In this document: positions 1 to 64,000 of the stretch, one piece after another | How the letters are laid out: every line of letters starts with the position of its first letter | Position numbering within the stretch: position 1 is the first letter of the stretch | NCBI GenBank assembly: GCA_017499595.2 | Contig: JAFIQS020000014.1 | Coordinates: 62,001-126,000, forward strand | From: Psilocybe cubensis | Lineage: Eukaryota | Reading direction: 5' to 3' | DNA: 64,000 bases | Translations under genes and position numbers: made by a program | The notes under the pieces: model-generated | Told to the model about the DNA's origin: nothing | Database searches by the model: none | What the model saw: the letters and a program-made list of their open reading frames with translations, nothing else

Positions 1-1531
1 ATCTGTCAGTCTACAAACTATGCCTGGAGTGCTCGTTAAACTTGCCTTTTAATGTGTCCTTAGTGAGCTCTTAGACTCTGAGAGTAATTATGTAGGGGAA
101 TTTGTAGCAATAGACAGATAATCATGATGAAGTGTAATACAAGCAGGGCATTGGAGGCCTCCAATGGATTTTGTTATGATGGAGCATTATGTGTGTAGCA
201 AAAAAACAGCAGTGATGGGACGATTGAGTGTAGATTGCATAGGTTCAGCATTGAGTGCCTTTATTGTGCTTTATCAGCAACCTTTGACATCATCTGTTTC
301 GTCTGCTTAGTGTACTCGACAGCATCTCTCTACAGCTATAAAACATCCTTATTGTTCATGTGCCATACGATACGAAGCTGCTATAGCTCCCATAATTTCT
401 TTTCTCACCATGTGCTTCTGCGTCGTCGGCTAGAGATTCATAATCTCGCACCGGTAAAATTCCGTCTAGTAAACCCAGACCCCATTCTTCGGACGACTGA
501 ATACTTGTATTTGGCAGAGAAGCATGAACAACACGTACAGTTCCAAAAAATCTGGATACCAATGTCACCACTCTCGATACACGTCGTTTTGCACCTAAAA
601 TGTCCCAACGCAGAAAGACAATTGTCAATAACTATCATTATTGGCCGGCCCACTCATATCCAGGGGTACAAACAGTTGCATGTGCATGAGCTGGAGAGGA
701 CGAGCATACCTTAGGCATGGATCTAGGCCTGTGTTCTCCTCCCGCTTCTACTGGAACCACGTATTCCCAAAGCAGGACGGTAGAAAGCCAATCACGAATA
801 TAAACTTTATGTTCTTGCCATTCCGTGGATGTACTAAAGCATGCGCAAGCGTGGCGGGCAGACGTTGGCGGTGATGCTTACACACTCAACAACAATGACA
901 TACCTCAAATGTTAACTTACTACATCAATGTACTCCTATCAGCTTTCTCCCACAACATTTAGTGCTTATAGGTGAAGCGTCAGTTACAGCCGTCCGTTTA
1001 AAACCATCGAGGAAGGGTTGTTGATGTCCAACTCGAGAAACCCCTGAATCGTGTTCCCGGCTGTTCCCGGCCTACCTCATTCGCCCTTGCAAACAACAAG
1101 GCCAAATAAAAGCGACTTTCCTCTCTTCTTCCACCTCGCCTCCACCCACCCGCACGACAACGATACTCAACACAGCCCAAACTCATCGACCGTCAACGGA
1201 ATAACTAAAATTATTTCCCATGTACCGAACTGAAGTTGCTCCAATAGCGATTACATGCATCCGGGCGTGCGAGCATGCAGGGGCAAGTTGGGAGAGTGTA
1301 AGCAAGGGTGCGGTCCAGGAACTAAGAGGACGGTAAGTCTTTTAAAACTTCGTCGAATATATTCACAGCTTTGTACCCCCATATACTACGTCTAATATGC
1401 TAATACATCCCATTTCCTCTCCCTGCCTCCCTGCCTCCCTGCCTCCCCACTATCCATGCCCAACCACCAACGAGGGAGATATGGACGTCAGGAAGACGCA
1501 GATTTTGTGATTCTCTGCGTCGGACTTGGTC

Positions 1532-1919
1532 AATCCTGGGAGTCTATTATAAATGCCTTTGGTGGGTGTGTATGGCTTAGCAAGGTTATGATGGATGGCT
1601 GGCGGCACGGTGCTACGGTGCACACTCACTCTTCTTGGCGTCTGGGAAGTCATTCAGTGGCATTTTATTTCCTCTGGACTTCTCAGCTGGTGTTACCGCT
1701 TCCGCTTTGTAGAGTTTCTGCTCAGGAGACCCGCAGATATCACGTTGGTCTTAAAAATGCGCATTTGGGTACGTCTCTGTCGTGCTTGTTCGTAATTCTG
1801 GATGTAGGGCATGCGTATATGCGCCTGATTTGGATCTATGGTGCCTGCTTGATGTTTGTTTCTTGAACAGTCTGTTGGTTCTCTTAGGATATAATCCCGC
1901 TCATTGTATTCGTGCTGGT
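1532..1919 (+). repeat. Dispersed ~380-bp repeat, copy A (copy B at 32968-33337)
   Basis: Colinear similarity from AATCCTGGGAGTCTAT...GGTGGGTGTGTATGGCTTA to CTCATTGTATTC(G/A)TGCTG in both copies, with scattered substitutions and indels. Confidence 0.85.
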
Positions 1920-2948
1920 GGAGTGGCTCTTTTGGTAATCTGCACCTAGTATCCGTCCAGAATAACGCTGAGACACCTTGGAAGCATGTCATTCCTCTCC
2001 CATCACTCCCTTCTTACCCAGCGGATCAAAAACGCTGGCTAAGGCAAGTACTTCGCCTGCTCTCGCACCTGCGAAAGCCTCGTCTCCAAGCCGACGGAAG
2101 ACTGAGGCGATGCGTTTTCTGTGGTCAGAGAGCGAAGGTCGGTCGTATGCGTGAACTTCTCGAGGGCACCGTGGGTTCACAGAGCGAGCACCCGTACGCG
2201 TGCACGGGAAGATTCCTCGCGGGTGTAGTCATTCGACCCACCTATAGCATGGTTGCACAGTTGACGGTGTGGCCTCCTTGTATATATTCTTGCTCGTCTT
2301 GAGTTATCTCCCAAATCACCCCACATTGAGTCTGTATCACTAACAACCACATACATATGGATGGTATGCCGTCTGTCTCTTACTTCTTTTCCCTATCAAT
2401 GGTTTAACATCTAAGGTCCAATCTATATGTTGACTGCGAAGTAGGAACATAACCCTTGATGTAGCCCGTGGCCATGAAATATAAATACACCTATATGAAA
2501 TAAACGATTGCACAATCACATTAGTACGGTGGAAATAGGACATGAGGTGGAATGATCAGTCATTTCCGCGCGACTGTGTTCAACTGATACCAGAGTCTTC
2601 ACGCCTTCAGCTTCACCAGGAGAATACGATGGAACCGTCTCCATCTTATTTATTCTTAACAAACCTTTGAGAATGTACACCATAAGAGCCGAGGTACTCC
2701 ATGTGCACACCTTTAAGCTAACAGCTCACCCATGAACATTCGGATAAACAGACGACCGCACCGAGGCCGCAGCTCAAGCCGGCAGTAACACGTAGCCTTG
2801 CTGGCACTGTCTTGAGATAAGAGCCACGGTGATCGTGGGACACCTGCTGCGAACGGTCTTTCGGCTGTTCACATTGAATTTTTATCAACGTCGACAGTTG
2901 GGCGGTAAGAGCACAGTAGATGACGTGATCAGTTCGAAATACTGGACT

Positions 2949-4089
2949 TACCCGCCATTCTGTACAAGGTTATGCTGTGCTCAATCCAGGATACTTCTTC
3001 ATGATAAATAATTCTATTTGCTCTAGGGTTGCCCTATGCCCGTCATGGCAGTAAATTGTCAACATAGCTACCTGAGGTCTGGTGAAGTCACTCCAAGGGT
3101 CCGGCCCTTGAGGCCTTGCGTCTTTCAGTTCAATATTGTCCGCAATTCTGAGATTCAAACAAACAACCCTATCTGTAACCCCTGCTGATGTCAGAGAGTT
3201 AATCTCGTCGGGGGTTAACTCTCCCTTGGTTCGCTGAGAGAATGCACTTGTTCTTCGCACAGCGGTTTTTGCCACCTGACTAGCATCTGGTTGGTGCGTT
3301 TTACGGACCAGGGAGGAGGTACCTCTCTTCCGATGAGGAACCTGAGGAGTATCACAGTCTGTCAGTCTATGATCTGACGCAACAGGTGAAATAGTAAAAC
3401 TTACCTTCAATGACTTATTACCTCCAAATGAGAGTTTGGGCTCTAACGTGGTCGATATCGAGACGTTTGAGGAAGAGGTGGTTATAGGAACACATGGAGA
3501 AGAAAGGGCACACAGCGCTATATGCGCAGAAGGCGCCAATGGGCTTATTGACACAGCGGTGTAGAAGGCCGGGTACGGCAGACTGTAGACATATGAAGGG
3601 GCATAATGTATATTCTTCACCACAGAGAACACAATCAGTGATTGTTTCAATGATACAAAATATGTCATACCGCGGGTCTAGGCCATACGCTCTGTTCGAG
3701 TGCACCTCTGTAGACAGCAGCAGTAAAGCTGTGTGACACCTGCCGTCCAGCGGGTGTACCGCTCTCAATATTGGATTTACTGGGGTATCGGGGTCTTCGT
3801 CATAATTGATATATTGCTCCATTTCCCGAAATCCTTCCTCCATCTGCACATCGACGGACACTGGTAGGTCCAGTGGGGAGCCCGAGTCACCAAGCTGATC
3901 GTTTTCTACGTCTGTAAGATTAAAGCTGCTGTACGTGGCAGCCATGGCATATTCGGCTGGATCCTCTGAATCGAACCACATATCTTCCTGCGTGTTCAAG
4001 ATCTCTGACTCCGCCTGCGGTGAAGGTAGAGTTTCATGAAGCTCGGAGGTAGAGGCGTAGCTGTAAGGATGTGTATAGCTGGATGACAT
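2949..4089 (-). pseudogene. Divergent forkhead (winged-helix) transcription factor paralogue 1, disrupted
   Basis: DPWSDFTRPQVAMLTIYCHDGHRATLEQIELFIMKKYP aligns with the forkhead helices of the gene at 54607. In-frame TAA at 2970-2972 precedes the conserved WR|gtaagt donor; an upstream frameshift is apparent; the final exon was not found. Confidence 0.7.
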
Positions 4090-4599
4090 GGTTGGTATAT
4101 TTTGCGATAGCTGTTAATCAAGTAGGGGAGCACAGGAATAAGAAACGACTCAAAGATGAGGAGTGGAAGGGTAGCGTTGATGATGCGGAGTGGCTCAGTC
4201 CCTGAGAAAATACGGAGTCTAAAACGAGTTCCTATTAGTGAGTTTAGGCAATCTGCCAGCCTAAAGGATAACTCGTCAACCACAGGAACCCATTGTTTCC
4301 TTCTCACATTTCTCACGCGTGCATTATCACAATCCAATCAACGCTCTGCAAGGATGCTTCCTGACACACTGCAGCTAACATGATACAGAAAATTAAAAGC
4401 TTTCATCATTCATATGGTGCTCCTACACATATAATTTCCTGTAAAGGTTGATGAGAGTATAGACATATACTGTATACGAAGGATGAACCTCATTGTGATG
4501 ATCTGATATGACTTTGGTGCATACGCCTCGAGGTAAGGACATTAAACGGAGGATATATCCTAAAATATCAAGAAGAAAAACATACTCCGAAGTTCCAAG

Positions 4600-5300
4600 C
4601 TTCCAAGCACGCGTCTTCTTGTTCAAAATACGTACAGCTGTTGATGTATCAAGGGCAGTAGCTGACCCACAACTCATTTTTAGAACACGCGACGTGTGAT
4701 ATAAGTCGATCCCTTAATTTAGATGCCATTCATCGTTTACGAGACGTATTTCGTTAAATCTATTATAACAACACCTCTGTGAGAGGTAGTGCAAACTTAA
4801 AATGAGAGGTTTGATTGAAAATCTACCTGCAATTAGACGCCCACGGACGAGTATTTCAAACCGGAGAACCTCGCTGATCCATCGACATCAGCGCACCTGG
4901 CAATACCTCCGCCTTATATCCAATCAAAATCAAGATTGGTAACATGCCTCCTGATCTGCGTCCGATATAAAATAGGCAGGTCCAGTCATTCGGCCTCCGT
5001 CTAATGAGCCGCTAGTTTTCTCCCTGCGCACAGACCGTTTCCGATGGGAAACTTCTTCCTGGTTGAGGGTGTGTTCAGGGTTCATTTCACTGAACGCGCC
5101 AATAATATTGCATCCCGGAGCGCTCCATCCATGCGCGCTGGCGAAGCATACGAGCGTGTGACATGTCCGCTGAGCTGAGATTCTCGGGACAATAAAAGTA
5201 TAATGACTTTAATTTTCACCACTCCTCTTGAAGTACCCGTACCTCGGGTCTTATCTAAACGCTTTGCAAGCGCCCAGCTCGCGTCACGGATCTTCATCCG
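4600..5300 (-). promoter_or_regulatory. Conserved upstream non-coding region shared with forkhead paralogue 3
   Basis: 4664-4687 is the exact reverse complement of 54175-54198 (24 bp). Further blocks near 5110-5150 and 5225-5300 match 53750-53790 and 52030-52100. Confidence 0.6.
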
Positions 5301-5399
5301 CGCAGGGAAGTTGGTTCCATCTCAGAGACAGTGGACAATAGTTACCCCAGCTTTTTCGGATGTTGAGTAAGACAACCGTCTCATTCTCCCTCTACATTG

Positions 5400-6490
5400 C
5401 GCCTATGGACTAATGGCAGCGCATTTGTGCAATGGGTGGATGTACCAGACATACCTTTCTCTTGTTCCCTGTGAACAAAGCATCCGCAGGGTAGTCGGAC
5501 CCTTCTCCGACGCCTCGGTGGAGCCACCCAACAAGCCTAGGACGAAAAATCAGAAGATCTATATTCCCAAAGGAGTTGTGGAATACCTCGACCAATGACA
5601 TGAGAACTTACTCACAGTAATTAGCATCGGACCGAATCTCACATTATCGAGTCATGAGGAAACCCTAACCCACCACATATCTATCCTTGACATGATTTCT
5701 GGCGCTGATTAATGTTTCATTGGTGTGCAGGATACCTCGGTGAGCTCCAAGATGTTGACGAAGTCTTTGATGTGCGGCCAAACCCGGATCGGAGAGTAAA
5801 ATGAATGATCGGCGAGTGGCAATCATTGGCTGCCAGCGCGCAACTGCCATGGACGAGAAGACGGTAAGAAAATGCCCTATCACTTTCAAACGGCACTGAC
5901 ACACCTTGCCATCACGACTCGCCCCTTCCTCCCCACCCTGAAGCACTGTCTGCGGGTTACTTGTCACTCCTCTCGCCGCTCTAAATCGTCCTCCATGACC
6001 TGTGCATACTAACAAGATAAACGATGGTAAGTGCTAACACAGCGGCGAAAGCAGTTACTCACGGAATTTAATCTATCCCACAGAACACCATTACCCACTC
6101 ACTGTGGTCTCTGACGTTCCCCAACCCCAATTTCGATGCACAAGGCCGAAAACATGCTGTCAACGTTGTTCATTATCTCCCACCACACCGTACAATCACC
6201 CTCACATCCGTATTGTCCTGGCTTCTGTCTTGTGAGCGGGTTTCTAGGCCTCTTCTGCCCTGTAACCCGGATTCGTTACTCTGTAGTCACTGGGTTTCGG
6301 ACGAATTTCCGGAAGGACGGAGGTGGATTGGGCAGGGAGACCCTGGATCTCCTATTATTACCTTTCATTGGTCACCGGTACCAAGTGGAATTGGGGAAGG
6401 AATAGGTACGTACAGAGTTTATTCTCGACGGGTCCTGCTCATAAACTTCAAGTATCATCATATCTTAGTGAGATGGTCTAGGAGACGTTG
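5400..6490 (-). pseudogene. Highly degenerate gene remnant, possibly fungal-type protein kinase (FunK1)
   Basis: Fragment HRGILH...ISARN...GFLM resembles the FunK1 GILHRDIS.GN...GFLID region; many stops and frameshifts. Confidence 0.25.
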
Positions 6491-7837
6491 AAATAGCCAC
6501 AGATCACATCTCAGCTGCGTATCCGTTTCCGTGCTGCTCTTGTCTACGTCTCATGGGATTCCGCCGAACCCTTATTACCATATTCAGTACCCTGATGAGC
6601 ACAGAGCTTTATAATTACATCAGAAGGTTGATTTGAACACAACCCAGGCACCGTGAGTTTTGTGGAATTATTTTCTTCGTTTCGTTGTGTCTCTCGCCTT
6701 CAGGAGCCTGCATGCATGCATGCATGTCTCCTTGCATCCTCCAAATCCGCAGCTCCTCTACGGAATCCCGTCTTGTGTCATCACGATAATATCCTTCTCT
6801 CACTCGGACTTTGGCACGCGGTTGCTGGTAGTTCTGCGTCCGCTCCATTGGCAGTTGTCCTGTGTTGGAAGGTTATATGTTGTCTTTTCAGGATCACACA
6901 GACGGGTTGTACAGGGTGCGTGTCTATGGATTCCATTCCATGTTGTCAACACCTCTTGTATTTGTCCAATATCATTATGTCGGGTATATATAACCATGCA
7001 AACGCATGTACAGACTCGTATCCATTTTTCCGACCCTCTGCTTAAATATAAGGGTTTGTAATGGAATAAGTGTAATGGACTCATCATAATATACAACGTA
7101 TCTTTGTTGTGTACTCTGTTGTGTGCTATAAACCATGGCCCATTGTTGGTCGAGATCAAGGTCTCAAAATAGATGTGTGTGATTGTTCCATCAGCCGAAG
7201 TGACAAGTACGGGAGCACTCGAAAAGAAGCACCTATATACACCAATCACACCACTAAAATCTGAGCCCCGTGGCTCTGCACGGGTAACATTTATATCAGC
7301 GAGAAAGAGCGCTCGAGTTTTATTTGGTTCAAGAACAATGAGGAATATTTACAACACAAGTGAATTAATCACACAAGTTTAAGAATAGACGTTGTATCCA
7401 GTTCCGTAGGGAGGATAAAAAGACACTCTGCACCTCTACGCATCCTCAACCGTACCAACTGGATGCCCTCCCACCATCCTGAAAAGCCCATGTACCGGCG
7501 TTCCAAAGCACTGCTGCCAATGCTTAACCACCGTCTATTGGACCAAATACGCTCGTTATCTGTCTATAGCTACATCCCTTTTGCATACCCCCACTAAACT
7601 CGAAGCGGGATAACCCCTTCGTTTATACGTAGGATGCGATTGAAACTGGATACACCTAGAGTGTAAGTCACATCCTAGTCCGCGTTTATTGACTTTATAT
7701 TGACGATGAACTAAGGCAGTCAGTCCACATTCATATGATGACATTAACCACTTCCTGGATCGACAGGACTGCAGGGATCGGGATCTAGAGTTTTAAGCAA
7801 ATGTATAATCCATACCGGGCATACAGAATTTACCTTG

Positions 7838-7897
7838 CAGGGTAAGCGAGGGAAGCGAGGGAAGTGCAGGGGACGTGCAGGGGACGTGCGCGGAAGT
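7838..7897 (+). repeat. Left subterminal repeats (GGGAAGCGA/GGGAAGTGCA-like)
   Basis: Short tandem motifs directly inside the left TIR. Confidence 0.85.
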
Positions 7898-8357
7898 ACA
7901 TATTAGACATTGCAAATAAATCAGTTTTTCGGAGTGTTTGATGTATCTGCAAGTCGTACCGTATGTTTCTGCCTCTGAAGGACTGTGGGACGTGTTGTAT
8001 GAACAAAAATCAACCCAATTTTTATTTCGATGGTAGAGTGTCACATGTGACATACACCTTTGACGATGCACCAACGTCAAAAGCGCCATTTTGTCACTCG
8101 GACAGTCATTACATCTAGTACTATAGTCTCTGTAAAGTATAACTGGATTAATTTATAGTCAAAAACATATACCATTTGCATGAGAAAGCACATAGAACCA
8201 CTCAAGATATGTAACCTCTGATGTGGCAACAAAGGCTTATGGCCGACGCAACGAGTATGCCATGTGCCACAACCATGGGCGCTTATTGTATGTTTGTTCA
8301 ATCCCAACTCTTCTATGGGTCTATTCACTCAGAAAACATCATTAGGTTCAGCGTGAC

Positions 8358-8522
8358 ACTTGCACTTCCCGTGCACTTCCTGTGCACTTCCCTGCACTTC
8401 CCTGCACTTCCCTGCACTTCCCTTGCACTTCCCAACGGATAATTATGCCTATGCACGTCCAGCGCACTTCCCATGCACTTCCCTGCACTTCCCTGCACTT
8501 CCCTGCACTTCCCTGCACTTCC
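8358..8522 (+). repeat. Internal array of 10-bp TGCACTTCCC, inverted relative to the left terminal repeats
   Basis: Two tandem blocks (about 8361-8432 and 8463-8522) seen directly. Confidence 0.92.
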
Positions 8523-8732
8523 GATTCAAATTCAAGTGTAAAGACCTTTTATTCCTGTTTGACGCAACTCATAGCTATTTTTGGTGTTTGAGATCAGTTG
8601 GGCCTTATATGCCTCCGCAAATCCACGTTCGTAAATCATATACTTCCGTTTTATCGATGGATATTGATGAAATGATAACAAAACGAGGGCCTCTTGTTCT
8701 AAATCATTTAGATATATCGAATAAGTGCTCAG

Positions 8733-10261
8733 ATGTCGTTCTTGGTAAGAGATTACTCTGCTATTATAATTAACCTTTGTTCAATCCCTTTCAACAGAAA
8801 TTTATTAAACATCTTATCAATTATTTCGACGAAAATGAACCTTATACATCCAAGAGGAAGCGCTCTCCGAGTGAAGACTCAAGTGAAGAGACAAGAAATC
8901 CACCCCTCTATATTAAGGACTCAAAGGGTGACGCTCTTAATTGTTCTTAACTCATTGATCTATAACACTTCTATACAAACAAGGTCGGTTTGTTCGATAT
9001 ACACCCAGTTCCGAAGGCATGAAAAAGCCATTGGGTGAACCGAAGACCGAAGGTATGTAGTAATGCCTTTAAAACTGTGCATTAGATGCATTAACCATGT
9101 CATTAGTGGCTCGTGAGATTGTATCCAAGTCGTTTGTTCACCCGCTTCTCCGAAAGCAAACAATCAAAGATACAGGACCTATGATTGCGCCTACCAATGA
9201 CACGGAACAGCTTCCCATCAACTGGGATGGCTGGCCCGATGGATACATTGAATTAGACCTCTCCCATGCCGAGTTTTCGGCAACTAAACAGTTGATGTAT
9301 CATTGGGCGTACACCGTATCAGGAGGCTATAAATCCGGGCTCGAAGACCCTAATGCTGATCGTTGGGAGGACGGAAAGCAATCTACACGAAAATGCTGCG
9401 GAGTTATTCTGTGCACCAATAAAGATTGCACAATTGTTGTTCGTCCAAACACCAAGGAAACTGCGTTTAAACATCAGGTAAGTCGTGAATTAGATGTGTT
9501 CGCATTTCATGTCAATTTACCAAATTTTACCAAATTTTTAGCTCCAAAAAAAATGTGTATGTGGAGCGCGTTTGTACCACGAGAAATGCGAAATACGAGC
9601 AACTCTATGGAAGTGGGCTGGTGGTATCCATTATGTTCATCCTGGATTTCATTCCCACCAACGCCTTACACATATCCTTCACATTACTCAAGCAGAAGAA
9701 TCTCGCTTCATCGAGATTGTAACTGCAAACAAAGACATTGGTCCTCTGGGCTTAATCGTTGGAGTCCCGACAAAAAATGGCCCCGGTGAATCTGTCGCAG
9801 ACATTTCGGATGTTTATTTGAATCGTGATCGAGTTCAGAAGGATCGCCTCAAGATTTGTGGTCGCTCGTCTCAGACTGCTCAAGCACTCTTCCAGGCCTT
9901 TACCGAATTTTCCAAAAAGTTTCCCAACTTTGTAATCCACTCCGAGTTCATGAACGAAGTCGTCATATCTGTTCAAACAGATTTCATGCGCTCGCAACTT
10001 GTCAAATTGGATGCCCTTGACGAGGCAGTCAACGGTACAGTCAATGATGCTGCACACGGTTGGTGGAAGGAACGTCAATGGGTCTTGATTATCTCGTCAA
10101 CCTATTGTCCAGTGCTTCTATGCTGGGTACCCGGAGTCATGTCGTTCAGCAATGGGCAAAGCACTCAGCATTTCAAGTATCATTTCATTGCTGTCTTTCA
10201 AAGCATTATTCGCGAAGCAAAGGAGAAGGATATTCCTGTTTCGCACTCAATGTTTGCTGGA
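8733..10261 (+). CDS. GCM-domain MULE transposase, 5' exons
   Basis: Spliced MSFL|KFIKH...; GCM motifs INWDGWPDG, RKCCGVILCTNKDCTIVVRP, CVCGARLYHEKC...WKW...GFHSH; first candidate catalytic Asp in VNDAAHGW; ends MFAG|gtacgt at 10262. Confidence 0.85.
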
Positions 10262-10608
10262 GTACGTCACTGAGACATACTAGTATCGTTGGTTCCATCA
10301 GTAAATCCGGATTTTCGGAGGTAACTCAACGTATTGTCCTGCCAACCGGATGTAGCATCAAAGTGGGCTGTAGACAGTATAGCGTCATGTGTCATCGGCG
10401 GGATGCTCCGTTGAGCTCTGTAGCATTCCAACATTACTACTGCGAGCTTTGGATTTTCCTAGCTATCTCTATGTACGATTCCAGACTTAGGAGAGTTTGA
10501 TGTCCAATGTGATTGGTCTCAGTAAAGCTCTTCAATCATATCAAGCAATAAAATGTACATTTTTAAAGGCAATTAAGTGTCTATTTACAATGTAGTATCT
10601 TGACCCTA

Positions 10609-11159
10609 TTAATGATCCTGACATTCTCGTATGAGATCCTGCCCATTACTAAGAAAGTGTAGAAACAAAGTAGTTATCACTGTGACTCACCTCTACCGTT
10701 CGAATATGAATCTGGCCGTTGGCTATAATGGACATCCCTTGGGTCAATATGTGCTCGGGGCTGCCTGAGTCTGCATCCCGAAGTGTCTCCTCCTAGTTAT
10801 CTTAAGCAAGAGTATCAACTTGAAACTTGAAGAAACAGAAAACTCACGGCTCGTGCTTTGAGCCACTGGTCACCCTCGGTAATCTTGGCTTTAGCCAACG
10901 ATAGTAACCTTGGGTCCAGGGTGGTCCAGTTAATTTCGTTGAAAAGGGCCAGGATGGCCAGTATCAGCCTGTTCTCGGTCAAAAGGACCATTTTTTGGGT
11001 CTGCTCAACTAACTGAGCCATTTCCAAGTCGTATTGCTGTCTTTGAGAAGCAAGTGAGGCGGCCTCTGGGAAAGTTGTAGGATGTATTAGATCTGGGAAA
11101 GTAGGGGCCAATACTTCTGCTTCGATTCGTAAAATTTCCTCATAGCTGATGATTTGCAT
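10609..11159 (-). CDS. Small hypothetical helical protein, 3 exons (Plavaka cargo)
   Basis: MQIISYEEILRIEAE...KARA|EETLRDAD...RTVE|DLIRECQDH* with canonical GT-AG introns. Confidence 0.6.
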
Positions 11160-11403
11160 GGTGTGTGATACGCTCACTTTGTCGTAGTTGGAATTCAAGC
11201 TGAAAACAAACTTCGCGGGTATAAAAATTCTTCAGGGGTTCTGTATACGTAAAACAAAGTTCTATAGATTTTTCTAGGCTAGTCTAAGAAGATGCCTATC
11301 TAACTGAATGCGGGAGGAGCGCGCGTAGTGGTGGCAAGCAAAAGAGTGATTATTGAGAATGCGTACTACATGGCGCGGTCGTGAAAGTTGAAACTTATTG
11401 AGA

Positions 11404-13047
11404 CTATGTGGCAGTTGCAGCACTCTCACCAAAGGCGCATTTGCCGACCCAGAGTCGCCATTGCAAGGCTTGTGCGAGGGCACGTTCGCAGCGACCAATT
11501 TCACGAGGTGGGAGACCAGATAACCTTGCCCAAGCACGGTTAGAATAACACTTTTCTTGTGAAAATTTGGAGGCCAGGATGAGGGATGCCAGAAAGGCTC
11601 TACGGGGACACAGGAGGGGAGATGGCAAAGAAAGGGTGGTGGAAAGAGGAGCCGTTGAGACCTGCACATCTACGCTGGACAGAGAGTCTTGTGGATAGAT
11701 GCACGATTCAGCCAGATCTTGTGAACCAGAATCGGCAACACGGAATGTTTGCATAGAATTGTCAATGAAATTATTGATGATGTTGATCTTGCCGGAGTTC
11801 TCAAGAGCAGTAAGCTCAGCATCCATCGCCAGCTCTTCTGGGGTAGCTTTCTGAATACTGCTTTTGGGCTGAGCATAAGAGCGAATGCCGATGTTTTCCT
11901 CTTGCAAAATCTGTGGGACCTTGGGACGAATGGATTCTAGATAACATAGTGCTATCTGCAGTACGTTTTTAGATGTCCTTGAGTGGCGAAGGACTTTATA
12001 AACAAAAGACTTGAGGGGTAATATCTGATCGGATTTGGTGCCCGAGGCAAGCAAGAGGGTCGGGGAAGGGTTATGGCCGGATATGGAGGGATGACTGTTG
12101 TGTGGATGTATTGGATGTGTATGAGACGCTATGGATTGCAAATCGGAAGAGATCTGCTTGGAAGTTGGACGGGAATGAGTAGGAGGAAAAGAGCTACCCC
12201 CTACTTTGGCGGGGGGTAGGAACACGGAAGGAATATCCTGAGGGTGCCAGATCTCGGACAAGGTGCTGACAGCTTGATCTGCAATGGAATTTAAAAAATA
12301 AAGTGAGTATCTCCGGCAAGGTGGGCGCTAATTGAGGACAGGACGGACCGGCAAGCCTTGAAAAAAATTTTTGTTTAGAAGAAGAGGCGCTCTGGGAAGA
12401 ATCCTTTGGAATTTGCGCAGTGGTGGGTGGAATAGATGAGTGAGAACAACTTGATTCTGCAGAAATGAGACGGATGGAGGGGTATTCAGTAGGTAATGAT
12501 ACAGAGGCATGGCAGGTATGGATTGTGGGAGAGAGGCCAATGCTTTCCTCTTGCAAATTTTGGGAACCTTGGGACGAATGGCTTCGAGATAACATAGTGC
12601 TGTCTGCAGTATGTTTCCAGATGTCCTCAATCCTCAAAGGACTTCAGTGGGTAGAAATAGGGAGGGAATGTCTTGAGGGCGCCAGATCTCAGATAAGGTG
12701 CTGACAGCTTAATCTGCAATGGAATTGAAAAAATAAAGTGAGTATCTCCGGCAAGATGGGCGCTAATTGAGGACAGGACGGACCGACAAGACTGGAGGCG
12801 AATTTTTGTTTAGAGGAAGAGGCACTCTGGGAAGAATCCTTTGGAGTTTGGGCGGTGGTGAGCGGAAGATGAGCGAGAACGACTTGATTCTGCAGAGATG
12901 AGATGGATGGAGGGATATGCAGTAGGTGACGATGATACAGTGTGAGAAAGCGGGACTGGTGAGAAGCGGCTGTTGATATTGATCCGAGTCGTCTTTGTGT
13001 ACAACGAGGCCGGCGTGTTGGGTGATAATTTGAGTGGCAATGTGCAT
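11404..13047 (-). CDS. PHO80/Pcl-family cyclin-like protein (Plavaka cargo); 5' part partially duplicated and rearranged
   Basis: PLKSFVYKVLRHSRTSKNVLQIALCYL and SPLLCPRRAFLASLILASKFSQEKCYSNRAWARLSGLPPREIGRCERAL...LQWRLWV. Core ORF is 11404-12261; the true start is uncertain. Confidence 0.8.
12241..12930. repeat. Direct ~260-bp duplication (12241-12500 and 12676-12930) including an intron; 12540-12630 repeats 11890-11985
   Basis: Shared ...AAATAAAGTGAGTATCTCCGGCAAG...CTAATTGAGGACAGGACGGACCG; peptide ALCYLE.IRPKVP occurs twice. Confidence 0.88.
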
Positions 13048-13087
13048 TAGGGATTGAAAACTTTGTGGGTTTCCTGAGGTGGATATG

Positions 13088-16000
13088 TTATGATGACAGG
13101 GCCAAATAGAGTTCTTTGTCAAAATATTTGTTTAATCGGAACTCGGTGCTAGTGGAATGACTGTTATGTGTAGTAAGGCTTCGCCTTGCCTTCTCGCCCA
13201 TCTGAGGGACCAGATCAACCAGGGAGCGTATTTGATTCAATGGTAAAATTCCACCCATAATGGTGTTATCTGTACGTTGACTTCGTTTTAATTTATACAT
13301 GCCGGTTATTGGCTCTGGGTAAGGTCCACGGATCGCAGAACCTAGAGACTGTGGCTGATTTAAAACCTCAAAACGTTGGACGTATGCGAGAAATCTTCCA
13401 GTAATATCGGGAGACACAGTACTGGGTGTCTCTCCGACAATGCGAAAAATAATACGAATGTCGACGACAGAATGGCCTACAATATTGGCTGGTCAACGGG
13501 GTTCGGAAAAAAGTCACAAAGAAGTACTACCTTGAAGCCCGCTGCGAGGCCACTCCTCAGATTCATCCACGTTTATGATTGCTGAATCGAAGTATCCAAA
13601 AGGATGTTTGTTAGATGGCGGATATGCATTAAGTGTGACTGCCTCCAGGATCTCATGAGGGTATTGGTACGCAGTCGACTGTATACGGACCTTATGCCAT
13701 ACCTCAAGTTTTGAATACGGCAACGGACAACCGGGAGGAGAAACACGCCTGCCAGTTATCCCCTTGATGTGATAACCTCGAGAATTGGTCTGTCTCGGAT
13801 TTGATTCCTTATTGATGAGTGACACATAATCGGCAATTGCTGGTCGTAGGTCGGGAATTTTAAAAATGCTCGCAACCTCGTCGATATGCAATCTTTTGGA
13901 ACTAGCATCCCTAGATAAATGGGCAACAACGTTTTTGCTGCAAGAAAATGTTCTGTAGGGGACTGGGCCTTCCAATACGCCACGCTCATAGAGACTAGCT
14001 TTGTAGAAGTAATCCACAATGCGATTGGACTTTGCTGATTGAAAGGTTGTCATCGGCATGATTGTTGAAAGAAGTTCTGACGTTGTGTCCATCACAACCT
14101 CGCCGTTTTCCTCCCCCTCATCCCCCTCCTCCTGCTCCTCCTCATCCGTAATTGTTGCAGAGTGTATAGCCCGAAAATCAATCCTCATTTCTCGTATAGC
14201 TGTAAACAAATCGAAATTGCGCAATTTGTCACGACGATCAAGGTATCGACAAACTTGAGGCTCGTATCTTTGATTATTGCTGGAACTGGAAGGGGCTTTG
14301 ACCACCTCGATATGTGCATGCTCTGTCGTGTCTGCAGACCATTGGATTGCACATCCATTTAGTCTAATTGCGTGTACTACACTTTGCAAAAACTCGAGTT
14401 TTGGAATATAGAAATTATCGATTGGGTTGTTTTTTTTTACCTCGACGTGCTCCCGCGTCAAGGATGGCTTGTTTATTGGCATGGAAATCTTGCAGTGCCT
14501 GCTCAATTCTGAGACACATTGCCTCGGAGATTGTTTGAGATTGTGCGAGATACCGAAAGTCCATCAGAGACCGGATGGCTAAGATAAAGGGTGTACTGAC
14601 TGTGTCTGCAATGAGAGCAACAATGTATCGCTGAACGTCCCGATGTTCCCTACCGGTCACTTGTTTCAAGGAAGAAATCCCTTCCTTGAAGTGTCGGAAA
14701 CCAGTGCGGTGCTGTAAAATCGAAAATCGAAAATCCAATTCGGAACCTCCGACTGCAGCAATGCACCATTTTGCATCATGATCCCAGAACATCTTGTGCC
14801 AGTGATGAAGGGGTTCAGGCGTAAGGAATGCAGAAGGATCAGACAAGGGCCAATCTCTCCAAAACGGTAGGTGAACCCCATTGAGACGGTGCTTTTTGCT
14901 TTCTTTTAGATATGGTTCGAGATGATTAGGGGGCTTAACATTGTTGATGGCCATGATGGTGTTGATTGTATGATCTGCAGTTCGGGAAGGGTGGCGAAAG
15001 GAATCCCCAAACGTCTCGTATTGTGCCAACGTCACAGAGGATGTGGATCCTGCGACGCAAGCCGCCAGAGCAGATTCTGGAGTATCAACGATAAGGGCAG
15101 CAAGCGGTGTAAAGCAGAAACGATTATTCCCCAATGCATCTGCCATGGTGGTTCCCACCCTCGCAGTTTGTTTGACCGATTCTAGAGCAATGTCCATGCA
15201 CTGGTGATATAGCCGTGCTGCCATCATCCCATTCACAGCTTTGGAGCGATGAAGAAACTTTGGTATGGGAAGAAGAACAAAAAGAAGGAATAAATGATTT
15301 GACGATTTGTTTCTAACGTTCATCATTATGTTGGCAATGCTGATAAGGCCAGGGTAGGCGACACGGCCTCCGGTCATGTTGGAAATGTTGGTTTTATCCG
15401 TGGAAATAATAGGAGGTATAAGTGTTGCTCCTTTTGGGAGCTGGTCCTTGGGAACCTTGTTATACTGTCGTCAAACTTGGACAAAGGCATTGCTACTAAC
15501 CTGCATAAAATGCGCAATGTCACCGCTAAACCACTCAGTGTATACCCGCATCATCTCGTTGCACTTGTCGAAGAGCTTGAATGGGCTAAAGTGCATGCTA
15601 TCTTGGAGCAAGGGACTGATGAGAAGCGCCTTGATACATTCCAATCCATCGCGGTAAAAAAGCGTTAGCTGATTTTTGCTTGGTATTTCTGGTATGATCG
15701 TTTGACTCTTCCACTGCGGACCAGAGGGAAGGATCTCTGCCCGGTTGCGTAGATCTTTTGCCGACTTGTAGGACAAGTTGAGTTTTTTTATCTATACGGG
15801 ATCGACTCAGCTGAAATAAATAATGATGGGAATGTACGCTCAATTACCAGTTCAAGTTTCAAAAAATCATTCAGCATTCCTACGCTCATGTCAGAGCGAA
15901 GTAGGAACAGGGAGAGCTCCCATTCATCTTTCGAGGCAAAAGGATAGTACAAATTTTCCGCCCGCTGGGGTTCGAATTGATCCTGTTTGAGCTGATCCAT

Positions 16001-16393
16001 GAATGTAAGGCCTGTTCCAAATGCTCTTCCAGCCCCGTTATAATCCTCCTTCACGTACGGATAGTTGTATTTTGATGCCTTGGGGGGTGGGTCATCTTCC
16101 ATCTCTGATGACGCGCCAAGAAAATTGTCGATATAGTCCACTTCCATAAAATTACCAATTTCGGGAGAAGGGTCTCGAGATACGGGGGTTGCTGATCTAG
16201 ATGTAGAGCTTGAACGATTGGACTGAAAATGCATAACGTTCTCATATTGAAAACGACATGCCGATTTTGGTTGATTGATGTGATTTTGGACATCTGCATG
16301 CTTAGCGAATGGCTTGTTGCATCGAGGACAACGCACACAGATTTCCTGAGTTCTCTTGCCCTTGCCCTTTCCCATGTTGAAACAACGACTCAT
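13088..16393 (-). CDS. Plavaka transposase with N-terminal zinc finger; +1 frameshift in a homopolymer at 14430-14438
   Basis: YYPFASKDEWEL, AEILPSGPQWK, RVYTEWFSGD, GATLIPPIISTDKTNIS, TGGRVAYPGLISIANI, PEPLHHWHKMFWDHD, QVTGREHRDVQRY, IPKLEFLQS, QWSADTTEHAHI, FRLNKYFD. Confidence 0.93.
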
Positions 16394-16864
16394 ACAAAAG
16401 CGAAGATACGAAAAAAAAACTGATAATGTAATGTTCAGTAACGTGCAGTGGGTCTATAAATGTTATCTGATTATGTCTCCGTTAATACAAACAAATTTCA
16501 CATGGGTTAGTATTCAACCAATCCGTAGTACAATCCAAGGAGGGCTTCGGAAGAGCTTTACTGTATATACGCACCAGAACAAAGACACTAACACATTTTT
16601 TGAAGTGGGTGGAAGAAGCATCAACAAACGTAAGTTAGTTGATTTCATTGACCTTGATGATAAATTCAAACGCACAGCAGTTACAGTAAAGCCAGAAGCT
16701 TTCATCCCAGCGAGAATTTGCGTATTGGTCTGGCGATACGAGCAGCACACAACTACAGATAATAAAACAATCGTCATTATGTTACAGGACATACACGCCT
16801 TTCAGTACTAAATAAAACATGGCATGTATGTAAATCAAGATGTGTGTCAATGTGTTGTACAATA

Positions 16865-19800
16865 TCAAAGTCGCCGTCGTTTAGAAGGCGGAACAGACTC
16901 TGATTCTGATGAAGAGATAAGCATTTGCGACGTAAAGGCATAATCAAACACACGTACTCGGATTTGTGCTCTCCAGCTTGACTTTCATGCCATCCAGATA
17001 CAGTTTATCCCTCACACTCGTACCAAGTTCCAGAATCTCCTTGGGAGTTCCTAGTTTGTGACGTGGTTAGTGAATATCCAAAGGCAGACACTGGTCCACC
17101 TACTCAATTGCGTTGAGGAATCCGCACAGGCATCACAGTCAATGAGAGTGATTACGGGTAACTTGAGCATCTTTGGGACCGAGGAACGAGGAAGCTGGTC
17201 GATACTGCGACATATAACCTTGTTCAATTCTCCGCTGCAGACGCCCTGAAGCTGGACAAAAAGCAAACTGGTGTCGGTACAGCAAGGGGCACCACCAATG
17301 TTGTTATGTTTGGCTTCTGCGTCGTAGGCTAGAATCATACGGGCATAGCGGCAAAGTATCATTTCATGGAACTTTTCTGTCGCCATGATATTTTGTGCAT
17401 CCTTGTTTTTGTCCGTCTCAATCATGTAGTGGATGGACTTCGTGCGATGACATAGCCACTCTAGAATAGCCAAGGCTTCGCCACGGGCAAAGATGCACGC
17501 CTTGCGCTCTTCGTCGCTCAGGCTGTTGGTATCCCACCGCATCCATGCGTCTAACTGTGCCGAAGTCTTGGTGGAGAACATCTGATCGGGATTTCGATAG
17601 GTCTCGTAGTCGAGCGCATTTGCCAAGATCATGCACACGCACAGAGCTATCAAGCTCGAGTATCCGGACTGCGTACTGTAGAATGGGACATGGTACATTT
17701 CATAAAAATCTGAGAGAAAATAGAAGAAAAGAATCAGATATCTTGTAGGAAACGGTAAAAAACCTCATACCTTCTGGGTCGCTGTCACCTTCAACCAAAA
17801 CCTTGTAGAACCAATGTATGGTTTGCTGCAGGAAAAATCGGGACGTTGAATGATTCGTATTCGTTGCCCTGTATCCAGCGGTAAAACAGTGAATGATTCC
17901 TGTCAGGGTTTCTTCGAAGGAAGTGGAGGAGTAAAAATGTCCGCCACGGCAAACCACTGAGGAGATAGAATACGCCATATGTAGAGTATTCGGTCTCATG
18001 AAGCTGTTTTTCAAAGTAGCGTCAATATAATCAAATGGGTAGGACATTCAAAAATCACATACAGTTCTGACTGGTTATCGAGAACAATCGCCTCGTAAAT
18101 CCAGTCTTGGTGGTGCGTTTCCCCGTAATCCAGCTTGTCTCCCAGAAATACACGGCGGTCAGAAGAAAGGTCAACATCCAACCGTCTGGGATACATGATA
18201 ATCCACAGCTTCAGTCCATGAAGAGGTTGGATGAAGGAACAGAAACCATTGGCATCGATATGGATATCTGAAAATGCCCCCTCTGTAGCTACGAGTCCCC
18301 ATGACATATCACCAAATGGGACGGGGGTACTATACTTCCAGCTACCAGATGTAGCCCGAAGAGCAGCCGCCTCAGTACTCAAGTCAAAAGAGTGAGCGCC
18401 TGCATGAGGTAAAGGGATGTCGAGGGCATTGAGGATCTTTCCTCTTTTGCCTTTCATCCTCGCTGCTTCCATGACCTGAGAGAGGGACCCACGCTTAATC
18501 CTCTCGATGGGGTTAGACGACATGGTCGACATATCTGTTACGGCCATTAGCATGAGACGCAGAAAGAAAAATCAAAACATCGAAGAGGAAACACACCTTG
18601 GATTGACCTGGTGCTCGTCATATCACCCATATGGCGACGTACCTGGCTGTAGAACTCGTCGGAGCAAGTTGAAATAGACTCCTCTTGAGAAGGAGACATA
18701 AGGACGACGTTCCTTTCAGAGAAAGACTCCATCAGATACATGGATTTCGTGGTGCTGCGGTCAAATACCGCAAAACATGATTCTTCGGGACGTGCTATGT
18801 GCAATGGAACTCCATCGACGTAGTCACTCTCGACCAATTCCAGAACCCTTTCAACACGATCCACGTCGGCTTGACTCTTGTTTGGAGAATAAATAAATGA
18901 CGAAAAAATCAATATCGAGAATGACTTACATGGGCAACAACGCAGAAACTTTTAAGTTGGCCACGACCGTTGTAGGTGGACCAAACTTTGGTGCCATACA
19001 CCTTCTCCGGAGTGCTGACGACATCAAGGGTGGTGTTGCTGTCGTACAGATCGACATCAATACACAGGTCGTCGTCCGAATCAAATGTGTCGGTAGCCTG
19101 CGTCGGCTTGCGTTTGGGAGGCCGCTTGGAAAGGCCCTGCCGGCCCTTCCCTTTCCCTTTCTGAGAGGAGTCAGCCGTGGTGTTTTTGCTCCTGTTTATC
19201 TGGGAAACAGGAGGAATCCTCAAAATAAGAGGAGCAGGAGGTGCGTTCTCCCCCTCCTTTTCGCCTTGGCTGTCTTCCAATGTATTCCTCTCCATGTCTG
19301 AGGAATCATTGTTTTGCTCTGGGCCTACCCCCTCTCCATCGACCGACATTCTGTCCTCCTGGACTGGTGGAACATCCCCTTGCCCCTGCTTCTCGGTCTC
19401 ATTGTCCGACGAACTGTCGTCTGGCCTTTCCTCCTCACCATCTTCTGACATTCGGTTCTCCTCGTCGGGTCGTTCTCCGTCTTGCCCCTGCTTTTCGCCC
19501 TCGTGAACTTCCGACATACGATTTGCCTCGTCAGAAGACCCTTCAGCTCCTTGTCCAGCCCCGCCGTCTCCCAAATTTTCTGGACCATTGGTATGTGGAC
19601 CATCCTCCATTTGATGGTCGACATCAGCTTGCTCCGGATCGACGTTCATCTCACAATCCCCTGCAGTTGAGGGCCCAGTATTCTCAGTCTGAAGTAGACC
19701 AGATCCAATATCATCACTCCGCGGCAAACCAGGTTGCTCGTCCGTGGGCACATCCTTGCCAGCCACCGAAGATGTGTCTTCCGGAGGCTGTATATCTGAG

Positions 19801-21428
19801 GTAGGGACCGTATTGTCCCCGTTCTCCTGTTGACCCATGCTGACATCCTTGCCAGCCACTGAAGACGTGTCTTCCGGAGGCTGTATATTTGAGGTAGGGA
19901 CCGTATTGTCCCCGTTCTCCCGTTGACCCATGCTGACCATTTCCGTCGTGTCCACTTCGTGATCATCGTCACCCTCCGCGTCTGCGTCGGACCCTTCACA
20001 GGTGGTTTTTTCACCATGATGGGAAACGGTCTGAAGTTGAGCTGTTTTAAACGGATTTAAATCATGTAATTGACGCAGACTTTGCTTATAACTTACCGTG
20101 TGGTTCAGTGCTGCGCCTTGCTAGGTTAGAATTTGCTGTAACCTCGGCGCTGCTCGTTGACGCTGGCCAATTATTAGTTTAAATTGTTATTTTGTTACAG
20201 TACGTAGAACACACATATGAAAAAGTGAAACGCGGGATCTTGTGCAATTACCCGCTCGCATTCCATCCAGCAGTCTGAGATAACAAGTTTATATAAGGCT
20301 GACTGGATGTCGCAATTTTGCGCTGCAATGATTTTCCAAATTTCCATCTCCACTTCACGCAGAACACGGGGGCGACAATTACCGAGCGCTTTTGAGGCCT
20401 AAAGGAGTGCGTTAATCCAAGTTAAACTGGGAGGATGTGGATACACCTACTTTAAGCAGCTGCTCCCGGTCACATTTCTTAGAATACCAAGATTTATTCA
20501 CAAAAAGAAGGATGGGGGATATGAAAAGGGCGACATGCAGAGGAATTTTTAAATGAGATGGCGTGACCTCTGAGAGGAACAACGCAGCATCAGGATGGCC
20601 GCTTGCACTAGGGTATGTTGAGCAGATTGTATCAATGAATAGAGGAAAGAAAACTTACTAGAGATTTGCAAGAGTAGCCGTGTCCGTTGGAATGTCTGGT
20701 AGAACGTGTTCATCGTCCTTCATACCGCGCATTCCTGACAAGATTTGGTAGTGTAGCGAGGCACAGTACACATTCCCGATTATTTTCCCCACAACACCCT
20801 TGAAGTGGTTACGCGCCAGACAGAGTAATAGCGTTGATTCCGAGGGCCCGCCCTGGGTGAAAGCGGATGACGGCGTGTCACTGATAGAAGGGGTGTTGAT
20901 GTTTCTGTGCGACTTAGAGTCGGCTCTGAGGATGCGCTTCCTGGCAGAGCAGAGCATTGCCGGCCAGTCCTTCAAGTCATCTACAAGCTACAATAATTGT
21001 TTGAAAATTAAGAATTAACATTGAGTGACTTCATGATCGCATACCTTGAACCGTGAAAATATTTCCTTAGTTCTTGTGCTGGCCTGTATTTCATTCAGGG
21101 GCACGGTCACCGGCAACGATGGTCCAAAGGCTGCTGGCCACAACGCTACGAGATCGAGTAGACGGTATGCTGCAAATAAGCTACCCGCCTGCTCCCATGT
21201 AGCCGAGGTTACGCAGGGTGTCTCTACGATGCTGTTCTGAAGGGCAGCCAAGCTTTGCCTATACTTGATGGCCGCTCGCATGCTCGATGATGAAACATCG
21301 TAATTCAAAAAGGTGAAGTCCTCATATCGTCGGAGGAAATCCACCATCCTCTACAGAAACTTGATATTAGTACCATAAATGGCAATCCAATTAAGACCTA
21401 CGCGGAGTGGGTGCGACTCTGGCAACAT
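16865..21428 (-). CDS. Large multi-exon JmjC-domain (2OG-Fe(II) oxygenase, demethylase-like) protein with long acidic linker (Plavaka cargo)
   Basis: WGLVATEGAFSDIHIDANGFCSF...GLKLWII...FMRPNTLHMAYS...CRGGHFY gives an HxD...H metal triad. Predicted start MLPESHPLR|RMVDFL and end SKRRRL*. Joining of all exons into one gene is inferred. Confidence 0.8.
19751..19936. repeat. 93-bp in-frame tandem duplication inside the JmjC gene
   Basis: MGQRENGDNTVPTSNIQPPEDTSSVAGKDVS occurs twice with few substitutions. Confidence 0.92.
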
Positions 21429-21753
21429 GTTTTCCAGAGTCTGACGAACGACCTGCGTTTCGAAGGGAAACGCCAGAATTTCTTCAGCTTGGAGTCGGGC
21501 AACGGGGGAAATCTTCTGGGCTTGCACTACAAAACTTCAACGTCTCACCCTGCATTCTATTTCTTTGGGTACTTACTTTTTTTTGTGTGTTTTTTTCTGG
21601 TGTCTCAAATTTTCAACTAGATGAATTTTAACTGAACGAAAACTATTATAGAGTGTCTAGAGTATTGTCTATGTCTATTTTATTAGAATGTATGTTAAAT
21701 CTATGGGGAGGGGTACTACGCTATGACGAACGGAAAGAAAAACAATCAAGTTG

Positions 21754-21930
21754 GAAACACGCTATTTCCGGAGCGATTCTTTAGGGTAGGTTTCCCGTCC
21801 TGAAGTCACGAGTTGGTTAAAAAAACGCCCCCTTACATCAGGCTGATGTAAGGGGGCGTTTTTTTAACCAACTCGTGACTTCAGGACGGGAAACCTACCC
21901 TAAAGAATCGCTCCGGAAATAGCGTGTTTC
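21754..21930. repeat. Perfect palindrome: 88-bp arms, 1-nt loop at 21842; imperfect extension 21718-21967
   Basis: GAAACACGCTATTTCCGG...CCTTACATCAG-G-CTGATGTAAGG...CCGGAAATAGCGTGTTTC; outer ACGCTATGACGAACGGAAAGA pairs with TCTTTCCGTTCATCATAGCGT. Confidence 0.97.
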
Positions 21931-22070
21931 TCACCATATGTTTTCTCTTTCCGTTCATCATAGCGTCTTATCATAGTAATAGGTTGTGTAGTATCTAAAA
22001 ATAAATTATCACAAGTTAAGATGATAAATTAAGTGAGATGAACATCGATTAACAGTCTTTAAGACCCACA

Positions 22071-24430
22071 ATGTCTAGTTATAAACGCAGACGACTTGAC
22101 AGCCTAGGCAACCGCACAGTGTGTACTAATCCAACCCTCCATCTAATCACTAACTTCAGGGAAATTTAATTATGATCTCAAAAAATCAGGACATTAATCC
22201 CTTCATAGACATTGAAGCAGCGGTTTCCGATGATGATGAAAGTTCGGAAGAGCTTGATTATGAAGGGGGCCAACTACGTATGTTCCAATAATTTACATAT
22301 ATTCTGCTCAATATGTACTGATGCTAATGGGTTCTGACATACAGTGAATGATAACGATGAATACTCTGAGGATGAGGAACGTGTTGCACACTCTCGGCTA
22401 TATCATGCCATGCAAAATACAGATAACGCTGATGAATGGAGCGATTTGTTGCCCATGCTTCTGCCTTCACGCATGAAAATTCGTCCTGACAATGATATAG
22501 AGCCATCTAGTTCACGAGAACTTATACAGAAATATGGCAATCCCCAACCAGGAGGACTTGGTGATAATAATTATATGCCTTCCGCGACTGATATCATGTA
22601 TGAAATAGGTTGCAAGGTACGCAAAAATAATATAAGTCTTCAGTCAGCATTTATTGATCACCTTACGAGTGATAGGTTGGACGCGAAAAGGCCGTCGCTT
22701 TCAAAATTATGCAGATGTCAACGAACCCTACATTTCCCATCATCCTTGCCCGGTCTGTCTTCGCTCAATCCTCAATTCCTGGGAGAATCTACGTCGAGGC
22801 GCCATCAATGCAACATGCGCATACGTTAGCCTGCCTCGTTAGAGAGCTTAATCCGACACATTTAGTTAGGCTATCCTCGGAGAGATGTATGGAGATCCTA
22901 TCTCATCCCCCACCCTCACGCCCTGAAGACCAATCGTGGGTCAAGGTTGCTGGAAAGCGTAAGGCTTGGACGACCTACGCAAATGCTACCGGCCTTGTGT
23001 TCACATTCCAGGGTCGGAAAAGTGTTGTTCTTATCCCCAGACCTCCGGACAACATCAAGAAATCGCACCTCGACAGGATATTCCAGGATGGATTTATTAT
23101 CACGGATTTCGACGCCATCGATCTCAAATATCTTTCCAATGTCCTCCCAACATCGTCCGAGTTGGAGCAATTTCGCGAGTGTCCATTTGTAACGACGGAG
23201 ACCTTAGCGCAAGCCTCGAAAGCCATCTCCATGACTCGACTGAAACGATATGATCGAGTCAAAATTATTGGTGGAGAATACTTAGGTCTTTTTGGAACGG
23301 TCAAGAGTGTTTCTGACGCTGAGGTGGAAGTGCACATCCCCTCCCAAGGTATAACACAAGCAGTTGCACTACACGATCTACGTGCAGCTTTCCAGATAGG
23401 CGATAGTGTTGAAGTCGTTGAAGGGGATCACAAAGATCTCCATGGATGGGTGTCAGACTTTGATGGAAGATCTGTTTGTATTATCGCCCCAGAGCACGAA
23501 CGCGAAGTAGGTGAACTGTCATTCTCTTTGTCTCAGTAGTGTTCAACACATTTTTCAGGTCATTGTGCCCATCCACACAGTCATATTCTACGTCCCCCCT
23601 GCCCATGCTACTCTTCGCCCGCGAAAGCGTCATTCGTCAAAGCTTGGAGAAAGAGACCACAACGACGTCTATATAGGTTTGAGTGTCATCGTTGTCGGGA
23701 ATAATACATTCAAGGGGTACTATGGCATCGTTAAAAGCACTACCCCCGACGGCTTTGCAGACGTTGAGCTGGAAGCTCGTAACCAGAGGGTGGAACGTAT
23801 TAAAATATCACATTTAATTATACAGTATGTGGTTTCACTTGATTCGTTGACTGTCAGGTGCTTACTGACATTGTTTCAAGCAACCGAGAACATATAAATT
23901 CCGCTCAAGACCCCGGGCCTTCTGGTGGAGCAACTCCAATGCCGTCCACAGTAGCAAGTTTTCTGTCTCCTGCATGGAATCCGTATTCAGCAATACCTGT
24001 ACACTCGGCGGTGGAAATCGCAGAACTACCCTCAACCGTCGCTCACTGGCTAGATACGAAATACGATAAGCTGAAAGGATTACGATTAAAAGTCGTAGAC
24101 AAATCCAAGGGCGACCATCAAGTGGCGATGGAACTTCTCAGCCTTACCGACGATACTGCCCACCTAGCATTACTGGGACGTACACTGACATTACCGAAAT
24201 CAGTGTTGTTTCCAATTCATCCTGTAAAAAAGGACGACTTCGTTACACCGCTTGAGGGCGATTCAATGGGGATTATATTCAGGATACGATCAATAGACAA
24301 GGATATTTGCGTTGTACATAAATATCCCGTTACTCGTATGAAACGCGGTGATACATTCCCAACTTTTCCGACAACATCTTTGATTCAAATCTTCCCCCCG
24401 TCCCGTGGTGTCAAAGTTGTAAATATGTAG
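22071..24430 (+). CDS. Divergent SPT5-like transcription elongation factor (Plavaka cargo)
   Basis: Acidic N-terminus NPFIDIEAAVSDDDE; NGN-like YEIGCK|VGREKAVAFKIM...SVFAQSSIPGRIYVEA; KOW motifs DRVKIIGGEYLGLFGTV, GDSVEVVEGDHKDLHGWV, VIVVGNNTFKGYYGIVK; residual CTR-like GGATPM...SPAWNPYS. Confidence 0.85.
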
Positions 24431-24597
24431 GGTGCAGCATTACTTGTATTTCGAACACGGACTTGTAGACATATACGGGTTTTATGTCATTCTATTTAAG
24501 TGTATTTCGGCAATCAACAGTGCTAATGGTTCGTAATGTGTTGATCGTCTTGAACTTAAGCCACCACCACCACACCAAATTGTTGCCTATCTTTATC

Positions 24598-24953
24598 ATG
24601 AACCATTCCAATAGCAACAACGCTTCGCAACCTCAAAGTCGCCGCCTCCCTAGCATACCCGAAGAGGCAGAGTTCTTCGTTTTAGGTCTATTTTCATGTT
24701 TTAATCCACCTTCCTCTAGAATCAAGGCATAGAGGCCGTTAAAAAGGCTCTTGACCAATTTCAACTCACTGAACAGAGGTGTCTAGAAGTTCAGGCAGAG
24801 CTACGTTGTTATATGGACGACATTATGCGAGCATATAAATCCAATGAAGATCTTCTGTTTGAAACCCAGCTCGAAATCGCCCGTCTACGGGTATCCCTCA
24901 TTAGTCGGGGAATACCTATTCTAATGCACCCTCAGGATAATCCGCGATCATGA
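24598..24953 (+). CDS. Small hypothetical coiled-coil protein, 2 exons (Plavaka cargo)
   Basis: MNHSNSNNASQPQSRRLPSIPEEAEFFVL|...EAVKKALDQFQLTEQRCLEVQAEL...ETQLEIARLRVSL...PRS*. Confidence 0.5.
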
Positions 24954-25224
24954 TAGGTGCAGTCTTTTCCCCTCTGAGATGTAACTTTACTTAACTCTAA
25001 GTAGGACATGGAATCTGACTATAATGTATATGTGATATATTGTAGTAGATAGGGGTACTGTTTCAGTACCTGTAATTTCTATATGGCACGATATATTTTT
25101 GACTGATGTCCGTCGCCTTAAATTTTGAAAAGAGGCTAATTTCGCATACCTCCGGATCGTAGCTTGACATAATTCACCACCCCTTATCTCTATTTCTGCA
25201 TTACAACCGTCAAACCAGCCCAAT

Positions 25225-27966
25225 ATGCCACCTAAAGGATCCAAAAAGAAAAAGGCGGTTGTCAATGCCACGGTTGAAGGTATCATCTATATATCCTCAT
25301 TACATCCGCATACTTAATGTTTTATCCATCTAGGACAAGAGGTTGAACAGGGTCCGAGCTCCGTGGCAGAAAACGAGCCACCTCAGGCTCCTGAAGCAGG
25401 TCTGTACTAGCATTTTCTTTGTTGAGATTCACTGAACTCTTTATTAAAAAGACCCCAATGGCCGTCCTATCCGAAGCACCCGTGGTCTTGGTGGAGTAAA
25501 TGCTCGGCAGGAGAAAACATCTAACATCATTTTTATTGACTTCGAGAAGGCTGGGAAGAGGAAGTCAAGGGCCGCCAATGTGGATACTAGCGCCATGCCT
25601 GAAAATGAGATGGCGCCTCCCTTGAAGAAACCTCGCAATGGGGTGAGTCTACTGTTCTAATCTTAAATTTGCTATCTTCCAAGCACGTCTAGGTTACCGT
25701 TGTGTCGCATGTAGGTCCCCCTATTCAAATGCAACCAAGGCCAACGCCTTCAGTTGCTCCTTGGGATGTCCAACAAGTCCAACCAAGCCCACGACAATCT
25801 CAGGGTGCCCCCCCTCCTGTCCAGATCCAACGTGCAGCTCAGAGAAATCAGGAGCACTCAGAGCTTGATCATGCTGTCCAAAGACCCACTGCCCCCATCC
25901 AGCGCCCCGCTGCTCCGGTACAACAGCCAGCACATCCTGTCCCGCGCCCCGTACAACATGCAGCACATCCTGTCCCGCGCCCTGTACAACACGCAGCAAA
26001 TCCTGTTCAGCGTTACGCTGCCCCTGCGGCAGAGAATTCTGTCCAATACTACGATGCCCCCGTACAACAACCAGTGCATCCTGTAACACAACATGCCCCC
26101 ATACAACAGCCAGTGCATCCAGCAGCCTATAACGCCCACCAAGAGGCTAGCATCAGCCATCAAGACGAGGAGGAGCAACAAGATTACGAAGGCATAGAGC
26201 AGGAGGAAGATGAGGAGGAGGAAGAGGGGGATAGTGACGGTGAAAGGCGATCTGAGGAAGCATCAGGGGACGAATGCATGCAAGGAATTGATGAAGAGAA
26301 TATTGGGGATGAAGAAGCTCTCCAATATGTCGACGGTGATGAAGGTTACGACGACGCGGGTCAAGATGATGAAGAGCCTGCTGCCCAGCGTTGGTTTAAC
26401 TCCACCTTTATGTCGTGTTTGCTTACCACCTATGTTTGACAGTGGTTGATGAAGTTTCCGATGATGAAGAGGAGAGGAGAGCAAGGGCATTGCTCCGCCA
26501 GCCTTCCCCCCATGTAATCATTTCTCTGCTGTATTTAATGTCTAGCTAATGTATTATTGATATAGGTTGTGGAAGTAGAGGATGTTCTTCAAGAACACCG
26601 TCGTCGTAATCGGGCGAACAAGCCACCTCGCCCTGAGGCATTGCGCAAGGCGGCTGTTTCGCAAGGAGCCGTATCCCAAGGTTTGACAAGGGAGAACAAC
26701 GAAGCATCTGACGATGATGAGGTGCTTGGTGAGGCACACATCGCTCATAAGAAGTCCAGTACTTCTTCTGCTAGGGAAGTATCCAAGCATTCAGTTGCAT
26801 CCTTTACTGGTTACTGGAAAGATGTGCTCAAAATTGCACGCAAACTGATGTGCCTGTATGTAGTAGAGGAGGTCCCCTTTCCCACTCGGGAAAATCACTT
26901 ATTAGTCGCCGATGGATGTGTGAAGATGGCAGTAACCGTGTTTGAAAGAATGAACACGGATAAAGTGTTGCCTGATAGTAAGTTCTGTCTTCTGTGATTT
27001 TAGTTAATTGGTTTACATAACTTTGCAGAGAAAAAAACGCTCCTAGACAGGAATACCGCCGTAACGGTATATTTTTAGCGTGTTCTTTTAAGGATATCGT
27101 ACTAACGTGTCTGTTCTCATTAGGCATTTGTCTACGCGTCAACCTTCCGGGGAAGACTGAAGACGATGATCAGACCCCTGGTCAAAAATGCGTATGGCCT
27201 CGAAGTCCCGTCGGAGGTCATCGCCGCGAACCCCAATATGTTTGAAAATCAGATGGGGGAGATCGAATACATCAAGGACAGGGTAGCATATTGGCTACTC
27301 AATGGTAAATACCACCGGGGTGTTGCCAAAACCCGAGTGAGTTCGCCGTCCATTTTACCTGGCTTACCACTCATTGATTTGTTTCCAGTATCACGATGTC
27401 CCATTTGGACATCCTTTTGTGAAGAAGATCTGTCTGGACTTCTTCTACCATCCTACAAAAGGGGTTGCAGTCCCCATCAAAGGTCTGGAGACAAAGACGG
27501 ATTTCTTCAAGACATCGCTTCCCCACAAAGCATTTGCGCTTGTGGCCAGTTGTGTAGTTCTGATTTCTCTCCTGCTATTGGCACTGCCTTGCTAACAAGC
27601 ATTTTGCTGTAGATCCACAACTGTCTTGAGGAGTGGAGGGATGGGATTGACCCTGCAAGAGGTGGTCCGTGTTCGGGTATTGAATTCAAGGGAGAGGAGT
27701 ACTCCCTGAGGTATGATGCCTGCATGTTGGTTGCAGCAGAGGCAGAGAAGGATACCTTGAACCAAGGTCCTCGCTTGGCTCGCTTATGTAGGGAAGTGGC
27801 TGAGGAAGGATGGTGTGTATCTTTTTTTATTCATTTCTTTCTTTGCATCATTTAGATCTCCATAATCAGTGCTATTATGAGGCCTACGAAGAACCCCCCC
27901 AACCCTTATAGGATGACTCTCCATTCTATCCCACAGGAGGAACTAGATTACGGTCCAGAAGGGTAG
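25225..27966 (+). CDS. DUF6532-like protein with basic, P/Q-rich and acidic N-terminal regions (Plavaka cargo)
   Basis: ASTFRGRLKTMIRPLVKNAYGL, PFGHPFVKKICLDFFY, LPHKAFALVASC|IHNCLEEWRDG, EFKGEEYSLRY; many short introns; internal 33-bp QHAAHPVPRPV repeats. Confidence 0.75.
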
Positions 27967-28234
27967 TTGGGTGAATGAGCGGGGCAGCTGCCGGGTGTGG
28001 ATTAGAAGATACCATATTTAGATCGTCACGTATTAATAGTTATGCATCTACTAATAGAAACATGTTTGGTCCGATCCAAACATAGATTATCTATTTTTAA
28101 AATTGCCCATTTTAGTCAAAAATGGTTCGGTTTTCAGTGTGATATTGGCACTTGCAGGAATAGCCACACAACACTATACAAATGAAAGTGGATACTATAT
28201 ATGCCTTTGTACCTATTTGCAGTGTGTTATGATG

Positions 28235-28350
28235 TGCTACAAATCTGTGGTAGCATGCTACAAATCTGTGGTAGCATGCTACAAATCTGTGGTAGCATGC
28301 TACAAATCTGTGGTAGCATGCTACAAATCTGTGGTAGTATGCTACAATTT
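28235..28350. repeat. 21-bp tandem array TGCTACAAATCTGTGGTAGCA (5 copies plus partial), subterminal in the Plavaka element
   Basis: Seen directly; unit junctions form the palindrome GTAGCATGCTAC. Confidence 0.95.
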
Positions 28351-28598
28351 GTATGTCAGTTGTATACAGAGGGGTATGGACCATGGTAAGCATGCTACAC
28401 GCCGCTACACAGCACTCGCGTTACAATACAGATCACTACAGAGTACCATGTCACGTTGGTACCAAGCTACAGGTACATCAGTGTGTGTTACCCAAATGGG
28501 ACCGTTACTATGGGCACTACAGAATTACGTATCACTACGGATCATTACCTACTTGGCCCCGGTATTGCTGATGTCTATTTGATGATGTATTCTCCTAG

Positions 28599-31500
28599 GT
28601 TATGGACTTTAGCGAAGCCGAAAGAGAAGGCTTTATTTTGGGGTATATCGAGTTCTGGCAGCAAGAACCAACCAACACCATTTCACATGATGACCTCCGA
28701 ATTGCGGCTACGCGTCTTTTAAGTGGATGTTTAGAGCATTATCGAAGGGGTGTTACGCGTGTTAGCAGGATTGGCGGCGTTGTTCCTGTTGAAAAAGCTG
28801 AGGATTTCAAGAAACGTGCATTAGAGCTTGTTGACCTACCTAACGCTGTAGAGTTTCAGTTGCAAGCAGCAAACCTTGTACGCGATTTTCCAAAGCTGAA
28901 TAGCTGGATGGCGTGGTGGACACGCCCTTCTCACGCCTCTATGCTTTTTTATTCCCAACGGAAAATGGACATAGATGTATGGAAGTCGATTCCGAAGACT
29001 ACAAATGCCGAGGAAGCAATGCACTGGAAAATGTACTGTGCTGCTGGACGGGATCATGACTTTATGGCTGGAATGTATGCTCTTCATGCTGTTGCGCAAT
29101 ATTTTGAGCGAGTATATAATGCAGCACTTGGTGAGTAATTGTATTTTCTGACAGAGAACTATATTTACATTTTAATTACAGAGGGAAAACCTATACGGTA
29201 CGGCAAGGCCGAACCGTGGAAATCAACAAAAGAGAAGCTTGGTCGTACTAAGCCTACTCGCGCACCCGACGCTGCTACCCAAAAGCGGAAACACAATGAC
29301 GGTCGCCCGCCAGATACCGTTAAAGAACTCCTTGGACAAAAGCACAAAAAACAAAAGCTTATTCAATCAGATAACTTGCAAGAAGAAGCGGCCCTCACAG
29401 TTTTAGAAGATGGCAACATTAACCGCTATTCAAAGACGTTAGACGACACTCCAGCAATAGTTCGGGAGCCCTCCCAACATCAGGTTGTCGCTTCTAGTCC
29501 ACGTACTTCTGCACATCCCAACCGCTCGCCAATTGCATCTTTTCCATGGAAAGATAACTCATGCTGGCTGGATGTGGCTCTTACTCTTCTCGGCGCTGTA
29601 AATGCATCGTTTGATTCGTATTTTTACAGCATATGTGGACCAAATTTACCGGACGACTCAATGCTTCGAATACTTGGACAAACACTACAAGAGTGCCAAA
29701 ATCTTAGACGAGGACGGATATCACCAAAATCACTTCTTATTGGGCTAGGAAAGCAGCGAGACCTCTTCCGCAGGTCACTTAAAAGCCAGAAATTCATTAC
29801 AAAGTTGACTTCATTTGATTCAGTTTTCGTAAGTTCACGTTTTCTTGTGTATATATTATGGGCGCTTAAATTTGTTAGGGTTGGTTCAACGATGTTGTTC
29901 AAAGGGAACAACACTCACAGTGGTACAGATCAGCGGCATCTCTCCAGATATTGACCACATCGATCCGCTTCTGTACAGGATCCGAGGCTATTGGGGGCCC
30001 TCATGTAGAACTGTCAACAAAGCCACGGAGTGCGCGTTTTTTGCAGCTAATGCCTCGGGACTATGACCAGTATGGCGGAGATTTGGAAAGATATTTTTCC
30101 AATTATATCTCGCTGGATCGCTGTCCAACACCTTCCTACATCTCTTTTGACTCCATTGATTGTGCACCTGAGCGGGTCAAATGCTGGAGAACAAAAGATG
30201 GTGTCTGTCTTTGCCCAGGAGAACGAGAAGACATACGGGACTTGGTTATATCCCTTCCTTTTATGCTATACTTTGAGCTGGCAAACGATACTGGCGAACC
30301 TAGTCTGTCTTCTTGGGATCTTTCACCAATTCTAAAGGCTGCATCTGGCGCTCCAGACGATTTTTCAGATCTTGTATACTATCTGGTCGGGCTAGTGCTT
30401 ATTGATTCCTCTGGAAGTCACTTTAGTGCCAGATTTACGCAGAATGGATTGGTCTACACCTACGACGGACTTGAAAATGGCGGAAACTGTGTTGTGGAGG
30501 AGAATGCCTCAATCGAAACACACCTTTCGGGAAAAGCGCCTATACTTCCTGATGGTTGTTGTGTTCATGCTATTATCTATGCGCACGAGGGAAAAGAGTC
30601 TGCACAAGATGCATTCTTTAATACACGACACAAATTGATCTCCGAAAGATTCAATATTCGATTCATATGCTCGATTGTTGGATTATACAGCCCACAGCAG
30701 CTTACTTATACGTCACCCGACTATGAACAGATGGATCCTTCTAAACAAGATTGGATCAGCAATAGAAAACTCGCGGAATCAACAGAAGAATATCTTACCC
30801 GCTCTAAACGCAGAGCAGTTGCTGTAAACAAGAAGACCACACCAGCAGAAAAAATAGAGCTGGATCCCGAATCCGAAGAAGAGACCTTTAACATCTCTAA
30901 AAGTCTTCTTACTCCAAGCAGTCCAGCACGCGGATCGACCCTAGTACTTGGCTCCACTTTGGGTAGTCCAGCCGAGTCAAAGTCATCACATTCGCGGGAA
31001 TCTTCACCTTGGTCTAGCTTCTCAATAAACTGCCGATGCGGTTTGATTGGAGATGGAAACAAATACTATCTTGATGACGAACATGGCGCGGCTGTCCAGT
31101 GTGACTGGTGCAAGGACTGGTCGCACATAGCATGTCAGCGAAATGGACGGGCAAGCAATCTGGGAATCACAGACGACTTTATTTGTGACTCGTGTGATGT
31201 TAGAAATCATATTATACCACGTTCGAGTGCAGAACGGTAAGCATGTCATACTCTCTGTTGTATTTACCAAGTTGCTTATTTTCCCTAGTATGCAATGTGC
31301 AGAACGTATTGGAGACAGAATATGTCTTGCAGACCGTCTCAAGTAAGTTAAATACATTATACTACATACCAATACTTAAAAATTTTAACAGAGAAGGTCG
31401 AGGTGCCCTTTGCCTTCATGGTGAATTCTGGTACCCAGTTCGCATCATCCAACGAGTTTCAAATGGGTGGCGCGTGCGGTGGTGGAGAGATAATCAATAT

Positions 31501-32421
31501 GCCACGATGCCTCCTGGAGTGGGTTCCCAAATTACATCCATAGCTCCAGAAGATCATGTCGTGGATTCTCTATGGATGAATGCAGAAGGACGAAGACAAA
31601 TACGGGTGAGCTCTACGGATTCTATTGCCTTTTCTTGACTAAAAAGACAACCAATATAGCTTGGAAAATGGATTCACGCACATGAAGTAAAAGATAATGA
31701 CGAGATATTATCTGATCCAAGTTCTATCCCCTTCACTGAAGACATTGACCGAATCCTCATGCCGCATATCAAAGTTCTGAAGGCGCTTCTCAACAACAAT
31801 CGCAAATTCCTTGCATCAAAAACGATTCCTGCAAAGAAGTGGCATGACGAGCAGAAGAAAATGAAGAACTCAAAGTCCTTCCTGAAATCTGGTGTTATTC
31901 CATTTACTGGTCAGTTAACAATTATTGAACGCGCTCAGATTTCGAACTGGTTTGAATGCAAAATCGCCAACAACGACATTAAAATGCGAATTAAATGGGT
32001 ATCCTTCCCGCCTCTCGCCCATGCTTTTACTCTTTATATTGCTCATCACCTCAAGCAAAATCCAAGGTTCACAGACCTTTTGGATGACCGTCTTATTGAA
32101 GAAGCATGGTCAGCTCAATGCTGGGAACGACCTACCTCCAAGAACGAAATTGATGTTGATAGGGACTGCCTACAGCTTTTTGAAGAAGAAATTTTTGAAG
32201 TTTCGGCGCGTGCCGGAGTTGCAGGACACTGCCAGTGGGGACTCGATGTGGGACCACATCAAGATGGGTGGAACCCATACGGTGGACTTCCAGATTACTT
32301 CAACTTTGGTGATAGAGAAGGGGATGACAGTGAACTCGAGGTATGTGGTTTAATATTTTATTCATACAAGGATACTTGCTCACCAATGGCAAACTAGCCC
32401 GGGCCTCAATTCTTAGCTTAA
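28599..32421 (+). CDS. GCM-domain MULE transposase, 3' exons: DDE core, USP-like peptidase, PHD finger, Tudor-like barrel
   Basis: VMDFSEAE (D), GCLEHY (CxxH), PKTTNAEEAMH (E); WKDNSCWLD Cys box; YYLVGLV...SHFSARF...YTYDG His box; CRCG...QCDWCKDWSHIAC...FICDSC PHD; FWYPVRII...WRVRWW; QWGLDVGPHQDGWNPY. Confidence 0.85.
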
Positions 32422-32624
32422 TACACGATCATCCATTAAATAACTTTTAAATTTACTTCTATTCAACTATTTACACCACTATATATTACAATATGACTTT
32501 TTTAGTGGGCCAAGCCTTGTTCAATGTAGAGGAACAGTGACGACCAAGAAAGACGACACAAATTTGTTTGAAGTCAATTTATCCCACGCTCCATCACCCC
32601 GACCTGCCACAACACGGTTCGAAC

Positions 32625-32765
32625 CCACGCACGCACATGCACGTCCCTCAGCCACTTCCGCACTTCCCTCAGCCACTTCCGCACTGCCCTCAGCCAATCG
32701 CGCACGTCGCACTGCCCGCACTTCCCGCACTGCACTTCCCTTGCACTTCCCTCGCTTCCCCTGCA
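32625..32765 (-). repeat. Right subterminal GCACTTCCC-type repeats of the giant MULE
   Basis: Repeated CCCTCAGCCACTTCCGCAC and GCACTTCCC units adjoining the right TIR. Confidence 0.85.
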
Positions 32766-32967
32766 AGGTAAATTTCTTGTGCCCATCCATACCCACCTAG
32801 ATTAGTGGAATTACACTTGAATCATATATTTGACGCATGTTTCGACAAATTATTGTGATTGCAGAACTCATGCTTACACCTAGTGGGAGTACTCAGCTTG
32901 CGTACAAAGTACTAGACGGTGATCTCAGTAAAACTCACTCTGTATATTGGTGCATGTATGCGGGGTA

Positions 32968-33337
32968 AATCCTGGGAGTCTATCATAAATACCGTTTGGT
33001 GGGTGTGTATGGCTTATCAAGGTTACAATGGATGGCTGGCGGCTCAGTGCTATGGTGCACACTCTTCTTGATGTCTGGGGAATCATTTGGTGACATTTTC
33101 TTGCCCCTGGACTTCTCAGCTCGTATTACTGCGTCTGCTCGTAAGGTTTCTGCTTAGGGGACATGCTAATATTATGCTGGTCTTGAAAAATGCGAATTTA
33201 AGTATGTATCTGCCATGTTTGTGCCTGATGCACGTCCTTGCGCGTGTTTGGATCTATAGTGCCTGTTTTATGTTTGTTTCTTGTATACTCTATCAATTCT
33301 CTTACGATATAATCGCTCTCATTGTATTCATGCTGAT
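32968..33337 (+). repeat. Dispersed repeat copy B (see 1532-1919)
   Basis: Colinear similarity with copy A. Confidence 0.85.
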
Positions 33338-33779
33338 TCTGCATCTTCTCTCAAATGTAAATCTTGCGTGGTCATAAAAGACGACGCGAGTGAGGGTTTC
33401 GAAGCATTTTTTTACACAGTCCGTCAATCGTGCCCGTCAAAATAAGGACAAATACGCGCAATTCTCATATGTGACCGGCAAACAGCTTTCCCCTCTCCAC
33501 AATTGAAGAACGCGTTCACCTACTTCACCTTGATCCAATACATCCCAATAAGCGTACGTTATTTTACCTGTTTACATAGAAAACTTCTCGAGTAAAGGAA
33601 ACTCTTAGATCTCTGTACGAGGAATGCAACCAACTGGGTATCGATGAAGCCAACGAAGACGTGCTGGAACTTAATCGCTCATCCACAGGTTTACAGATAC
33701 CAAATTGTATCGGACAAAATAAACGTATTGTAACTTGTAACTGATAGCCTGATCAAAGCTATAGAAATCATCATGTTCT

Positions 33780-34292
33780 GACCCCTCTATCCTGGCACTC
33801 CATAGAATGGGTATCATGATTCAGCTCTTGAATTGGTGCCCCGGTGGTGATACAGAAGCAAAGAAGTAAGGAAGTGCAACGTCGCTCGGTTCAAAGACGC
33901 TCGAGGATACATAGAAACTATTCACAATGTTCTCACGTACATCTCACTCGAGGTTCGAGGATGATTCTTGTTCATCTCCAACTGCTAATATTTGTAACAA
34001 CTCAGAAGCCAGCTGTCGTATACTCATCAACACATACATATGATCCACATCGCATCCAATCTAGAAACCGAAAGCTCGGGTGATGTAAACACTCCAGAAT
34101 CATCCACGGACACCATGGGACATGGATGCATGCAAAATTTGTCCGGTAGAATGGTGGAATATACGCTCTTCTACAATGACAAGGCTACACGAGGTGAGTT
34201 ATTGTGCACCACTGTCCCCTCACCCTCCGTCTAACCTCATCACCATAGATCGAATAATGACATCAAAATATTTTGCTTTGACCGATCCTGAG
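33780..34292 (+). pseudogene. Degenerate host gene split by the 34293-41853 element; continues after 41862
   Basis: Exon ...YNDKATR|gtgagt...catag|DRIMTSKYFALTDPE continues in frame as VYTSPNEAST after the right TSD; frameshifts upstream. Confidence 0.4.
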
Positions 34293-34790
34293 GGGCATAG
34301 GAAAAAATAAGTGCAGCGCAAGTGCGCAAGTGCAAAACGTGCAAATGCAAGTGCACGGTGGCTGTGCTGCAGTGCAGTGCAAGTGCATTTGCGAGTGCAC
34401 GGTGGCTGTGCTCAAGTGCAGTGCAGTGCGCGCACAAGTGCAAACATTAAAAAAACGCAAATGCACAGTCCGTTATAGTACACAACGCTCTATACTTAAT
34501 ATACATGAACTGTATATAACTAATCAATGTAGTACCTAGGAGATTGAATGCTATTTCTTTGTTTTTGACTTCACTGCCTTTGCTGCAGTCCTATTTTCAG
34601 GGATAGGCCGTGGCCTAAGGATTCTCTTCTCTCCTACTAGGTTTGGCTTGGTGGGTTGTATAATTTTGACAAAGGTTGGGTTGATAGGAATGATAGAAAG
34701 GCCATGTATCTTCTCAAAAAGTAGAGTGAGCCCTCCGTGAAGGTCCACCCTTTTCCGCTTTATAATTCACTTTTTGTCTGCCAGTGTTAC

Positions 34791-37700
34791 CAAGGGGGTA
34801 CGGAAATTAAGATGCCGGACACCGGCTAGGTAGGTAGGTTGGCTGCCAGGCCGCGAAAAAAAAATTCGAATGATAGATTTTTTTGGAAGAATTTGCCACA
34901 AAATTTTCAGTTTAGTCAATGAATTTGAGTCTATTGGATACGAAAACCATGTTCAAATGTTCCAAGCAAGTTCCAAGACATATATTTCCAAGAATTCTTG
35001 GCTTAATCAGTGAATTTTGATAACAGTTTTTGTATCTGGACGCTCAAGCGTGTGTCAAAAAGGTCTTTCAAACCACAATTGAATCATCTCCACAGTGCCG
35101 CACTATACTGAGATAATACAGAACTATATATGGTGCGCGTCTAGACTATTTTTAGATTCGTGTACTTACAATACACAAAATAAATGACAATTATTAGGCC
35201 AATACAGAATCTACGATAGAGGTTGATGCAGACGGGTATGCTAAATGCCCTGATTGCTTTGATCGTATACGATGTGGCCCAGGAGGTATTAAAAACCTTG
35301 AAGCACGTCATCGTGGAACAGCAAAGTGCCGTGCAAAGGCTGCAAAGCTGCAGAAATCTGGCGCTAAACTCAAGGACGGGTCAATTTCTATGTTTTTGAA
35401 ACGCACAAATCCTGCCGATAAAATCCGTGTTCCATCGCAGACAATTATCCCCAAGAAAATTGGTTTTATCCCTGAATCTACTCCTCTACTGTCAACACCT
35501 TTGCAAAAAATGCCATCGGAACTGGACTTAAATCTCAGTCAACATACTGAAACATTAACTGTCGCCGTGTCAAATACTGTACAGAGACTTCCGGTAACAT
35601 GGTACAAGTCAAACCTTGCAAACAAGATGCAAACCTTGGTCAATAATCTTCCTGCAGCTAGCCAACACAGTACTTCCGATCTTCTTGAAGGATTTAATCG
35701 CAATCCTGCAGAATATGATGACCTATCAATTAGCAACGAAGACTTGTGGGAAGTGGTCTTAAACCCACTTTTAAAATCACTTTTGGGGTGGGGAACCAGC
35801 CTTGATGTAGCCGCCGTTATTGAAGGCCAACATGACGGACTTAATGGTCTCGCTCCATTTATAGAATACTTTGTGGTACAGCGACACGTTGAAGAGAGCT
35901 TGCTAGAAGGCAAGTTCTCACACTTAATTGAAGGATTAAACAAACAGCAACTCAAGTACGTACTAATTTTTGTTTGAGATATAACTTCTAATAACGGGTC
36001 TACTTGTGTGCATGCCACAATTTAGGTTGGGGCCGGGTTATATCATTCCTGGCAGTAAAACATCAGATTTGCGGCTTACCTCTGCTGCGTGCAAAGGTTA
36101 TATACTGGACTTACCTAATGGACGATCACCTCATTCTGCATATCCGTTTGCACTCCACGACATTCTACCATTGCCGTGGACGTACGAAGTCAAAAATCAC
36201 CGCATGATTGTTCGAAGTCTACGGTGTGGAACTGTTGAAGTTCCACCACACTCTGCCTGCTGCTCGTTGTGCTCTGATTTGTCAAGTAACTCGATGCTTC
36301 TGGGAATCATTTCTCGGATACAAAATGGTGTTGACGTGAACACACCTTATGCATATCATTCCATGGATACTCTGCGGACTGTGCTTGCTCGTAAAGACAA
36401 GCAAATTAATTTTCTAAAGCTTCAGGGAGTCAGCCAAGCAAGAGCTATCGTTAGGAAATCAAAGTCTCTCGATGAACGGCAGAGGCTAATTATTGCAATT
36501 GCCAGTAAGCAGGTTGGACACGTTGAGCGCCTCCTAGAAATCGGCATTCGTCAAAAGCGCAGCATTACCTATATTCTCCAACAGTACAAGCTTGCCGCTA
36601 TTGGTGTGTATCACCCGAAGAGCTATTCTGATATGGAAAACATGCTTGGTCTTCTTTTGATGGATTTGGGTGGAAATCGTATCTCTGGAATTGTTCACCG
36701 CTCCCTCGGACTTCCTGGAATTACTACGCTACGCACCAAAAAGATGGTTCCTCTTTTAATCCCATCAGCATCTACTCCAACCATTACCGAAATTACTGCC
36801 AACATTACTGCATGTTTTCAGGGACTGTCAGACGTTCTTGCTGATGCCAACGTGATGCATACAACTTTGGCCTTTGACGAAATAGCCACTGAGGCTCGGA
36901 TTCGATGGGATGAGCATACAAACAATTTTTTGGGAGTTTGTAGAGAGCATGGGAGACGAACGGCACTAGAATTCAATAGTCAAGACGATGTGGAAGAGCT
37001 GTTCCACTGTTTGGATAAAGGAGAAATTCACTATGCACGCGAGGTGAGAATTTTACATGATTTCCACGCACAGACGCTCTCAGTTGTGTTTCTAATTTTG
37101 AGACATCTATTTTTATATAGGCCACGGTTGGGGCACTTGGAATTATGAGCCCTAACAATTGCATTTATGCAGCATGTCCAATCCTTATTTCTGGTGATTG
37201 CAAAAGGGAAACCGCTGAAGAACATGCGGAAATTATCAAGACAGTTATAAACTCAGTTACTTCAACCAGGCAGCAAACCAAACTTCGCCTTGTATCAATT
37301 GCTTCTGATGGCGAGACAAGACGTGGGTCAGCATTTGCTTTATTAACATTCAAACACTGGCTATCACTTACCTCCCCTATTTTTCCACTACTCACCAACA
37401 TGACCTTTATGGATCTCCATGTAGGCGATGACGACTTAACAGCTGACAAGGACTGGAAACATGTATTTAAACGATTTCGCAACCTGCTTCTGCGTCCCCG
37501 CGGTCTTCTTATTTCAGGAGTTAGGATTACTCCTTCGATCATATCAACCCATCTGAAGATGTCTGGACTCTCTGCTGTACATGTGGCGTCATTATGCAAT
37601 CCAAACGATGAACAAGATGTTAAACTCGCGTTTGATTTGCTTCGAGCTATTTGGAGTCTTCCAACAATCACAGAACATCAAAATCCGTCTATTATTGAAG

Positions 37701-40700
37701 CACGCGCGTCCCTGGTTATCTTGGGGAAACTGTTCTACCACATCGTATTCCCATATTTCTGCGTGGATCTCACGCTCTCCGAGCAACTCGAGCACATCAG
37801 TGCAGCAGTTCATCTGGCTTTGGCCTTGTATCACGAATCCGGTACTCAATTCATTCCCGCGCTGCTTTACACGGATCTGCAAATCATGGCGAAGAATATT
37901 TTCTTTTGTGTTGCAAAAGCAAAGGTTCATCTACCTCACAGTCAATTTTATCTTGTGCTTTTAGGAACCGATCGGCTCGAGGAAATATTTGGAATACTCC
38001 GAACAATGATTGGAAATGATTCCAATGTTGATATCTGGCAATTATCATCACGGCTTACAGGTACAACAGAAGTGTCAAATATTCTAGCAAAGTATCCTCA
38101 CTGGGATCGCGCACCACGACGACTCAAAATGCCTGCTCTTACGCGGTTATCACAGGAACTTCCCGACTCCTCAGATCACATCAAGCCTGCATCTTGGAAA
38201 GGAAATGTTTCTGTTGCAAATGTTACTCTCTTAACGTCCTGGAAGCGTGGGCGGTTTCTGCTTGAGGCTGAATGTCCTTGGATTATTGAAATCCTAGCAC
38301 GTTTGGAATGCGACTCAAAATATGGAATGCTTTCGCCACATGGAAAGATTCTAGTTGGCAGCACCCTTTTTGAACACGAAGCACATGACGACATCTCTCA
38401 GGAGATTATTTCTCTAGAAAGACCCATCGTTGACTCGGATATCTCTTCAACACTTACTTCGCAGCAAGCCAACATTGAAGATCAATTTCTAACCCCCTTT
38501 TTCAACGAGTCAATGCCATCCGAATCATTCATACATTATACTTCTCCCGATGAAGAGAACTTTACACGCACTGTCTTGTACAATGGGGATCTTATTCCTA
38601 AATCGCGTGCACTATCATTGCACAGCAAGCATCGTGGACAGAGATCTGTTGCTTCTACAGACCGGTTGCGACGTGTACAAGGGGCAGAACGGTTTGGAAA
38701 GGCAATAAACCTTTCAGAAGCCAAATGCCAGTATTCTGACAACGCTCAAGACATTGTCTCTATTCTGGATCCAGTGGTAACTTTGGTCAAGTGCGAGCAG
38801 CATTTGTTTCTGTGCTTAGGTGAGGTTAATAGCATCAAGATACATTCCGAGTCTCCGGTGGAAGCTATCTCAATGGACGATATTAATGAATCGGATTCCG
38901 GGAAAGTCTCAATATCTATGTCAATACTTGGTCTTCGCCGCTCAACTGTAGGCGACGATCCAACACTAAAGGCAGACTGGCGAACATACAGACTATTAAG
39001 CGAGCGCACTATTCACACTCCTGCAAAGATGGTACTACCAATCAACCCCACCATCCATACGTCTGGAATTGGCCAATTATACTACTTGCTTGAAGGCAGT
39101 GTACTTGTGGCTCTTGTTTCGCAACTGCGTAGCACAATCGACTCAGATAAAGGTGTTCTCAAAAAGTTACCACAGGTTTCTCTAGGCAAAGAATTTCCAT
39201 ACTATGAGGAATCCGGTGCGCTTAGTTCTTCTTTATTAGCAAAATACAATTAACATCACAGTCTAGGAAAGGCATGTTTTTCTGCTTCGTTTGGCCTAAA
39301 AGAGGCTTTAAACTGCTGCCCAATGTGTGAACCTCCCTTCAATTTCGCTGGAAAGGGTGGACCACGCATACTTGAACACATCGGCTCGCATATCCTTCAC
39401 GATCCTTTAATCAATCGTGATGATGAGCCATGTGGACTTTGTCTTCGTCCCAGCCCACAATGCGTGTTTTTTTTGAAGAAAGGCACCGGCGGAAACATCA
39501 AAATTAATACACAGGCTTCGCTCTCATGTCCCAATGTCATTTACTACAAGTATGCAGTCGCGGAAAAGTCCACGTCATCGTCTCCATGCTCAAATGTCCC
39601 AATTTACTGTCCTATATGCCCCAAGACGTCTCCTGCAGTCTGGCGCTATAACCTCAAGTACCATATGATTAAAACACATCCTTCTGCTTCCTTGGCTCGA
39701 CATTCGCATCTTTGGGACTTATCTTCGTTTGAAAAGTCTCAGATGAAGAATATATGGATTAATCGACTCACTACAGGTCAAACTCGCTCAGGTTCCTCAA
39801 AAGCAAAAAAAAGCGCACTGGTGATCTCAGATGCACACACAATGAGTGTAGAACTGCCTCAGTAAGCGCAAATTATCAATGTAATTGTTCTGTATGCTAA
39901 TTAATTACTTTTTTCTAGACATTCAATGCTATCCGATCTTGACAACGTGTCTGAAAGTGATTCGTGCTCTGAGGAATCCGAAATACACGATGACAATGTC
40001 CTGCCAACACCCCAAAGCGAAATACAAAGTATTGACAATCCAATTGACACCAATATTTCCGAGTGCACACAAGTAACAAACCCCGCAGACATACAACCCA
40101 ACGGAAATGACGACCATGTACACCAGGACACAACATTGCATTCGGAATCTTTAATATCTCAAAGACCACGGCGCAAACGGACTTATTTTGACCTTAACGG
40201 CCTTTCTGTATGTGTATGCGGACTCAGTGCTCACCCGGCTACTGGAGAATTGACTGCAGGCCTTGCTAAATGTAAGCGGGTAAATTGTGAAACAGTATGG
40301 GTAAGTCACGTTTTTGAGTTGCTATTTAATTTTGTTACTGTACTCTAACGGACGGTGAACAGTACCACATTTCGTGCTTAACACCAAAGGTGCATGCCGT
40401 CTCAAAGACTTGGGCGTGCTCCTCATGTTTGGAAGGCAAACGAAGTCGCTACTGATGTTTTATTTGTTAATTACTTGTGTAGTATCTCAACTACAGTTGT
40501 CCGAATGTAAAATGAGGGACACAGATGTTTTATGCCACCTCAAATGTTCCAACGTGTAAAATTTGGCTAAGTTCATTTCCTTGGCCCTTGGCAATTACCA
40601 TTTTGAGCCATTTTGATGGTTATGTAATGCTTACGAGGTAGGTAGGTTGGTCAAAATCCGTTGAAAAAAAAAAACCAACGTCGTGTCCGATTTTTGAAGA

Positions 40701-40714
40701 CCGGTACCCCCTTG
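34791..40714 (+). mobile_element. P-element-like DNA transposon, 5924 bp, apparently intact
   Basis: TIR CAAGGGGGTAC(...CGGACAC) at both ends; exact 8-bp TSD AGTGTTAC at 34783-34790 and 40715-40722. Confidence 0.92.
35130..40455 (+). CDS. P-element/THAP9-like DDE transposase with N-terminal C2HC finger, C-terminal Cys/His cluster and PHD finger
   Basis: LAFDEIA, SIASDGE, DWKHVFKRFRN, GTDRLEEIFGILR match P-type D, D, DxxH..K..RN and E motifs; CPDC...HRGTAKC; EPCGLC...PCSNVPIYCPIC; CVCG...CKRVNCETVW|YHISC...WACSSC. About 6 exons, no stops seen. Confidence 0.8.
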
Positions 40715-43700
40715 AGTGTTACATGAATGAATATCATCAGTCAACTGCCGTGAAAAATATCAAATAATAGTATATACTTACCTTTGACAGTATATCTGCT
40801 GTAAAAATTATGGATGAAGCGTTCCCAATCCAACTCTTTCGTTCTCAGACAGCTGCCAATTGACGAAGGGATTGAACTAACTTACTAAGTCATTGTCACG
40901 GTCTCTGATTCTAGACATGTCACGCGTCAACCCCCAAAAAGCCTTCCATAGGCACGGTGACACTCGAGTATTATGCAGTGAACATAAGTGCACTCAAGTA
41001 CAGTACAAGTGCATGCAAGTGCAGTGCAAATGCGCGCAAGTGCAATGTAAGTGCAACGCGAGTGCATGCAAGTGCATGCAAGTGCGCGCAAGTGCACGTG
41101 AGTGCACGCAAGTGCACGTGAGTGCACGCAAGTGCAGTGCAGTGCAAGTGCAGTGTAACGCAAGTGCATGTGACATAAATGTGACATAAATTAGAAGGTT
41201 ATCACAGACGAGTCAATTATTGTGTAAATTCTAGCTGAATCCCCAGCTCTAAGCATATTTTATGGCGTTAACCGACTCCTTAATCCGACTAGCAAAATTT
41301 TTAGCAGGCAGATATTGTTTTGCTTGATGTAGTACCTCATCATTGCAGAGAGAATATTCAAACTTATTTTCAATTTATTTCGCCCCAAGGTACCGAGAGA
41401 GAGTAAATAACACCATTCTGGAAAATGGGTATACCACAAAGACCGAAATATATAAGTTTCATGTTTTATTTTCCCATACTCCAAGGCACAAGGTGTATTT
41501 ACAACAAGTTCATTAGTACTTGTGACGACAGATCACAAGTCCGTGACAACACATCCCTGGCAGTGCAATATGGCAGAAAATGGCGCACAAACTGTCTGAA
41601 GCATATTTTAGAATAAATAGTCTAACAGAGGTAGTATTCAAAACTCATGCTAGCAGCCAAAATTGTTCATTTGCCTCAGACCTCAGTTGAACTAACAAAC
41701 ATGGCATGTTCTCCTCACTCGGCATGCACCGGCATCTTAGTCCCGAGGAAATATTGTGACATATTGACACACTGTCACGCGCACTTGCATTGCACTTGCA
41801 TGCACTTGCATGCACTTGCGTGCACTTGCGTGCACTTATTTTTCTATTTGCCCGATCCTGAGGTATACACTTCCCCAAATGAAGCATCTACGAAGCGAAC
41901 CCTGAAAACCTGTACGGCCCCAAAAGGGCCCTTGCTCAAGCTGCCATCACCCACGCACGAAACTTGAAGTACATTGATTCCCATTAATACGAATTTGATC
42001 TTAACGTTACTCTGCATCTCGGCGAGAAACGGATTGTTCAATTGAAATTGTTTAGATTGCCTGTTCAAAAAGGTATGCAATGGTCATTGCATGCTGACTG
42101 ACGTGAACACAGGTAATAAATACAACTCCATTGATTCTTCGTAGCTCTGATCCATAAAAACTATCAATAGATCCTGTTTTTGTGCATATCTGTGCAGTGG
42201 TAAACCATTCCTGATGGGGCTCCCAACGGCGTAACTACATATCCGAAAATTGACCCATCAGCAGGCGTGGTCTTGTAAACATGTTGTTCTCATGTGGTGA
42301 ATGCCCAATTAATAGCAATGCTTGGAAATACACCATGAACTTCTCGCTCCGCTCTTGCCACAAATTCATGAGACATATTACCGCTGTTCTATGATTTTTA
42401 CCAGAGAAGCGAACATATTTACACAAGCATATTTCTTTACAAGTTAAAACTATCAAGCCTACCTGACACGCAGACGCTGTATTTGTCAAGAATTGTCTCC
42501 TCAGAATGTTAATATTTGCCTTCCAACTTGGTTAATCCCTTCCCCATTGTGTGTAGATACTCTTTAGGCCGTCTTGATTGTGGGTCAGGGCTCTTTATAG
42601 TGCTTGAAGGCATCAAAGGTAAGAATAACAATGTTCATTTTTGGGGAAGACGTATCAATTTCACAATATCAGATGATGTTGCCAGAAACCCGCTATGTAG
42701 AACTTAGTTGATGTCACTAAAACAGAGTAGTGCCGAGAAATGCCGCACATACCAAAAAAAACAACGGCCATCATGAAAATTGAGCAATGCGGTCACCACG
42801 GGCAAGGAGAGCAACCAAGGAGAAGGCGCGTGCAGAAAAAGCCAAAGTTATAACAAGGCCGTCGATGAGTTAGGGGGAAAGTGCGGCGGACCAAGTCACA
42901 TTGACTAACAACCCACTTGTCCAATATTTCGCTGCGGACCGATAAGAAGAGCGCCGAGCTGCGGCATCTGCATGCGCCCCTACCGCGGGAGTAGGACTTC
43001 GAAAAGAAAGCCTAGCGTGAGAGAATCAGACACCAGCATGAACACTTGAGACAGAGACAAAGAAGAGTGGTTTGAAGGTAGAGTAGGGGCACAGCAGCAG
43101 ACAGCGTTGAGAGAGAAGAGGACGTATGAGCAACAGGAAAACCGTAGTAAAAAGGGAATATGGCTCACTCCTTTGGCGCCAGATTCAAGAATTATAAGAC
43201 CACATGAGCATCGCGAGTTGGCGTGTTCAACATCAAAATTTTCTGGAGACAGGGGTGATCAGTGCATAAAATTGAGGTGAGATCAGCTGAAAAAGAAAGT
43301 AATCTCCTAAAAACTTCTAGATAAAAGTAGTCGAGAATTGAAGTTGATTTTTGCGCCCTCTCACCTTAGTACACGTGGAAATCACAAGCCACAAGGGAAG
43401 TTGTTGAAATAATATATAAAAATATTAACTACACTACCTACAATGAATCAAGTTACTCTATAATTTATTGCTGGGAGAACTTGGTTAATTATCAATAAAG
43501 CAAGTGAATTACCCAGAAGAACCAACTAACTTAAGGAGTTATTTGTGTGCGTATGTGTGCAGTTCCGAGCTCATCCCATGAACAAGCTTTCACACGGATA
43601 TATATATTACATCTCATCATTCAATGCGCGGCCAGTGTGAAAAAAAAACCTTGCATAAGGATGATAGTTATCTATGTGTGACAGCGTAGTGATAAAAATC

Positions 43701-44225
43701 ATCGTGCAACTTACTTAGATATAAGCCAAATTCATACTGTGGATAGATTATATTTTTTTACTCAGACGAAGTCGTCATTCTCATGGTACGATTATTCATC
43801 AAATGGCGGTGGGTACACCACATGCACCGACTACTGTATGTTTTCCATGCAGCGGTTAACATACACATCTCATGTATAGTTTTTGCATGCCAGAAAAAAA
43901 TGAAGACTAACACTCAACTAGTATGTAAAACATACGGCAGTCGGCTCACGCCGCGGTAGCCATACAATTTTAGGCAACGGGTAATCAAGCTCAAGTTGAT
44001 GCAACCCGTATGAAGCTAACGAACACTGGGAATATCATTCAATAATATCCACTTTTCACAAAGAGCAGAATCCATAGTGGTCAACTGCTGCGAGTGGCTT
44101 AAAATGAGTGCGCCATAAACTTGGTGTAACTTCAAAATAAACAAGAACGACGACTATAAAGAGTGCCCCATGGATTACAATGACAGCAGGCTTTCAGGAA
44201 TCAACTTTCAAGAAGCTTGTTTTCA

Positions 44226-44390
44226 ATGCACTTCAACTCTCTCGTAGCGTTCACCGTCGCTGCAGCAGCCATTTTTGCTGGCGCAGTTCCTGCACCGGTG
44301 AGGTAGCCTTCTTTACCTTACCACCCATCATCTCATAATATCTGCAGACCAACAATGGCGGCATCATGTCCCTTGAAGAAATGAAAGCCT
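44226..44390 (+). pseudogene. 5' fragment of a small secreted protein gene
   Basis: Signal peptide MHFNSLVAFTVAAAAIFAGAVPAP, a GT-AG intron, then TNNGGIMSLEEMKA; downstream sequence does not look like a coherent continuation. Confidence 0.5.
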
Positions 44391-45711
44391 GCTACGTCTT
44401 TGCCTCCTATGTGATAGATGGCGATGGGGTTGCTCGGCAAGCGGGCTTGAGAGAAACACGCAGGATGAGACAAAAGTGGCTATCCCAGTGCACAGGATTG
44501 CTTACACGCACTGTGAAGGTAATAAGCATGAAAAAATGCGGACGGTTGAAAAAAAAAAACCGCACACAGGTGGCGAATAACCCCGACGCTAATGTGAGAT
44601 CCTCACTAAGCACTGGAACGAGCGAATGAGGCATTATCTTTCCACAACATCATGCGGATCTCAGACACAGACGTGCCTCCACACAGGACTTGCAGCACCG
44701 ATGCGCATGGACAGTATACATCCCCTCTTAAATCCCGCCATTTCCCCTCCAAAGACAGGCTAGGCCAGTGACATGGCACGTAAGTATGCGATCACCCAAA
44801 GCGGACTGATATCCAACCTGCCCACCACTGATCCTCTCGCTCTGAATAGTCCATATGCAATGTTTCGTTTGCTCGACGGATGGGTTGAAAGGGACTCTCG
44901 CTGATCGTTATGAGATCGAAGAGGAGCAATGCAGAGAGACGATGCATTCGTTCGAGTTTATAATGCGCAGGTCGAGGTGCACACAGTCCACGGTGACAGT
45001 GCAGGGACAGCGCAACTCGTGAACTCGCTCCCCTACTCACACTGTTGGCCATATAGCACGCGGGTCTGTCTCCTTCCCTTTCGCTGGCCTTTCAAACGCA
45101 TTTCTGAATAATTATCTCACACCTTATCATTCTCCCTCGGTCTCCCTTACGCGTCAAATTGTTGGTGAGGGTGCGTTGTATGAACGGGAGTGGTGAGCTG
45201 GCGCGTTTGTTTGCGCTTATTGTGCACAAGCACAGGGGCGTGAGAAGTCGAAGTCTGCACACGCAAAACCACAAAAAAGAGGGGTGTCATTCAACTAGGC
45301 CATCCATCTGCTGTACCTTTGCCTTAGGAAATATACTGTAGACACTTTTGGCTGGAGATATTTACCAGACAGATATCAAATAGCAATTTTTTGGCGGCAG
45401 AAAACCGTGTCGCTCTAGCACCTCCATATATTTCGATGCCTGTCCGCTCTCTGAGACACAAGCAAATGTCGTACCAATGACTGTATTGATGTGGTCTGCA
45501 TCTGTGATATATAGTGAGCGTAATTATATCCCGATTGCCTCCAACCAGTGCCTCTATGTTCATGATATTTTTGATAACCAGGCTATATGAAATTATGAAT
45601 AAATAAGCGTTTTGCATATACTGAAAATAAACAAACTAGAGAGGTTCCTTTTTTAGTAACGTATATGTGTCTAATGAACAAGCTGGAGATGTACCTGCAC
45701 AATGAGTGCTG

Positions 45712-47014
45712 CTATATGAGGCCTTGTCGTATAACGCTGTTCTTGGGCGATGTTATTATATTTTGGCCACCGATGGGAGCTTCGCCTCCCCCGTTGAGCT
45801 CTTCCCCAACAGAAGAATCATTGACCGCCCTAGAAATAAGCCCATTGTTCCCAACAGCACCTCCGTTTTGCGAATTATCAAAATTCAATCCAGTGATATG
45901 CGTCATATTGTTGCCAGACGAAACGGTACTGATTTCAAGTTGATTGGCGACTGTGAGTCGTAACACCATGACTGTAGGACCAAGTCCCTGGAAAAACACT
46001 TAGCACATCCCATGAAATCACATCTCGTAGATATCGTCTTGAAACGCACCGCACACACTGCCAGCGTACAATCGATGTACGGAAATGCTTGGTACAATGT
46101 CGACTGCACGTCTCTGAAACCAGGGATGATTGTAACCATAGCTTCTAAGAAGAGTAAAAACGAATACACTGCTGAGGATTCAACGATCGTAATGAGAATT
46201 CGTATGTATCGTTTCCTGTCCCGACTGATGTTCTCGGATGCGGTGTATATCCTATATCCAATAAGAAACGTTGTGCAGCATGTCGTAGCTAAACCCATAA
46301 ACAACAGGGATGTGGAAATGTGATTGTTTAGCTCTGCCCTTGCAAGGCTTGGGGATTGAGATATAGTTGTACGAAGCACAATGTCGGTTATAACCAGAGC
46401 TGTGACGTCGTTGGATGAAAGTCAGAATATGCTTTGTTAAAAGAGAAATTTCATCCACTGACCAATCTCTGTAATCCATAGAAACACCGGAATTCCAGTA
46501 ACTTTAATCGATTCTCCCCAAAGGTGATAACATCTCCAAATCTGAAATGATTAGCTTCGTGTGATACCTCAGGCTTAATCAAATATACATACCAAAAGTC
46601 CATCCGATATGACGAAGATCAACGGCATGACTATGCCTACTACTTCATAATCCCACGACGGATAATCAAATGACGACCAAAATATCGAATCCCTGGTATC
46701 TCCATTGATAACAAAGTTCCACTTCATAGAAAAGCATTGAGCGATGAAATTAAGAACTGTCAACCCGTAAAATGCGGATATGGCTGTCAAGACAATCCTA
46801 CTGGAATAACCCGGTTTGGATGATGTCTTTGAATCTTTATGCAGCTTGAGCCACTCTGCTCGGGTAATACGACGCAAACTACGTACTGAGACCGTACACG
46901 TAGAGCGTACAACCATATACCACCGTATAAATCCCTGAAATTCAGGTTGGGACTGATTGTATAGTCCTCAATATTTACTGGTACTGAAGGGAACGCGCTG
47001 GATTCGTCAGACAT
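45712..47014 (-). CDS. Multi-pass (7TM-like) membrane protein of a common agaricomycete family; 5' end probably damaged
   Basis: ISDGLL|IWRCYHLW, TTFLIGYRIY, IVESSAVYS, GLGPTVMVLR. Exon 1 appears fused out of frame to an acceptor (tttcag|GIYTVVYG), suggesting a deletion. Confidence 0.7.
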
Positions 47015-47914
47015 TATGAAAAGCTGCGGATTTTAGTGTCAATGCTTATCTGGAATCGATGCTTGCTACTTATATAGCTCAATTCTGTGAGAGATTGAAT
47101 GTCAGGACAAGTTCAACAGGGTAGCATCCTTGTTATCTGAAGCATTTTTTTGCTCATCTCAGTTGATGTTTGATATCCCAAGTCGTCAACTGGACTCTGC
47201 CTTGTTTCATTAATGCTTTACCATCACTTGTTCTTGAGATATTGAATGGACTATCGGCGTCTAATGAACATCGATGGTACTCCCAGAAAGTATTCGACTC
47301 TGTAGACCATGATTTACAAAAAGTGGCACTCCACAATCCAGACGCCCTTCACGTAAAAATAGTACCATCCGAGTGTTTAATCTTTCTTGATCCTCCTCAT
47401 CTCATCATTCCACAGATCAAATTTCTTTGAAACCGTCAATTCCATCACATAAAATTAGTATGACTGCTTAACATAGCACGTTCGTGATAAATTAAGTAAA
47501 TTTGACAATTGCAAACCCGTTCACCAGGCAGCTGCAGTCCCGGGCAAACTTAGCTGCACATCAGAAGCACGCTATCAGACTTATGAGATTATGCCTCGGG
47601 TCAGGTCATTTAATACAGTCAAGTCGGTCTCCTTTCATCGATTTCTATGCCAACGATTCACATGAAACTATGGATTCCAAGCATCTACAAAAAGTCAAGC
47701 TAATTAAATCAGTTTTATGGAGTGTTCAATGCAGAGGTGCTTTTACCATGATAAAAAGTGTAGAGTCCAAACGGAAAGCGGTTTCATGCTATGTTGTGTA
47801 TTTTTCCTCTTAGAACAACAAAAATTTGAAGTACAGATTGCGCTTAGGATACAATGCTCGATTGGAAGGGAAAATACAAATTGATTTAAATAGATATTTA
47901 TTATTGTTGAAGGG

Positions 47915-48819
47915 TTAGACGCGGAAAGGGAAAACTTGGGCTCACCCGCCATTTTTTACTGTATGGTGTATCTGCGAGTTTGGGGTACTTGTTCATCAGA
48001 TACGTCTCAATGTCTTCCAGTGATGCTCGATGGTTAGGAGAGCAACCGACAATGAGAATGAGAACCTTAATTTTTGTGTATCGACGCCAAGGGTCTGCAC
48101 CTATTGGCCATGCATCTTCGAGATTGATGTTTGGTGGGACTCCCAAAATGCGACGCACAACACTGTCAGTGTACTCTTTGGAGGGAAGCGATGCCACCTC
48201 CTCAGAGGTTAACACCCCAGTGGCATGTATTTTCCGCTGTGGCACTTTACGTGCACGAGTGTTGGTCCTCTTTCGGGTCGTCGTCTGAAGAGAAATATAA
48301 TATATTAGTCCTTGTATCATGATCGAAGTTTGGATATCTCACCCCCGTCGACCTTTGAGCGCCTCGCAACGCTTTCCGCCTCTGTACACCTGAACCGTCT
48401 GATTTTTGCGAAGGTAGAAGTATCGAAGCACTAGTAGAAGCATGATATGAGGTGTGGATAGAAGTTATCGGTACAGTGCCAACAGGCGCGATGTTCTCAG
48501 AGACAGATGACATTGAGGTTTGATATGTGTGGTGCTCTTGCCAACTGGCCAACGAGGCAGATTCGCGGGTACTCGAGAACGCGGCTTGAAATTATGCTTC
48601 AGGATCAGTTCTTTTTGGATGAGTCAGTGAACCGGGTGTACCTGGTGTGCTAATGCTCGTGTTTGTGCTGCTGTAATTCGAACCGTAATTGTAGTCGACA
48701 AAGGCTTCCATCTCCCGGTACCAGAGATCTTCTTGGACGCTGGATGACCCAGACTCTGATTGGGGGGACTGTGCGGTAGCGGAAAAAGTCGGTGACCAGG
48801 TGTAGTATTGTGTGTACAT
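47915..48819 (-). pseudogene. Forkhead paralogue 2, inverted copy of 54607-55500
   Basis: Near-identical MYTQYYTWSPTFSATAQSPQSES start. GAA is replaced by TAA at 48592-48594. Homology ends inside the last intron, so the final exon is missing. Confidence 0.88.
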
Positions 48820-51800
48820 GGTGATTTTTTGGAGAGTGGCGCTGTTGATATTCATGCTTCCATCTCGGACGTTTTAACGAGGACGTCTAAAGAATGTCAA
48901 AAAATGTCAGCTCCAACCTTTCAACGATGAGTGAGGGGTCGAGAGTGCATACTGTGCTTGATTTCTGAGGGCCTGGTCATGAACCTGAGCCATGCATGCT
49001 AACTCTATACCCGCTAGAGCTGAGATTTGAGCAGTGACTTGGCTCGACACAGTGCCATCCATGCAGACACTGATATCTGTGCTATCAGAGTCTGAGCCCT
49101 ACTGCTTTGATCAGGAAGTGTAATCGGCAGGAATCTTGCAGCCGTAAAAGAGAGTTGTGTAGCGATAGACAGATAATACCAAGTAGCACGAGGATACCGA
49201 GATTGGCTTGAGTTGAGTTTGTCGACAAGAAAGCATTATGCGGATTGCATTGAACATTGTAGATTGCGTGTAGAATGTCAAAAAGCGTAGCCAGGTGTCT
49301 TTATCAACCCTCTCTTCACAATATGCAATATGGCACGGTCTGCTCAAAGATTACACGGTTATCTAAAGATACATTTATAAAAGTTCCACATTGTTCGTAT
49401 GCCATACGATGACCAGCTACTAAAGCCTCCATTACCGCGTCTTCTTCGGTTATATAACTCGTCCCGGACTGAGCCATAAGGCTCACAAGTCACGATGATA
49501 TATGCTCACTTCCCATTTCCCCAAGACCACAGACAGTGACATAAACCATCACAATAATAGCCAATACGCGACACTGCAAAGAAAAACCTTCCCTCACCTA
49601 TGACGACAGCTCCTAGTACTTCTGAGTGTGATATAGCCGACGACCGACACAGACCTTCTATATGCTTTCAGGCTAATTGCAAACCAGGTAAAAGAAGCAT
49701 ACCACAATGTCCATCCCTCCATCAACGATGCCCAAGACCTTTGAAATGCTTCAAACCACGGATAAGTAGCTGGTAATCGGCTCTTGATCATGTAGGGGGT
49801 CTGCTGAATAGATCCTGCCATGCGTTGCTCCCATACCATATCTAGCTTAAAGGTCATGAGCGGATCTGGTAAATAAGAGAAACAGAAATATGCCTCAGAG
49901 CGCAGCGAGATACAGAAGAAATTGTCAAGAGTCTAAGACTCGTACTCAGGGAGCAAGTCTGATTCTATACGCATGCTTGAAAGTTGCATATATTTACCAT
50001 ACCCATACCGATGACCGTGTTCCTGCTGATGGTGGTGAAAACCGCCCTCGTAACTGATGAATCGAAAAACGCATACGTGCGCCGAGCGAAAAAGTGCGAA
50101 TGCGAGTTCAACGAAAGCTAGGGCGCTAAAACTCGATCAGTCACCAGACCCAGAACAAATGTGAATCAAAACATTGAAACTGAAGGCAGGGAAACGCTTT
50201 AATATGCCGAAAGTTCACCGCGTCGTATCTCAACCCATGCTGAGCCCACATTGACTTGATTCGCAGCACCTCCCAACGCCCGACATCCTTCACACGCGCT
50301 GTTGTCACGCATGCCTACCACCTCATCCTCAACCCCCTTTCCTAAGTATTGATGCGCGCATATGCTTCCGGGGTACGCTGGCATTTCGTGTTCTACATCA
50401 CTCTGAGATACTAAGGTCGAGTTGAGAAACGTTCGTCCGGTTGAGGAGAGAGATAAGGTTGTGGGGTTGTGGGCAGCATTGTGAAGACAATATTGAACGG
50501 GAGACGCAGAAGGGAAGAGACTGATTCCGAATACCACTTTGGAGTTGTACAGACAATCTAATAGTGTGATACGCACCTGGTATCTGTACCCGATACTGTT
50601 GTACCCAACACGGTACCTGATTAATTGCATACCGACCTTCCAAACCGCAGCATCAGCGTTGATGTTTGCCCGGTGGAGGAATGTTTCTGGAAAAGGGGAA
50701 TGAACATTAGCACGATTCTGTCAATAGAGGGAGGGCTGGTGCTTAGGTTGATAGTCTGCGAGAGACTTGTTCTGAATGCTCCGACCAAAAACCGGCGGAA
50801 CCATGCCCAGGGTAAGTGGGAGTGATGACGATGAGCGTGGGAGTGCTGATGAGTGATTTGGTGATATCTAACCGAGAACAGGGAGTCAGCATACCTAATC
50901 CGACCTTAGTCCAGATGTCTCTGGGCATTAGAGAAGACTTTCCTACCCAACACGCCGCTTTGCGATAAATTGCTCAGCAAGAAATTTGCGATCGACGTCA
51001 AGGAGGAAACATCCGGATCTCCGTGAGTCGATATGCCGCGGATAACTGGTCATAGTTCCGGTGTTCACCCACAAAGACGTCATCCTGATCAACTGGAGGA
51101 ATGATAGGACACAAATACAATCGCAGACCAACGCCTGAAGCTGGCGATTGGATTCGTATCCGCCACGGAGTAAGTACATTCTCACGCTGACGGCCATCAA
51201 TAATTGATTCTCAGATTCGGGAACAACCGAATAACATCAAGGCTACGTGCGGAAAGAGACAAGCCTTTAGACTACTGATATAATGCAGTTATTTGAAGAT
51301 AAAAGGAATATATACCACCTAGAATCTTCATAATGTAGCTAGAGTAACAGAAAAAGTCAAACGAATAACTAATTGACGCCGAAACAAAGGATAACAAGAA
51401 ATTTCATGCAGAGCAAGTTGCGACGCGTTGACATGAATATAGACAAGGTACGCTGATGTCCAATCGTGAATGAGGCGGTTCAAAGGTGCAGTGTTTTTAT
51501 CTCTGTATAGATGCCGCAGATATATCTTTAGATCTGATCGAGGTCAACACCAAGTGGGTAGGATAACAGCCAGCTAACACCGTTGCACGTAGGAGAGAAG
51601 AGCTGCACCACTAAGTATACGCACCCCAGACTCACCTGAGAACTCAAGCTCGAGGGTAGACATTCCTGTGGTTAGGGTTTCCCAACACCAATGACTCGAC
51701 AGTAAGAGACCGTCGGATGCTAATGAGTGTGAGTATTATCTCACGTCCTCAGCCGAGGTAAGCCACAACTCCTTTGAGAACATAGCCATTCTGATTATAG

Positions 51801-52110
51801 CTTCTAGGCTTCCTCGGTAGCTCCACCTCGATGTCAATCTCAGCACTCTGAACGACTCTACCGCTGTATAATAGTACTCCCTGCATAGTGGATTTCAAAA
51901 AGAAAGTTGGTCAAAGACATGAGGTGCCCGGTTATTGACAGTTCAACAACGAGGCTCAGTTGCATCGATCACCACCACTCTAGCTAGTGGCTCTTTAGAT
52001 TGTCACGGAACATCTATTACTCTGATTCCACGATGATCCGCGGCGCGAGCTGGGCGCTGCCTGAGCGTCTAGATAACACCCAACGTACCGGCACCTCAAG
52101 GCACGAAAGA

Positions 52111-53672
52111 GGGCACCAGGAAAAGAGCGTGGCTAGCCTGCGTGCGACCTATTTTTGCGTGCTGCGCATAAATGCTATTCGGTGAATTTGCGTGCAAATT
52201 GACAGATCTTGCGTGTACATGTCATTGAAATGCGTGCAGCGTCATTGAGGTAGCGTGATATATGCGTGCATATCTCAACACAAATCTGACATTTAGCAAG
52301 TTGTACTAAGTACTAGATATACTATTGTAAGCACTGGATTGTTATACACCTTTCTTTTCATTTAAATAGACTCTGACTCCAGAACAAGTGGTGTATAGCC
52401 TAATAAGGTACTATTCCCCCACATAATTTTCGTCTTTCACTCGCTACTGAGTTGTCAACAGAAGACTTCTGAATTCTTTTGGAGTTAGTGGACCTTCCTC
52501 CTTACGAGCTTTATGCAAATTAATAAGGACATGATGAAACGAGATCATAAGCAGCCAGAAGTCACCACTACAGACTCAGGATACATGAGTACTATACTTT
52601 CTTCATCTTCATTTATTCATGGAATAGATGCCATCCCTTAGATATCCATACCGCACTTGGATTCAAATAGCATCAAGGCAGTTGAAGAAGACAACACTAC
52701 CAGTCCATCTAAGGATGCACCTACGGCACAAGGTGTGAATATAAAAGTATTTTCAAGCCGTACTACACCGTTGATACACAATACAAATGACAATATCTCT
52801 ATAATTATCCCTCCACAAGCGGCTGGGATGTACAGTGAACTTTTCATTGAATACATTTTTTCAGTAGGATACTTCGAGCCAGAAACGCATAAGTTCGTAC
52901 TGGCGTGCAAGATGAATCTGTGTGCGGGGTCATCGCGTGCGAACCACAGGTGTTAGCGTGTCAATTACACGCAATAATCGGGTCGCGTATCATCGCGTGT
53001 CCTCGCGTGCACGTGGGAAAGTAGGTCGCGTGCTGCTTGCGTGTCAGATGCGTGAGTTTGAGTGCGATTAGCGTGCTGTGATGTCACGCTCATCGTCGTT
53101 CGACGACACCAAATACTTGTCCAAAGGACAAAAAAAAAGATTTTATTCAAGTTCGCGGGCCTGGTAATGTGGTCGGACATCATTGAATAAAAGGTGTTGC
53201 CGGATGCAATGCGGCTGGTCGCGTAGTCGGCCGGAGATGGTGTCGAGGAACACGCCCAGGTACACCAAATCATCCGAGCAAGCTAACTGTGCTCATAAGT
53301 AGGACGTGATAGCAATGCTGAAGTCACAAGAAAACAGGATTTACCTCTGTATAGTAGAATTTTGAGTAGATGTCTATTAATTAAGCCAAATGCTATAAAT
53401 GGCAAGAATCATGCGAGTGTGCTGGCAAGGCATTGAATAATTATCATTTATTATTGAACTAATCCAGTAGAAGAGAATCCTTGTTTCCTTACGCACGAGA
53501 TACACGAGTACTGGCGAGAAATAATCCAACACTATATGTGACACAATTGTGACATTGCGTGCAGAACACATCCATATGCGTGCAGAACACAGTTGTTGCG
53601 CAAAAATGCGTGTCACGCAGGCACACGCAAAAACGCACGCACGCGAGCAGCCACGCTGATTTCTGTATGCCC
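52111..53672. mobile_element. Non-autonomous GGGCA-type MULE, 1562 bp
   Basis: Left GGGCACCAGGAAAAGAGCGTGGCTAGCCTGCGTGCG versus right-end reverse complement GGGCATACAGAAATCAGCGTGGCTGCTCGCGTGCG. Exact 9-bp TSD CACGAAAGA at 52102-52110 and 53673-53681. GCGTGC repeats throughout. Confidence 0.92.
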
Positions 53673-54606
53673 CACGAAAGACAGCCAGGTGAAGTCGTCA
53701 TTACTTTTTTTCCCATTTTCGAATCGATGAACAGGACCCACCAACATTCTCTTCGCCAGCGCGCACTACCGGAGCGCTCCGGGAAGCGATACGACTGAGG
53801 TGTGCAGAGATGAAACCCTGCTCACGCTCTTTAGGAGGAAGTTTCTCACCAAGAAAAGGGCCGTGAGCAGGCGTGGACACAGCGGAACGTCGGTTGGAAG
53901 CCGCTTGAGTGGCCCTGCCTATTTGAGAGTGGATGGAGATTAGAAGATTATTAATGGCGGCCGTGATATCCCCCGTGCGCAGTGATCGTTCACGGAATAC
54001 ACCCACTCAGTCCCAAGTACTTGTTCTTCATATTCACCTTCATGGGCGCTTAATTCCATGTAAAGCATCGATCAAGGACCTGAGTTAAAGTAAGCACAGT
54101 ACGTGCTGAATGGCTCTCTTTAATTGACATAACGAAAGGCCTCTCGTAACCCAATAACTGACATGTCATACTCATGTTCTAAAAATGAGTTGTGGGTCGA
54201 CTACAACCCTTGATACATTAACAAGTAAAAATACACACGCTTCGAACACATCTAGTCTTCTCTGATGTTCTAGGATACGTGCGTCGTGACTCGTGTATCC
54301 TCGAGGTCTTCATCTACACGTTGTTTGGCACTGACATCGTGCCTGCGTGAGAAATCGACGAAGAGAACAATGGACTTCTAGGATTAACGTGCAAGTAGCC
54401 TTTAGGCTGCCATTTGACATACCAAATCTGAAGATTTCGAAACACCTTATGGCAGCACATTTGACACTCCGATAGATTTTTTTCGAGTCAATCACTGCGA
54501 ATTTTAAAAGGTGCGTTTGCTTCCCCTTCCCTTTCGCTTTCGAATTTCCCTCTCTTGCAATCACAGCTACTTGAATATTATCAGCGCCACTCTCCAAAAC
54601 ATCACT

Positions 54607-55646
54607 ATGTACACACAATACTACACCTGGTCACCGACTTTTTCCGCCACCGCACAGTCCCCCCAGTCAGAGTCTAGCTCATCCAGCGTCCAAGAAGATC
54701 TCTTGTACCGGGAGATGGAAGCCTACGTCGACTACGATTACGGTTCGAATCGCAACAGCACAGACACGAGCTCTAACACGCCAGGTACACCCGGTTCACT
54801 GACTCATCCAAAGAGAGCTGATCCTGAAGCAGAATTTCAAGCCGCGTTGTCAAGTACCGGCGAATCTGTCTCATCGTCCAGTTGGAACAAACATCACACT
54901 TCAATGTTCTCCATCTCTGAGAACCTCGCCCCAATTTCCCTTGTACCCATTGCATCTATCCCCACCTTCTGTCGTACTCCTGCTAGTGTTCCCATATCTC
55001 TACCTTCGCACAAATCAGGTGGTTCCAGTGTACAGAAACGGAAAACGTTGCGAGGCGCTCAAAGGTCGACGCGGGTGAGATATCTAAACTTCGATCATGA
55101 TACAAGGATTAATATATTATATTTCTCTTCAGACGACCACCCGAAAGAGGACCAACACTCGTGCACGTAAAGTGCCACAGCGGAAACGACATGCCACTGG
55201 CGTGTTATCTCCTGAAGAGGTGGCATCACTCCCATCCAAAGAGTACACAGAGAGTGTTGTACAACGTATTCTCGGAGTACCGCCCAATGTCAATCTCGAG
55301 GGTGCATGGCCCAAAGACTCGGAGCCCTGGGGCCGGTACACAAGAATACAAGCTCTAATTCTGGCTGTATGCTGCTCTCCAAATCATCGAGCATCCCTTG
55401 AAGATATTGAAACGTATCTGATGGACAAGTACCCGAAACTCGCAGATACACCGTACGGTAAAAAATGGCGGGTGAGCCCAAGTTTTCCCTTTCCGCGTCT
55501 TGTATTATAATTTATTCTCTTCATTTTTATAGGGGACATTTCGTGGCTATCTCTCTCATCGGCCGGAGTTCAGACGGGTGCGGCGCTCAAAAGCGCACGG
55601 TGACTATTGGACTATAGATGTCACCAAACTCTCGCTCCGACGGTAA
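54607..55646 (+). CDS. Divergent forkhead transcription factor paralogue 3, intact, 3 exons
   Basis: PWGRYTRIQALILAVCCSPNHRASLEDIETYLMDKYPKL...KKWR|GTFRGYLSHRPEFRRVRRSKAHGDYWTIDV follows the forkhead consensus; introns at 55075-55130 and about 55472-55532. Confidence 0.82.
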
Positions 55647-56491
55647 AACGTGCTGGCCAAAACTCCTAACTGTATTGACATTATAATCATCCTGCCCTCT
55701 ATCTGCGTTTTAATGTATCGACACATACTTGTTATGTAACTTTTAAATTATATTGCATGAAGGATGCAGATCTATCAGTGATTTGGCCGCTTGGACTGTA
55801 CATTCGGCAACACGTGAAGTAGTGTAAATAAATCAGTCATTGTATTCAAAGAGTGATCCACTGCCTCAATCTTTGACCATTCAAGAGGGGTAGGAAACGC
55901 CTGGGGCACGGCGTGTGTGATGTTCAGGGGACCTTTGCGTTGAACAATCCAGGATATTGTTTGAATCGCATGTTTATGCCCGCTTTGCAAAAAAAATGCA
56001 ATTAAAACAATTCTGTTCTGAAATTTGACTCGAGTTCGCGGCCACCGGCTTGAAAGTTGAACGGCATTACATGGCTGAGAATGAAAAAGAAAAAGTCACT
56101 TATATTACTGTTAAGAACTCCGGACCAAATTATCTGGTCTGCATCTTTGTATATTGGATTAATGGGGAATATTTTAAAAGCAGGAATTATGATGAATAGT
56201 ATATAGAATAAACACTGGCACGATGTGAGGTCGAGAAAGGTTTCTAGGAAAGCCACAATCGGAAAGAGTCGGACTTGCAAGATGTTTGTGTTTGGTAAAG
56301 ATGATATTGCCAAACACAAGCAATCTCGAGCTCGAACGATCTCCAACTCTCGCAGCAAAGATATATTGACACTCTCGCTACAAAGATACACCTTGCCCGT
56401 GGTCAGCAATGGTCTCAATACCCCTAAGAACATCAATCCTCCCACACCGTTCCCTCAATCCAGCACACTCAATACCACAGTTCCGTATGTC

Positions 56492-57557
56492 ATGCTTGCA
56501 AAGAATTATGGGCGATCGCTGGGGCTTGAGATATACAGGAACAGTAGCAGTGAGTAACCTTGAGTTCTTGTCGCTCATCTTCACATCTAACGCGCCACTC
56601 ATGAAATGAAGAAGAAACGCCGTTCGACCGTTCCAACGCACGAACTGCGGACACTGCTCCCACACCGTTTGGCCGAAATGCAACAGCCCGTATACGACAT
56701 CTCGGGTCACTTTTCGCCCAAGTTCCAAGTGTCTATGTCGCAATCCAAGACGCTTCCGTTAAACTTGCGGTATCTGAGTTCAATGTTGGACGTACCATTC
56801 CCCGAAGGCACGCGAGGGTTTCTCTACTTCAAGCACATGCCGAACCTGAGGAGCGAGGTGCGGTGGCGCGTATGCGAGGACCACGGGGCGTTTGACGGCG
56901 GCCATGACTTGGCTTTACCCTTTGGAGCTGCATGGTCTATTCCGTTGCTCAGAATATTTAATTCCACGAACTATTTCGCGCTCCGTTCGCTAATTTTTCG
57001 CGATGGCTTGGTGGACTCGCAGACTGTTGCCCTACTCGCGAGAGCTACTCCGAACACGGACGAAGTAATATTATTCGACATTTTTGATCCCTTTGTGGTG
57101 GACTTCCTGGACACTCGCGTCAATATCTTACTGTTCCAGCGTAATCTAATTGCCAGAGGGTCAATATATCATGTATTTTCAGAAGCAGAGCATATTGAAA
57201 GGGCCAAAAACTACGCCGTGTATTCTGGTAAGCACACACATAATGCTCAAAATTCTGCCCTGGCTCGGTGTGCTAATGCGTTTTACCCCAATATCATGAC
57301 CAGGAAAAGCGTTGGTTCAATTTGAGAGATGCCAAGATTACAATGGGGACGAGGCGCTATGTTTACGATTCTTGGAATTCTTAACACCGATAAAGTGCAC
57401 CAAGCCCGATTACGATACTTCCGTGCAGCCACCAGTTGTTGGCGCATTGTTGCAGAAACGAAATTCATCTGACCTCCCATACCAACCGTGGATCTTTACA
57501 CTGAAGTTTTCTGCGTTTGGACGAGCTATAGCGAGGGTTTCGAGTATTTCCATTTAA
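56492..57557 (+). CDS. Conserved agaricomycete hypothetical protein
   Basis: PFPEGTRGFLYF...SEVRWRV...FDGGHDLALPFGAAWSIPL...VQFERC...LCLRFLEFLTP; start uncertain. Confidence 0.65.
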
Positions 57558-57764
57558 TTTTGACCCGGTGCGCAGTTTCGTAAGTCTTCCTAGTCTACGC
57601 CCTATATTTCCACTGAACTTTCTGACAAGCTGTATTCATATTCTTTTCACCGATTTTATCTATGCATACCACGGGGAACGCAACATCTTCCAATAATCAC
57701 CCTTCACATTCAACAATAGCTTCACATCAAAAATTTGAAATGATCGATGCATGGGATGACAATA

Positions 57765-58422
57765 TCACCAGTGTTTCTCGCTGATCTCGACCGAGTTCAC
57801 ATCAACCCCATCCTTGAACCACCTTTCCTCTTCCGAAATCTTCACGTCGTTCGCGCTCATCTGGCGCTTCCGCATCAGCCCGTTTGGGTCGAACGTCCAA
57901 TCTTCAAGTCCGTAGGCACGATACCATTGCCCTGAGCTGTCATGGTACTCGTACCAGAACTGCACCGCGATCTGTATGGCGTCAATATATGCACAAGATT
58001 CAGAGTAGTAAAATGGGATGAATAATGACGCAAGGATAGCGGTAGCATTAGGTATGTGGGGAGTGAAGCCGCACCTTGTTATCTGTGAACGCGAACAGCT
58101 CTTTCCTCAGCCTGTATCCATTCTCCACCCTCCACTTGTCAGTTAGGAAGTCGACGATGGCGTCGTGCCCTGTGAAGAACTTGTCGCGGTTCCTCCAGAT
58201 CGAATCCAGTGTATACCCGTTCTTCACTTTCTGTGGGTCTCTGGGTCATAGTTGGTCGTTGAACACAACTGAATCATTTAACCGATGTAGTAAAGCGTAC
58301 CGCGTGTTCCACAGATCTTGTGCAGCTTTGACTTTGATTGTCGCGGTTTCGTGGGTGAATGGTGGGTAGGGTGGTCGTCCGGGGAGACTTTCGCTTTGCA
58401 AGGATGAGGGTGTGTCGGCCAT
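57765..58422 (-). CDS. DUF1348 (NTF2/SnoaL-like fold) protein, 3 exons
   Basis: RPPYPPFTHETATIKVKAAQDLWNTR|DPQKV...WRNRDKF...YRLRKELFAFTDNK|IAVQFWYEY...WYRAYGLEDWTF...GLMRKRQMS. Confidence 0.92.
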
Positions 58423-60018
58423 GTTCGCAGTGTTGTATTTAGTACGTTGACTGAGATACGACGGTTTGCTATATGAATTTGATGGTGGTGGTGAGAGCTC
58501 GAGTAAAAGAGTCGATCGGTTTGTGATCGTCATTCTATCGCGCGCTATTTATATCCGCTACGGCTACGGTGTGCTCCGCCTTGCCGGACAATTTTTATCC
58601 GATTGTCAAATTCCCAAAAGTTAATCTGCCTCAACAAATTGATATTCGCCAATTATGACGATCCATTAAGTCAAGGACTGTTCTTCGGAACCTCTTGCTT
58701 GCAGATACCCACAACTTCTTGTGGTCTGGAGCATCTCAAAATGACTCAGAAGGTGGACGCCAAGGCATGTTTTCAAGGTGTTAATATAGGATTTGAGGCC
58801 GTGACTGACCGTTCCTGCACGAAATCTGTTAGAAAATCTGTTGTATGTACAGAAATACAACCTGCTGAATAAAGATTGGACCGACTGCTACGCGGTCCTG
58901 GGCATGTTTCACTGGCGTTTGTGTATTAGTAATGACAAGAGATTGTGATGACAAGAGATTGGGACAAAAGTTGAGAAATAGGCGAGGGAGCTTGATAAGA
59001 GGGTTACATCGGAACGTTGAGTTCCGTTTATAAAAACCAAGAAATTAACCAAGAGTGAAATAAGATAAAATACACACAGAGGAGGAAACGGTTACAGTTC
59101 CGCGATGTACGACATCCAACGAGCCAACGTTGAGGTAGGAATCAGTTGACACATGGAAAATATGTTGGTCCCTCTGCGTCGCAGAGTTGCGGGGGTCGAG
59201 GAAGAAGGGAGAGCAGTCAGTAGGTGATAAAGCAATGTTTCAACGATTTTTACGGAGGTCAAGCTTATTGGGATGTCACTTCCGTACGAGTTCTGAATAG
59301 CCCTGTTTAAACAAATACTCAAAGGCGTGATTTGGAGAGTCTTCAGTGTTCTGGGTAAGCGTAGTAGGCAAACAGCATTACAAACATTGACAATACGAGA
59401 ACACCAAACGAGTAACATTAAATTTAATTCATAGGGGGATATAAATAGTCATTAGTCCAGGCGGCCTTGTTAAATGTGGCCTCAAAGACGACTAAGGGCG
59501 GCTTCTTTGGGTGGAGAAGAACAAACAGAGATCAGATGGTATGTAAAGAAGCAGTAGAGACTCCATTGAACTTAGGATAGATTCCTTCGATCAGTTATCA
59601 CTTGAAGCGAGTATACATAACCGTTATCTAACAGCGTTAATTTCACAAAGCTGGTTGAGACAGGTTAACGACCCTGAAATGGGGGACCGAAGACGCTCAA
59701 GAACGCTCGACGGAAATGATTACTTCGGGTCGTATTGTTATGTATTTCTGCACTCCCACCAGTTGTTCGGTGTTCTTGGAAGTTGCTTTGAAAGAATACA
59801 TGGTAGTTCTGTGGGGAACTTCGCATTTAGAACACACAGGGATCTTTTATTGGAATAATTGGCAACCAATAGAAACGGCGAGTTTCCAGTACGGAATACG
59901 GTAAGTCAACATGGTATAAACTATAAAGGTCTCTGCTCTACTAACTGTATCAGAATTCCTCGAACCACTCACCCGATATTCAAACTACCAGTTGCTCTAC
60001 TGCCTAAACAGATTAAAA

Positions 60019-60708
60019 ATGTCTGAAGGTGTCGAACTGGTGAAAAAGTACATAGAATTCACGGAAGTCTTCGCTGAATATGACGACCTTGTCGTCTACA
60101 CACCAAGATGTAGGTATCATGACAGTCCCAATTGCGCATATTCGGTCATTTAACCGTCTCTTCTGCACAGTGCCGCTCGGGGAAAATTGGGCATACTTAG
60201 GCCAGGTCGCCAGGAAACGCAATGGTGAAATTCCAGACCACGTAAGAATTCCATCTATTCCTTAGTTATGCAATGTCAATGATCTATCCTGAATCCTCCT
60301 GATTTCCAGTCCGGGATGATCCTGTTGGCAAAGGCTGGCAGCGATGCTCTGGGAGACATCGTCGATTGGGTTCCCGTTATGCACGGCATTGAACCAACGC
60401 CTTTCTCGACTTGGAGGGGTATACCCGCAGATCCGGAGAGATACGTGTCAGGCGGTGATTTCTTCGTGCTTGGAATGGACAAACCGACCGCAGAGCAGAC
60501 TGCAGGTATCAAAGCCATTCGCAAGGAGCTCATTTCGGAGAATAAACCGGATCGTCTCATCTGGAGTTGCCTCCTGCCCTTCAACGGACTGACCATCTGG
60601 GATGTTGCAAGCACCTTTAAAATTTACTATACAACGAGGGCATTTGTCTCAACATCTTCCCAAACCTCGGACGGATTAAGGCTCCCTGTGATCATTTATG
60701 GATCCTAG
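60019..60708 (+). CDS. Vps62/DUF946-like domain protein, paralogue A
   Basis: NWAYLGQVA...DALGDIVDW...STWRGIPADPERYVSGGDFFV...DKPT...IKAIRKEL...LIW; 2 introns. Family call is tentative. Confidence 0.6.
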
Positions 60709-61088
60709 CGTACTGATATAAGTGCTAGTATGTTATGGCGTGAGCATACAACGCGTTGATCTTTTTTTTGCTGATATGGTGTATAGAACTAACACACCCG
60801 CAGCGCTCGTATATAATTCTTCAGTAAATCATTCATTGTACATGTCTCCGTGTTGTTTGTTTAGAAAAAAATCGTAATCTGAGACGCCGAAAACCTTGTG
60901 TTGAACGAATGTAGAGATTCTAAACCTAGTGATAGAACTAAGAAAATCGCCCAAGCGCCCGTATGCTTTCGAAGCTCATATAAGCTAGATAGTTAAATCA
61001 TAAATTCATCACCTCCCCAAAAAGAAACCATCAGACCATGGCGTGTATGCAGATAGGAACTGAACCAAAATCAAGTAATTTGTCGAGC

Positions 61089-62215
61089 TCAGGGTGTGCT
61101 GGAGTTTCCGTTGAGCGACTTTGCTGGCAAGCCAATCAACGTTTTTGGGTTCTGCATTTGTGGTACTCGTGGGAGGTGCGACTCAGTTGGAACCTTGACA
61201 CTGTGGTTGGACGTAATGGGCGGGGCGGGCCTGGTAGAGAGCGTTCGCACGGGCGTTGAGTGCTGTGCCGCGTTCAGGCTACGCGCGACCTCGAGTTGCT
61301 TCTCCTCAGCAAACACCACGCTGGGGCGCTGCCGCCGGACTGCCCTGGGGTCGTACCGGAAGAAGTCATCGTCTTCGGAAGTGGAGGATGATCCCTGTGT
61401 TTTTCCGTTGCGCCTCAACCTTTGGACGCGGAGGTGCCAGAGGATTCCGACGAGACCGAGGACAATGACAATGGCGGCACCTACGGCCCCTCCAGTGATT
61501 GCACTGTGCTGTGAGGTGGAGGTAGGTAAAGATATAGAGGTGGGGGTAGACACTGGGGCGGGTGTTTGGGTGGCAAAAGCGCCTAAACCTGTGAGGGCGA
61601 TTTGAAAGCTGGGCTAGGACGTTCGCGTTATTGTGTGTGTTCTTGCGATACTACGATGAATTTGGGCATACTTTGGGTGTTCCCTTGACCTTCTTTGCTG
61701 CTTTTTGGAATTTTGTGTACGCATCGATACTCGGGGGGTTAATGGCACTAATTTTCCAATTTTCAGTGTCTATGCATTCACTAAGACATGAAAGATATGA
61801 TAGAAATTCTTACCCAACCATCCCAGAGTCCACACAATGGGACTGTGTGTCTGTATTCTCGCAAAAGAACCATATCGCTAACCCCGAAAGAAATTGTTTA
61901 GACGCCACCATTAAAAGGTCTGACGTTTGGGTCTGGATACTTACTGCTGATGTTGGAAATCTGTAAATCCCATTTTACGATGTATAGAGTCTCGTTTATC
62001 TCTACGGCACCATTAACAGTACCACTGCTGAAACCTCCTGGAAGCGGCGAGCAAGGGTTTTCCAAACTTGATTCTGTAACAGTGTGAATTGACCTGCACA
62101 ACACACCATGTTACGCGAAGGTACGTTCAGGTAGATCGAAAGACGTACTCTGGATCAAAGACAAATGTGACTGTGTCATTTATCTCAGCGGATATGGTAG
62201 GAGGATCGAAGGAAT
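61089..62215 (-). CDS. Membrane-anchored cupredoxin-like extracellular protein; 5' end not found
   Basis: FDPPTISAEINDTVTFVF, IHTVTESSLENPCSPLPGGFSSG, IWFFCENTDTQSHCVDSGMVG|AINP, S/T-rich stalk, TM segment AITGGAVGAAIVIVLGLVGILW. Confidence 0.8.
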
Positions 62216-63181
62216 TTCAGCCTTAGCTGCTAGGTGAAGCCTTCATACCTGGCAGTTGCCAGGTGTATGGGAAGTATCTACGCTGGCAACTGCCAGGTGC
62301 CACATTTGAAGTCTTCAGCTGGGCGATGGTCAATACAGCCAAACAAATCCCAAACACGGTGAGCGGGGCCCCGCCGGGCGCGAAAAATGGCGTAGCTTGT
62401 TGTTCGGGCGGCCGTTTGGGGCGGAAAAAAATGCGTCGGGGTCGGTTCGATGGGCAGACCACGTCGGCATTGTTTGCGCGACGTTATGGACAGCGGATGA
62501 TTCATTTGTCTTTGTTTTGGACGTCAACCGGTTGGTGCACGAGCCAACCTTGGTTGTCATTTATCAGATAAAGCGAAGGTGAGGTTTCTTCTTTCAACGA
62601 CCAAACCTAAACCTGCGATGAAATCAGACGACTAACGATGGGCAGAAGAAAGACTGAGCTTCACTGCATCACTTGATAAAAACTCCTGGACAGTGGAAGC
62701 GAACTAACGGCCATTAGGTGGTCGTTTAATGACATCTTTGACACTGGAACGAGGACCCTTCTATCTTCTATCTTCTATCAATTAAAGGAGCACGTACTGC
62801 ATTCAATAGTTATCAGTGAGAATGGGACAGATGAATGACCCCAGAGTGGGGGCCAGAAGAAAGTGTTCAAGGAAGGTCGACGGAAATTATCAGTCTGGGG
62901 TCACATTATCGTATAATACTCCACTAAGCTCAGACATCTGGGTTACACAAATAGTAAAATGAATTCTGCTAACGCGAATAAGACACCTCATGGAGTGTCT
63001 GTACCAAACAGAAGAGTCTTCACATACAGGGTCCTGTGATTGGAATGTTCTGGAGCCTATTGTGTCCCTTCTTGTCGTCTACATACTGTACAATACCAGG
63101 GAACCGGTATTTGTATATAAACACGGACGCTCCAATTGATAGTCAAACTACTACCACCTTCATCCATTAACTTCGTCCAAA

Positions 63182-63852
63182 ATGTCTGACGGCGCTGAAC
63201 TTATCCAAAAGCACATCGAATTCACGGAGCTTTCTGCGCAATATCAGGAACTCTCTGTTTTCACACCACAATGTAGACATTCTTACAACTTACAGAGTTA
63301 AGATCTAACCATTCTTCGAACTTACACAGTGCCTGTCGGTGCAAACTGGGGATACTTGGGCCAGGTCGCCTGTACATCTGACGGCGACAATCAGGACCAC
63401 GTAAGAATTCAAATTTCAAAATTCCTCAACACACACTCACGCCTCAATCCCAGCGCGGCCTTATTTTCTTAGCAAAAGACGGCAGCGACGCCCTTGGCGA
63501 CATCATCGACTGGGCACCCGTATTCATCGACATCGAACAACGCCGATTCTCAACCTGGCGCGGTATTCTCGCCGATCCTGAGCGTTACGTGTGCGGTGGC
63601 GATTTCTTTGTGCTTGGGGCGGACAAGCCTACGGCGGAGCAGACAGCTGGTATCAGAGCCATCCGCAGGGATCTCGTTTCGGAACGTCAGCCGCAGCGTC
63701 GTATCTGGGAGGGACGCTTGCCCAAGGCGATATTGAGCATTTGGGATATTGTAGTTACGGACCGCCTCCATGTGATACCAGGCACGTTCGCATCGACGGA
63801 TACGGATTCTGTTGAGGGTTTGACCTTACCTGTGGTCCGTTTCAACGCCTAG
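63182..63852 (+). CDS. Vps62/DUF946-like domain protein, paralogue B
   Basis: MSDGAELIQKHIEFTE...NWGYLGQVA...ERYVCGGDFFVLGADKPTAEQTAGIRAIRRDL; same intron positions as 60019-60708. Confidence 0.6.
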
Positions 63853-64000
63853 AATGTTGTATGAGTGGATTTGGTATGTAATGTGATTGTGATCATGTCG
63901 AGTGCTCGTATTCATAACTCTACGCGTCAGGTGTGCAAAGAGGCCACACGCTTGCTGCGCGTGTATAATCTCTGCCTGGCAGCTATGATAATAGATTTAC

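Follow-up and report, generated by a model that had tools for sequence, protein, structure and literature searches.

A probable autonomous-type MuDRF transposon in Psilocybe cubensis with GCM, DDE, USP-fold, PHD and Tudor-like domains predicted in a single protein

Results

Element boundaries

The window, i.e. the whole stretch of 64,000 nucleotides that was analysed, contains a complete MuDRF element of 24,968 bp at positions 7817–32784. Its ends comprise the following features:

7808–7816, no strand: left copy of the 9-bp target duplication (TSD), ATCCATACC; read directly, equal to the right copy
7817–7890, plus: left terminal inverted repeat (TIR), beginning with GGGCA and continuing into 10–11-bp subterminal repeats; inverted-repeat pairs and blastn
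8361–8524, minus: two subterminal arrays of a 10-bp repeat, the unit with TGCAGGGA on the minus strand; repeat search
32639–32765, minus: right subterminal repeats; direct-repeat search and sequence reading
32708–32784, minus: right TIR; inverted-repeat pairs and blastn
32785–32793, no strand: right TSD copy, ATCCATACC; read directly, equal to the left copy

The duplicated 9-mer is perfect and directly flanks the element on both sides. The TIRs are imperfect, being about 75 bp long each and only about 82% alike: blastn aligned 7817–7890 with 32784–32708 at 82.5% identity over 80 columns, and the inverted arms measured 39 nt (7817–7855 / 32746–32784, 87% identical) and 31 nt (7850–7880 / 32730–32760, 94% identical). 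The arrays at 8361–8524 are inverted with respect to the left TIR and lie about 210 bp upstream of the ATG. The motif TGCRGGGR was found 16 times in the window, 10 of these at 7865–8517 or 32758 (shuffles: mean 5.9, maximum 11). An internally deleted derivative of the element was seen in 4/4 sequencing runs examined. An earlier note on this DNA had described the gene as bounded by TIRs and a 9-bp TSD, which the matching arms and the perfect duplicates bear out. It had also called 8733–32421 fully delimited; the delimitation holds, but these coordinates are the ATG and stop of the gene, with TIRs and TSD outside.

A single gene interrupted by a nested transposon

Between the TIRs a single gene of 11 exons was modelled at 8733–32421. 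It encodes about 1,601 amino acids, has GT..AG introns and contains no stop or frameshift.

8733–10261, plus: 5' half with exons 8733–8744, 8798–8927, 8984–9052, 9107–9477 and 9542–10261; homology and splice signals
10262–28598, plus: intron 5 in its present form, GTACGT...CCTAG; sequence, homologue collinearity and contig joint
28599–29130, plus: exon 6, middle of the DDE domain; ORF motifs and gene model
29182–29828, plus: exon with the conserved DDE tail and the peptidase Cys box; gene model
31344–31605, plus: exon 9, possible small beta-barrel; gene model and fold comparison
31660–32340, plus: exon 10; gene model
32398–32421, plus: exon 11 with the stop TAA at 32419–32421; gene model

The first three exons are based only on weak N-terminal similarity. 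In tblastn two full-length homologues were collinear with 9145–10264 and 28575–32373, and at the break no residue of the homologues was skipped. DDE tail and peptidase lie in one reading frame because the exon starting at 29182 contains both, and a single open frame at 29139–29951 holds the DDE tail together with the Cys box. Homology and splice signals suggest that the exons would be spliced and fused into one transcript. At E ≤ 1e-3 the gene family counts 409 clusters, of which 122 remain at E ≤ 1e-30. Among 51 other relatives of at least 550 aa, 18 diverged ones have a single protein that runs in the full order from the GCM/DDE region through to the C-terminus, and another 13 extend from the N-terminal part to beyond the peptidase His box. 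The earlier reading of one spliced gene is thereby upheld; the 5' and 3' parts are collinear single proteins in relatives rather than separate genes.

As a correction to the earlier note, the 18.3-kb intron does not belong to the gene's own make-up; it turned out to be a nested Plavaka transposon with a TSD of its own:

10296–28573, minus: nested PlavakaB-type transposon, 18,278 bp, termini CATCAG...CTGATG; sequence, published description and contigs
13517–16453, minus: Plavaka transposase gene of the nested element; Pfam
15474–15791 and 14418–15470, minus: ORFs with Plavaka domain; Pfam 2.7e-64 and 1.1e-16
13517–14563, minus: DUF6830; Pfam 1.1e-45
15791–16453, minus: zinc-finger-like ORF
22676–23894, plus: Spt5-like (NGN + KOW) passenger gene; Pfam

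The nested element is flanked by a 2-bp TSD (TC) at 10294–10295 and 28574–28575. A contig from run X9, and weakly one from run X8, jumps by precisely 18,280 nt, the joint (10293 to 28574) leaving 2 bases ambiguous, and loose ends occur at 10294/10296 and 28573/28574. Another sequenced sample thus carries this gene without the insertion, so that an unbroken version of it is present as DNA. From the sequence, intron 5 would have measured 57 nt before the insertion. The Spt5-like gene matched KOW2_Spt5 (1.2e-13), KOW (9.4e-08), KOW5_SPT5 (1.9e-06) and Spt5-NGN (1.2e-05). No Pfam match to TET/JBP was found among the nested Plavaka ORFs. Since the 18.3-kb intron contains oppositely oriented genes, the window copy, whose reading frame is intact, is probably expressed poorly or not at all.

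Domains of the predicted protein

The encoded domains and motifs are located as follows:

about 9223–9673, plus: GCM domain, split by the intron 9478–9541; ORF motifs and homology
10040–10060, plus: first catalytic Asp, VNDAAHG; window ORF
28602–28622, plus: second Asp, MDFSEAE; window ORF
28728–28748, plus: CxxH, CLEHYRR; window ORF
29004–29024, plus: Glu, NAEEAMH; window ORF
29182–30469, plus: USP-fold peptidase region with the intron 29829–29878 inside; motifs, gene model, fold and conservation
29556–29573, plus: Cys box NSCWLD; window ORF
30416–30436, plus: His box SHFSARF; window ORF
30455–30469, plus: Asp in YTYDG; window ORF
31031–31198, plus: PHD finger; Pfam PF00628, family profile and fold
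31660–32421, plus: conserved, mostly helical C-terminal domain, exons 10–11; gene model and predicted structure

All fold models were made from two relatives, P0042 (Mycena) and P0156 (Laccaria), and not from the window's own protein. Pfam searches of the window ORFs (36 at E ≤ 0.01; 10 at E ≤ 10) and of four full-length homologues returned no match to GCM; in these two sets and in 34 relatives there was likewise none to MULE/Transposase_mut or to UCH/peptidase C19. With Pfam giving none and the best 60 of 74 family-profile matches to PDB sequences being PHD proteins, MULE and USP are assigned from the fold, the motifs, the TSD length and a PSI-BLAST statement in the literature.

The N-terminal part of the protein is predicted to form a GCM-type, two-zinc DNA-binding domain. 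The motif WDGWPDG and the Cys/His pattern are seen in the window's own ORFs. A profile built from 33 N-terminal fragments matched mouse GCM1 (1odh_A) with E 1.3e-10 over residues 25–169 of 174, and the modelled fold agreed with the same structure (Z 12.6, rmsd 2.7, 125 aligned, 26% identity). Eight columns of the family alignment, six Cys and two His, show little or no variation, and the Pfam GCM model itself picked up 14 of the 33 family members at E ≤ 0.1, the best at 6.8e-8. With profiles and folds, the GCM call of the earlier note holds.

For the DDE core an RNase-H fold is predicted, with CxxH lying after the second Asp and before the Glu. In relatives the residues are nearly constant (first D 39/40, second D 38/38, C 39/39, H 39/39, E 37/38). 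The best transposase match of the fold was ISCth4 (6xg8_A, Z 10.4, model residues 199–522), followed by Hermes (Z 9.1) and the P element (Z 9.0). In a protein language-model comparison the nearest named clusters were MULE (scores 0.93–0.91), which serves as a lead only. Of the earlier Mutator assignment, the D/D/CxxH/E core stands by conservation and fold, but the Pfam MULE check gave no match.

For the region that follows, a cysteine peptidase of USP fold is predicted, and its Cys, His and Asp are all present. Foldseek matched the model to USP18 at 5.7e-11 (372 matches at E ≤ 0.001); in the VIA structure comparison USP30 (5ohn_A) scored Z 20.8 (rmsd 3.9, 280 aligned), and the best 35 fold matches listed were USP-fold chains. 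Among the non-gap residues of relatives, Cys was kept in 26/28, His in 33/33 and Asp in 28/29. "Deubiquitinase" accordingly describes fold and catalytic triad and is a putative function; this part of the earlier note agrees with the structural data but not with the Pfam C19 search.

The PHD finger, also called before, is borne out by Pfam (24.9 bits, cut-off 24), by the family profile (2.8e-11 to the Bye1 PHD) and by fold (Ash1L PHD, Z 5.7); the best 60 of 74 matches of the profile to PDB sequences were PHD proteins only. Exon 9 may form a small beta-barrel of Tudor/PWWP/chromo-barrel type: residues 131–200 of P0156 matched the Tudor domains of TDRD3 (Z 5.1, rmsd 2.4, 56 aligned), PHF19 (Z 4.9) and MTF2 (Z 4.6), all scores of Z 4–5.1 being under the trust level of the comparison, and Foldseek with the C-terminal model returned nothing at E ≤ 0.001. 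The suggested Tudor-like domain hence agrees in shape but at low fold scores (Z 4–5). In the last domain, helices span residues 223–391 of P0156 with pLDDT mostly >85; fold comparison gave no clear match for it.

Discussion

Interpretation

We consider it likely that 7817–32784 is an autonomous-type MuDRF that encodes GCM, DDE, USP-fold, PHD and Tudor-like domains and a helical tail in this order and carries PlavakaB in intron 5. Within the Mutator/MuDR superfamily, MuDRF is the branch that bears a GCM domain; here it is found in an agaricomycete genome. The GCM domain would bind the terminal repeats containing TGCAGGG(A/G), and the DDE core would cut and paste the element, thereby creating the 9-bp duplications. 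Through its PHD and Tudor-like readers the transposase may be anchored to histone tails that carry methyl marks, where the USP-like domain could then strip ubiquitin, or a modifier resembling it, off chromatin or off the transposase. Such removal would serve target choice or counter silencing. Every function given here to the C-terminal module is putative.

Alternative explanations

The USP-fold domain might not act on chromatin at all. Viral papain-like proteases of USP-like fold process their own polyprotein, and in a similar way the domain could be a self-processing protease that yields a transposase and a chromatin-reader piece, or else a ubiquitin-binding module, catalytically used or unused. 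We find this rather unlikely. Coronavirus papain-like proteases do appear in the fold comparison (MERS PLpro 4r3d_B, Z 10.3), the one faint Pfam signal over the Cys box is to CoV_peptidase (E 0.14), the pseudo-enzyme Pan2 (4czw_A) scores as high as Z 18.9, and the linker between DDE core and peptidase (model residues 535–563) has a pLDDT below 50. Cellular USPs, however, reach roughly double the score of the viral enzymes, and a dead module is argued against by the retention of Cys, His and Asp in nearly all relatives.

It is highly improbable that the long protein is a domesticated, transposase-derived chromatin protein, with TIRs and TSD as the relic of one old insertion. An intact frame between TIRs that are no more alike than given above would fit such an origin, as would the combination of reader and enzyme domains, typical among chromatin regulators, and the UniRef names of relatives, which read only "GCM domain-containing" or "PHD-type domain-containing". 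Yet the relatives are numerous (409 clusters) and often fragmentary per genome, Flammula, Laccaria, Mycena and Schizophyllum each holding several; the three catalytic residues of the DDE core are conserved, the same element has its deleted derivative in all four runs, and MuDRF families with TSDs are already on record (PMC3164196, in the part describing them). To chimeric gene models, i.e. a separate GCM-DDE transposase gene beside a USP/PHD/Tudor-like gene, we give almost no credence. Many MULEs carry a second ORF, a search for RNA runs turned up none, and 147 short database proteins are confined to the C-terminal part, many others to the N-terminal part. These short proteins stop at intron positions or contig ends, however, so that such matches are no proof of a split gene, while the exon 29182–29828 and the open frame around it join DDE tail and Cys box, and the 18 collinear single proteins hold down to an identity of about 30%.

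Comparison with known systems

The preferred MuDRF reading agrees with the branch of MuDR from Basidiomycota and Naegleria in which, according to Cantu et al. (2011), a GCM domain is combined with a DDE transposase and the TSDs measure 9 bp (PMC3164196). As here, that account places an N-terminal GCM domain and the DDE transposase in a single protein, and its hosts Laccaria, Schizophyllum and Coprinopsis are genera that also hold relatives of the window gene. A fungal GCM gene in a mobile element, the headline of the earlier note, is consistent with the TIR- and TSD-bounded locus but is not new, because MuDRF with both traits was published in 2011. The MuDRF description in that text names GCM and DDE only and leaves USP, PHD, Tudor-like domain and helical tail unmentioned; its Figure S2 or Repbase may annotate them. 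In the literature searched, which lay outside those two annotations, a USP/PHD/Tudor-like module of the MuDRF transposase was not found.

Animal GCM transcription factors (mouse GCM1, 1odh) share the fold and the two-zinc Cys/His pattern, but the fungal domain heads a transposase, and binding to an animal GCM site is putative. In the section concerned, Babu et al. (2006) still gave the GCM1 family as animal-exclusive (PMC1702500). For the nested element, the description of PlavakaB (CMCT clade) with CATCA..TGATG termini and a 2-bp TSD fits (PMC12730594); the likeness concerns only transposase, termini and TSD, since the nested copy is 18.3 kb long and has an Spt5-like gene and no Pfam TET/JBP match. 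The DDE core is structurally closest to ISCth4 (6xg8, 240 residues aligned), at 12% identity and an rmsd of 6.0 Å; this bacterial insertion sequence lacks GCM, USP and reader domains. We take ISCth4 to be a member of IS256, presumably the bacterial kin of Mutator.

Plant KI-MULEs contain a Ulp1-like peptidase. A PHD finger occurs in Rehavkus and in nematode and Ciona MULEs, as far as the sources list them (PMC6446971, Table 1; PMC1702500). These elements likewise combine the Mutator superfamily with a peptidase for ubiquitin-like modifiers or with a PHD finger. In contrast to the KI-MULEs, the peptidase described here has a predicted USP fold (clan CA, C19-like) instead of Ulp1 (C48), and, in contrast to both groups, peptidase, PHD finger and the possible Tudor-like barrel would be joined to the transposase in one chain.

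Ends and extent of the MuDRF element

The gene at 8733-32421 is carried by a Mutator-type transposon whose ends were marked by the following features:

7808-7816 and 32785-32793: 9-bp TSD ATCCATACC, identical on both flanks (read directly)
7817-7855 and 32746-32784: inverted arms, first pair, 39 nt, 87% (repeat search)
7850-7880 and 32730-32760: inverted arms, second pair, 31 nt, 94% (repeat search)

An earlier note, made from the sequence alone, had described a fully delimited element at 8733-32421. Its TIRs and TSD are real, but these coordinates are the start and stop of the gene; since the TIRs and the TSD lie outside of them, the element spans 7817-32784 (24,968 bp). When compared with blastn, the TIRs at 7817-7890 and 32784-32708 were 82.5% identical over 80 columns. 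GGGCA forms the first bases at both ends and, as in Mutator elements, the TIRs are flanked by a 9-bp TSD. Repeats of 10-11 bp are found internal to both ends. The pattern TGCRGGGR matched 16 times in the window versus on average 5.9 and at most 11 matches in shuffles, with ten of the 16 matches located at 7865-8517 or 32758, i.e. at the element ends. The interval 7817-32784 is a new member of the published MuDRF family. Separately, a direct repeat with 78% identity (1528-1917 and 32964-33335) lies about 6 kb to the left of the element and about 170 bp past its right end.

Gene model and integrity of the reading frame

Exons were modelled from GT..AG introns scored against five to nine homologues, where the three small 5' exons were supported by weak similarity:

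8733-8744, 8798-8927, 8984-9052, 9107-9477 and 9542-10261, plus strand: exons 1-5
28599-29130, 29182-29828 and 29879-31236, plus strand: exons 6-8
31344-31605, 31660-32340 and 32398-32421, plus strand: exons 9-11

The 11 exons join into a frame free of stops and frameshifts that encodes a predicted product of about 1,601 aa, and the start and stop of the gene agree with those of the earlier note.

Alternatively, the 5' and 3' parts might be two genes that were wrongly joined by gene prediction. Many short database proteins do correspond to one half only, matches that are however no proof of a split gene. In tblastn searches, two homologues aligned in collinear order to 9145-10264 and 28575-32373, and the break loses no homologue residues: residue 471 of the full-length homologue P0001 was reached from the left and residue 463 from the right. 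The conserved DDE tail and the Cys box of the peptidase share a single open frame (29139-29951). With the 453-aa PHD-bearing ORF as query, Flammula, Crucibulum and Panaeolus yielded five proteins with 100% query cover each, 1,440-1,590 aa in length. In blastp comparisons with P0001, 18 of 51 other relatives of at least 550 aa covered the whole stretch between the GCM/DDE part and the C-terminus, at identities as low as about 30%, and 13 further ones spanned the N-terminal part to beyond the His box of the peptidase. The two parts, whose separation in homologues had been named beforehand as the point against a common gene, are thus one protein in 18 of the 51 long relatives. We regard a wrong junction of two genes as very improbable; one spliced gene is predicted to encode the whole domain series.

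The family is large. A phmmer search with the ORF at 9542-10270 against 1.84 billion representatives returned 409 clusters at E<=1e-3, of which 122 also passed E<=1e-30, with the named relatives belonging to Agaricales, Boletales and Polyporales. The 22 matches of a word-limited protein search, which is uninformative on rusts and Naegleria, were all from Agaricales except for one Polyporales protein. In UniRef some relatives already bear the name "GCM domain-containing protein".

Domains of the predicted protein

Fold models were made from two relatives and not from the window's own protein: P0042 from Mycena, which covers the GCM, DDE and peptidase parts (919 aa, modelled with 40 sequences, mean pLDDT 87.9, compared with 48,161 PDB representatives), and P0156 from Laccaria, which covers the C-terminal part (modelled with 33 sequences, pLDDT 77.6).

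In an alignment of 33 N-terminal family fragments, C154, C160, C165, C188, C197, H218 and H220 were invariant and C186 nearly so. The profile built from it had one strong match among solved proteins, mouse GCM1 (1odh_A, E 1.3e-10, chain residues 25-169 of 174), and residues 1-180 of the P0042 model matched the same GCM domain with a Z score of 12.6 (rmsd 2.7, 125 aligned residues, 26% identity). Among the aligned fragments, 14 of the 33 matched the Pfam GCM family at E<=0.1 (best 6.8e-8), while five of 30 long relatives matched PF03615 below the gathering cut-off (16.9-23.4 bits versus 25). The window's ORFs at 9073-9786 and 9542-10270 gave no Pfam GCM match; the domain is interrupted by an intron. 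By profile and fold, the N-terminal GCM domain, the hallmark of MuDRF, is present with its two-zinc Cys/His ligand pattern kept, and the GCM call of the earlier note is right.

The catalytic residues of the DDE core were strongly conserved in a 40-sequence alignment (first Asp 39/40, second Asp 38/38, Glu 37/38), as was the CxxH motif (Cys 39/39, His 39/39), and all of them occur in the window's own ORFs. Residues 199-522 of the P0042 model resembled DDE transposases and integrases, with ISCth4 as best match (Z 10.4), next to Hermes (9.1) and the P element (9.0). ISCth4 is a member of IS256, the bacterial kin of Mutator. A language-model look-up of the DDE part, which serves as a lead only, placed MULE clusters (PF10551) nearest with scores of 0.93-0.91. 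Neither MULE (PF10551) nor Transposase_mut (PF00872) of Pfam matched the window's ORFs, and these two families and UCH also gave no match on four homologues (E<=1) or on 30 relatives (E<=0.01). The assignment to the MULE transposases is thus supported by motifs and fold but not by the Pfam profiles.

Downstream of the DDE core the window's own ORFs contain three peptidase boxes in the order Cys, His, Asp:

29556-29573, plus strand: peptidase Cys box
30416-30436, plus strand: peptidase His box
30455-30469, plus strand: peptidase Asp box

In the 40-sequence alignment the corresponding residues were conserved in 26/28 (Cys), 33/33 (His) and 28/29 (Asp) sequences, with a His-Asp spacing of 17 residues that is the same in USP7. 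Residues 565-900 of the P0042 model matched USP catalytic domains, namely USP30 (Z 20.8, rmsd 3.9, 280 aligned residues), USP36 (Z 19.6) and USP7 (Z 18.4), and the first 35 entries of the structural comparison were USP-fold chains throughout. Foldseek with the same model returned 372 matches at E<=0.001, including USP18 (5.7e-11) and USPL1 (1.1e-10). At the sequence level, the Pfam UCH families gave no match on the window's ORFs, and the best 60 of 74 matches of the full-length family profile to PDB sequences comprised only PHD proteins and no USP. The earlier call of a USP-like peptidase is therefore upheld by the fold and the Cys/His/Asp residues but finds no counterpart in a Pfam UCH profile match. 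The fold-level evidence from the relative's model indicates that a USP-type peptidase, its triad intact, is built into MuDRF transposases.

Among 36 stop-to-stop ORFs of the region, those of the plus strand near either end of the element gave a single Pfam match, a PHD finger. It lies in the ORF at 29879-31237 (PF00628, 24.9 bits versus a cut-off of 24) and displays the Cys4-His-Cys3 arrangement. The family profile matched the PHD sequences of Bye1 (2.8e-11), SHL, ASH1L, MLL5 and BPTF, and the PHD part of the P0156 model matched the Ash1L finger with 52 of 53 residues aligned (Z 5.7, rmsd 2.5). The gathering score, the Bye1 match and the Ash1L fold together confirm the PHD call of the earlier note. 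Its Tudor-like call fared differently. The barrel formed by residues 131-200 of P0156 resembled the Tudor domains of TDRD3 (Z 5.1), PHF19 (4.9) and MTF2 (4.6, rmsd 1.1 over 48), all below the caution level, and PWWP and chromo-barrel domains matched at similar Z, also below this level. Foldseek on the C-terminal model returned no match at E<=0.001 and the barrel had no Pfam match. A Tudor-like nature of the modelled barrel is plausible but not established. The helical C-terminal domain (P0156 residues 223-391) had no clear match to known folds.

A PlavakaB element nested in intron 5

The interruption of the MuDRF gene was found to be a second transposon with the following features:

10262 (GTACGT) to 28598 (end of CCTAG), plus strand: splice signals bordering intron 5
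10296 (CATCAG) to 28573 (CTGATG), minus strand: nested PlavakaB element, flanked by TC at 10294-10295 and 28574-28575
13517-15791, minus strand: Plavaka transposase and DUF6830 (Pfam PF18759 2.7e-64 and 1.1e-16)
10818-13492 and 17054-20120, minus strand: several ORFs without Pfam match
22676-23894: Spt5-like NGN/KOW gene (Pfam)
25693-26436: Pro/Gln-rich ORF with 33-nt repeats
27124-27609: DUF6532 ORF, just under the Pfam cut-off

The relevant part of a 2025 paper on fungal TET-carrying transposons (PMC12730594) defines PlavakaB by CATCA..TGATG termini and a TSD of 2-3 bp, and the ends of the nested element agree with this definition. Without the block, intron 5 measures 57 nt and is similar in size to the other introns of the gene. 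The Spt5-like gene seems an unusual passenger for a DNA transposon. The flanks and the remaining ORFs of the insert, 28 ORFs in total, gave no Pfam match. CACTA-type ends were considered for the nested element and rejected: no inverted repeat reached a score of 11 (ungapped) and the CACTR...YAGTG pairs were unconvincing. The element further contains a near-perfect palindrome at 21718-21966 (124-nt arms, 93% complementary, 1-nt spacer), with contigs from several runs breaking at 21773-21841, and a 21-nt tandem repeat in six copies at 28214-28368, some 200 bp before the right end.

The insertion was tested by comparing the contigs of four public DNA sequencing runs from three studies (X1, X5, X8 and X9) with window positions 9400-29300. 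A 1,076-nt contig of X9 joined 9526-10293 directly to 28574-28881 with three mismatches, skipping 18,280 nt, with two bases at the joint that can be assigned to either flank. The same uninterrupted joint was found in X8, where the shorter side comprised only 28 bases; no such joint was present among the contigs of X1 and X5. These joints show that uninterrupted gene copies exist, clearly in X9 and weakly in X8, as the earlier note had proposed to look for, and that the gene is interrupted by a mobile element in its own right. An X5 contig spanned the left junction (9532-10323), such that the PlavakaB insertion is present in X5. In X5, X8 and X9, contigs of the block ended at 10294/10296 and 28573/28574 and continued into other sequence, which places the block also elsewhere in those genomes. 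The word depth of the insert, which is not a copy number, was about 10-14 times that of the flanking gene in all four runs and hints that Plavaka is repeated in the genome. This is a clean, polymorphic nesting of a Plavaka DNA transposon within a 57-nt MuDRF intron. Because the intron now contains 18.3 kb of foreign genes, this MuDRF copy is probably crippled despite its open frame.

Derivatives and diverged copies

Contigs that joined 8968-8997, then 9526-9561 and then 31875-31904 were obtained from all four runs. They represent an internally deleted, presumably non-autonomous version of this MuDRF element, of the kind that arises when gap repair after cut-and-paste transposition is aborted. 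Domestication of the gene would offer another explanation for its open frame. Single genomes contain many MuDRF relatives, and we consider domestication very unlikely. At 28882-29090, contigs of X5 and X9 carried dense differences, mostly G>A and C>T, as well as a 3-nt insertion. Probably the transposase gene is present in those genomes in another, diverged copy, from which these contigs derive.

Other features of the window

Inverted repeats of about 940 bp with 85% identity, 5.7 kb apart (47917-48854 and 54572-55500), enclose ORFs without Pfam match, and 47917-55500 could represent a further long-TIR element. On the plus strand, 35198-40345 holds long ORFs of 259, 387, 710, 203 and 147 aa without Pfam match at E<=0.001, which could belong to a large gene that is not annotated or to another mobile element. 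Two short tandem repeat arrays in inverted orientation (40984-41175 and 41770-41838) are located about 600 bp apart.

Discussion

For MuDRF transposition we envisage the following sequence of steps. The GCM domain would recognise TGCAGGG(A/G) repeat units at both ends, and the DDE core would excise and insert the element, creating 9-bp duplications. The PHD finger and the Tudor-like barrel may anchor the enzyme to methylated histone tails, where the USP-like domain could strip ubiquitin or a related modifier off chromatin or off the transposase itself, which might serve target selection or resistance to silencing. We tentatively propose that the MuDRF elements of Agaricomycetes encode DDE transposases that incorporate a USP-type deubiquitinase, competent in catalysis, together with PHD/Tudor-like readers, and that would read methylated histones and erase a ubiquitin-type mark. 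Instead, the peptidase domain could process its own protein or bind ubiquitin, but we judge self-processing or ubiquitin binding to be rather unlikely. If, as we propose, the peptidase acts on ubiquitin-type marks, the MuDRF transposase would itself be an editor of chromatin.

Overall, the observation of the earlier note is real and well delimited and its domain calls are largely right, with most of the claimed novelty being already published. Its main inference, direct evidence that a fungal GCM gene is part of a mobile element, has been in print since 2011, when MuDRF was described with its GCM domain (PMC3164196). Of remaining value are a MuDRF copy delimited at both ends, with its open frame of 1,601 aa and a domain-by-domain map, the USP, PHD and probable Tudor-like module on MuDRF transposases, of which no description was found, and the clean nesting of the Plavaka element. 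A USP-type peptidase or a PHD-plus-Tudor module was not found in the literature for MuDRF or any transposase, with Repbase and PDF supplements being outside the scope of this search; the name MuDRF was met in a single relevant paper, and in the text of PMC5751038, GCM, PHD, ubiquitin and peptidase are all absent.

In the sections of Cantu et al. 2011 (PMC3164196) that treat the family, MuDRF is a distant MuDR branch with 9-bp TSDs, whose link to MuDR required four PSI-BLAST iterations and whose hosts include Puccinia, Melampsora, Laccaria, Schizophyllum, Coprinopsis and Naegleria; there the N-terminal GCM domain is stated to be specific for MuDRF. Table 1 of Dupeyron et al. 2019 (PMC6446971) lists Rehavkus with a PHD finger, and GCM does not appear in that text. 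Babu et al. 2006 (PMC1702500) assign, in the part concerned with transposases, WRKY-GCM1 fingers to MULE transposases, note that some of those from animals carry PHD fingers, and still list the GCM1 family proper as confined to animals. If our proposal is true, the MuDRF proteins would bear on the target choice of DNA transposons, on the evasion of silencing and on the origin of the animal GCM factors.

What the first reader, a model, noticed from the sequence alone, without database searches (positions are those of the whole stretch)
10268..28565. Palindrome-centred giant Plavaka element carrying a transcription/chromatin toolkit on two divergent arms
Seen: an ~18.3-kb insert with seven tightly packed genes, all pointing away from a perfect palindrome. 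Four read leftward (JmjC, Plavaka transposase, Pcl-type cyclin, small ORF) and three rightward (SPT5-like, coiled-coil ORF, DUF6532). Known: Plavaka transposases are fungal CMC/EnSpm-related enzymes; SPT5 is a Pol II elongation factor; JmjC domains are usually demethylases or hydroxylases; Pcl cyclins activate Pho85. Inference: this is an organised multi-gene mobile unit whose cargo may promote its own transcription or counter silencing, not random captured debris. I do not know a description of this architecture.
Basis: partly seen in the sequence, partly recalled or inferred. Interest (0 to 1): 0.92.

Follow-up and report, generated by a model that had tools for sequence, protein, structure and literature searches.

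The report
Active multi-gene Plavaka transposon in Psilocybe
This is one complete copy of a recently active 18.3-kb jumping gene of a Psilocybe-type mushroom that carries, besides its own transposase, a histone-demethylase-like gene, a copy-like relative of the transcription factor SPT5 and a cyclin-like gene, which hints that the element may tamper with its own silencing.

Summary
The insert is a single PlavakaB-type DNA transposon at 10296-28573 (18,278 bp). It has CATCAG/CTGATG termini and a 2-bp TC target duplication, and it sits inside a 57-nt intron of another gene. Raw reads of another strain show the exact empty site. Depth is about 32 times the flank depth and even across the whole element. 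Hundreds of reads run from both ends into different flanks. Gene models at other loci of the annotated Psilocybe cubensis assembly repeat the same gene order.

Gene identities:
- JmjC: confirmed by profile and fold as KDM2/KDM7-like, with the HxD...H metal-binding residues present.
- Plavaka transposase plus DUF6830: strong match.
- SPT5-like (NGN plus KOW domains): confirmed.
- PHO80-type cyclin and DUF6532: weakly supported.

The palindrome is perfect over 177 bp and lies between the divergently oriented JmjC and SPT5-like genes.

That the cargo counters silencing is inference. Copies are about 99% identical, so selection cannot be measured, and no RNA data were found. TET-carrying Plavaka elements are published. 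This JmjC/SPT5/cyclin cargo did not appear in my literature searches. I class it as a new variant of a known kind.

The parts
10296..28573 (.). Complete PlavakaB-type DNA transposon, 18,278 bp
   Evidence: Empty-site joint 10293->28574 in X13 (8 reads). Loose ends at 10296 (330 reads) and at 28573/28574 (232+165 reads) with low consensus agreement, meaning many different flanks. Depth is about 541 inside versus 16-17.5 on the flanks.
10294..10295 (.). Left copy of the 2-bp target site duplication (TC); the right copy is at 28574-28575
   Evidence: The joint has 2 letters that fit both sides. Sequence seen.
10296..10325 (+). Left terminal inverted repeat (begins CATCAG). The left 400 bp holds 5 TGTAG and 0 CTACA.
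28544..28573 (-). Right terminal inverted repeat (ends CTGATG). The right 400 bp holds 11 CTACA and 0 TGTAG.
28235..28347 (.). Subterminal 21-bp tandem array, 5.4 units. Each unit is itself a small inverted repeat. Unit number varies between copies.
   Evidence: Joints that skip 42 nt (164 reads) and 63 nt (29 reads).
10815..11231 (-). Small ORF of unknown function. One annotated model at another locus (P0166) extends coding down to 10691.
   Evidence: No Pfam family.
11404..12940 (-). PHO80/Pcl-type cyclin-like gene. The cyclin box lies in ORF 11404-12327. The 5' part is tandemly duplicated (12214-12504 versus 12649-12940, 87%).
   Evidence: Pfam Cyclin/Cyclin_N at E 3e-3, below cut-off. Atlas: 15 hits at 0.91-0.93 to PF08613 clusters. 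5 of 15 listed gene models are named 'G1/S-specific cyclin pas1' by the source. Duplication seen.
13088..16375 (-). Plavaka transposase gene: N-terminal zinc-finger-like region, PF18759, DUF6830 and a C-terminal tail. In this copy the frame is broken at the T9 run around 14430.
   Evidence: Pfam E 2.7e-64, 1.1e-16 and 1.1e-45. 485 of 514 X13 reads lack one T at 14430. P0001 reads through this point. The heuristic model stops there.
16959..21545 (-). JmjC-domain protein gene, about 1,350-1,400 aa in about 10 exons. It has an N-terminal all-alpha domain, an acidic low-complexity region with a basic stretch that looks like a nuclear localisation signal (my reading), and a C-terminal KDM2/7-like JmjC catalytic core.
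   Evidence: tblastn of P0001, P0004, P0158 and P0159. Profile versus PDB: ceKDM7A at 1.9e-6. AF2 pLDDT 87.3. Foldseek top hits PHF2/PHF8/KDM7/KDM2A at E about 5e-12.
21718..21966 (.). Palindrome between the two divergent genes: 88-nt perfect arms plus a central G at 21842, extending to 124-nt arms at 93%.
   Evidence: Present in most copies: 71 reads carry a loose end at 21841 in a bin of mean depth about 400.
22071..24430 (+). SPT5-like gene: acidic N-terminus, NGN domain and KOW domains. About 600-680 aa in 6 exons with an open frame.
   Evidence: Pfam NGN 25.6 bits, KOW 32, KOW2_Spt5 51. PDB Spt5 at 1.3e-10. P0153 and P0172 map here. Heuristic spliced ORF.
24598..24953 (+). Short ORF(s) that look helical or coiled-coil by eye; no family found
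25225..27855 (+). DUF6532-like gene with a basic N-terminus and a Pro/Gln-rich 33-nt repeat region
   Evidence: Two collinear sub-threshold DUF6532 hits: profile positions 55-101 at E 7e-5 and 158-188 at E 0.03. Repeats.
9073..10261 (+). Upstream exon(s) of the interrupted host gene. The intron donor GTACGT is at 10262.
   Evidence: Frame check made on the sequence.
28599..31240 (+). Downstream exons of the interrupted host gene, with a PHD finger near its end. Without the element the intron would be 57 nt, phase 0.

Best explanation
The stretch 10296-28573 is one copy of an autonomous cut-and-paste DNA transposon of the PlavakaB lineage. This lineage belongs to the CMCT clade, the RAG1/Transib/EnSpm-related DDE transposases. 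The best protein matches are to Psilocybe cubensis.

Shown:
- It has CATCAG...CTGATG termini, imperfect TIRs and inverted subterminal CTACA/TGTAG motifs.
- It makes a 2-bp TSD (TC).
- It inserted into a 57-nt intron of another gene.
- It is absent from that site in another strain.
- It is present in roughly 13-32 near-identical full-length copies at many sites.
- It always moves as a whole, with six further genes arranged in two arms that diverge from a 249-bp palindrome.

The transposase presumably binds the termini and subterminal repeats and excises and reinserts the whole 18.3 kb.

Inferred (about 0.4 probability): the accessory genes serve the element.
- The JmjC protein has a KDM2/KDM7-like fold, the Fe-binding HxD...H residues and a lysine that I take to be the 2OG-binding one. 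It would remove repressive histone lysine methylation from the element's own chromatin, as Epe1 or IBM1 do for host genes.
- The SPT5 paralogue would engage RNA polymerase II to keep the long divergent units transcribed, or would interfere with transcription-coupled silencing.
- The cyclin-like protein would recruit a Pho85-type kinase.
- The palindrome lies 105 nt from the SPT5-like ATG and about 170-290 nt from the start of the JmjC gene. It is the likely shared bidirectional control region.
For: Ends, mobility and copy number (run X13):
- The empty-site joint 10293->28574 skips 18,280 bases (8 reads).
- There are 330 loose-end reads at 10296 and 232+165 at 28573/28574, with consensus agreement only 0.38-0.45.
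- Inner depth is 541 +/- 50 in all 26 inner bins, against 16-17.5 on the flanks. That is 32-fold, or 13-16-fold against a 35-41x genome expectation.
- 59,410 of 68,751 laid reads are at least 99% alike.
- Contigs of X11 and X12 continue from 28574 into two other flanks.

Match to published PlavakaB features: termini and TSD fit 5'-CATCA..TGATG-3' with a 2-3 bp TSD (PMC12730594 section 18).

Recurrence of gene order:
- The P0001 cluster has 39 members. The 15 listed lie on 8 contigs of 2.6-4.2 Mb.
- Fused gene models P0160, P0162 and P0166 map collinearly to 11407/10691-21428, covering cyclin, transposase and JmjC.
- JR316_0004105/4106 (SPT5-like) are followed by 4107 (JmjC N-terminus) and 4109 (transposase).
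- P0172 ('Transcription elongation factor SPT5') lies two accessions from JmjC model P0002.

JmjC:
- 925 representative relatives at E<=1e-3.
- H is conserved in 126/140, D in 126/140 and K in 128/140.
- H, D, G, G, K, H are invariant in 32 long members.
- Profile hits to KDM7/PHF2/KDM2A/PHF8 and fold hits at E about 5e-12 with TMt about 0.6.

SPT5-like: with an open spliced frame.

Sign that copies are silencing targets: 14 of 17 listed C>T/G>A differences between copies lie at CpG, against an 18.7% background (p 2.4e-8).
Against: - No RNA holder was listed, so neither transcription nor its divergence from the palindrome is shown.
- Copies are about 99% identical, so cargo selection cannot be measured within the family.
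- This particular copy has a frameshift in the transposase at a T9 homopolymer. It may be a real defect or an assembly error.
- The cyclin-like gene scores below Pfam cut-offs, has no PDB sequence match and carries an internal tandem duplication, as captured fragments often do.
- DUF6532 is below cut-off.
- Linkage of this JmjC family to Plavaka outside P. cubensis is not shown. 0 of 32 long relatives carry a Plavaka domain. The 9 metagenome loci (1.9-6.6 kb) show only the JmjC part.
- A 52-62% identical paralogue in the same species (P0004) has lost H, D and K of the active site. Catalysis is therefore not universally kept in this family.
- The CpG count rests on the 40 of 121 variant rows that the tool displayed.
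Confidence: 0.85

Rival explanations
1. The accessory genes are passive passengers. On this view they are host gene copies or fragments captured once by a master copy and amplified with it in a recent burst, with no role in the element's life cycle.
For: Copies are about 99% alike, so co-amplification alone explains the linkage. The cyclin-like gene has weak scores and an internal tandem duplication. Paralogue P0004 has lost the JmjC catalytic residues. The published view of TET cargo is 'frequent but passive transmission' between transposons (PMC12730594, section 4).
Against: The JmjC family is large (925 representatives). It is spread over several Agaricales genera and keeps H, D, K and H nearly invariant. 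The SPT5-like gene keeps an open frame across 5 introns and has several basidiomycete look-alike clusters. Six accessory genes packed without visible decay is more than typical transduplicate debris.
Confidence: 0.3
2. The palindrome is not a control element. It would instead be a nested foldback or MITE-like insertion, or a rearrangement scar, that happened to land between the two arms in the master copy.
For: It is flanked by CT on both sides (21716-21717 and 21967-21968; sequence), which could be a 2-bp TSD. Its centre varies between copies: 71 loose-end reads at 21841, and joints 21841->21993 and 21942->21841.
Against: Depth over the palindrome bin is lower (about 400), not higher, than the rest of the element. 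It is therefore not an independent high-copy repeat at 90% likeness or above. No second copy exists in the 64-kb window. A 2-bp match is expected by chance 1 time in 16.
Confidence: 0.25
3. The 18.3 kb is a composite of two or more independent transposons, for example a left Plavaka and a separate right element, or nested insertions that only look like one unit.
For: The hexamers CATCAG and CTGATG also meet exactly at the palindrome centre (21836-21848). Each arm is therefore formally bounded by CATCAG...CTGATG.
Against: Depth is even across both arms. The only heavily supported loose ends lie at 10296 and 28573/4; the next inside the element is 71 reads at 21841. The empty site removes exactly the whole 18,278 bp plus one TC. 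The hexamers occur 9 and 10 times in the element, so they are common. The palindrome shares only one 8-mer with the terminal 800 bp.
Confidence: 0.03
4. It is a segmental duplication or a host gene cluster, not a transposon.
For: None beyond the presence of host-like gene families (SPT5, cyclin, JmjC).
Against: It has a TIR, a TSD and a precise empty site. There are dozens of copies with different flanks. It carries a strong Plavaka transposase.
Confidence: 0.02

Closest known systems
PlavakaB DNA transposons, including the TET/JBP-carrying families of Agaricus bisporus and Gymnopus confluens (Kojima 2025, PMC12730594; sections 4, 18, 23, 34 and term searches read)
   Same: Same transposase family (PF18759). 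Same termini, 5'-CATCA..TGATG-3'. Same 2-3 bp TSD. Same host order (Agaricales). Same idea of a transposon carrying a 2OG/Fe dioxygenase that could act on repressive epigenetic marks.
   Different: The dioxygenase here is a JmjC (KDM2/7-like) protein with an HxD motif, not the PE-type TET with HxE. The element also carries an SPT5 paralogue, a cyclin-like gene and a DUF6532 gene around a palindrome. The words JmjC, Spt5 and cyclin occur 0 times in that paper's main text. Its supplementary tables and sequence data could not be seen.
En/Spm (CACTA) elements of plants, CMC superfamily (recalled)
   Same: Related DDE transposase clade. Subterminal short repeats in inverted orientation at the two ends. 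More than one element-encoded protein. Large size.
   Different: Termini are CATCA, not CACTA. The TSD is 2 bp rather than 3 bp. There are separate genes in two divergent arms rather than alternative splicing of one transcript. The accessory genes are chromatin and transcription types.
Transposon-encoded epigenetic modifiers: VANC of VANDAL (MuDR) elements, and SET-domain genes of HarbingerS and Phytophthora MuDR (as summarised in PMC12730594 section 4)
   Same: A DNA transposon that carries a protein acting on its own epigenetic state.
   Different: Different transposon superfamilies, hosts and protein families. No function has been tested here.
Host anti-silencing JmjC proteins: Epe1 of fission yeast and IBM1 of Arabidopsis (seen only as titles and abstracts in the listing; their mechanisms are recalled)
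   Same: JmjC proteins that oppose the spread of H3K9-methyl heterochromatin. This is the working model proposed for the element's JmjC protein.
   Different: Those are host genes. No relationship beyond the JmjC fold was tested, and Epe1 and IBM1 were not compared directly.
Starships and other cargo-mobilising elements of fungi (listing: title and abstract only)
   Same: Large fungal mobile elements that faithfully carry protein-coding cargo.
   Different: As recalled, Starships are far larger, occur in ascomycetes and are moved by a tyrosine-recombinase 'captain'. Here the only mobility gene found is a DDE Plavaka transposase, and the element is 18 kb.

Membership tests
Plavaka / PlavakaB transposon | Plavaka transposase domain (PF18759) | tested here: met
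   E 2.7e-64 (profile positions 103-325) plus 1.1e-16 (positions 1-99) on adjacent ORFs, together with DUF6830 at 1.1e-45.
Plavaka / PlavakaB transposon | Termini 5'-CATCA..TGATG-3' (PMC12730594) | tested here: met
   CATCAG at 10296 and CTGATG ending at 28573. These ends are fixed by the empty-site joint and the loose ends.
Plavaka / PlavakaB transposon | 2- or 3-bp target site duplication | tested here: met
   TC on both sides. The empty allele has one TC: the joint skips 18,280 = 18,278 + 2.
Plavaka / PlavakaB transposon | [quoted passage not shown] | not tested
   No reference PlavakaA/B sequences were available because the supplements are closed. The motifs were not mapped.
EnSpm/CACTA | CACTA-type termini and a 3-bp TSD | tested here: not met
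Termini are CATCAG and the TSD is 2 bp.
JmjC 2OG/Fe(II) oxygenase (KDM2/KDM7-like) | Double-stranded beta-helix JmjC fold | tested here: met
   AF2 model with pLDDT 87.3 and pTM 0.91. All listed Foldseek hits down to rank 30 are PHF2/PHF8/KDM7/KDM2A, at E 5e-12 to 5e-10 and TMt 0.35-0.65.
JmjC 2OG/Fe(II) oxygenase (KDM2/KDM7-like) | HxD...H metal-binding residues and a 2OG-binding Lys | tested here: met
   The motifs HID and NTLH are present in the window protein. H is conserved in 126/140, D in 126/140 and K in 128/140. All are invariant in 32 long relatives. They align to the corresponding region of ceKDM7A. Assigning the Lys to 2OG binding is from recall.
JmjC 2OG/Fe(II) oxygenase (KDM2/KDM7-like) | Pfam JmjC model at gathering score | tested here: not met
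   0 families for the window ORFs, P0001's JmjC part and P0004. Only 3 of 35 and 2 of 32 relatives give weak JmjC hits. This is a divergent branch, recognised by profile and fold only.
JmjC 2OG/Fe(II) oxygenase (KDM2/KDM7-like) | Histone lysine demethylase activity | not testable with these tools
   Needs biochemistry.
TET/JBP dioxygenase, PE type (the cargo of published TET+ Plavaka) | HxE hallmark and closest structures TET/CMD1/NgTET (PMC12730594 section 23) | tested here: not met
   The motif is HID. The best structures are JmjC lysine demethylases, and no TET appears among the listed hits.
SPT5 (transcription elongation factor) paralogue | NGN domain followed by KOW domains | tested here: met
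   Spt5-NGN 25.6 bits (cut-off 22.4), KOW 32 (22.3), KOW2_Spt5 51.1 (28.9), KOW5 31 (27). PDB Spt5 at 1.3e-10. The same domains appear in annotated model P0172.
SPT5 (transcription elongation factor) paralogue | Full SPT5 architecture (acidic N-terminus, NGN, 5 or more KOW domains, C-terminal repeat region), i.e. the host orthologue | tested here: inconclusive
   Spt5_N scores only 17.6 bits, below cut-off. The model is about 600-680 aa, against 900-1,120 aa for solved Spt5 chains. The C-terminal repeats were not looked for. It lies inside a transposon in many copies, so it is a paralogue and not the host gene.
PHO80/Pcl-type cyclin | Cyclin box recognised by PF08613 or PF00134 | tested here: inconclusive
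   18.1 and 17.6 bits against cut-offs of 21 and 23. No hit in spliced models at E 0.01. No PDB sequence hit. Atlas shows 15 hits at 0.91-0.93 to PF08613 clusters. The source name is 'G1/S-specific cyclin pas1'.
DUF6532 | PF20149 at gathering score | tested here: inconclusive
   23.2 bits against a cut-off of 24, plus a second collinear hit at E 0.03 in the next exon.

The most novel reading that the evidence does not exclude
A fungal DNA transposon carries its own chromatin and transcription module. The module comprises an active KDM2/7-like JmjC demethylase, an SPT5 paralogue and a cyclin. All are expressed divergently from a palindromic control region. Together they keep the element's own copies transcribed and mobile despite CpG methylation and heterochromatin. 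This would be a histone-level counterpart of the TET and VANC anti-silencing systems. It would also be the source of a large, so far unexplained expansion of JmjC and short SPT5-like genes in Agaricales.
Probability: 0.3. Interest if true: 0.85.

Novelty: new variant of a known kind. Interest (0 to 1): 0.64.

Why it matters
Transposon-encoded counter-silencing is known from only a few systems: VANC, SET-domain genes and TET/JBP. If the inference holds, this element adds a histone-demethylase-type enzyme and a polymerase-II elongation-factor paralogue to that list.

The element seems to be active now. There are dozens of about 99% identical copies, and the insertion is present in one strain and absent in another. 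The idea is therefore directly testable in a culturable mushroom.

It would also explain why automated annotation of Psilocybe cubensis lists many 'SPT5', 'cyclin pas1' and 'JmjC' genes. These are transposon genes, often fused into chimeric models, which matters for anyone counting gene families in these genomes.

Tried and rejected
- No whole genome is held for the window, so copies could not be extracted.
- The look-up of sequencing runs listed no RNA holder. Expression is therefore untested.
- The search for homologous proteins with the SPT5-like ORF found nothing among longer proteins and one P. cubensis protein among near lengths.
With A3 it gave 9 short metagenome contigs holding only the JmjC C-terminal part. 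tblastn found no Plavaka, SPT5-like, cyclin or DUF6532 there, and their other ORFs had no Pfam family.
- The idea that the 'JmjC' gene is really the PE-type TET of published Plavaka elements was rejected.
- The idea that the palindrome is built from terminal motifs was rejected. Only one 8-mer is shared, and the CATCAG/CTGATG hexamers are common in the element.
- The N-terminal 334 aa of the JmjC protein fold confidently as an all-alpha domain (pLDDT 87). No informative match was found: Foldseek best E 1.4 and VIA best Z 4.2.
- Pfam found nothing for the host gene except a PHD finger, and nothing for 7 other long ORFs of the window.
- Rfam gave no hit in 9000-30000.
- Earlier scan notes held nothing on this genome or on look-alike sequences. 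The 'Plavaka' notes all concern Naegleria.
- Literature searches: 'JmjC + transposon-encoded + fungi' gave 0 papers. 'Spt5 + transposase + Agaricomycetes' gave 0. 'Kyakuja + JmjC' gave 0. 'DUF6532' gave 1 paper, a domain list only. 'JmjC/DNA transposon/cargo/Basidiomycota' and 'transposon/JmjC/anti-silencing/encodes' gave no paper on a transposon-encoded JmjC among those listed.
- Iyer et al. 2014, which named Plavaka, is not held and could bear on cargo.
- My splice heuristic failed for the short ORF and the DUF6532 gene.

Full report
**What is there.** The window is fungal, with short GT..AG introns. Its element-encoded proteins match Psilocybe cubensis records at 97-99% identity. Between 10.3 and 28.6 kb lies a block whose ORFs all read away from a palindrome at 21718-21966.

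The CACTG at 10268 lies in the host intron. The true termini are CATCAG at 10296 and CTGATG ending at 28573. Of the terminal positions, 12 of the first 15 and 19 of the first 30 agree between the two ends (my count). Both ends are flanked by TC.

The left 400 bp holds 5 TGTAG and no CTACA. The right 400 bp holds 11 CTACA and no TGTAG. The right side also includes a 21-bp, 5.4-unit tandem array. This is the subterminal-repeat layout of CACTA-like elements.

The element interrupts a gene. The exon ending at 10261 (...MFAG) has a GTACGT donor at 10262. The acceptor ...CCTAG ends at 28598, and the frame continues at 28599 (VMDFSEAE...) to a PHD finger. Without the element the intron would be 57 nt, phase 0.

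**Mobility and copy number.** I laid raw WGS reads of a run with a related species label (X13) and contigs of three other runs on 9400-29399.

- In X13 the flanks have depth 17.5 and 16.0.
- All 26 inner bins have depth 401-613 (mean 541, sd 50). That is about 32 times the flank depth, or 13-16 times a 35-41x genome-wide expectation.
- The depth is even across both arms, so most copies are full length.
- 59,410 of 68,751 laid reads are at least 99% alike.
- Eight reads join 10293 to 28574, skipping 18,280 bases, with two letters shared. This is the empty site with one TC. The insertion is therefore absent at this locus in that strain, and the ends and 2-bp TSD are fixed exactly.
- 330 reads run out of the element at 10296, and 232+165 at 28573/28574. 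Consensus agreement of the outside letters is only 0.38-0.45, so there are many different flanks.
- X11 and X12 contigs continue from 28574 into two further, different flanks.
- Minor deletion derivatives exist: 14738->16113 (27 reads), 10408->15684 (7 reads), and 15993->16123 (19 reads, also in X10).

None of this fits several independent insertions.

**Independent check from annotated proteins.** The 90% cluster of P0001 has 39 members. The 15 listed lie on 8 contigs of 2.6-4.2 Mb.

- Chimeric gene models map collinearly onto the window. P0160 and P0162 cover 11407-21428 (cyclin, transposase, JmjC). P0166 covers 10691-21428. P0161, P0165 and P0167 run from 11407 into the transposase.
- On one contig, locus tags JR316_0004105 and 4106 (SPT5-like C- and N-terminal parts) are followed by 4107 (JmjC N-terminus) and 4109 (transposase). 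This is exactly the window's order and divergent orientation, seen from the other strand.
- On another contig, a model named 'Transcription elongation factor SPT5' (P0172) lies two accessions from JmjC model P0002.

Gene set and order thus recur at unrelated loci.

**The genes.**

*Transposase.* PF18759 scores E 2.7e-64 and DUF6830 scores 1e-45. In this copy the two ORFs overlap out of frame at a T9 run. 485 of 514 X13 reads have one T fewer there, and P0001 reads through. Most copies are therefore intact. This copy is either defective or mis-assembled.

*'JmjC'.* Pfam and a PDB sequence search see nothing in the protein itself. A full HMMER search with its 561-aa C-terminal part finds 925 representatives at E<=1e-3.

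- The motif W.L..T.GA.H..HID..G..T..V..G.K.W...P is conserved (H 126/140, D 126/140, K 128/140). A second motif, PNT.H.V.T...GGHFY, is also conserved.
- A profile of 35 members hits the JmjC cores of ceKDM7A (1.9e-6), PHF2, KDM2A and PHF8.
- An AlphaFold model (pLDDT 87.3, pTM 0.91) matches PHF2, PHF8, KDM7 and KDM2A at E about 5e-12.

Named relatives come from Psilocybe, Agrocybe, Gymnopilus, Panaeolus, Tephrocybe, Marasmius and Arthromyces. 4 of 32 long relatives carry a Ulp1 protease domain and none carries a Plavaka domain. A 52-62% identical paralogue in the same species (P0004) has lost H, D and K. The N-terminal 334 aa fold as a confident all-alpha domain without a recognisable relative.

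*SPT5-like.* The NGN, KOW, KOW2 and KOW5 domains score above Pfam cut-offs. Solved Spt5 chains match at 1.3e-10. Annotated model P0172 has the same domains. A heuristic splice model gives an open frame of about 680 aa from the ATG at 22071. Atlas look-alikes are several basidiomycete clusters of short KOW1/NGN proteins (a lead only).

*Cyclin.* The evidence is only weak: Pfam at 3e-3 below cut-off, Atlas at 0.93 to PF08613 clusters and the source's name 'cyclin pas1'. There is no PDB sequence hit. The gene also has an 87% internal tandem duplication.

*DUF6532.* There are two collinear sub-threshold hits.

*Small ORF and short coiled-coil-like ORF.* Neither has a family.

**The palindrome.** It has 88-nt perfect arms around one G, extending to 124-nt arms at 93%. 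It lies 105 nt upstream of the SPT5-like ATG and about 170-290 nt upstream of the JmjC coding start. It therefore fills the divergent intergenic region.

Short reads confirm it in most copies. However, 71 reads at 21841 and several joints show variant centres, also in X11 and X12. It is not a separate high-copy repeat: its depth dips to about 400. It shares no motifs with the termini beyond a hexamer that is common in the element.

**How it most likely works.**

Shown: this is a cut-and-paste PlavakaB transposon that moves as one 18.3-kb unit. It amplified recently and is polymorphic between strains.

Also seen: copy-to-copy C>T and G>A differences sit at CpG in 14 of the 17 listed cases, against an 18.7% background (p 2.4e-8; only the displayed rows were counted). 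This fits 5mC deamination, meaning the copies are methylation targets.

Inferred, at about 0.4 probability:
- The JmjC protein removes repressive histone methylation on the element.
- The SPT5 paralogue supports or shields Pol II transcription of the long arms.
- The cyclin recruits a Pho85-type kinase.
- The palindrome is the shared promoter region.

The main rival is that the cargo merely hitch-hikes (0.3).

**Comparison and novelty.** PlavakaB termini, the TSD and a dioxygenase cargo (TET) are published (PMC12730594). Every defining feature I could test was met. Clade placement was not tested. The JmjC, SPT5-like and cyclin cargo and the palindrome-centred two-arm layout were not found in that paper's main text. 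They were also not found in six further full-text searches. Iyer et al. 2014 and all supplements could not be read. I therefore rate it a new variant of a known kind. It is of real interest to transposon and chromatin biologists, chiefly because the element looks active and the hypothesis is testable.

Noticed in passing
window 9073-10261 and 28599-31240 (+): The gene interrupted by the element has no Pfam family except a C-terminal PHD finger (E 2e-5). In X13 its flanks carry fixed differences from the window and a 10-nt deletion at 9516. Loose ends at 9526 and 9561 (71 and 62 reads) exceed the local depth of about 17, so a short piece there is repeated elsewhere.
   Followed up: partly
window 14422-14431: There is a T9 homopolymer in the window, against T8 in 485 of 514 X13 reads. 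It splits the transposase frame between the Plavaka and DUF6830 parts in this copy only. It is either a real frameshift or a long-read homopolymer error.
   Followed up: partly
window 10296-28573: Differences between copies are transition-rich (X13: C>T 35, G>A 26). 14 of the 17 listed C>T/G>A sites lie at CpG, against an 18.7% background (p 2.4e-8). This suggests deamination of methylated cytosines in the copies. Only the 40 displayed of 121 variant rows were examined.
   Followed up: partly
window 21836-21993: The palindrome centre reads CATCAG-G-CTGATG, the same hexamers as the element's termini. It varies between copies. 71 X13 reads and an X11 contig replace the left side at 21841 with other letters. 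Joints 21841->21993 and 21942/21913/21874->21841 also occur. The cause is unknown; it could be nested insertions or hairpin-related rearrangement.
   Followed up: partly
window 11887-12940: There is a tandem duplication inside the cyclin-like gene: 12214-12504 versus 12649-12940 (87%) and 11887-11979 versus 12536-12627 (87%). X13 also shows a 108-nt 'goes back' joint at 11527->11420 (18 reads).
   Followed up: no
P0004 / P0173 / P0174 (same species, other loci): A 52-62% identical paralogue of the JmjC protein has R, S and N in place of the H, D and K of the HxD...GxK motif. It is a probably inactive sister lineage.
   Followed up: partly
alignment A4 (32 long relatives of the JmjC protein): 4 of 32 relatives carry a Ulp1-type protease domain (Peptidase_C48, best E 2.6e-14), for example a Marasmius protein of 2,073 aa. 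Such proteases are often found in transposons of other lineages (recalled).
   Followed up: no
L001:3561-4724(-), L005:2275-3435(-), L008:2434-3597(-): In three soil-type metagenome contigs, the JmjC-like gene is followed on the opposite strand by a conserved 387-388-aa ORF with no Pfam family. It is a possible partner gene of another element family.
   Followed up: partly
runs X10, X11, X12 on window 10296-28573: Three runs labelled as other organisms hold pieces of the element at about 100% identity in 26, 27 and 20 of 30 bins, but nothing of the flanks. Low-coverage presence of the same fungus would explain this. No inference on horizontal transfer is justified.
   Followed up: no
window 47917-48854 and 54572-55500: There is a 938-bp inverted repeat pair at 85% identity. 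Further repeat pairs lie at 1528-1917/32964-33335 (78%) and 60016-60564/63179-63708 (69%). Other repeats or mobile elements seem to be present in the window.
   Followed up: no
window 8361-8524: There are arrays of a 10-nt unit (TGCACTTCCC-like) just upstream of the interrupted gene.
   Followed up: no
P. cubensis gene models P0001, P0158, P0160-P0163, P0165-P0167: Public annotation fuses the element's JmjC, transposase and cyclin genes into chimeric proteins of up to 2,670 aa. It names some of them 'G1/S-specific cyclin pas1' or 'Transcription elongation factor SPT5'. Gene-family counts for this species are inflated by transposon genes.
   Followed up: yes

Follow-up and report, generated by a model that had tools for sequence, protein, structure and literature searches.

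Long palindromes are fragile, according to the accessible part of PMC7999016, and the persistence of one in about 10–12 copies of a mushroom transposon therefore needs explaining. It lies in the window, the whole 64,000-nt stretch of Psilocybe cubensis DNA analysed here, and a preliminary description had proposed that it was a symmetric bidirectional promoter, a cruciform origin or a hairpin resolution site of an extrachromosomal form. The question is which of these roles, if any, accounts for its symmetry.

The palindrome and its host element

The anatomy of the locus mostly agreed with that description. The perfect 177-bp core has two arms that pair at all 88 positions with one G between them, and the ~35 bp of diverged inverted flank noted on each side correspond to a pair of partly complementary outer arms (Table 1). 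Within the 64-kb window the runner-up perfect arm is 12 bp (loops of up to 11 nt), and the folding score of the palindrome (z = -28.9) was matched by 0 of 200 shuffles. Each arm bears one outward-pointing CCCTAA box, CTTACATCA occurs just twice in the window, and the CATCAG hexamer of the central dyad is also the hexamer at the termini of the element. The sequences flanking the palindrome on its left and right differ, a second copy of the arm was not found elsewhere in the window, and reading of the arm ends revealed no clear TSD.

The palindrome coincides with a strand switch, as all genes of the element to its left are on the minus strand and all those to its right on the plus strand. The element fits PlavakaB, judging from its transposase domain, CATCA..TGATG termini and 2-bp TSD. 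PlavakaB elements of the CMCT clade are described as having 5'-CATCA..TGATG-3' termini and a 2- or 3-bp TSD (Kojima 2025, PMC12730594), and the accessible part of that paper also matches our element in Plavaka transposase, agaric host and size, which is within its listed range. The TSD, TC (10294–10295 and 28574–28575), lies in an intron of an outer gene, and excising the element in silico restored a 57-nt GT..AG intron in that gene. Alternative ends, CACTGA or TGT..ACA, were dropped for the CATCAG termini and TC duplication. The sole PsiCub family in the accessible part of PMC12730594 starts with a different sequence from our element. The main text of that paper contained no match for SPT5, JmjC, KOW or hairpin and one for 'palindrom', on another matter; its supplementary sequences, incomplete in the form available, may hold an internal palindrome. 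The closest named transposases were P. cubensis proteins (98% and 93%), and one such transposase cluster had 39 members, on several contigs among the 15 listed.

Two passenger genes diverge from the palindrome. The SPT5-like gene starts at about 22071, as first described, and from there has the same N-terminus as protein P0001. The JmjC-like gene had no Pfam match; its assignment comes from Atlas features (0.96 to a JmjC cluster) and a weak PHF2 match (E 0.4), and nearly all matches in searches with its protein were from the same species. Its start, previously placed at 21428, is most likely nearer the palindrome, upstream of a predicted intron that splits the ATG. With this predicted start at 21577, the two genes are divergent and 494 nt apart (<1 kb). 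SPT5-like and JmjC-like accessions are adjacent on two contigs of a named P. cubensis record (KAH9484623-27; KAH9480968 and -70). A Pfam scan of 48 ORFs found no resolvase or initiator gene, several of the ORFs having no match of any kind. Elsewhere in the element, part of the cyclin-like region has a tandem duplicate (11887–12940, 81–88% identity), and a 21-bp tandem array of 5.4 copies near the right end (28235–28347), with a short palindrome in every unit, probably represents subterminal repeats.

Table 1 Features of the palindrome and its host element, in window coordinates; the start and first intron of the JmjC-like gene are predicted.
Feature	Position	Strand	Remarks
Whole PlavakaB element, 18,278 bp	10296–28573		termini CATCAG..CTGATG
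Cyclin-like passenger ORF	11404–12327	-	Pfam E 0.003, below cut-off
Plavaka transposase with DUF6830	13088–16393	-	Pfam PF18759 E 2.7e-64 (also 1.1e-16), PF20722
JmjC-like gene, multi-exon	17051–21577	-	ends approximate
Predicted first intron of JmjC-like gene, 50 nt, GT..AG	21576–21527	-	start codon split A|TG; likewise split in loci L031 and L022
AT-rich tract, 74%	21600–21700		between left arm and JmjC-like start
Left outer arm	21718–21753		27/36 paired with right outer arm
Perfect palindrome, 177 bp	21754–21930		88 complementary pairs
Left perfect arm, 88 bp	21754–21841		complementarity
CCCTAA box facing JmjC-like gene	21781–21786	-	209 nt 5' of predicted start
Central dyad, CTTACATCAG and mirror	21832–21852
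1-nt loop (G)	21842		19 nt at equivalent place in sister copies
Right perfect arm, 88 bp	21843–21930		complementarity
CCCTAA box facing SPT5-like gene	21898–21903	+	173 nt 5' of ATG
Right outer arm with pyrimidine-rich tract	21931–21966		27/36 paired with left outer arm
AT-rich tract, 72%	21970–22070		between right arm and SPT5-like start
SPT5-like gene, NGN and KOW	22071–24430	+	Pfam PF03439, PF23284, PF23290
DUF6532-like passenger gene	25225–27966	+	ends by eye; Pfam E 7e-5, just below cut-off

Family copies and centre variants in raw reads

Short reads from one run (X16) and three contig sets (X10, X11 and X12) covered positions 21000–22700. In total, 6,121 raw reads gave unbroken cover, 4,774 of them at least 99% alike, and nine runs contained 93–95% of the words of 20800–23600. 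Independent reads joined both arms to both flanks, with the flanks co-occurring at family depth; the palindrome is supported by reads and not created by assembly. From eight variants typical of one copy, we estimated ~10–12 copies of the element in X16 (10.2–12.5). Depth was about equal on the two sides (~460–560 on the left, 500–585 on the right) and fell from ~500 to 165 at the centre, a drop that would be expected from clipping and hairpin bias. Hairpins can provoke linked sequencing errors, and 11 A>C positions among the variants, six of them listed at 21671–21703, are likely to be errors of this kind. Across 21542–21786, 38–48 reads, approximately one copy's worth, came from a diverged relative and continued into tandem CTTTAGGG-like words.

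The reads also revealed that 177 bp is a centre-shortened variant and not the usual form of the family. A centre 18 nt longer was present in X16 reads, in one X10 contig and in one X12 contig, X11 having no contig there; the 177-bp centre was not certain in any run examined. Loose ends at 21841 in X16 (71 reads before, 53 behind) led into the longer centre and not into foreign flanks in the nine of 58 loose-end rows listed. The longer centre holds TGATGCG, a word found immediately internal to the 10-mer in two related loci described below (L028 and L030) as well, and we infer from this that the long-centre form is older and that the short centre of the window probably arose by central deletion, with an error in the consensus at the hairpin tip as a possible alternative.

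Several read variants bear on how the arms change. One mirrored pair of substitutions, T21787C (26/218 reads) and A21897G (22/267 reads), was found unphased, and a model in which one arm alone had changed and reads were misplaced gave P values of 6e-9 to 7e-4, although library fold-back could mimic such changes. C21769T (67/287 reads) had no mirror among the 40 of 104 variant rows listed. The loop base was C in left-side loose ends and G in right-side ones, with both in the joint letters, which hints at loop inversion. A deletion joint from 21841 to 21993, in 5 + 6 reads, removes the right arm, and in X16 17 molecules ended at 21838 and 17 began at 21846, 4 nt either side of the centre.

An upstream cassette and mirrored arms in distant relatives

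To place the palindrome among its relatives, we scanned metagenomes with one SPT5-like peptide pattern and obtained 31 loci. A tree of 21 of these, the window and 13 database proteins contained three starred clades, with the window as a separate long branch at 31–35% identity (full-length exons); the remaining loci were placed by upstream DNA identity. Two broad alignments contained no stretch of sufficient conservation to serve as a search pattern. Among viral contigs the transposase query gave no loci and none of 117 matches to the SPT5-like patterns was confirmed, and none of 13 was confirmed in prokaryote genome contigs. One viral-contig locus (L001), the sole match to a pattern of the palindrome centre, was taken as chance.

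Upstream of transposon-borne SPT5-like genes we found a recurrent order of elements: CATCA/TGATG words come first, followed by the CCCTAA box and a pyrimidine tract, after which an AT-rich stretch leads to the start codon. The box was on the sense strand in 19 of the 20 loci with enough upstream DNA, 11 of the 31 being too short, and the one miss (L032) was the weakest match. Measured from the NGN exon, its position ranged from -635 to -732 in the 19 loci and was -781 in the window, against a chance expectation of 0.02–0.08 per 180 nt; its distance to the ATG was 168–268 nt in eight genes and both window genes, and in an alignment of 12 sequences it fell in invariant columns. As the box was first noticed in the window and clade I, clades II and III, which are neighbours on the tree, provide its real test. 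CATCA/TGATG words also occur in the clade II cassette, where the adjacent transposase-like ORFs have no Plavaka match. Long inverted repeats 6–9 kb apart surround the SPT5-like gene region in clade II (L010, 6132–6674 and 15578–16155; L027, 6665–6810 and 13263–13412), and the interval in L010 includes such non-Plavaka transposase-like ORFs.

In the window lineage and in one distant clade, clade I, this cassette is doubled back to back, with the second copy facing a JmjC-like gene. Loci L031 and L022 have 158-nt arms that are 97–98% complementary, plus outer pieces of 43 and 22 nt. The inner arm ends in clade I carry CTTACATCAG, identical to the central 10-mer of the window, and six of the 31 loci, all of clade I, have CTTACATCA there. 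The clade I spacer measures 60 nt as far as a near partial copy and ~940 nt as far as the full arm, and so mirror symmetry is common to the window and clade I while the spacerless tip is not. L031 alone among the 31 loci encodes, in divergent orientation, a homologue of the N-terminal part of the JmjC-like protein (28%, E 4e-14); the association with a JmjC-like partner is confined to two lineages and one contig (L031). On both sides the arms of L031 take in the predicted leader exon with its splice donor, and the start codon is split A|TG as in the window; nothing else in the anatomy speaks as strongly for the arms being promoters. Repeated GATGAATAAGC words occur in the clade I spacer, taking the form of a 57-bp tandem in L028 (1–126) and, in L031 (3300–3412 and 4165–4269), of a core duplicated on either side of an insertion.

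Symmetry was less widespread than the cassette. In a long-arm test of 20 sequences, four were untestable and, of the other 16, five were significant (the window and four clade I loci), two were weak (3/100 shuffles) and nine had no long arms; the sequence of L023 begins inside the spacer. Because nine of 16 testable sequences are without them, symmetry is not required for the SPT5-like gene. A mirror-box scan, with a matrix that included forward boxes of these same clades, gave hits equalled by 0/200 shuffles in the window, L022, L029, L031 and L017/L018, the last being a local dyad 20 nt away. The hits in L009/L010 were equalled by 8–9/200 shuffles, and nothing was found in L002, L008, L014, L015, L019, L023, L027 or L030. 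When aligned whole, the 124-nt window arm matched clade I arms no better than shuffles (z 0.1–2.0); only against L002/L003 was z higher (3.1 and 3.9). What the window has in common with clade I arms is limited to motifs, and these were chosen after inspection of the alignment. Differences among the arms of clade I copies were one-sided, and fast homogenisation was therefore not seen there. The arm homogenisation proposed earlier is backed by one mirrored pair in the raw reads.

A probable mirrored promoter and competing readings

We think it probable, from comparison of the sequences, that the palindrome is a mirror-duplicated bidirectional promoter cassette, mirrored to drive the JmjC-like gene too, homogenised by template switching and unstable at its centre. 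The shared mirrored layout with a differing spacer favours this reading over a cruciform origin or resolution site. Of the roles first proposed, the symmetric bidirectional promoter is thus the one that gains comparative support, from the box, the mirrored arms, the JmjC-like homologue and the split start codon; similarity along the whole arm is not significant between lineages, and two clades have no long arms. The cassette itself presumably acts as a promoter. It would first have been copied by fold-back at the short central dyad; template switching would then keep the inner arms identical, its effect fading outward, and a central deletion would have turned a 195-bp form into the 177-bp form. 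A Myb/telobox-type factor may read CCCTAA, and a bZIP factor may read TTACATCA. Selection would act on two equal promoters, for joint expression of two chromatin-type passengers, and not on the spacerless tip.

The AACCCT-box bidirectional promoters of fission-yeast histone gene pairs, to which Ams2 and the Myb-family protein Teb1 bind (PMC4614360), are a precedent: there too a box of telomere-like sequence sits in a short promoter that separates two divergent genes. They share one box, however, whereas here two mirrored cassettes lie in a long palindrome within a transposon, and the binding factor is putative. Template switching reportedly makes the arms of inverted repeats alike and flips their spacers (PMC8604942), consistent with the perfect inner arms, decayed outer arms, mirrored substitutions and hints of both loop bases seen here, although those cases are short repeats and here the arms are 88–158 nt in a layout common to distant elements. 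The palindrome region of maize Sirevirus LTRs (PMC4728375) is likewise a palindrome-rich, fast-changing cis-regulatory part of a transposon, but in a retroelement, in one direction and with siRNA evidence, none of which we saw here. The sources available yielded nothing on a mirrored promoter or an SPT5/JmjC pair in Plavaka elements, and the cross-lineage cassette and the mirrored layout appear to be what is new here.

The same symmetry could be a neutral by-product, with the cassette promoting the SPT5-like gene only, a fold-back accident having mirrored it and template switching perfecting the arms to no benefit. Selection is not required for template switching (PMC8604942, in its accessible part), long arms are absent from two of four lineages, and the right-arm deletion indicates an unstable centre. 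We nevertheless consider this account unlikely, as the layout, the inner 10-mer, the divergent partner and the split start codon are common to two lineages only ~33% identical in protein, and as it leaves the persistence of the palindrome in its many copies to be explained. Improbable to a greater degree is that the centre is a cut or resolution site, at which a transposase or structure-specific nuclease would cleave the CATCAG..CTGATG pseudo-ends to give 11.5-kb and 6.7-kb modules or hairpin-ended or telomere-seeded linear forms, or that it is a cruciform origin. What keeps this reading in play is the identity of the innermost hexamers with the element termini (counting both strands, the 64 kb contain this hexamer 51 times), together with the 17 + 17 pile-up of molecule ends. 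TTAGGG is the fungal telomere repeat, and on both arms its 5'-to-3' direction is inward, the orientation expected of a telomere seed, but with a single telomere-like unit per arm. The spacer, moreover, is 1 nt in the window, 19 nt in sister copies and 60–940 nt in the distant clade, leaving no fixed symmetric centre among relatives; depth is about equal on the two sides, the loose ends listed are the longer centre, and the CATCA/TGATG words of clade II stand beside non-Plavaka transposase-like ORFs. Given this variability of the centre, the proposals of a cruciform origin and of a hairpin resolution site are not supported. We give similarly low odds to the central dyad being a working pair of internal transposon ends or a programmed break, where the transposase binds or cuts and releases either half, each with CATCAG..CTGATG at its borders, or ends with telomere-oriented TTAGGG, as extrachromosomal forms. 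If true, this would couple transposase level to the mirrored promoter of two chromatin passengers and give a cut-and-paste transposon with a conserved central site of resolution and control; present evidence points to no new system of replication or resolution.

A perfect stem is a Dicer substrate, and read-through or overlapping transcripts could fold into an 88–97-bp stem to yield small RNAs that regulate the element. We hold this source of hairpin RNA to be about as improbable as a central cut: the boxes point outward, so transcripts should begin beyond the arms, the long arms of clade I are ~940 nt apart, and none of 12 generic hairpin matches in Rfam reached the gathering score, against a precedent in the accessible account of maize Sirevirus LTR palindromes (PMC4728375). 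Least probable in our view is that the palindrome arose as a fold-back during assembly, or that it is a small foldback element which this copy alone acquired by insertion, a reading that the data already largely refute. An error in the tip consensus could account for the 177-bp centre, though for that detail alone, while the continuous cover, the words shared by nine runs, the differing flanks and the presence of a homologous structure in distant elements all speak against an artefact or an independent MITE, and the palindrome belongs to the sister elements as well. Foldback and MITE elements and hairpin-telomere resolution sites do have long inverted arms, as here; the window palindrome differs from the former in having neither its own TSD nor dispersal, and from the latter in its unfixed centre and in there being no resolvase gene seen.

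Should the mirrored promoter be borne out, a family of large mushroom transposons would co-express an SPT5-like elongation factor and a JmjC-like oxygenase from one mirrored promoter, tolerating a fragile palindrome to do so. The CCCTAA box and CATCA dyad would then form a defined cis-element for asking how such elements escape silencing. The family is also a natural multi-copy system in which a single long-read assembly would allow arm homogenisation, centre deletion and loop inversion to be counted.

Other features were noted around the element and among its relatives. The outer gene (9073–10273 and 28599–32397), which by its motifs we take to be Mutator-like, reads in frame across the element (FAG|VMDF) and has a PHD finger; TGCACTTCCC arrays at 7817–8522 and 32639–32784, partly inverted, may mark its ends. 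A 938-bp inverted repeat, 85% alike, links 47917–48854 with 54572–55500, 5.7 kb apart. An Agrocybe chaxingu gene model (P0006) joins an SPT5-like part with a domain resembling TET/JBP (a Pfam match below cut-off, E 6e-7), a fusion that would tie the SPT5-like passenger to TET-bearing elements.

Follow-up and report, generated by a model that had tools for sequence, protein, structure and literature searches.

A shortened SPT5-like gene carried by a high-copy PlavakaB transposon in the mushroom Psilocybe cubensis

Two nested transposons

We analysed a 64,000-nt window of the Psilocybe cubensis genome (assembly GCA_017499595.2, contig JAFIQS020000014.1, positions 62,001–126,000 of the forward strand); all positions below count from the first letter of this window. 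An SPT5-like gene on the forward strand (22071–24430) lies there within two DNA transposons, one nested inside the other. The outer element, an unclassified DNA transposon at 7817–32784, measures about 6.7 kb without its insert and has an imperfect 26-bp terminal inverted repeat (TIR; GGGCA...CCTTGCAGGG), subterminal 10-mer arrays (GCACTTCCC) and a 9-bp target-site duplication (TSD; ATCCATACC) at 7808–7816 and 32785–32793. Read depth is about 100× at 7669–8335, and loose read ends at 7816/7817 lead into several flanks. The forward-strand gene of this element, encoding a PHD-finger protein of 1300–1700 aa, is split by the Plavaka insertion into two parts (9217–10264 and 28575–32364), across which homologues map colinearly; the PHD finger is its sole Pfam domain.

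The inner element, 18,278 bp long at 10296–28573, is nested inside what is probably an intron of this outer gene. When the insert was excised in silico, no spanning open reading frame (ORF) appeared in the outer gene, probably because the insertion is intronic. At the right end of the insert, six of six intact homologues of the interrupted gene resume at 28575. A reading of 7817–32784 as one 25-kb Plavaka unit was also considered and dropped, because the published Plavaka termini and TSD do not fit it and because read depth showed nesting.

Plavaka elements were reportedly defined by Iyer et al. in PNAS in 2014. We assign the inner element to PlavakaB because its termini (CATCAG...CTGATG, with a match of 12/15 between the two ends) and its 2-bp TSD (TC, at 10294–10295 and 28574–28575) fit the published description of termini of 5′-CATCA..TGATG-3′ with a TSD of 2 or 3 bp (PMC12730594). 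A repeat search for the inner PlavakaB TIR gave nothing convincing.

The PlavakaB element is recently amplified and present in high copy. In two raw-read runs with the same species label (X16 and X17), depth steps at 10296 from about 13–46× outside to about 520–600× inside, with the flanks at about 15–18× in three of four flank bins; the element, SPT5-like gene included, stands at about 30–35 times flank depth in both runs. At the same position, 326 and 410 loose-end reads lead into many different flanks. The copies are close to one another in sequence: 48,039/55,600 reads (X16) and 45,397/52,586 reads (X17) are at least 99% alike, and no indel present in at least 10% of reads is listed within 22071–24430. 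The original prediction had called the gene transposon-borne, and the TIR and TSD boundaries, the interrupted outer gene and the elevated depth bear this out. The idea that the gene is a host paralogue, ordinary or domesticated, found in a repeat-rich region by chance is scarcely credible: NCBI records do label one P. cubensis copy as ‘Transcription elongation factor SPT5’, but the element boundaries and depth contradict such a reading, as does a left PlavakaB end that abuts many different flanks.

Sharing these boundaries with the SPT5-like gene is a Plavaka transposase gene on the reverse strand (13517–16453), which encodes a C2H2-like zinc finger, a Plavaka domain (Pfam, 217.9 and 61.4 bits) and DUF6830 (155.4 bits); the match that places it in the family spans 13517–15791. 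The window copy of the transposase has either a frameshift of one base or an error of assembly: the T9 run at 14430 is one base shorter in 484/512 and 476/543 reads, and removal of one T there joins two transposase ORFs into one of 651 aa. The transposase and SPT5-like genes are divergent, and their shared intergenic region contains a palindrome (21718–21966; 124-nt arms, 93% complementary) about 100 bp upstream of the start codon of the SPT5-like gene. Its centre, CATCAG-G-CTGATG, repeats the terminal CATCAG motif and differs among copies, with joints and loose ends at 21841–21843.

The element also contains a cyclin-like ORF on the reverse strand (11407–12327), which we treat only as a lead; it scores 18.1 bits against a cutoff of 21 for Pfam Cyclin (PF08613), reaches 0.93 to PF08613 clusters in an Atlas feature search and has no PDB sequence match. 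Three consecutive forward-strand ORFs at 27124–27852 form a DUF6532 remnant in three frames (Pfam 23.2, 17.0 and 14.6 bits against 24). Pfam found no TET/JBP match within the PlavakaB element of the window.

An intact six-exon gene

The SPT5-like coding sequence runs from the ATG at 22071 to the TAG at 24430 in six exons (22071–22118, 22190–22277, 22345–22616, 22676–23506, 23559–23824 and 23881–24430), separated by five GT..AG introns of 52–71 nt, and encodes an intact protein of 684 aa, here termed mini-SPT5. The original prediction had noticed no stops across this interval; that holds once the five introns are spliced out, which leaves zero internal stops, but not for the unspliced sequence, which has many. 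Relatives have the same intron borders. The window protein is 98–99% identical to three P. cubensis gene models, which represent at least two contigs. In public records, some copies from Agrocybe and Cyclocybe are labelled ‘Chromatin elongation factor SPT5’, and the public gene models of SPT5-like copies are mis-spliced or split. Two possible RNA runs with the same species label (X18 and X19, Logan contigs), uninformative either way, gave spliced contigs only at a flank gene (5891–6655) and none in 10296–25000.

A trimmed SPT5 architecture

From its N-terminus onwards, mini-SPT5 consists of an acidic region, an NGN domain, KOW1 with its linker, KOW2, KOW3, KOW5, one SPAWNP unit and a tandem resembling KOW6–KOW7; KOWx–KOW4 and the CTR repeat array are absent. 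Pfam was run on the exon translations, and scores are given in bits against each family cutoff. The protein belongs to SPT5/NusG by virtue of an NGN domain followed downstream by KOW domains, both of which match above the Pfam cutoffs, and it lacks the full KOW series, the repeated CTR and the single copy of a canonical SPT5. All of the best 24 fold matches are SPT5 chains, every KOW domain is modelled as a β-barrel, and a profile of the family is colinear with residues 187–521 of human SPT5 (E = 1.4e-58, far beyond chance).

The acidic region (exons 2–3, 22190–22616) was part of the original prediction and is confirmed by a count of 30 D+E against 13 K+R in residues 1–136; its Spt5_N score of 16.9 lies below the cutoff of 24.2. 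The end of exon 3 holds the first NGN strand. The main part of the NGN domain (22676–22900; Spt5-NGN 25.7 against 22.4) aligns to the NGN of human SPT5 and is modelled with pLDDT of 87–98. It is the most diverged domain, keeping 7/21 canonical-invariant columns in the window copy and 9/21 in the family majority, and with so few of these columns kept, canonical docking is not assured. KOW1, which has a linker insertion (22931–23236), aligns colinearly with KOW1 plus linker of human SPT5 and keeps 10/20 canonical-invariant columns in the window copy versus 16/20 in the family majority. KOW2 and KOW3 (23246–23506) match the Pfam families KOW2_Spt5 (49.7 against 28.9) and KOW (32.2 against 22.3), align to human SPT5 residues 420–521 and have among their fold matches 4ytl, a structure of SPT5 KOW2–KOW3. 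The KOW5-like domain in exon 5 (23706–23792; KOW5_SPT5 28.7 against a cutoff of 27, with scores of 31.2 and 28.7 across the exon translations) keeps 8/11 canonical-invariant columns, which is also the figure for the family majority.

The SPAWNP unit (23966–23983), read directly, sits in a low-confidence, probably disordered linker (pLDDT about 45–55) and corresponds to the CTR vestige that had been noticed from the sequence; Pfam CTD has zero matches in the exon translations. A SPAW[D/N/E]P unit occurs once each in 11/18 full-length family members, and five canonical Agaricales SPT5s have 4–6 [ST]P.[WY] units. The C-terminal tandem KOW pair (24059–24406) comes from an AlphaFold model, Pfam having zero matches on exon 3 and exon 6: residues 61–170 of exon 6 are modelled with block-mean pLDDT of 89–97, and their best PDB fold match is 5ohq, human DSIF KOW6–KOW7 (E 4.2e-6, TMt 0.72). 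For KOWx and KOW4, there is no Pfam match above cutoff in mini-SPT5, and the canonical columns are largely gapped, 5/7 and 6/7, respectively, in the window copy and 7/7 and 6/7 in the family majority. The description of the protein as a shortened SPT5 homologue thus stands, with the missing parts now located.

These losses bear on the idea that mini-SPT5 is a decoy or dominant negative, titrating Spt4 or occupying Pol II without a CTR platform, which would blunt a host SPT5-dependent process, such as co-transcriptional silencing or termination, rather than act as a positive elongation factor. The loss of the CTR array and KOWx–KOW4 with retention of the other docking modules is what a decoy would look like, and the gene dosage is high, but a dominant-negative SPT5 acting across the genome from about 30 copies should be a burden on the host. 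Further, the divergence of the NGN at most canonical-invariant positions argues against efficient Spt4 titration, and the conservation of the CTR-like unit in 11 of the 18 members suggests a retained docking site. We consider a decoy unlikely.

A fast-evolving family under purifying selection

mini-SPT5 is one member of a rapidly evolving family, which stands apart from host SPT5 and is under purifying selection. A first homology search (‘longer’ lengths) gave no match; relatives comprise 358 cluster representatives at E ≤ 1e-3, and a locus search with a 7-sequence alignment gave 33 related loci. The mini-SPT5 clade (20 rows, SH-aLRT 100) falls outside the fungal canonical SPT5 clade, and all of its named members are Agaricales. 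Canonical and short SPT5 forms are both present in Hypsizygus marmoreus and Tricholoma furcatifolium. Together with the high copy number, these two species speak indirectly against the window gene being the sole SPT5 of its genome; a canonical-SPT5 search found none from Psilocybe among the best 120 of 809 matches. The main exon is uninterrupted in 21/33 related loci, and the KOW5 exon was recovered by tblastn in 19/33. Across 65 family pairs, which are not independent, dN/dS is 0.15–0.62 rather than near 1, with the youngest pairs at 0.5–0.6.

These data speak against a functionless passenger, that is, a captured copy of a host gene that is carried along while decaying. Transposons do capture host genes, and KOW1 of the window copy is more degenerate than that of the family majority (10 versus 16 of 20 columns); yet the 684-aa frame is intact over six exons with conserved intron borders, no common indel is found among about 30 copies, and the dN/dS range is that of constraint. 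The family extends, with its 358 cluster representatives, over many Agaricales genera, and the position of the mini-SPT5 clade outside the canonical fungal one shows that the host gene was not captured recently. A decaying passenger is, in our judgement, improbable.

Association with a transposase varies among the relatives. Among nine long related loci scanned, an EnSpm-type transposase lies near the SPT5-like gene in two metagenome contigs (L019 and L026), in the form of Transposase_21 with DUF4218, 2–6 kb upstream and on the same strand; in the other seven, a recognisable transposase near the gene is absent. Of the other ORFs of the window (159 tested, at least 90 aa), none has a match at E ≤ 1e-5 in the 33 related loci, so the tie to one element type is not universal. 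An antisense ORF (22978–23427) did match related loci, which is explained by its overlap with the SPT5-like gene. Outside their SPT5 parts, P0006, P0021 and P0035 have no match to the window, and one Agrocybe gene model has the SPT5-like protein joined to a Tet_JBP domain.

A part in transposition itself would fit some of these observations. In this alternative, the KOW/NGN protein partners the Plavaka transposase, either as a TnpA-like nucleic-acid-binding accessory or by tethering excision or integration to Pol II as it transcribes. A second protein is common in CMCT-superfamily elements (En/Spm TnpA/TnpD), the SPT5-like gene adjoins EnSpm-type transposases in L019 and L026, and in the window it is divergent to the transposase around a palindrome centred on the terminal motif. 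However, most related loci have no transposase nearby, Pfam finds no sequence-specific DNA-binding domain in mini-SPT5, and the protein keeps the entire SPT5 domain order, whereas simple DNA binding would call for less. A cofactor of this kind seems to us distinctly unlikely.

Comparison with known systems

Canonical eukaryotic SPT5 is the large subunit of DSIF. mini-SPT5 shares with it the acidic N-terminus, NGN, KOW1 with linker, KOW2, KOW3 and KOW5 in the same order, as well as a KOW6–7-like tandem and one CTR-like unit. It differs in length (684 aa versus about 1000–1200 aa), in an NGN that has diverged at 14/21 canonical-invariant columns, and in being a multi-copy, transposon-carried gene in a separate, fast-evolving clade.

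Specialised relatives of SPT5 offer partial parallels. Plant SPT5L/KTF1 (RDM3), a Pol V-associated factor of RNA-directed DNA methylation, is encoded by the host, silences transposons and has a long GW/WG AGO-hook region. Like mini-SPT5, it is a specialised SPT5 paralogue with an NGN and KOW core and a link with transposon control, and the family profile matches 8hyj at E 1.3e-26. Unlike KTF1, mini-SPT5 is encoded by a transposon, has a single GW/WG dipeptide in its 684 aa and scores much closer to canonical SPT5. With bacterial RfaH and other specialised NusG proteins, the likeness is one of concept, namely a paralogue of the universal NusG/SPT5 factor devoted to particular long operons, many of them gained by horizontal transfer; RfaH is a two-domain protein with a fold-switching KOW, recruited by the ops DNA signal, whereas the architecture of mini-SPT5 is eukaryotic and multi-KOW.

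Two further cases concern transposon-derived DNA and transposon cargo. Paramecium Spt5m, with Spt4m, is described as development-specific and as acting in non-coding transcription and the elimination of transposon-derived DNA (PMC8934623). It resembles mini-SPT5 in being a specialised SPT5 paralogue connected with transposon-derived DNA, and it differs in being host-encoded, in having its own Spt4 partner and in not residing on a mobile element. TET/JBP dioxygenases are encoded by fungal DNA transposons, including PlavakaB, and have been proposed to serve in escape from silencing (Kojima 2025, PMC12730594). They too are host-type chromatin or transcription genes that fungal transposons of these kinds have as cargo, but they belong to another protein family and work by another mechanism. 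Spt5, KOW and NGN are absent from the main text and one supplementary file of that article.

A possible element-encoded elongation factor

We favour, tentatively and at a little below an even chance, a reading in which the SPT5-like gene is a conserved cargo gene of the recently amplified PlavakaB element and encodes a trimmed SPT5 that acts as a surrogate on Pol II. By analogy with the host factor, mini-SPT5 would replace SPT5 on RNA polymerase II, docking through its NGN, KOW1-linker, KOW2–3 and KOW5 modules. In canonical SPT5, these modules hold DNA and RNA clamped to the elongation complex, and the NGN binds Spt4 and the Pol II clamp. Because KOWx–KOW4 and the CTR platform are absent, polymerases with mini-SPT5 would connect to CTR-dependent partners in another way. 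The element would probably gain by having its long, intron-rich genes transcribed processively or by escaping co-transcriptional silencing; the TET/JBP dioxygenases of related transposons would be a parallel.

A more general proposal, which we find conceivable and rather doubtful, is that CMCT-superfamily transposons of mushrooms (Plavaka and EnSpm-like) encode their own Pol II elongation factor, a eukaryotic counterpart of RfaH. Such a factor would displace host SPT5 on the polymerases that transcribe the element and uncouple these polymerases from CTR-dependent host pathways, and this uncoupling would secure expression of the 18-kb element and evade co-transcriptional silencing. The cyclin-like gene of the element may belong to the same elongation-factor module.

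Implications

SPT5/NusG is, to our knowledge, the sole transcription factor common to all cellular life, and SPT5 is normally essential and encoded by one host gene. A transposon-encoded SPT5 family in gilled mushrooms is apparently undescribed: in the literature searched, no paper on a transposon-encoded SPT5 was found. At a practical level, the family is an annotation issue, with some copies carrying SPT5 host-factor labels in public records. It is also a natural deletion series of SPT5, with no KOWx–KOW4 and a single CTR unit, for probing those parts of the protein. If a conserved, selected, transposon-encoded SPT5 holds true, SPT5 would be added, beside the TET/JBP dioxygenases, to the chromatin and transcription toolkit of fungal transposons, and mobile elements would be able to supply a part of the Pol II elongation complex themselves.

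A selected SPT5-like gene inside a transposon

The SPT5-like gene at 22071–24430 (plus strand) is intact, is carried and amplified by a PlavakaB-type element, and belongs to a conserved family that is under selection and distinct from the host SPT5. Across this interval the ORF map shows four successive plus-strand frames, as a gene interrupted by short fungal introns would give. With five GT..AG introns (52–71 nt) set by eye on the sequence and against relatives, six exons join into a 2055-nt coding sequence whose 684 codons include no internal stop. The ends named in the original prediction, 22071 and 24430, are exactly an ATG and a TAG; its remark that no stops were noticed is right for the six-exon coding sequence and wrong for the unspliced interval, which contains many.

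Pfam searches of the exon translations bear out the predicted NGN domain and several KOW motifs, with Spt5-NGN (25.7 bits against a cutoff of 22.4), KOW2_Spt5 (49.7 against 28.9), KOW (32.2 against 22.3) and KOW5_SPT5 (31.2 and 28.7 against 27) all above cutoff; Spt5_N is below it (16.9 against 24.2), and exons 3 and 6 have no Pfam match. Human SPT5 187–521, spanning NGN, KOW1 and its linker, KOW2 and KOW3, is colinear with a 34-sequence family profile (E = 1.4e-58), whereas the match of the profile to KTF1 (8hyj), a plant Pol V factor, is weaker (1.3e-26). The window protein has one GW/WG dipeptide and thus lacks an AGO hook. The AlphaFold model of exon 4 (22676–23506), the main exon, has a mean pLDDT of 89.5, and its best 24 PDB fold matches are without exception SPT5 chains in Pol II elongation complexes (24/24). 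Exon 5 is KOW5-like by Pfam, and exon 6 is modelled with about 120 confident residues (10-residue block means 89–97) in two beta-barrels, the top fold match being the human DSIF KOW6–KOW7 tandem (5ohq, E 4.2e-6, TMt 0.72). The low-confidence linker between KOW5 and this C-terminal tandem holds a single SPAWNP (23966–23983), the one-unit vestige of the CTR that had been claimed. A single SPAW[D/N/E]P is present in 11 of 18 full-length relatives; canonical Agaricales SPT5s (n = 5), by contrast, carry an array of 4–6 [ST]P.[WY] units.

Conservation was scored in an alignment of the window protein with 19 canonical SPT5s and 17 relatives, at the columns invariant in at least 90% of the canonical sequences. 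The window protein and the family majority keep, respectively, 7 and 9 of 21 such columns in NGN, 10 and 16 of 20 in KOW1 plus linker, 3 and 5 of 6 in KOW2, 6 and 6 of 13 in KOW3, and 8 and 8 of 11 in KOW5. None of the 7 KOWx columns is kept by either (5 gapped in the window protein, 7 in the family majority), and both keep 1 of 7 in KOW4 (6 gapped in each). Among the matches listed, almost every canonical Agaricomycete SPT5 lacks KOW7_SPT5 (PF23287) in its precomputed Pfam list; chytrid and mucoromycete SPT5s have it, and the transposon-borne family retains a KOW6–7-like tandem. This contrast may bear on the origin of the family or may be an effect of HMM sensitivity.

A PlavakaB-type element nested in a second transposon

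The prediction that the gene is transposon-borne is upheld by read depth, termini, target-site duplication (TSD) and colinearity. The minus strand encodes a Plavaka transposase at 13.5–16.5 kb (Pfam Plavaka 217.9 bits, DUF6830 155.4 bits). According to PMC12730594, PlavakaA elements have TGT..ACA termini and 2-bp TSDs, and PlavakaB elements CATCA..TGATG termini and 2–3-bp TSDs (section 3.2.2). Raw reads of two DNA runs bearing the same species label (X16 and X17), placed on 5001–25000, give summed depths of about 15–18x in three of four bins of the flank (5001–7668), 13–46x over 8336–10336, and 430–600x (mostly 520–600x) in all bins but one of 10337–25000; the bin over a palindrome dips to about 355–390x. 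At 10296, 326 (X16) and 410 (X17) reads have mutually discordant upstream parts (consensus agreement 0.37–0.38), and the sequence therefore has many different flanks. This end reads CATCAGTAAATCC; its best partner ends at 28573, reads CATCAGCAATACC inward and matches it at 12 of the first 15 bases, and TC flanks both ends. In all six intact homologues of the protein encoded by the outer element (P0160 and five others, 1282–1749 aa), colinearity runs through 9217–10264 and resumes at 28575–32364 with no residues lost. On the depth step, the termini and TSD, and this colinearity, 10296–28573 is an 18,278-bp PlavakaB-type element inside a second transposon of unclassified type, its right end being set by the terminal and TSD match and the interrupted gene; the insertion point is probably an intron of the outer gene. 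PlavakaB consensuses in one supplement of PMC12730594 likewise start CATC..., and one carries AAATCCCGGAT near its end, comparable to AAATCCGGAT in the window.

The SPT5-like gene lies well within this inner element, divergent from the transposase. Between the divergent gene sets, about 100 bp upstream of its ATG, is a near-perfect palindrome (21718–21966, 124-nt arms). At its centre the palindrome reads CATCAG-G-CTGATG, a repeat of the terminal motif; this centre differs between copies, the reads showing extra letters, joints and strand switches. Also inside the element is a cyclin-like minus-strand ORF (11407–12327; PHO80-type PF08613, 18.1 bits, below cutoff; atlas score 0.93), adjoined by tandem duplications (11887–12500 and 12536–12933); its company with the SPT5-like gene is suggestive, as a lead only. 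At 28214–28368, roughly 200 bp inward of the right end, some six copies of a partly palindromic 21-bp tandem repeat, TGCTACAAATCTGTGGTAGCA, may form a subterminal binding array, judging from sequence.

The outer element (7817–10295 plus 28574–32784) ends GGGCA...TGCCC, with imperfect 26-bp terminal inverted repeats at 7817 and 32784 and subterminal arrays of the 10-mer GCACTTCCC. This 7817–32784 pair was also considered as the Plavaka ends; it clashes with the published Plavaka termini and TSDs, and read depth settled the matter. The TSD of the outer element is ATCCATACC, identical left and right; its 9-bp length suggests a Mutator-like element, but Pfam found no MULE domain there. Its 1300–1700-aa protein has a PHD finger as sole Pfam domain and homologues in many Agaricales, and its terminus (7669–8335) is covered at about 100x, some 6 times flank depth, with several different flanks.

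The entire window is repeat-rich. Dispersed direct and inverted repeats of 75–91% identity surround the nested elements (1528–1917 with 32964–33335, 4639–5690 with 51650–54223, and 47917–48854 with 54572–55500). A further element is probable at 34318–41845, where inverted GCAAGTGC / GCACTTGC arrays lie at 34.3, 41.0–41.2 and 41.8 kb and plus-strand ORFs of 259, 387, 710 and 203 aa follow one another over 35198–39865 without a Pfam match. At a flanking gene (5891–6655), two possible RNA runs gave contigs spliced at GT..AG introns 6026–6082 and 6404–6450, so both do contain RNA of this organism.

Many young copies

The inner element stands at about 30–35 times flank depth in X16 and X17 together. 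As this ratio is taken against a flank that differs from these strains at many fixed positions, and not against the overall depth of the runs, the copies per haploid genome could be roughly half that number. The copies are young, because most reads are at least 99% alike (48,039 of 55,600 in X16; 45,397 of 52,586 in X17). Seven indel places are listed for the whole 20 kb; within 22071–24430 no indel reaches 10% of reads. At 14422–14430 the window has T9, and 484/512 and 476/543 reads are one base shorter (T8); dropping one T at 14430 fuses the Plavaka and DUF6830 ORFs into a single 651-aa exon, so the transposase exon is intact in most copies, and the extra T in the window is either a true frameshift of that copy or an assembly error in the homopolymer. 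A joint at 14738–16113, in 27 and 22 reads at a depth of about 500, marks a 1374-bp internal transposase deletion and hence internally deleted derivatives in a minority of copies. Among variable places over 5001–25000, C>T and G>A prevail (36 + 37 of 142 in X16, 37 + 37 of 134 in X17), a bias that, with regions pooled, would be consistent with methylated cytosines in repeats having been deaminated.

The window protein differs at 5/329, 1/183 and 8/603 positions from public P. cubensis gene models, which lie on two contigs (4.19 and 3.62 Mb). In these models (P0001, P0151 and P0152) one copy is divided between two models and the other lacks the KOW5 exon; the latter model bears the name 'Transcription elongation factor SPT5'. 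Annotating element copies as host genes probably feeds errors into Agaricales proteomes.

A family apart from canonical SPT5

With the main exon as query, an exhaustive HMMER search gave 358 cluster representatives at E ≤ 1e-3, of which 89 reach ≤ 1e-10; self matches aside, the best are 30–41% identical. Pfam analysis of 40 of the 150 matches listed separates two groups. The canonical group (5 of 40) has NGN scores of 76–87 bits in 4/5 and 56 in the fifth, KOW1_SPT5 in 5/5, KOWx in 3/5 and CTD in 1/5, and matches the query at only about 1e-7 to 1e-10; its four named members are plants and a chytrid. Proteins of the short group are mostly about 680–730 aa, with weak NGN scores and generic KOW matches. 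All 23 named family members examined are from Agaricales (Psilocybe, Agrocybe, Cyclocybe, Panaeolus, Gymnopilus, Galerina, Hypsizygus, Tricholomella, Tricholoma, Arthromyces and Ephemerocybe), with two to four distinct members in several species. Both forms occur in Hypsizygus marmoreus (canonical P0282; short P0075 and P0300) and Tricholoma furcatifolium (canonical P0269; short P0051).

In a maximum-likelihood tree (41 rows, 875 columns), 20 short proteins form one clade (SH-aLRT 100) outside a clade of 18 canonical, mostly fungal SPT5s (support 91). Terminal branches are 0.22–1.63 for short proteins against 0.06–0.25 for canonical Agaricales SPT5, and the deep placement of the short clade may reflect long-branch influence; the tree does exclude recent copying from an Agaricales host gene.

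Relatives at 33 metagenome loci are 31–48% identical over the best segment (31–39% for longer matches). Intron positions are shared, since database matches of about 300 aa start and stop at the exon-4 borders, and the main exon is unbroken in 21/33 loci. dN/dS is 0.15–0.62 and mostly 0.2–0.3, rather than near 1 (Nei–Gojobori, 65 non-independent pairs, dS 0.03–1.5). A passenger gene, simply carried along by the element, is the rival explanation least compatible with these selection data. The other 159 ORFs of the window have no counterpart among the 33 loci. Among 71 ORFs of at least 150 aa in nine long loci, Pfam identified an EnSpm-type transposase (Transposase_21 plus DUF4218) 2–6 kb upstream on the same strand in two loci (L019 and L026), a Helitron-like domain in a third (L032), and nothing recognisable near the gene in the other six. 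An SPT5-like protein is fused to a Tet_JBP domain in one Agrocybe chaxingu model and to an RTC4-like domain in two gene models, all of which may be merged neighbouring genes.

In the literature covered by full-text searches, no transposon-encoded SPT5 is described; an earlier mention is possible in Iyer et al. 2014, where Plavaka was reportedly defined. Spt5, KOW and NGN are absent from the main text of the Plavaka/TET paper and from one of its supplements (PMC12730594). An incidental published passage, uninterpreted by its paper, may be an earlier sighting, because its wording matches the Pfam description of Spt5-NGN.

A possible stand-in for SPT5

In solved DSIF elongation complexes, the modules kept here hold DNA and RNA on the polymerase. 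From its domain make-up we infer that the SPT5-like protein would replace SPT5 on Pol II, where the modules it keeps would let it ride the polymerase. That NGN is the most diverged domain speaks against a simple surrogate, and action as a decoy or as a transposition cofactor are rival readings. For a protein standing in for SPT5, the missing KOWx–KOW4 region and CTR platform would couple the polymerase differently to CTR-dependent partners. Such altered coupling could aid the element's own expression or let it escape co-transcriptional silencing, in analogy to the TET/JBP cargo that related elements carry (PMC12730594).
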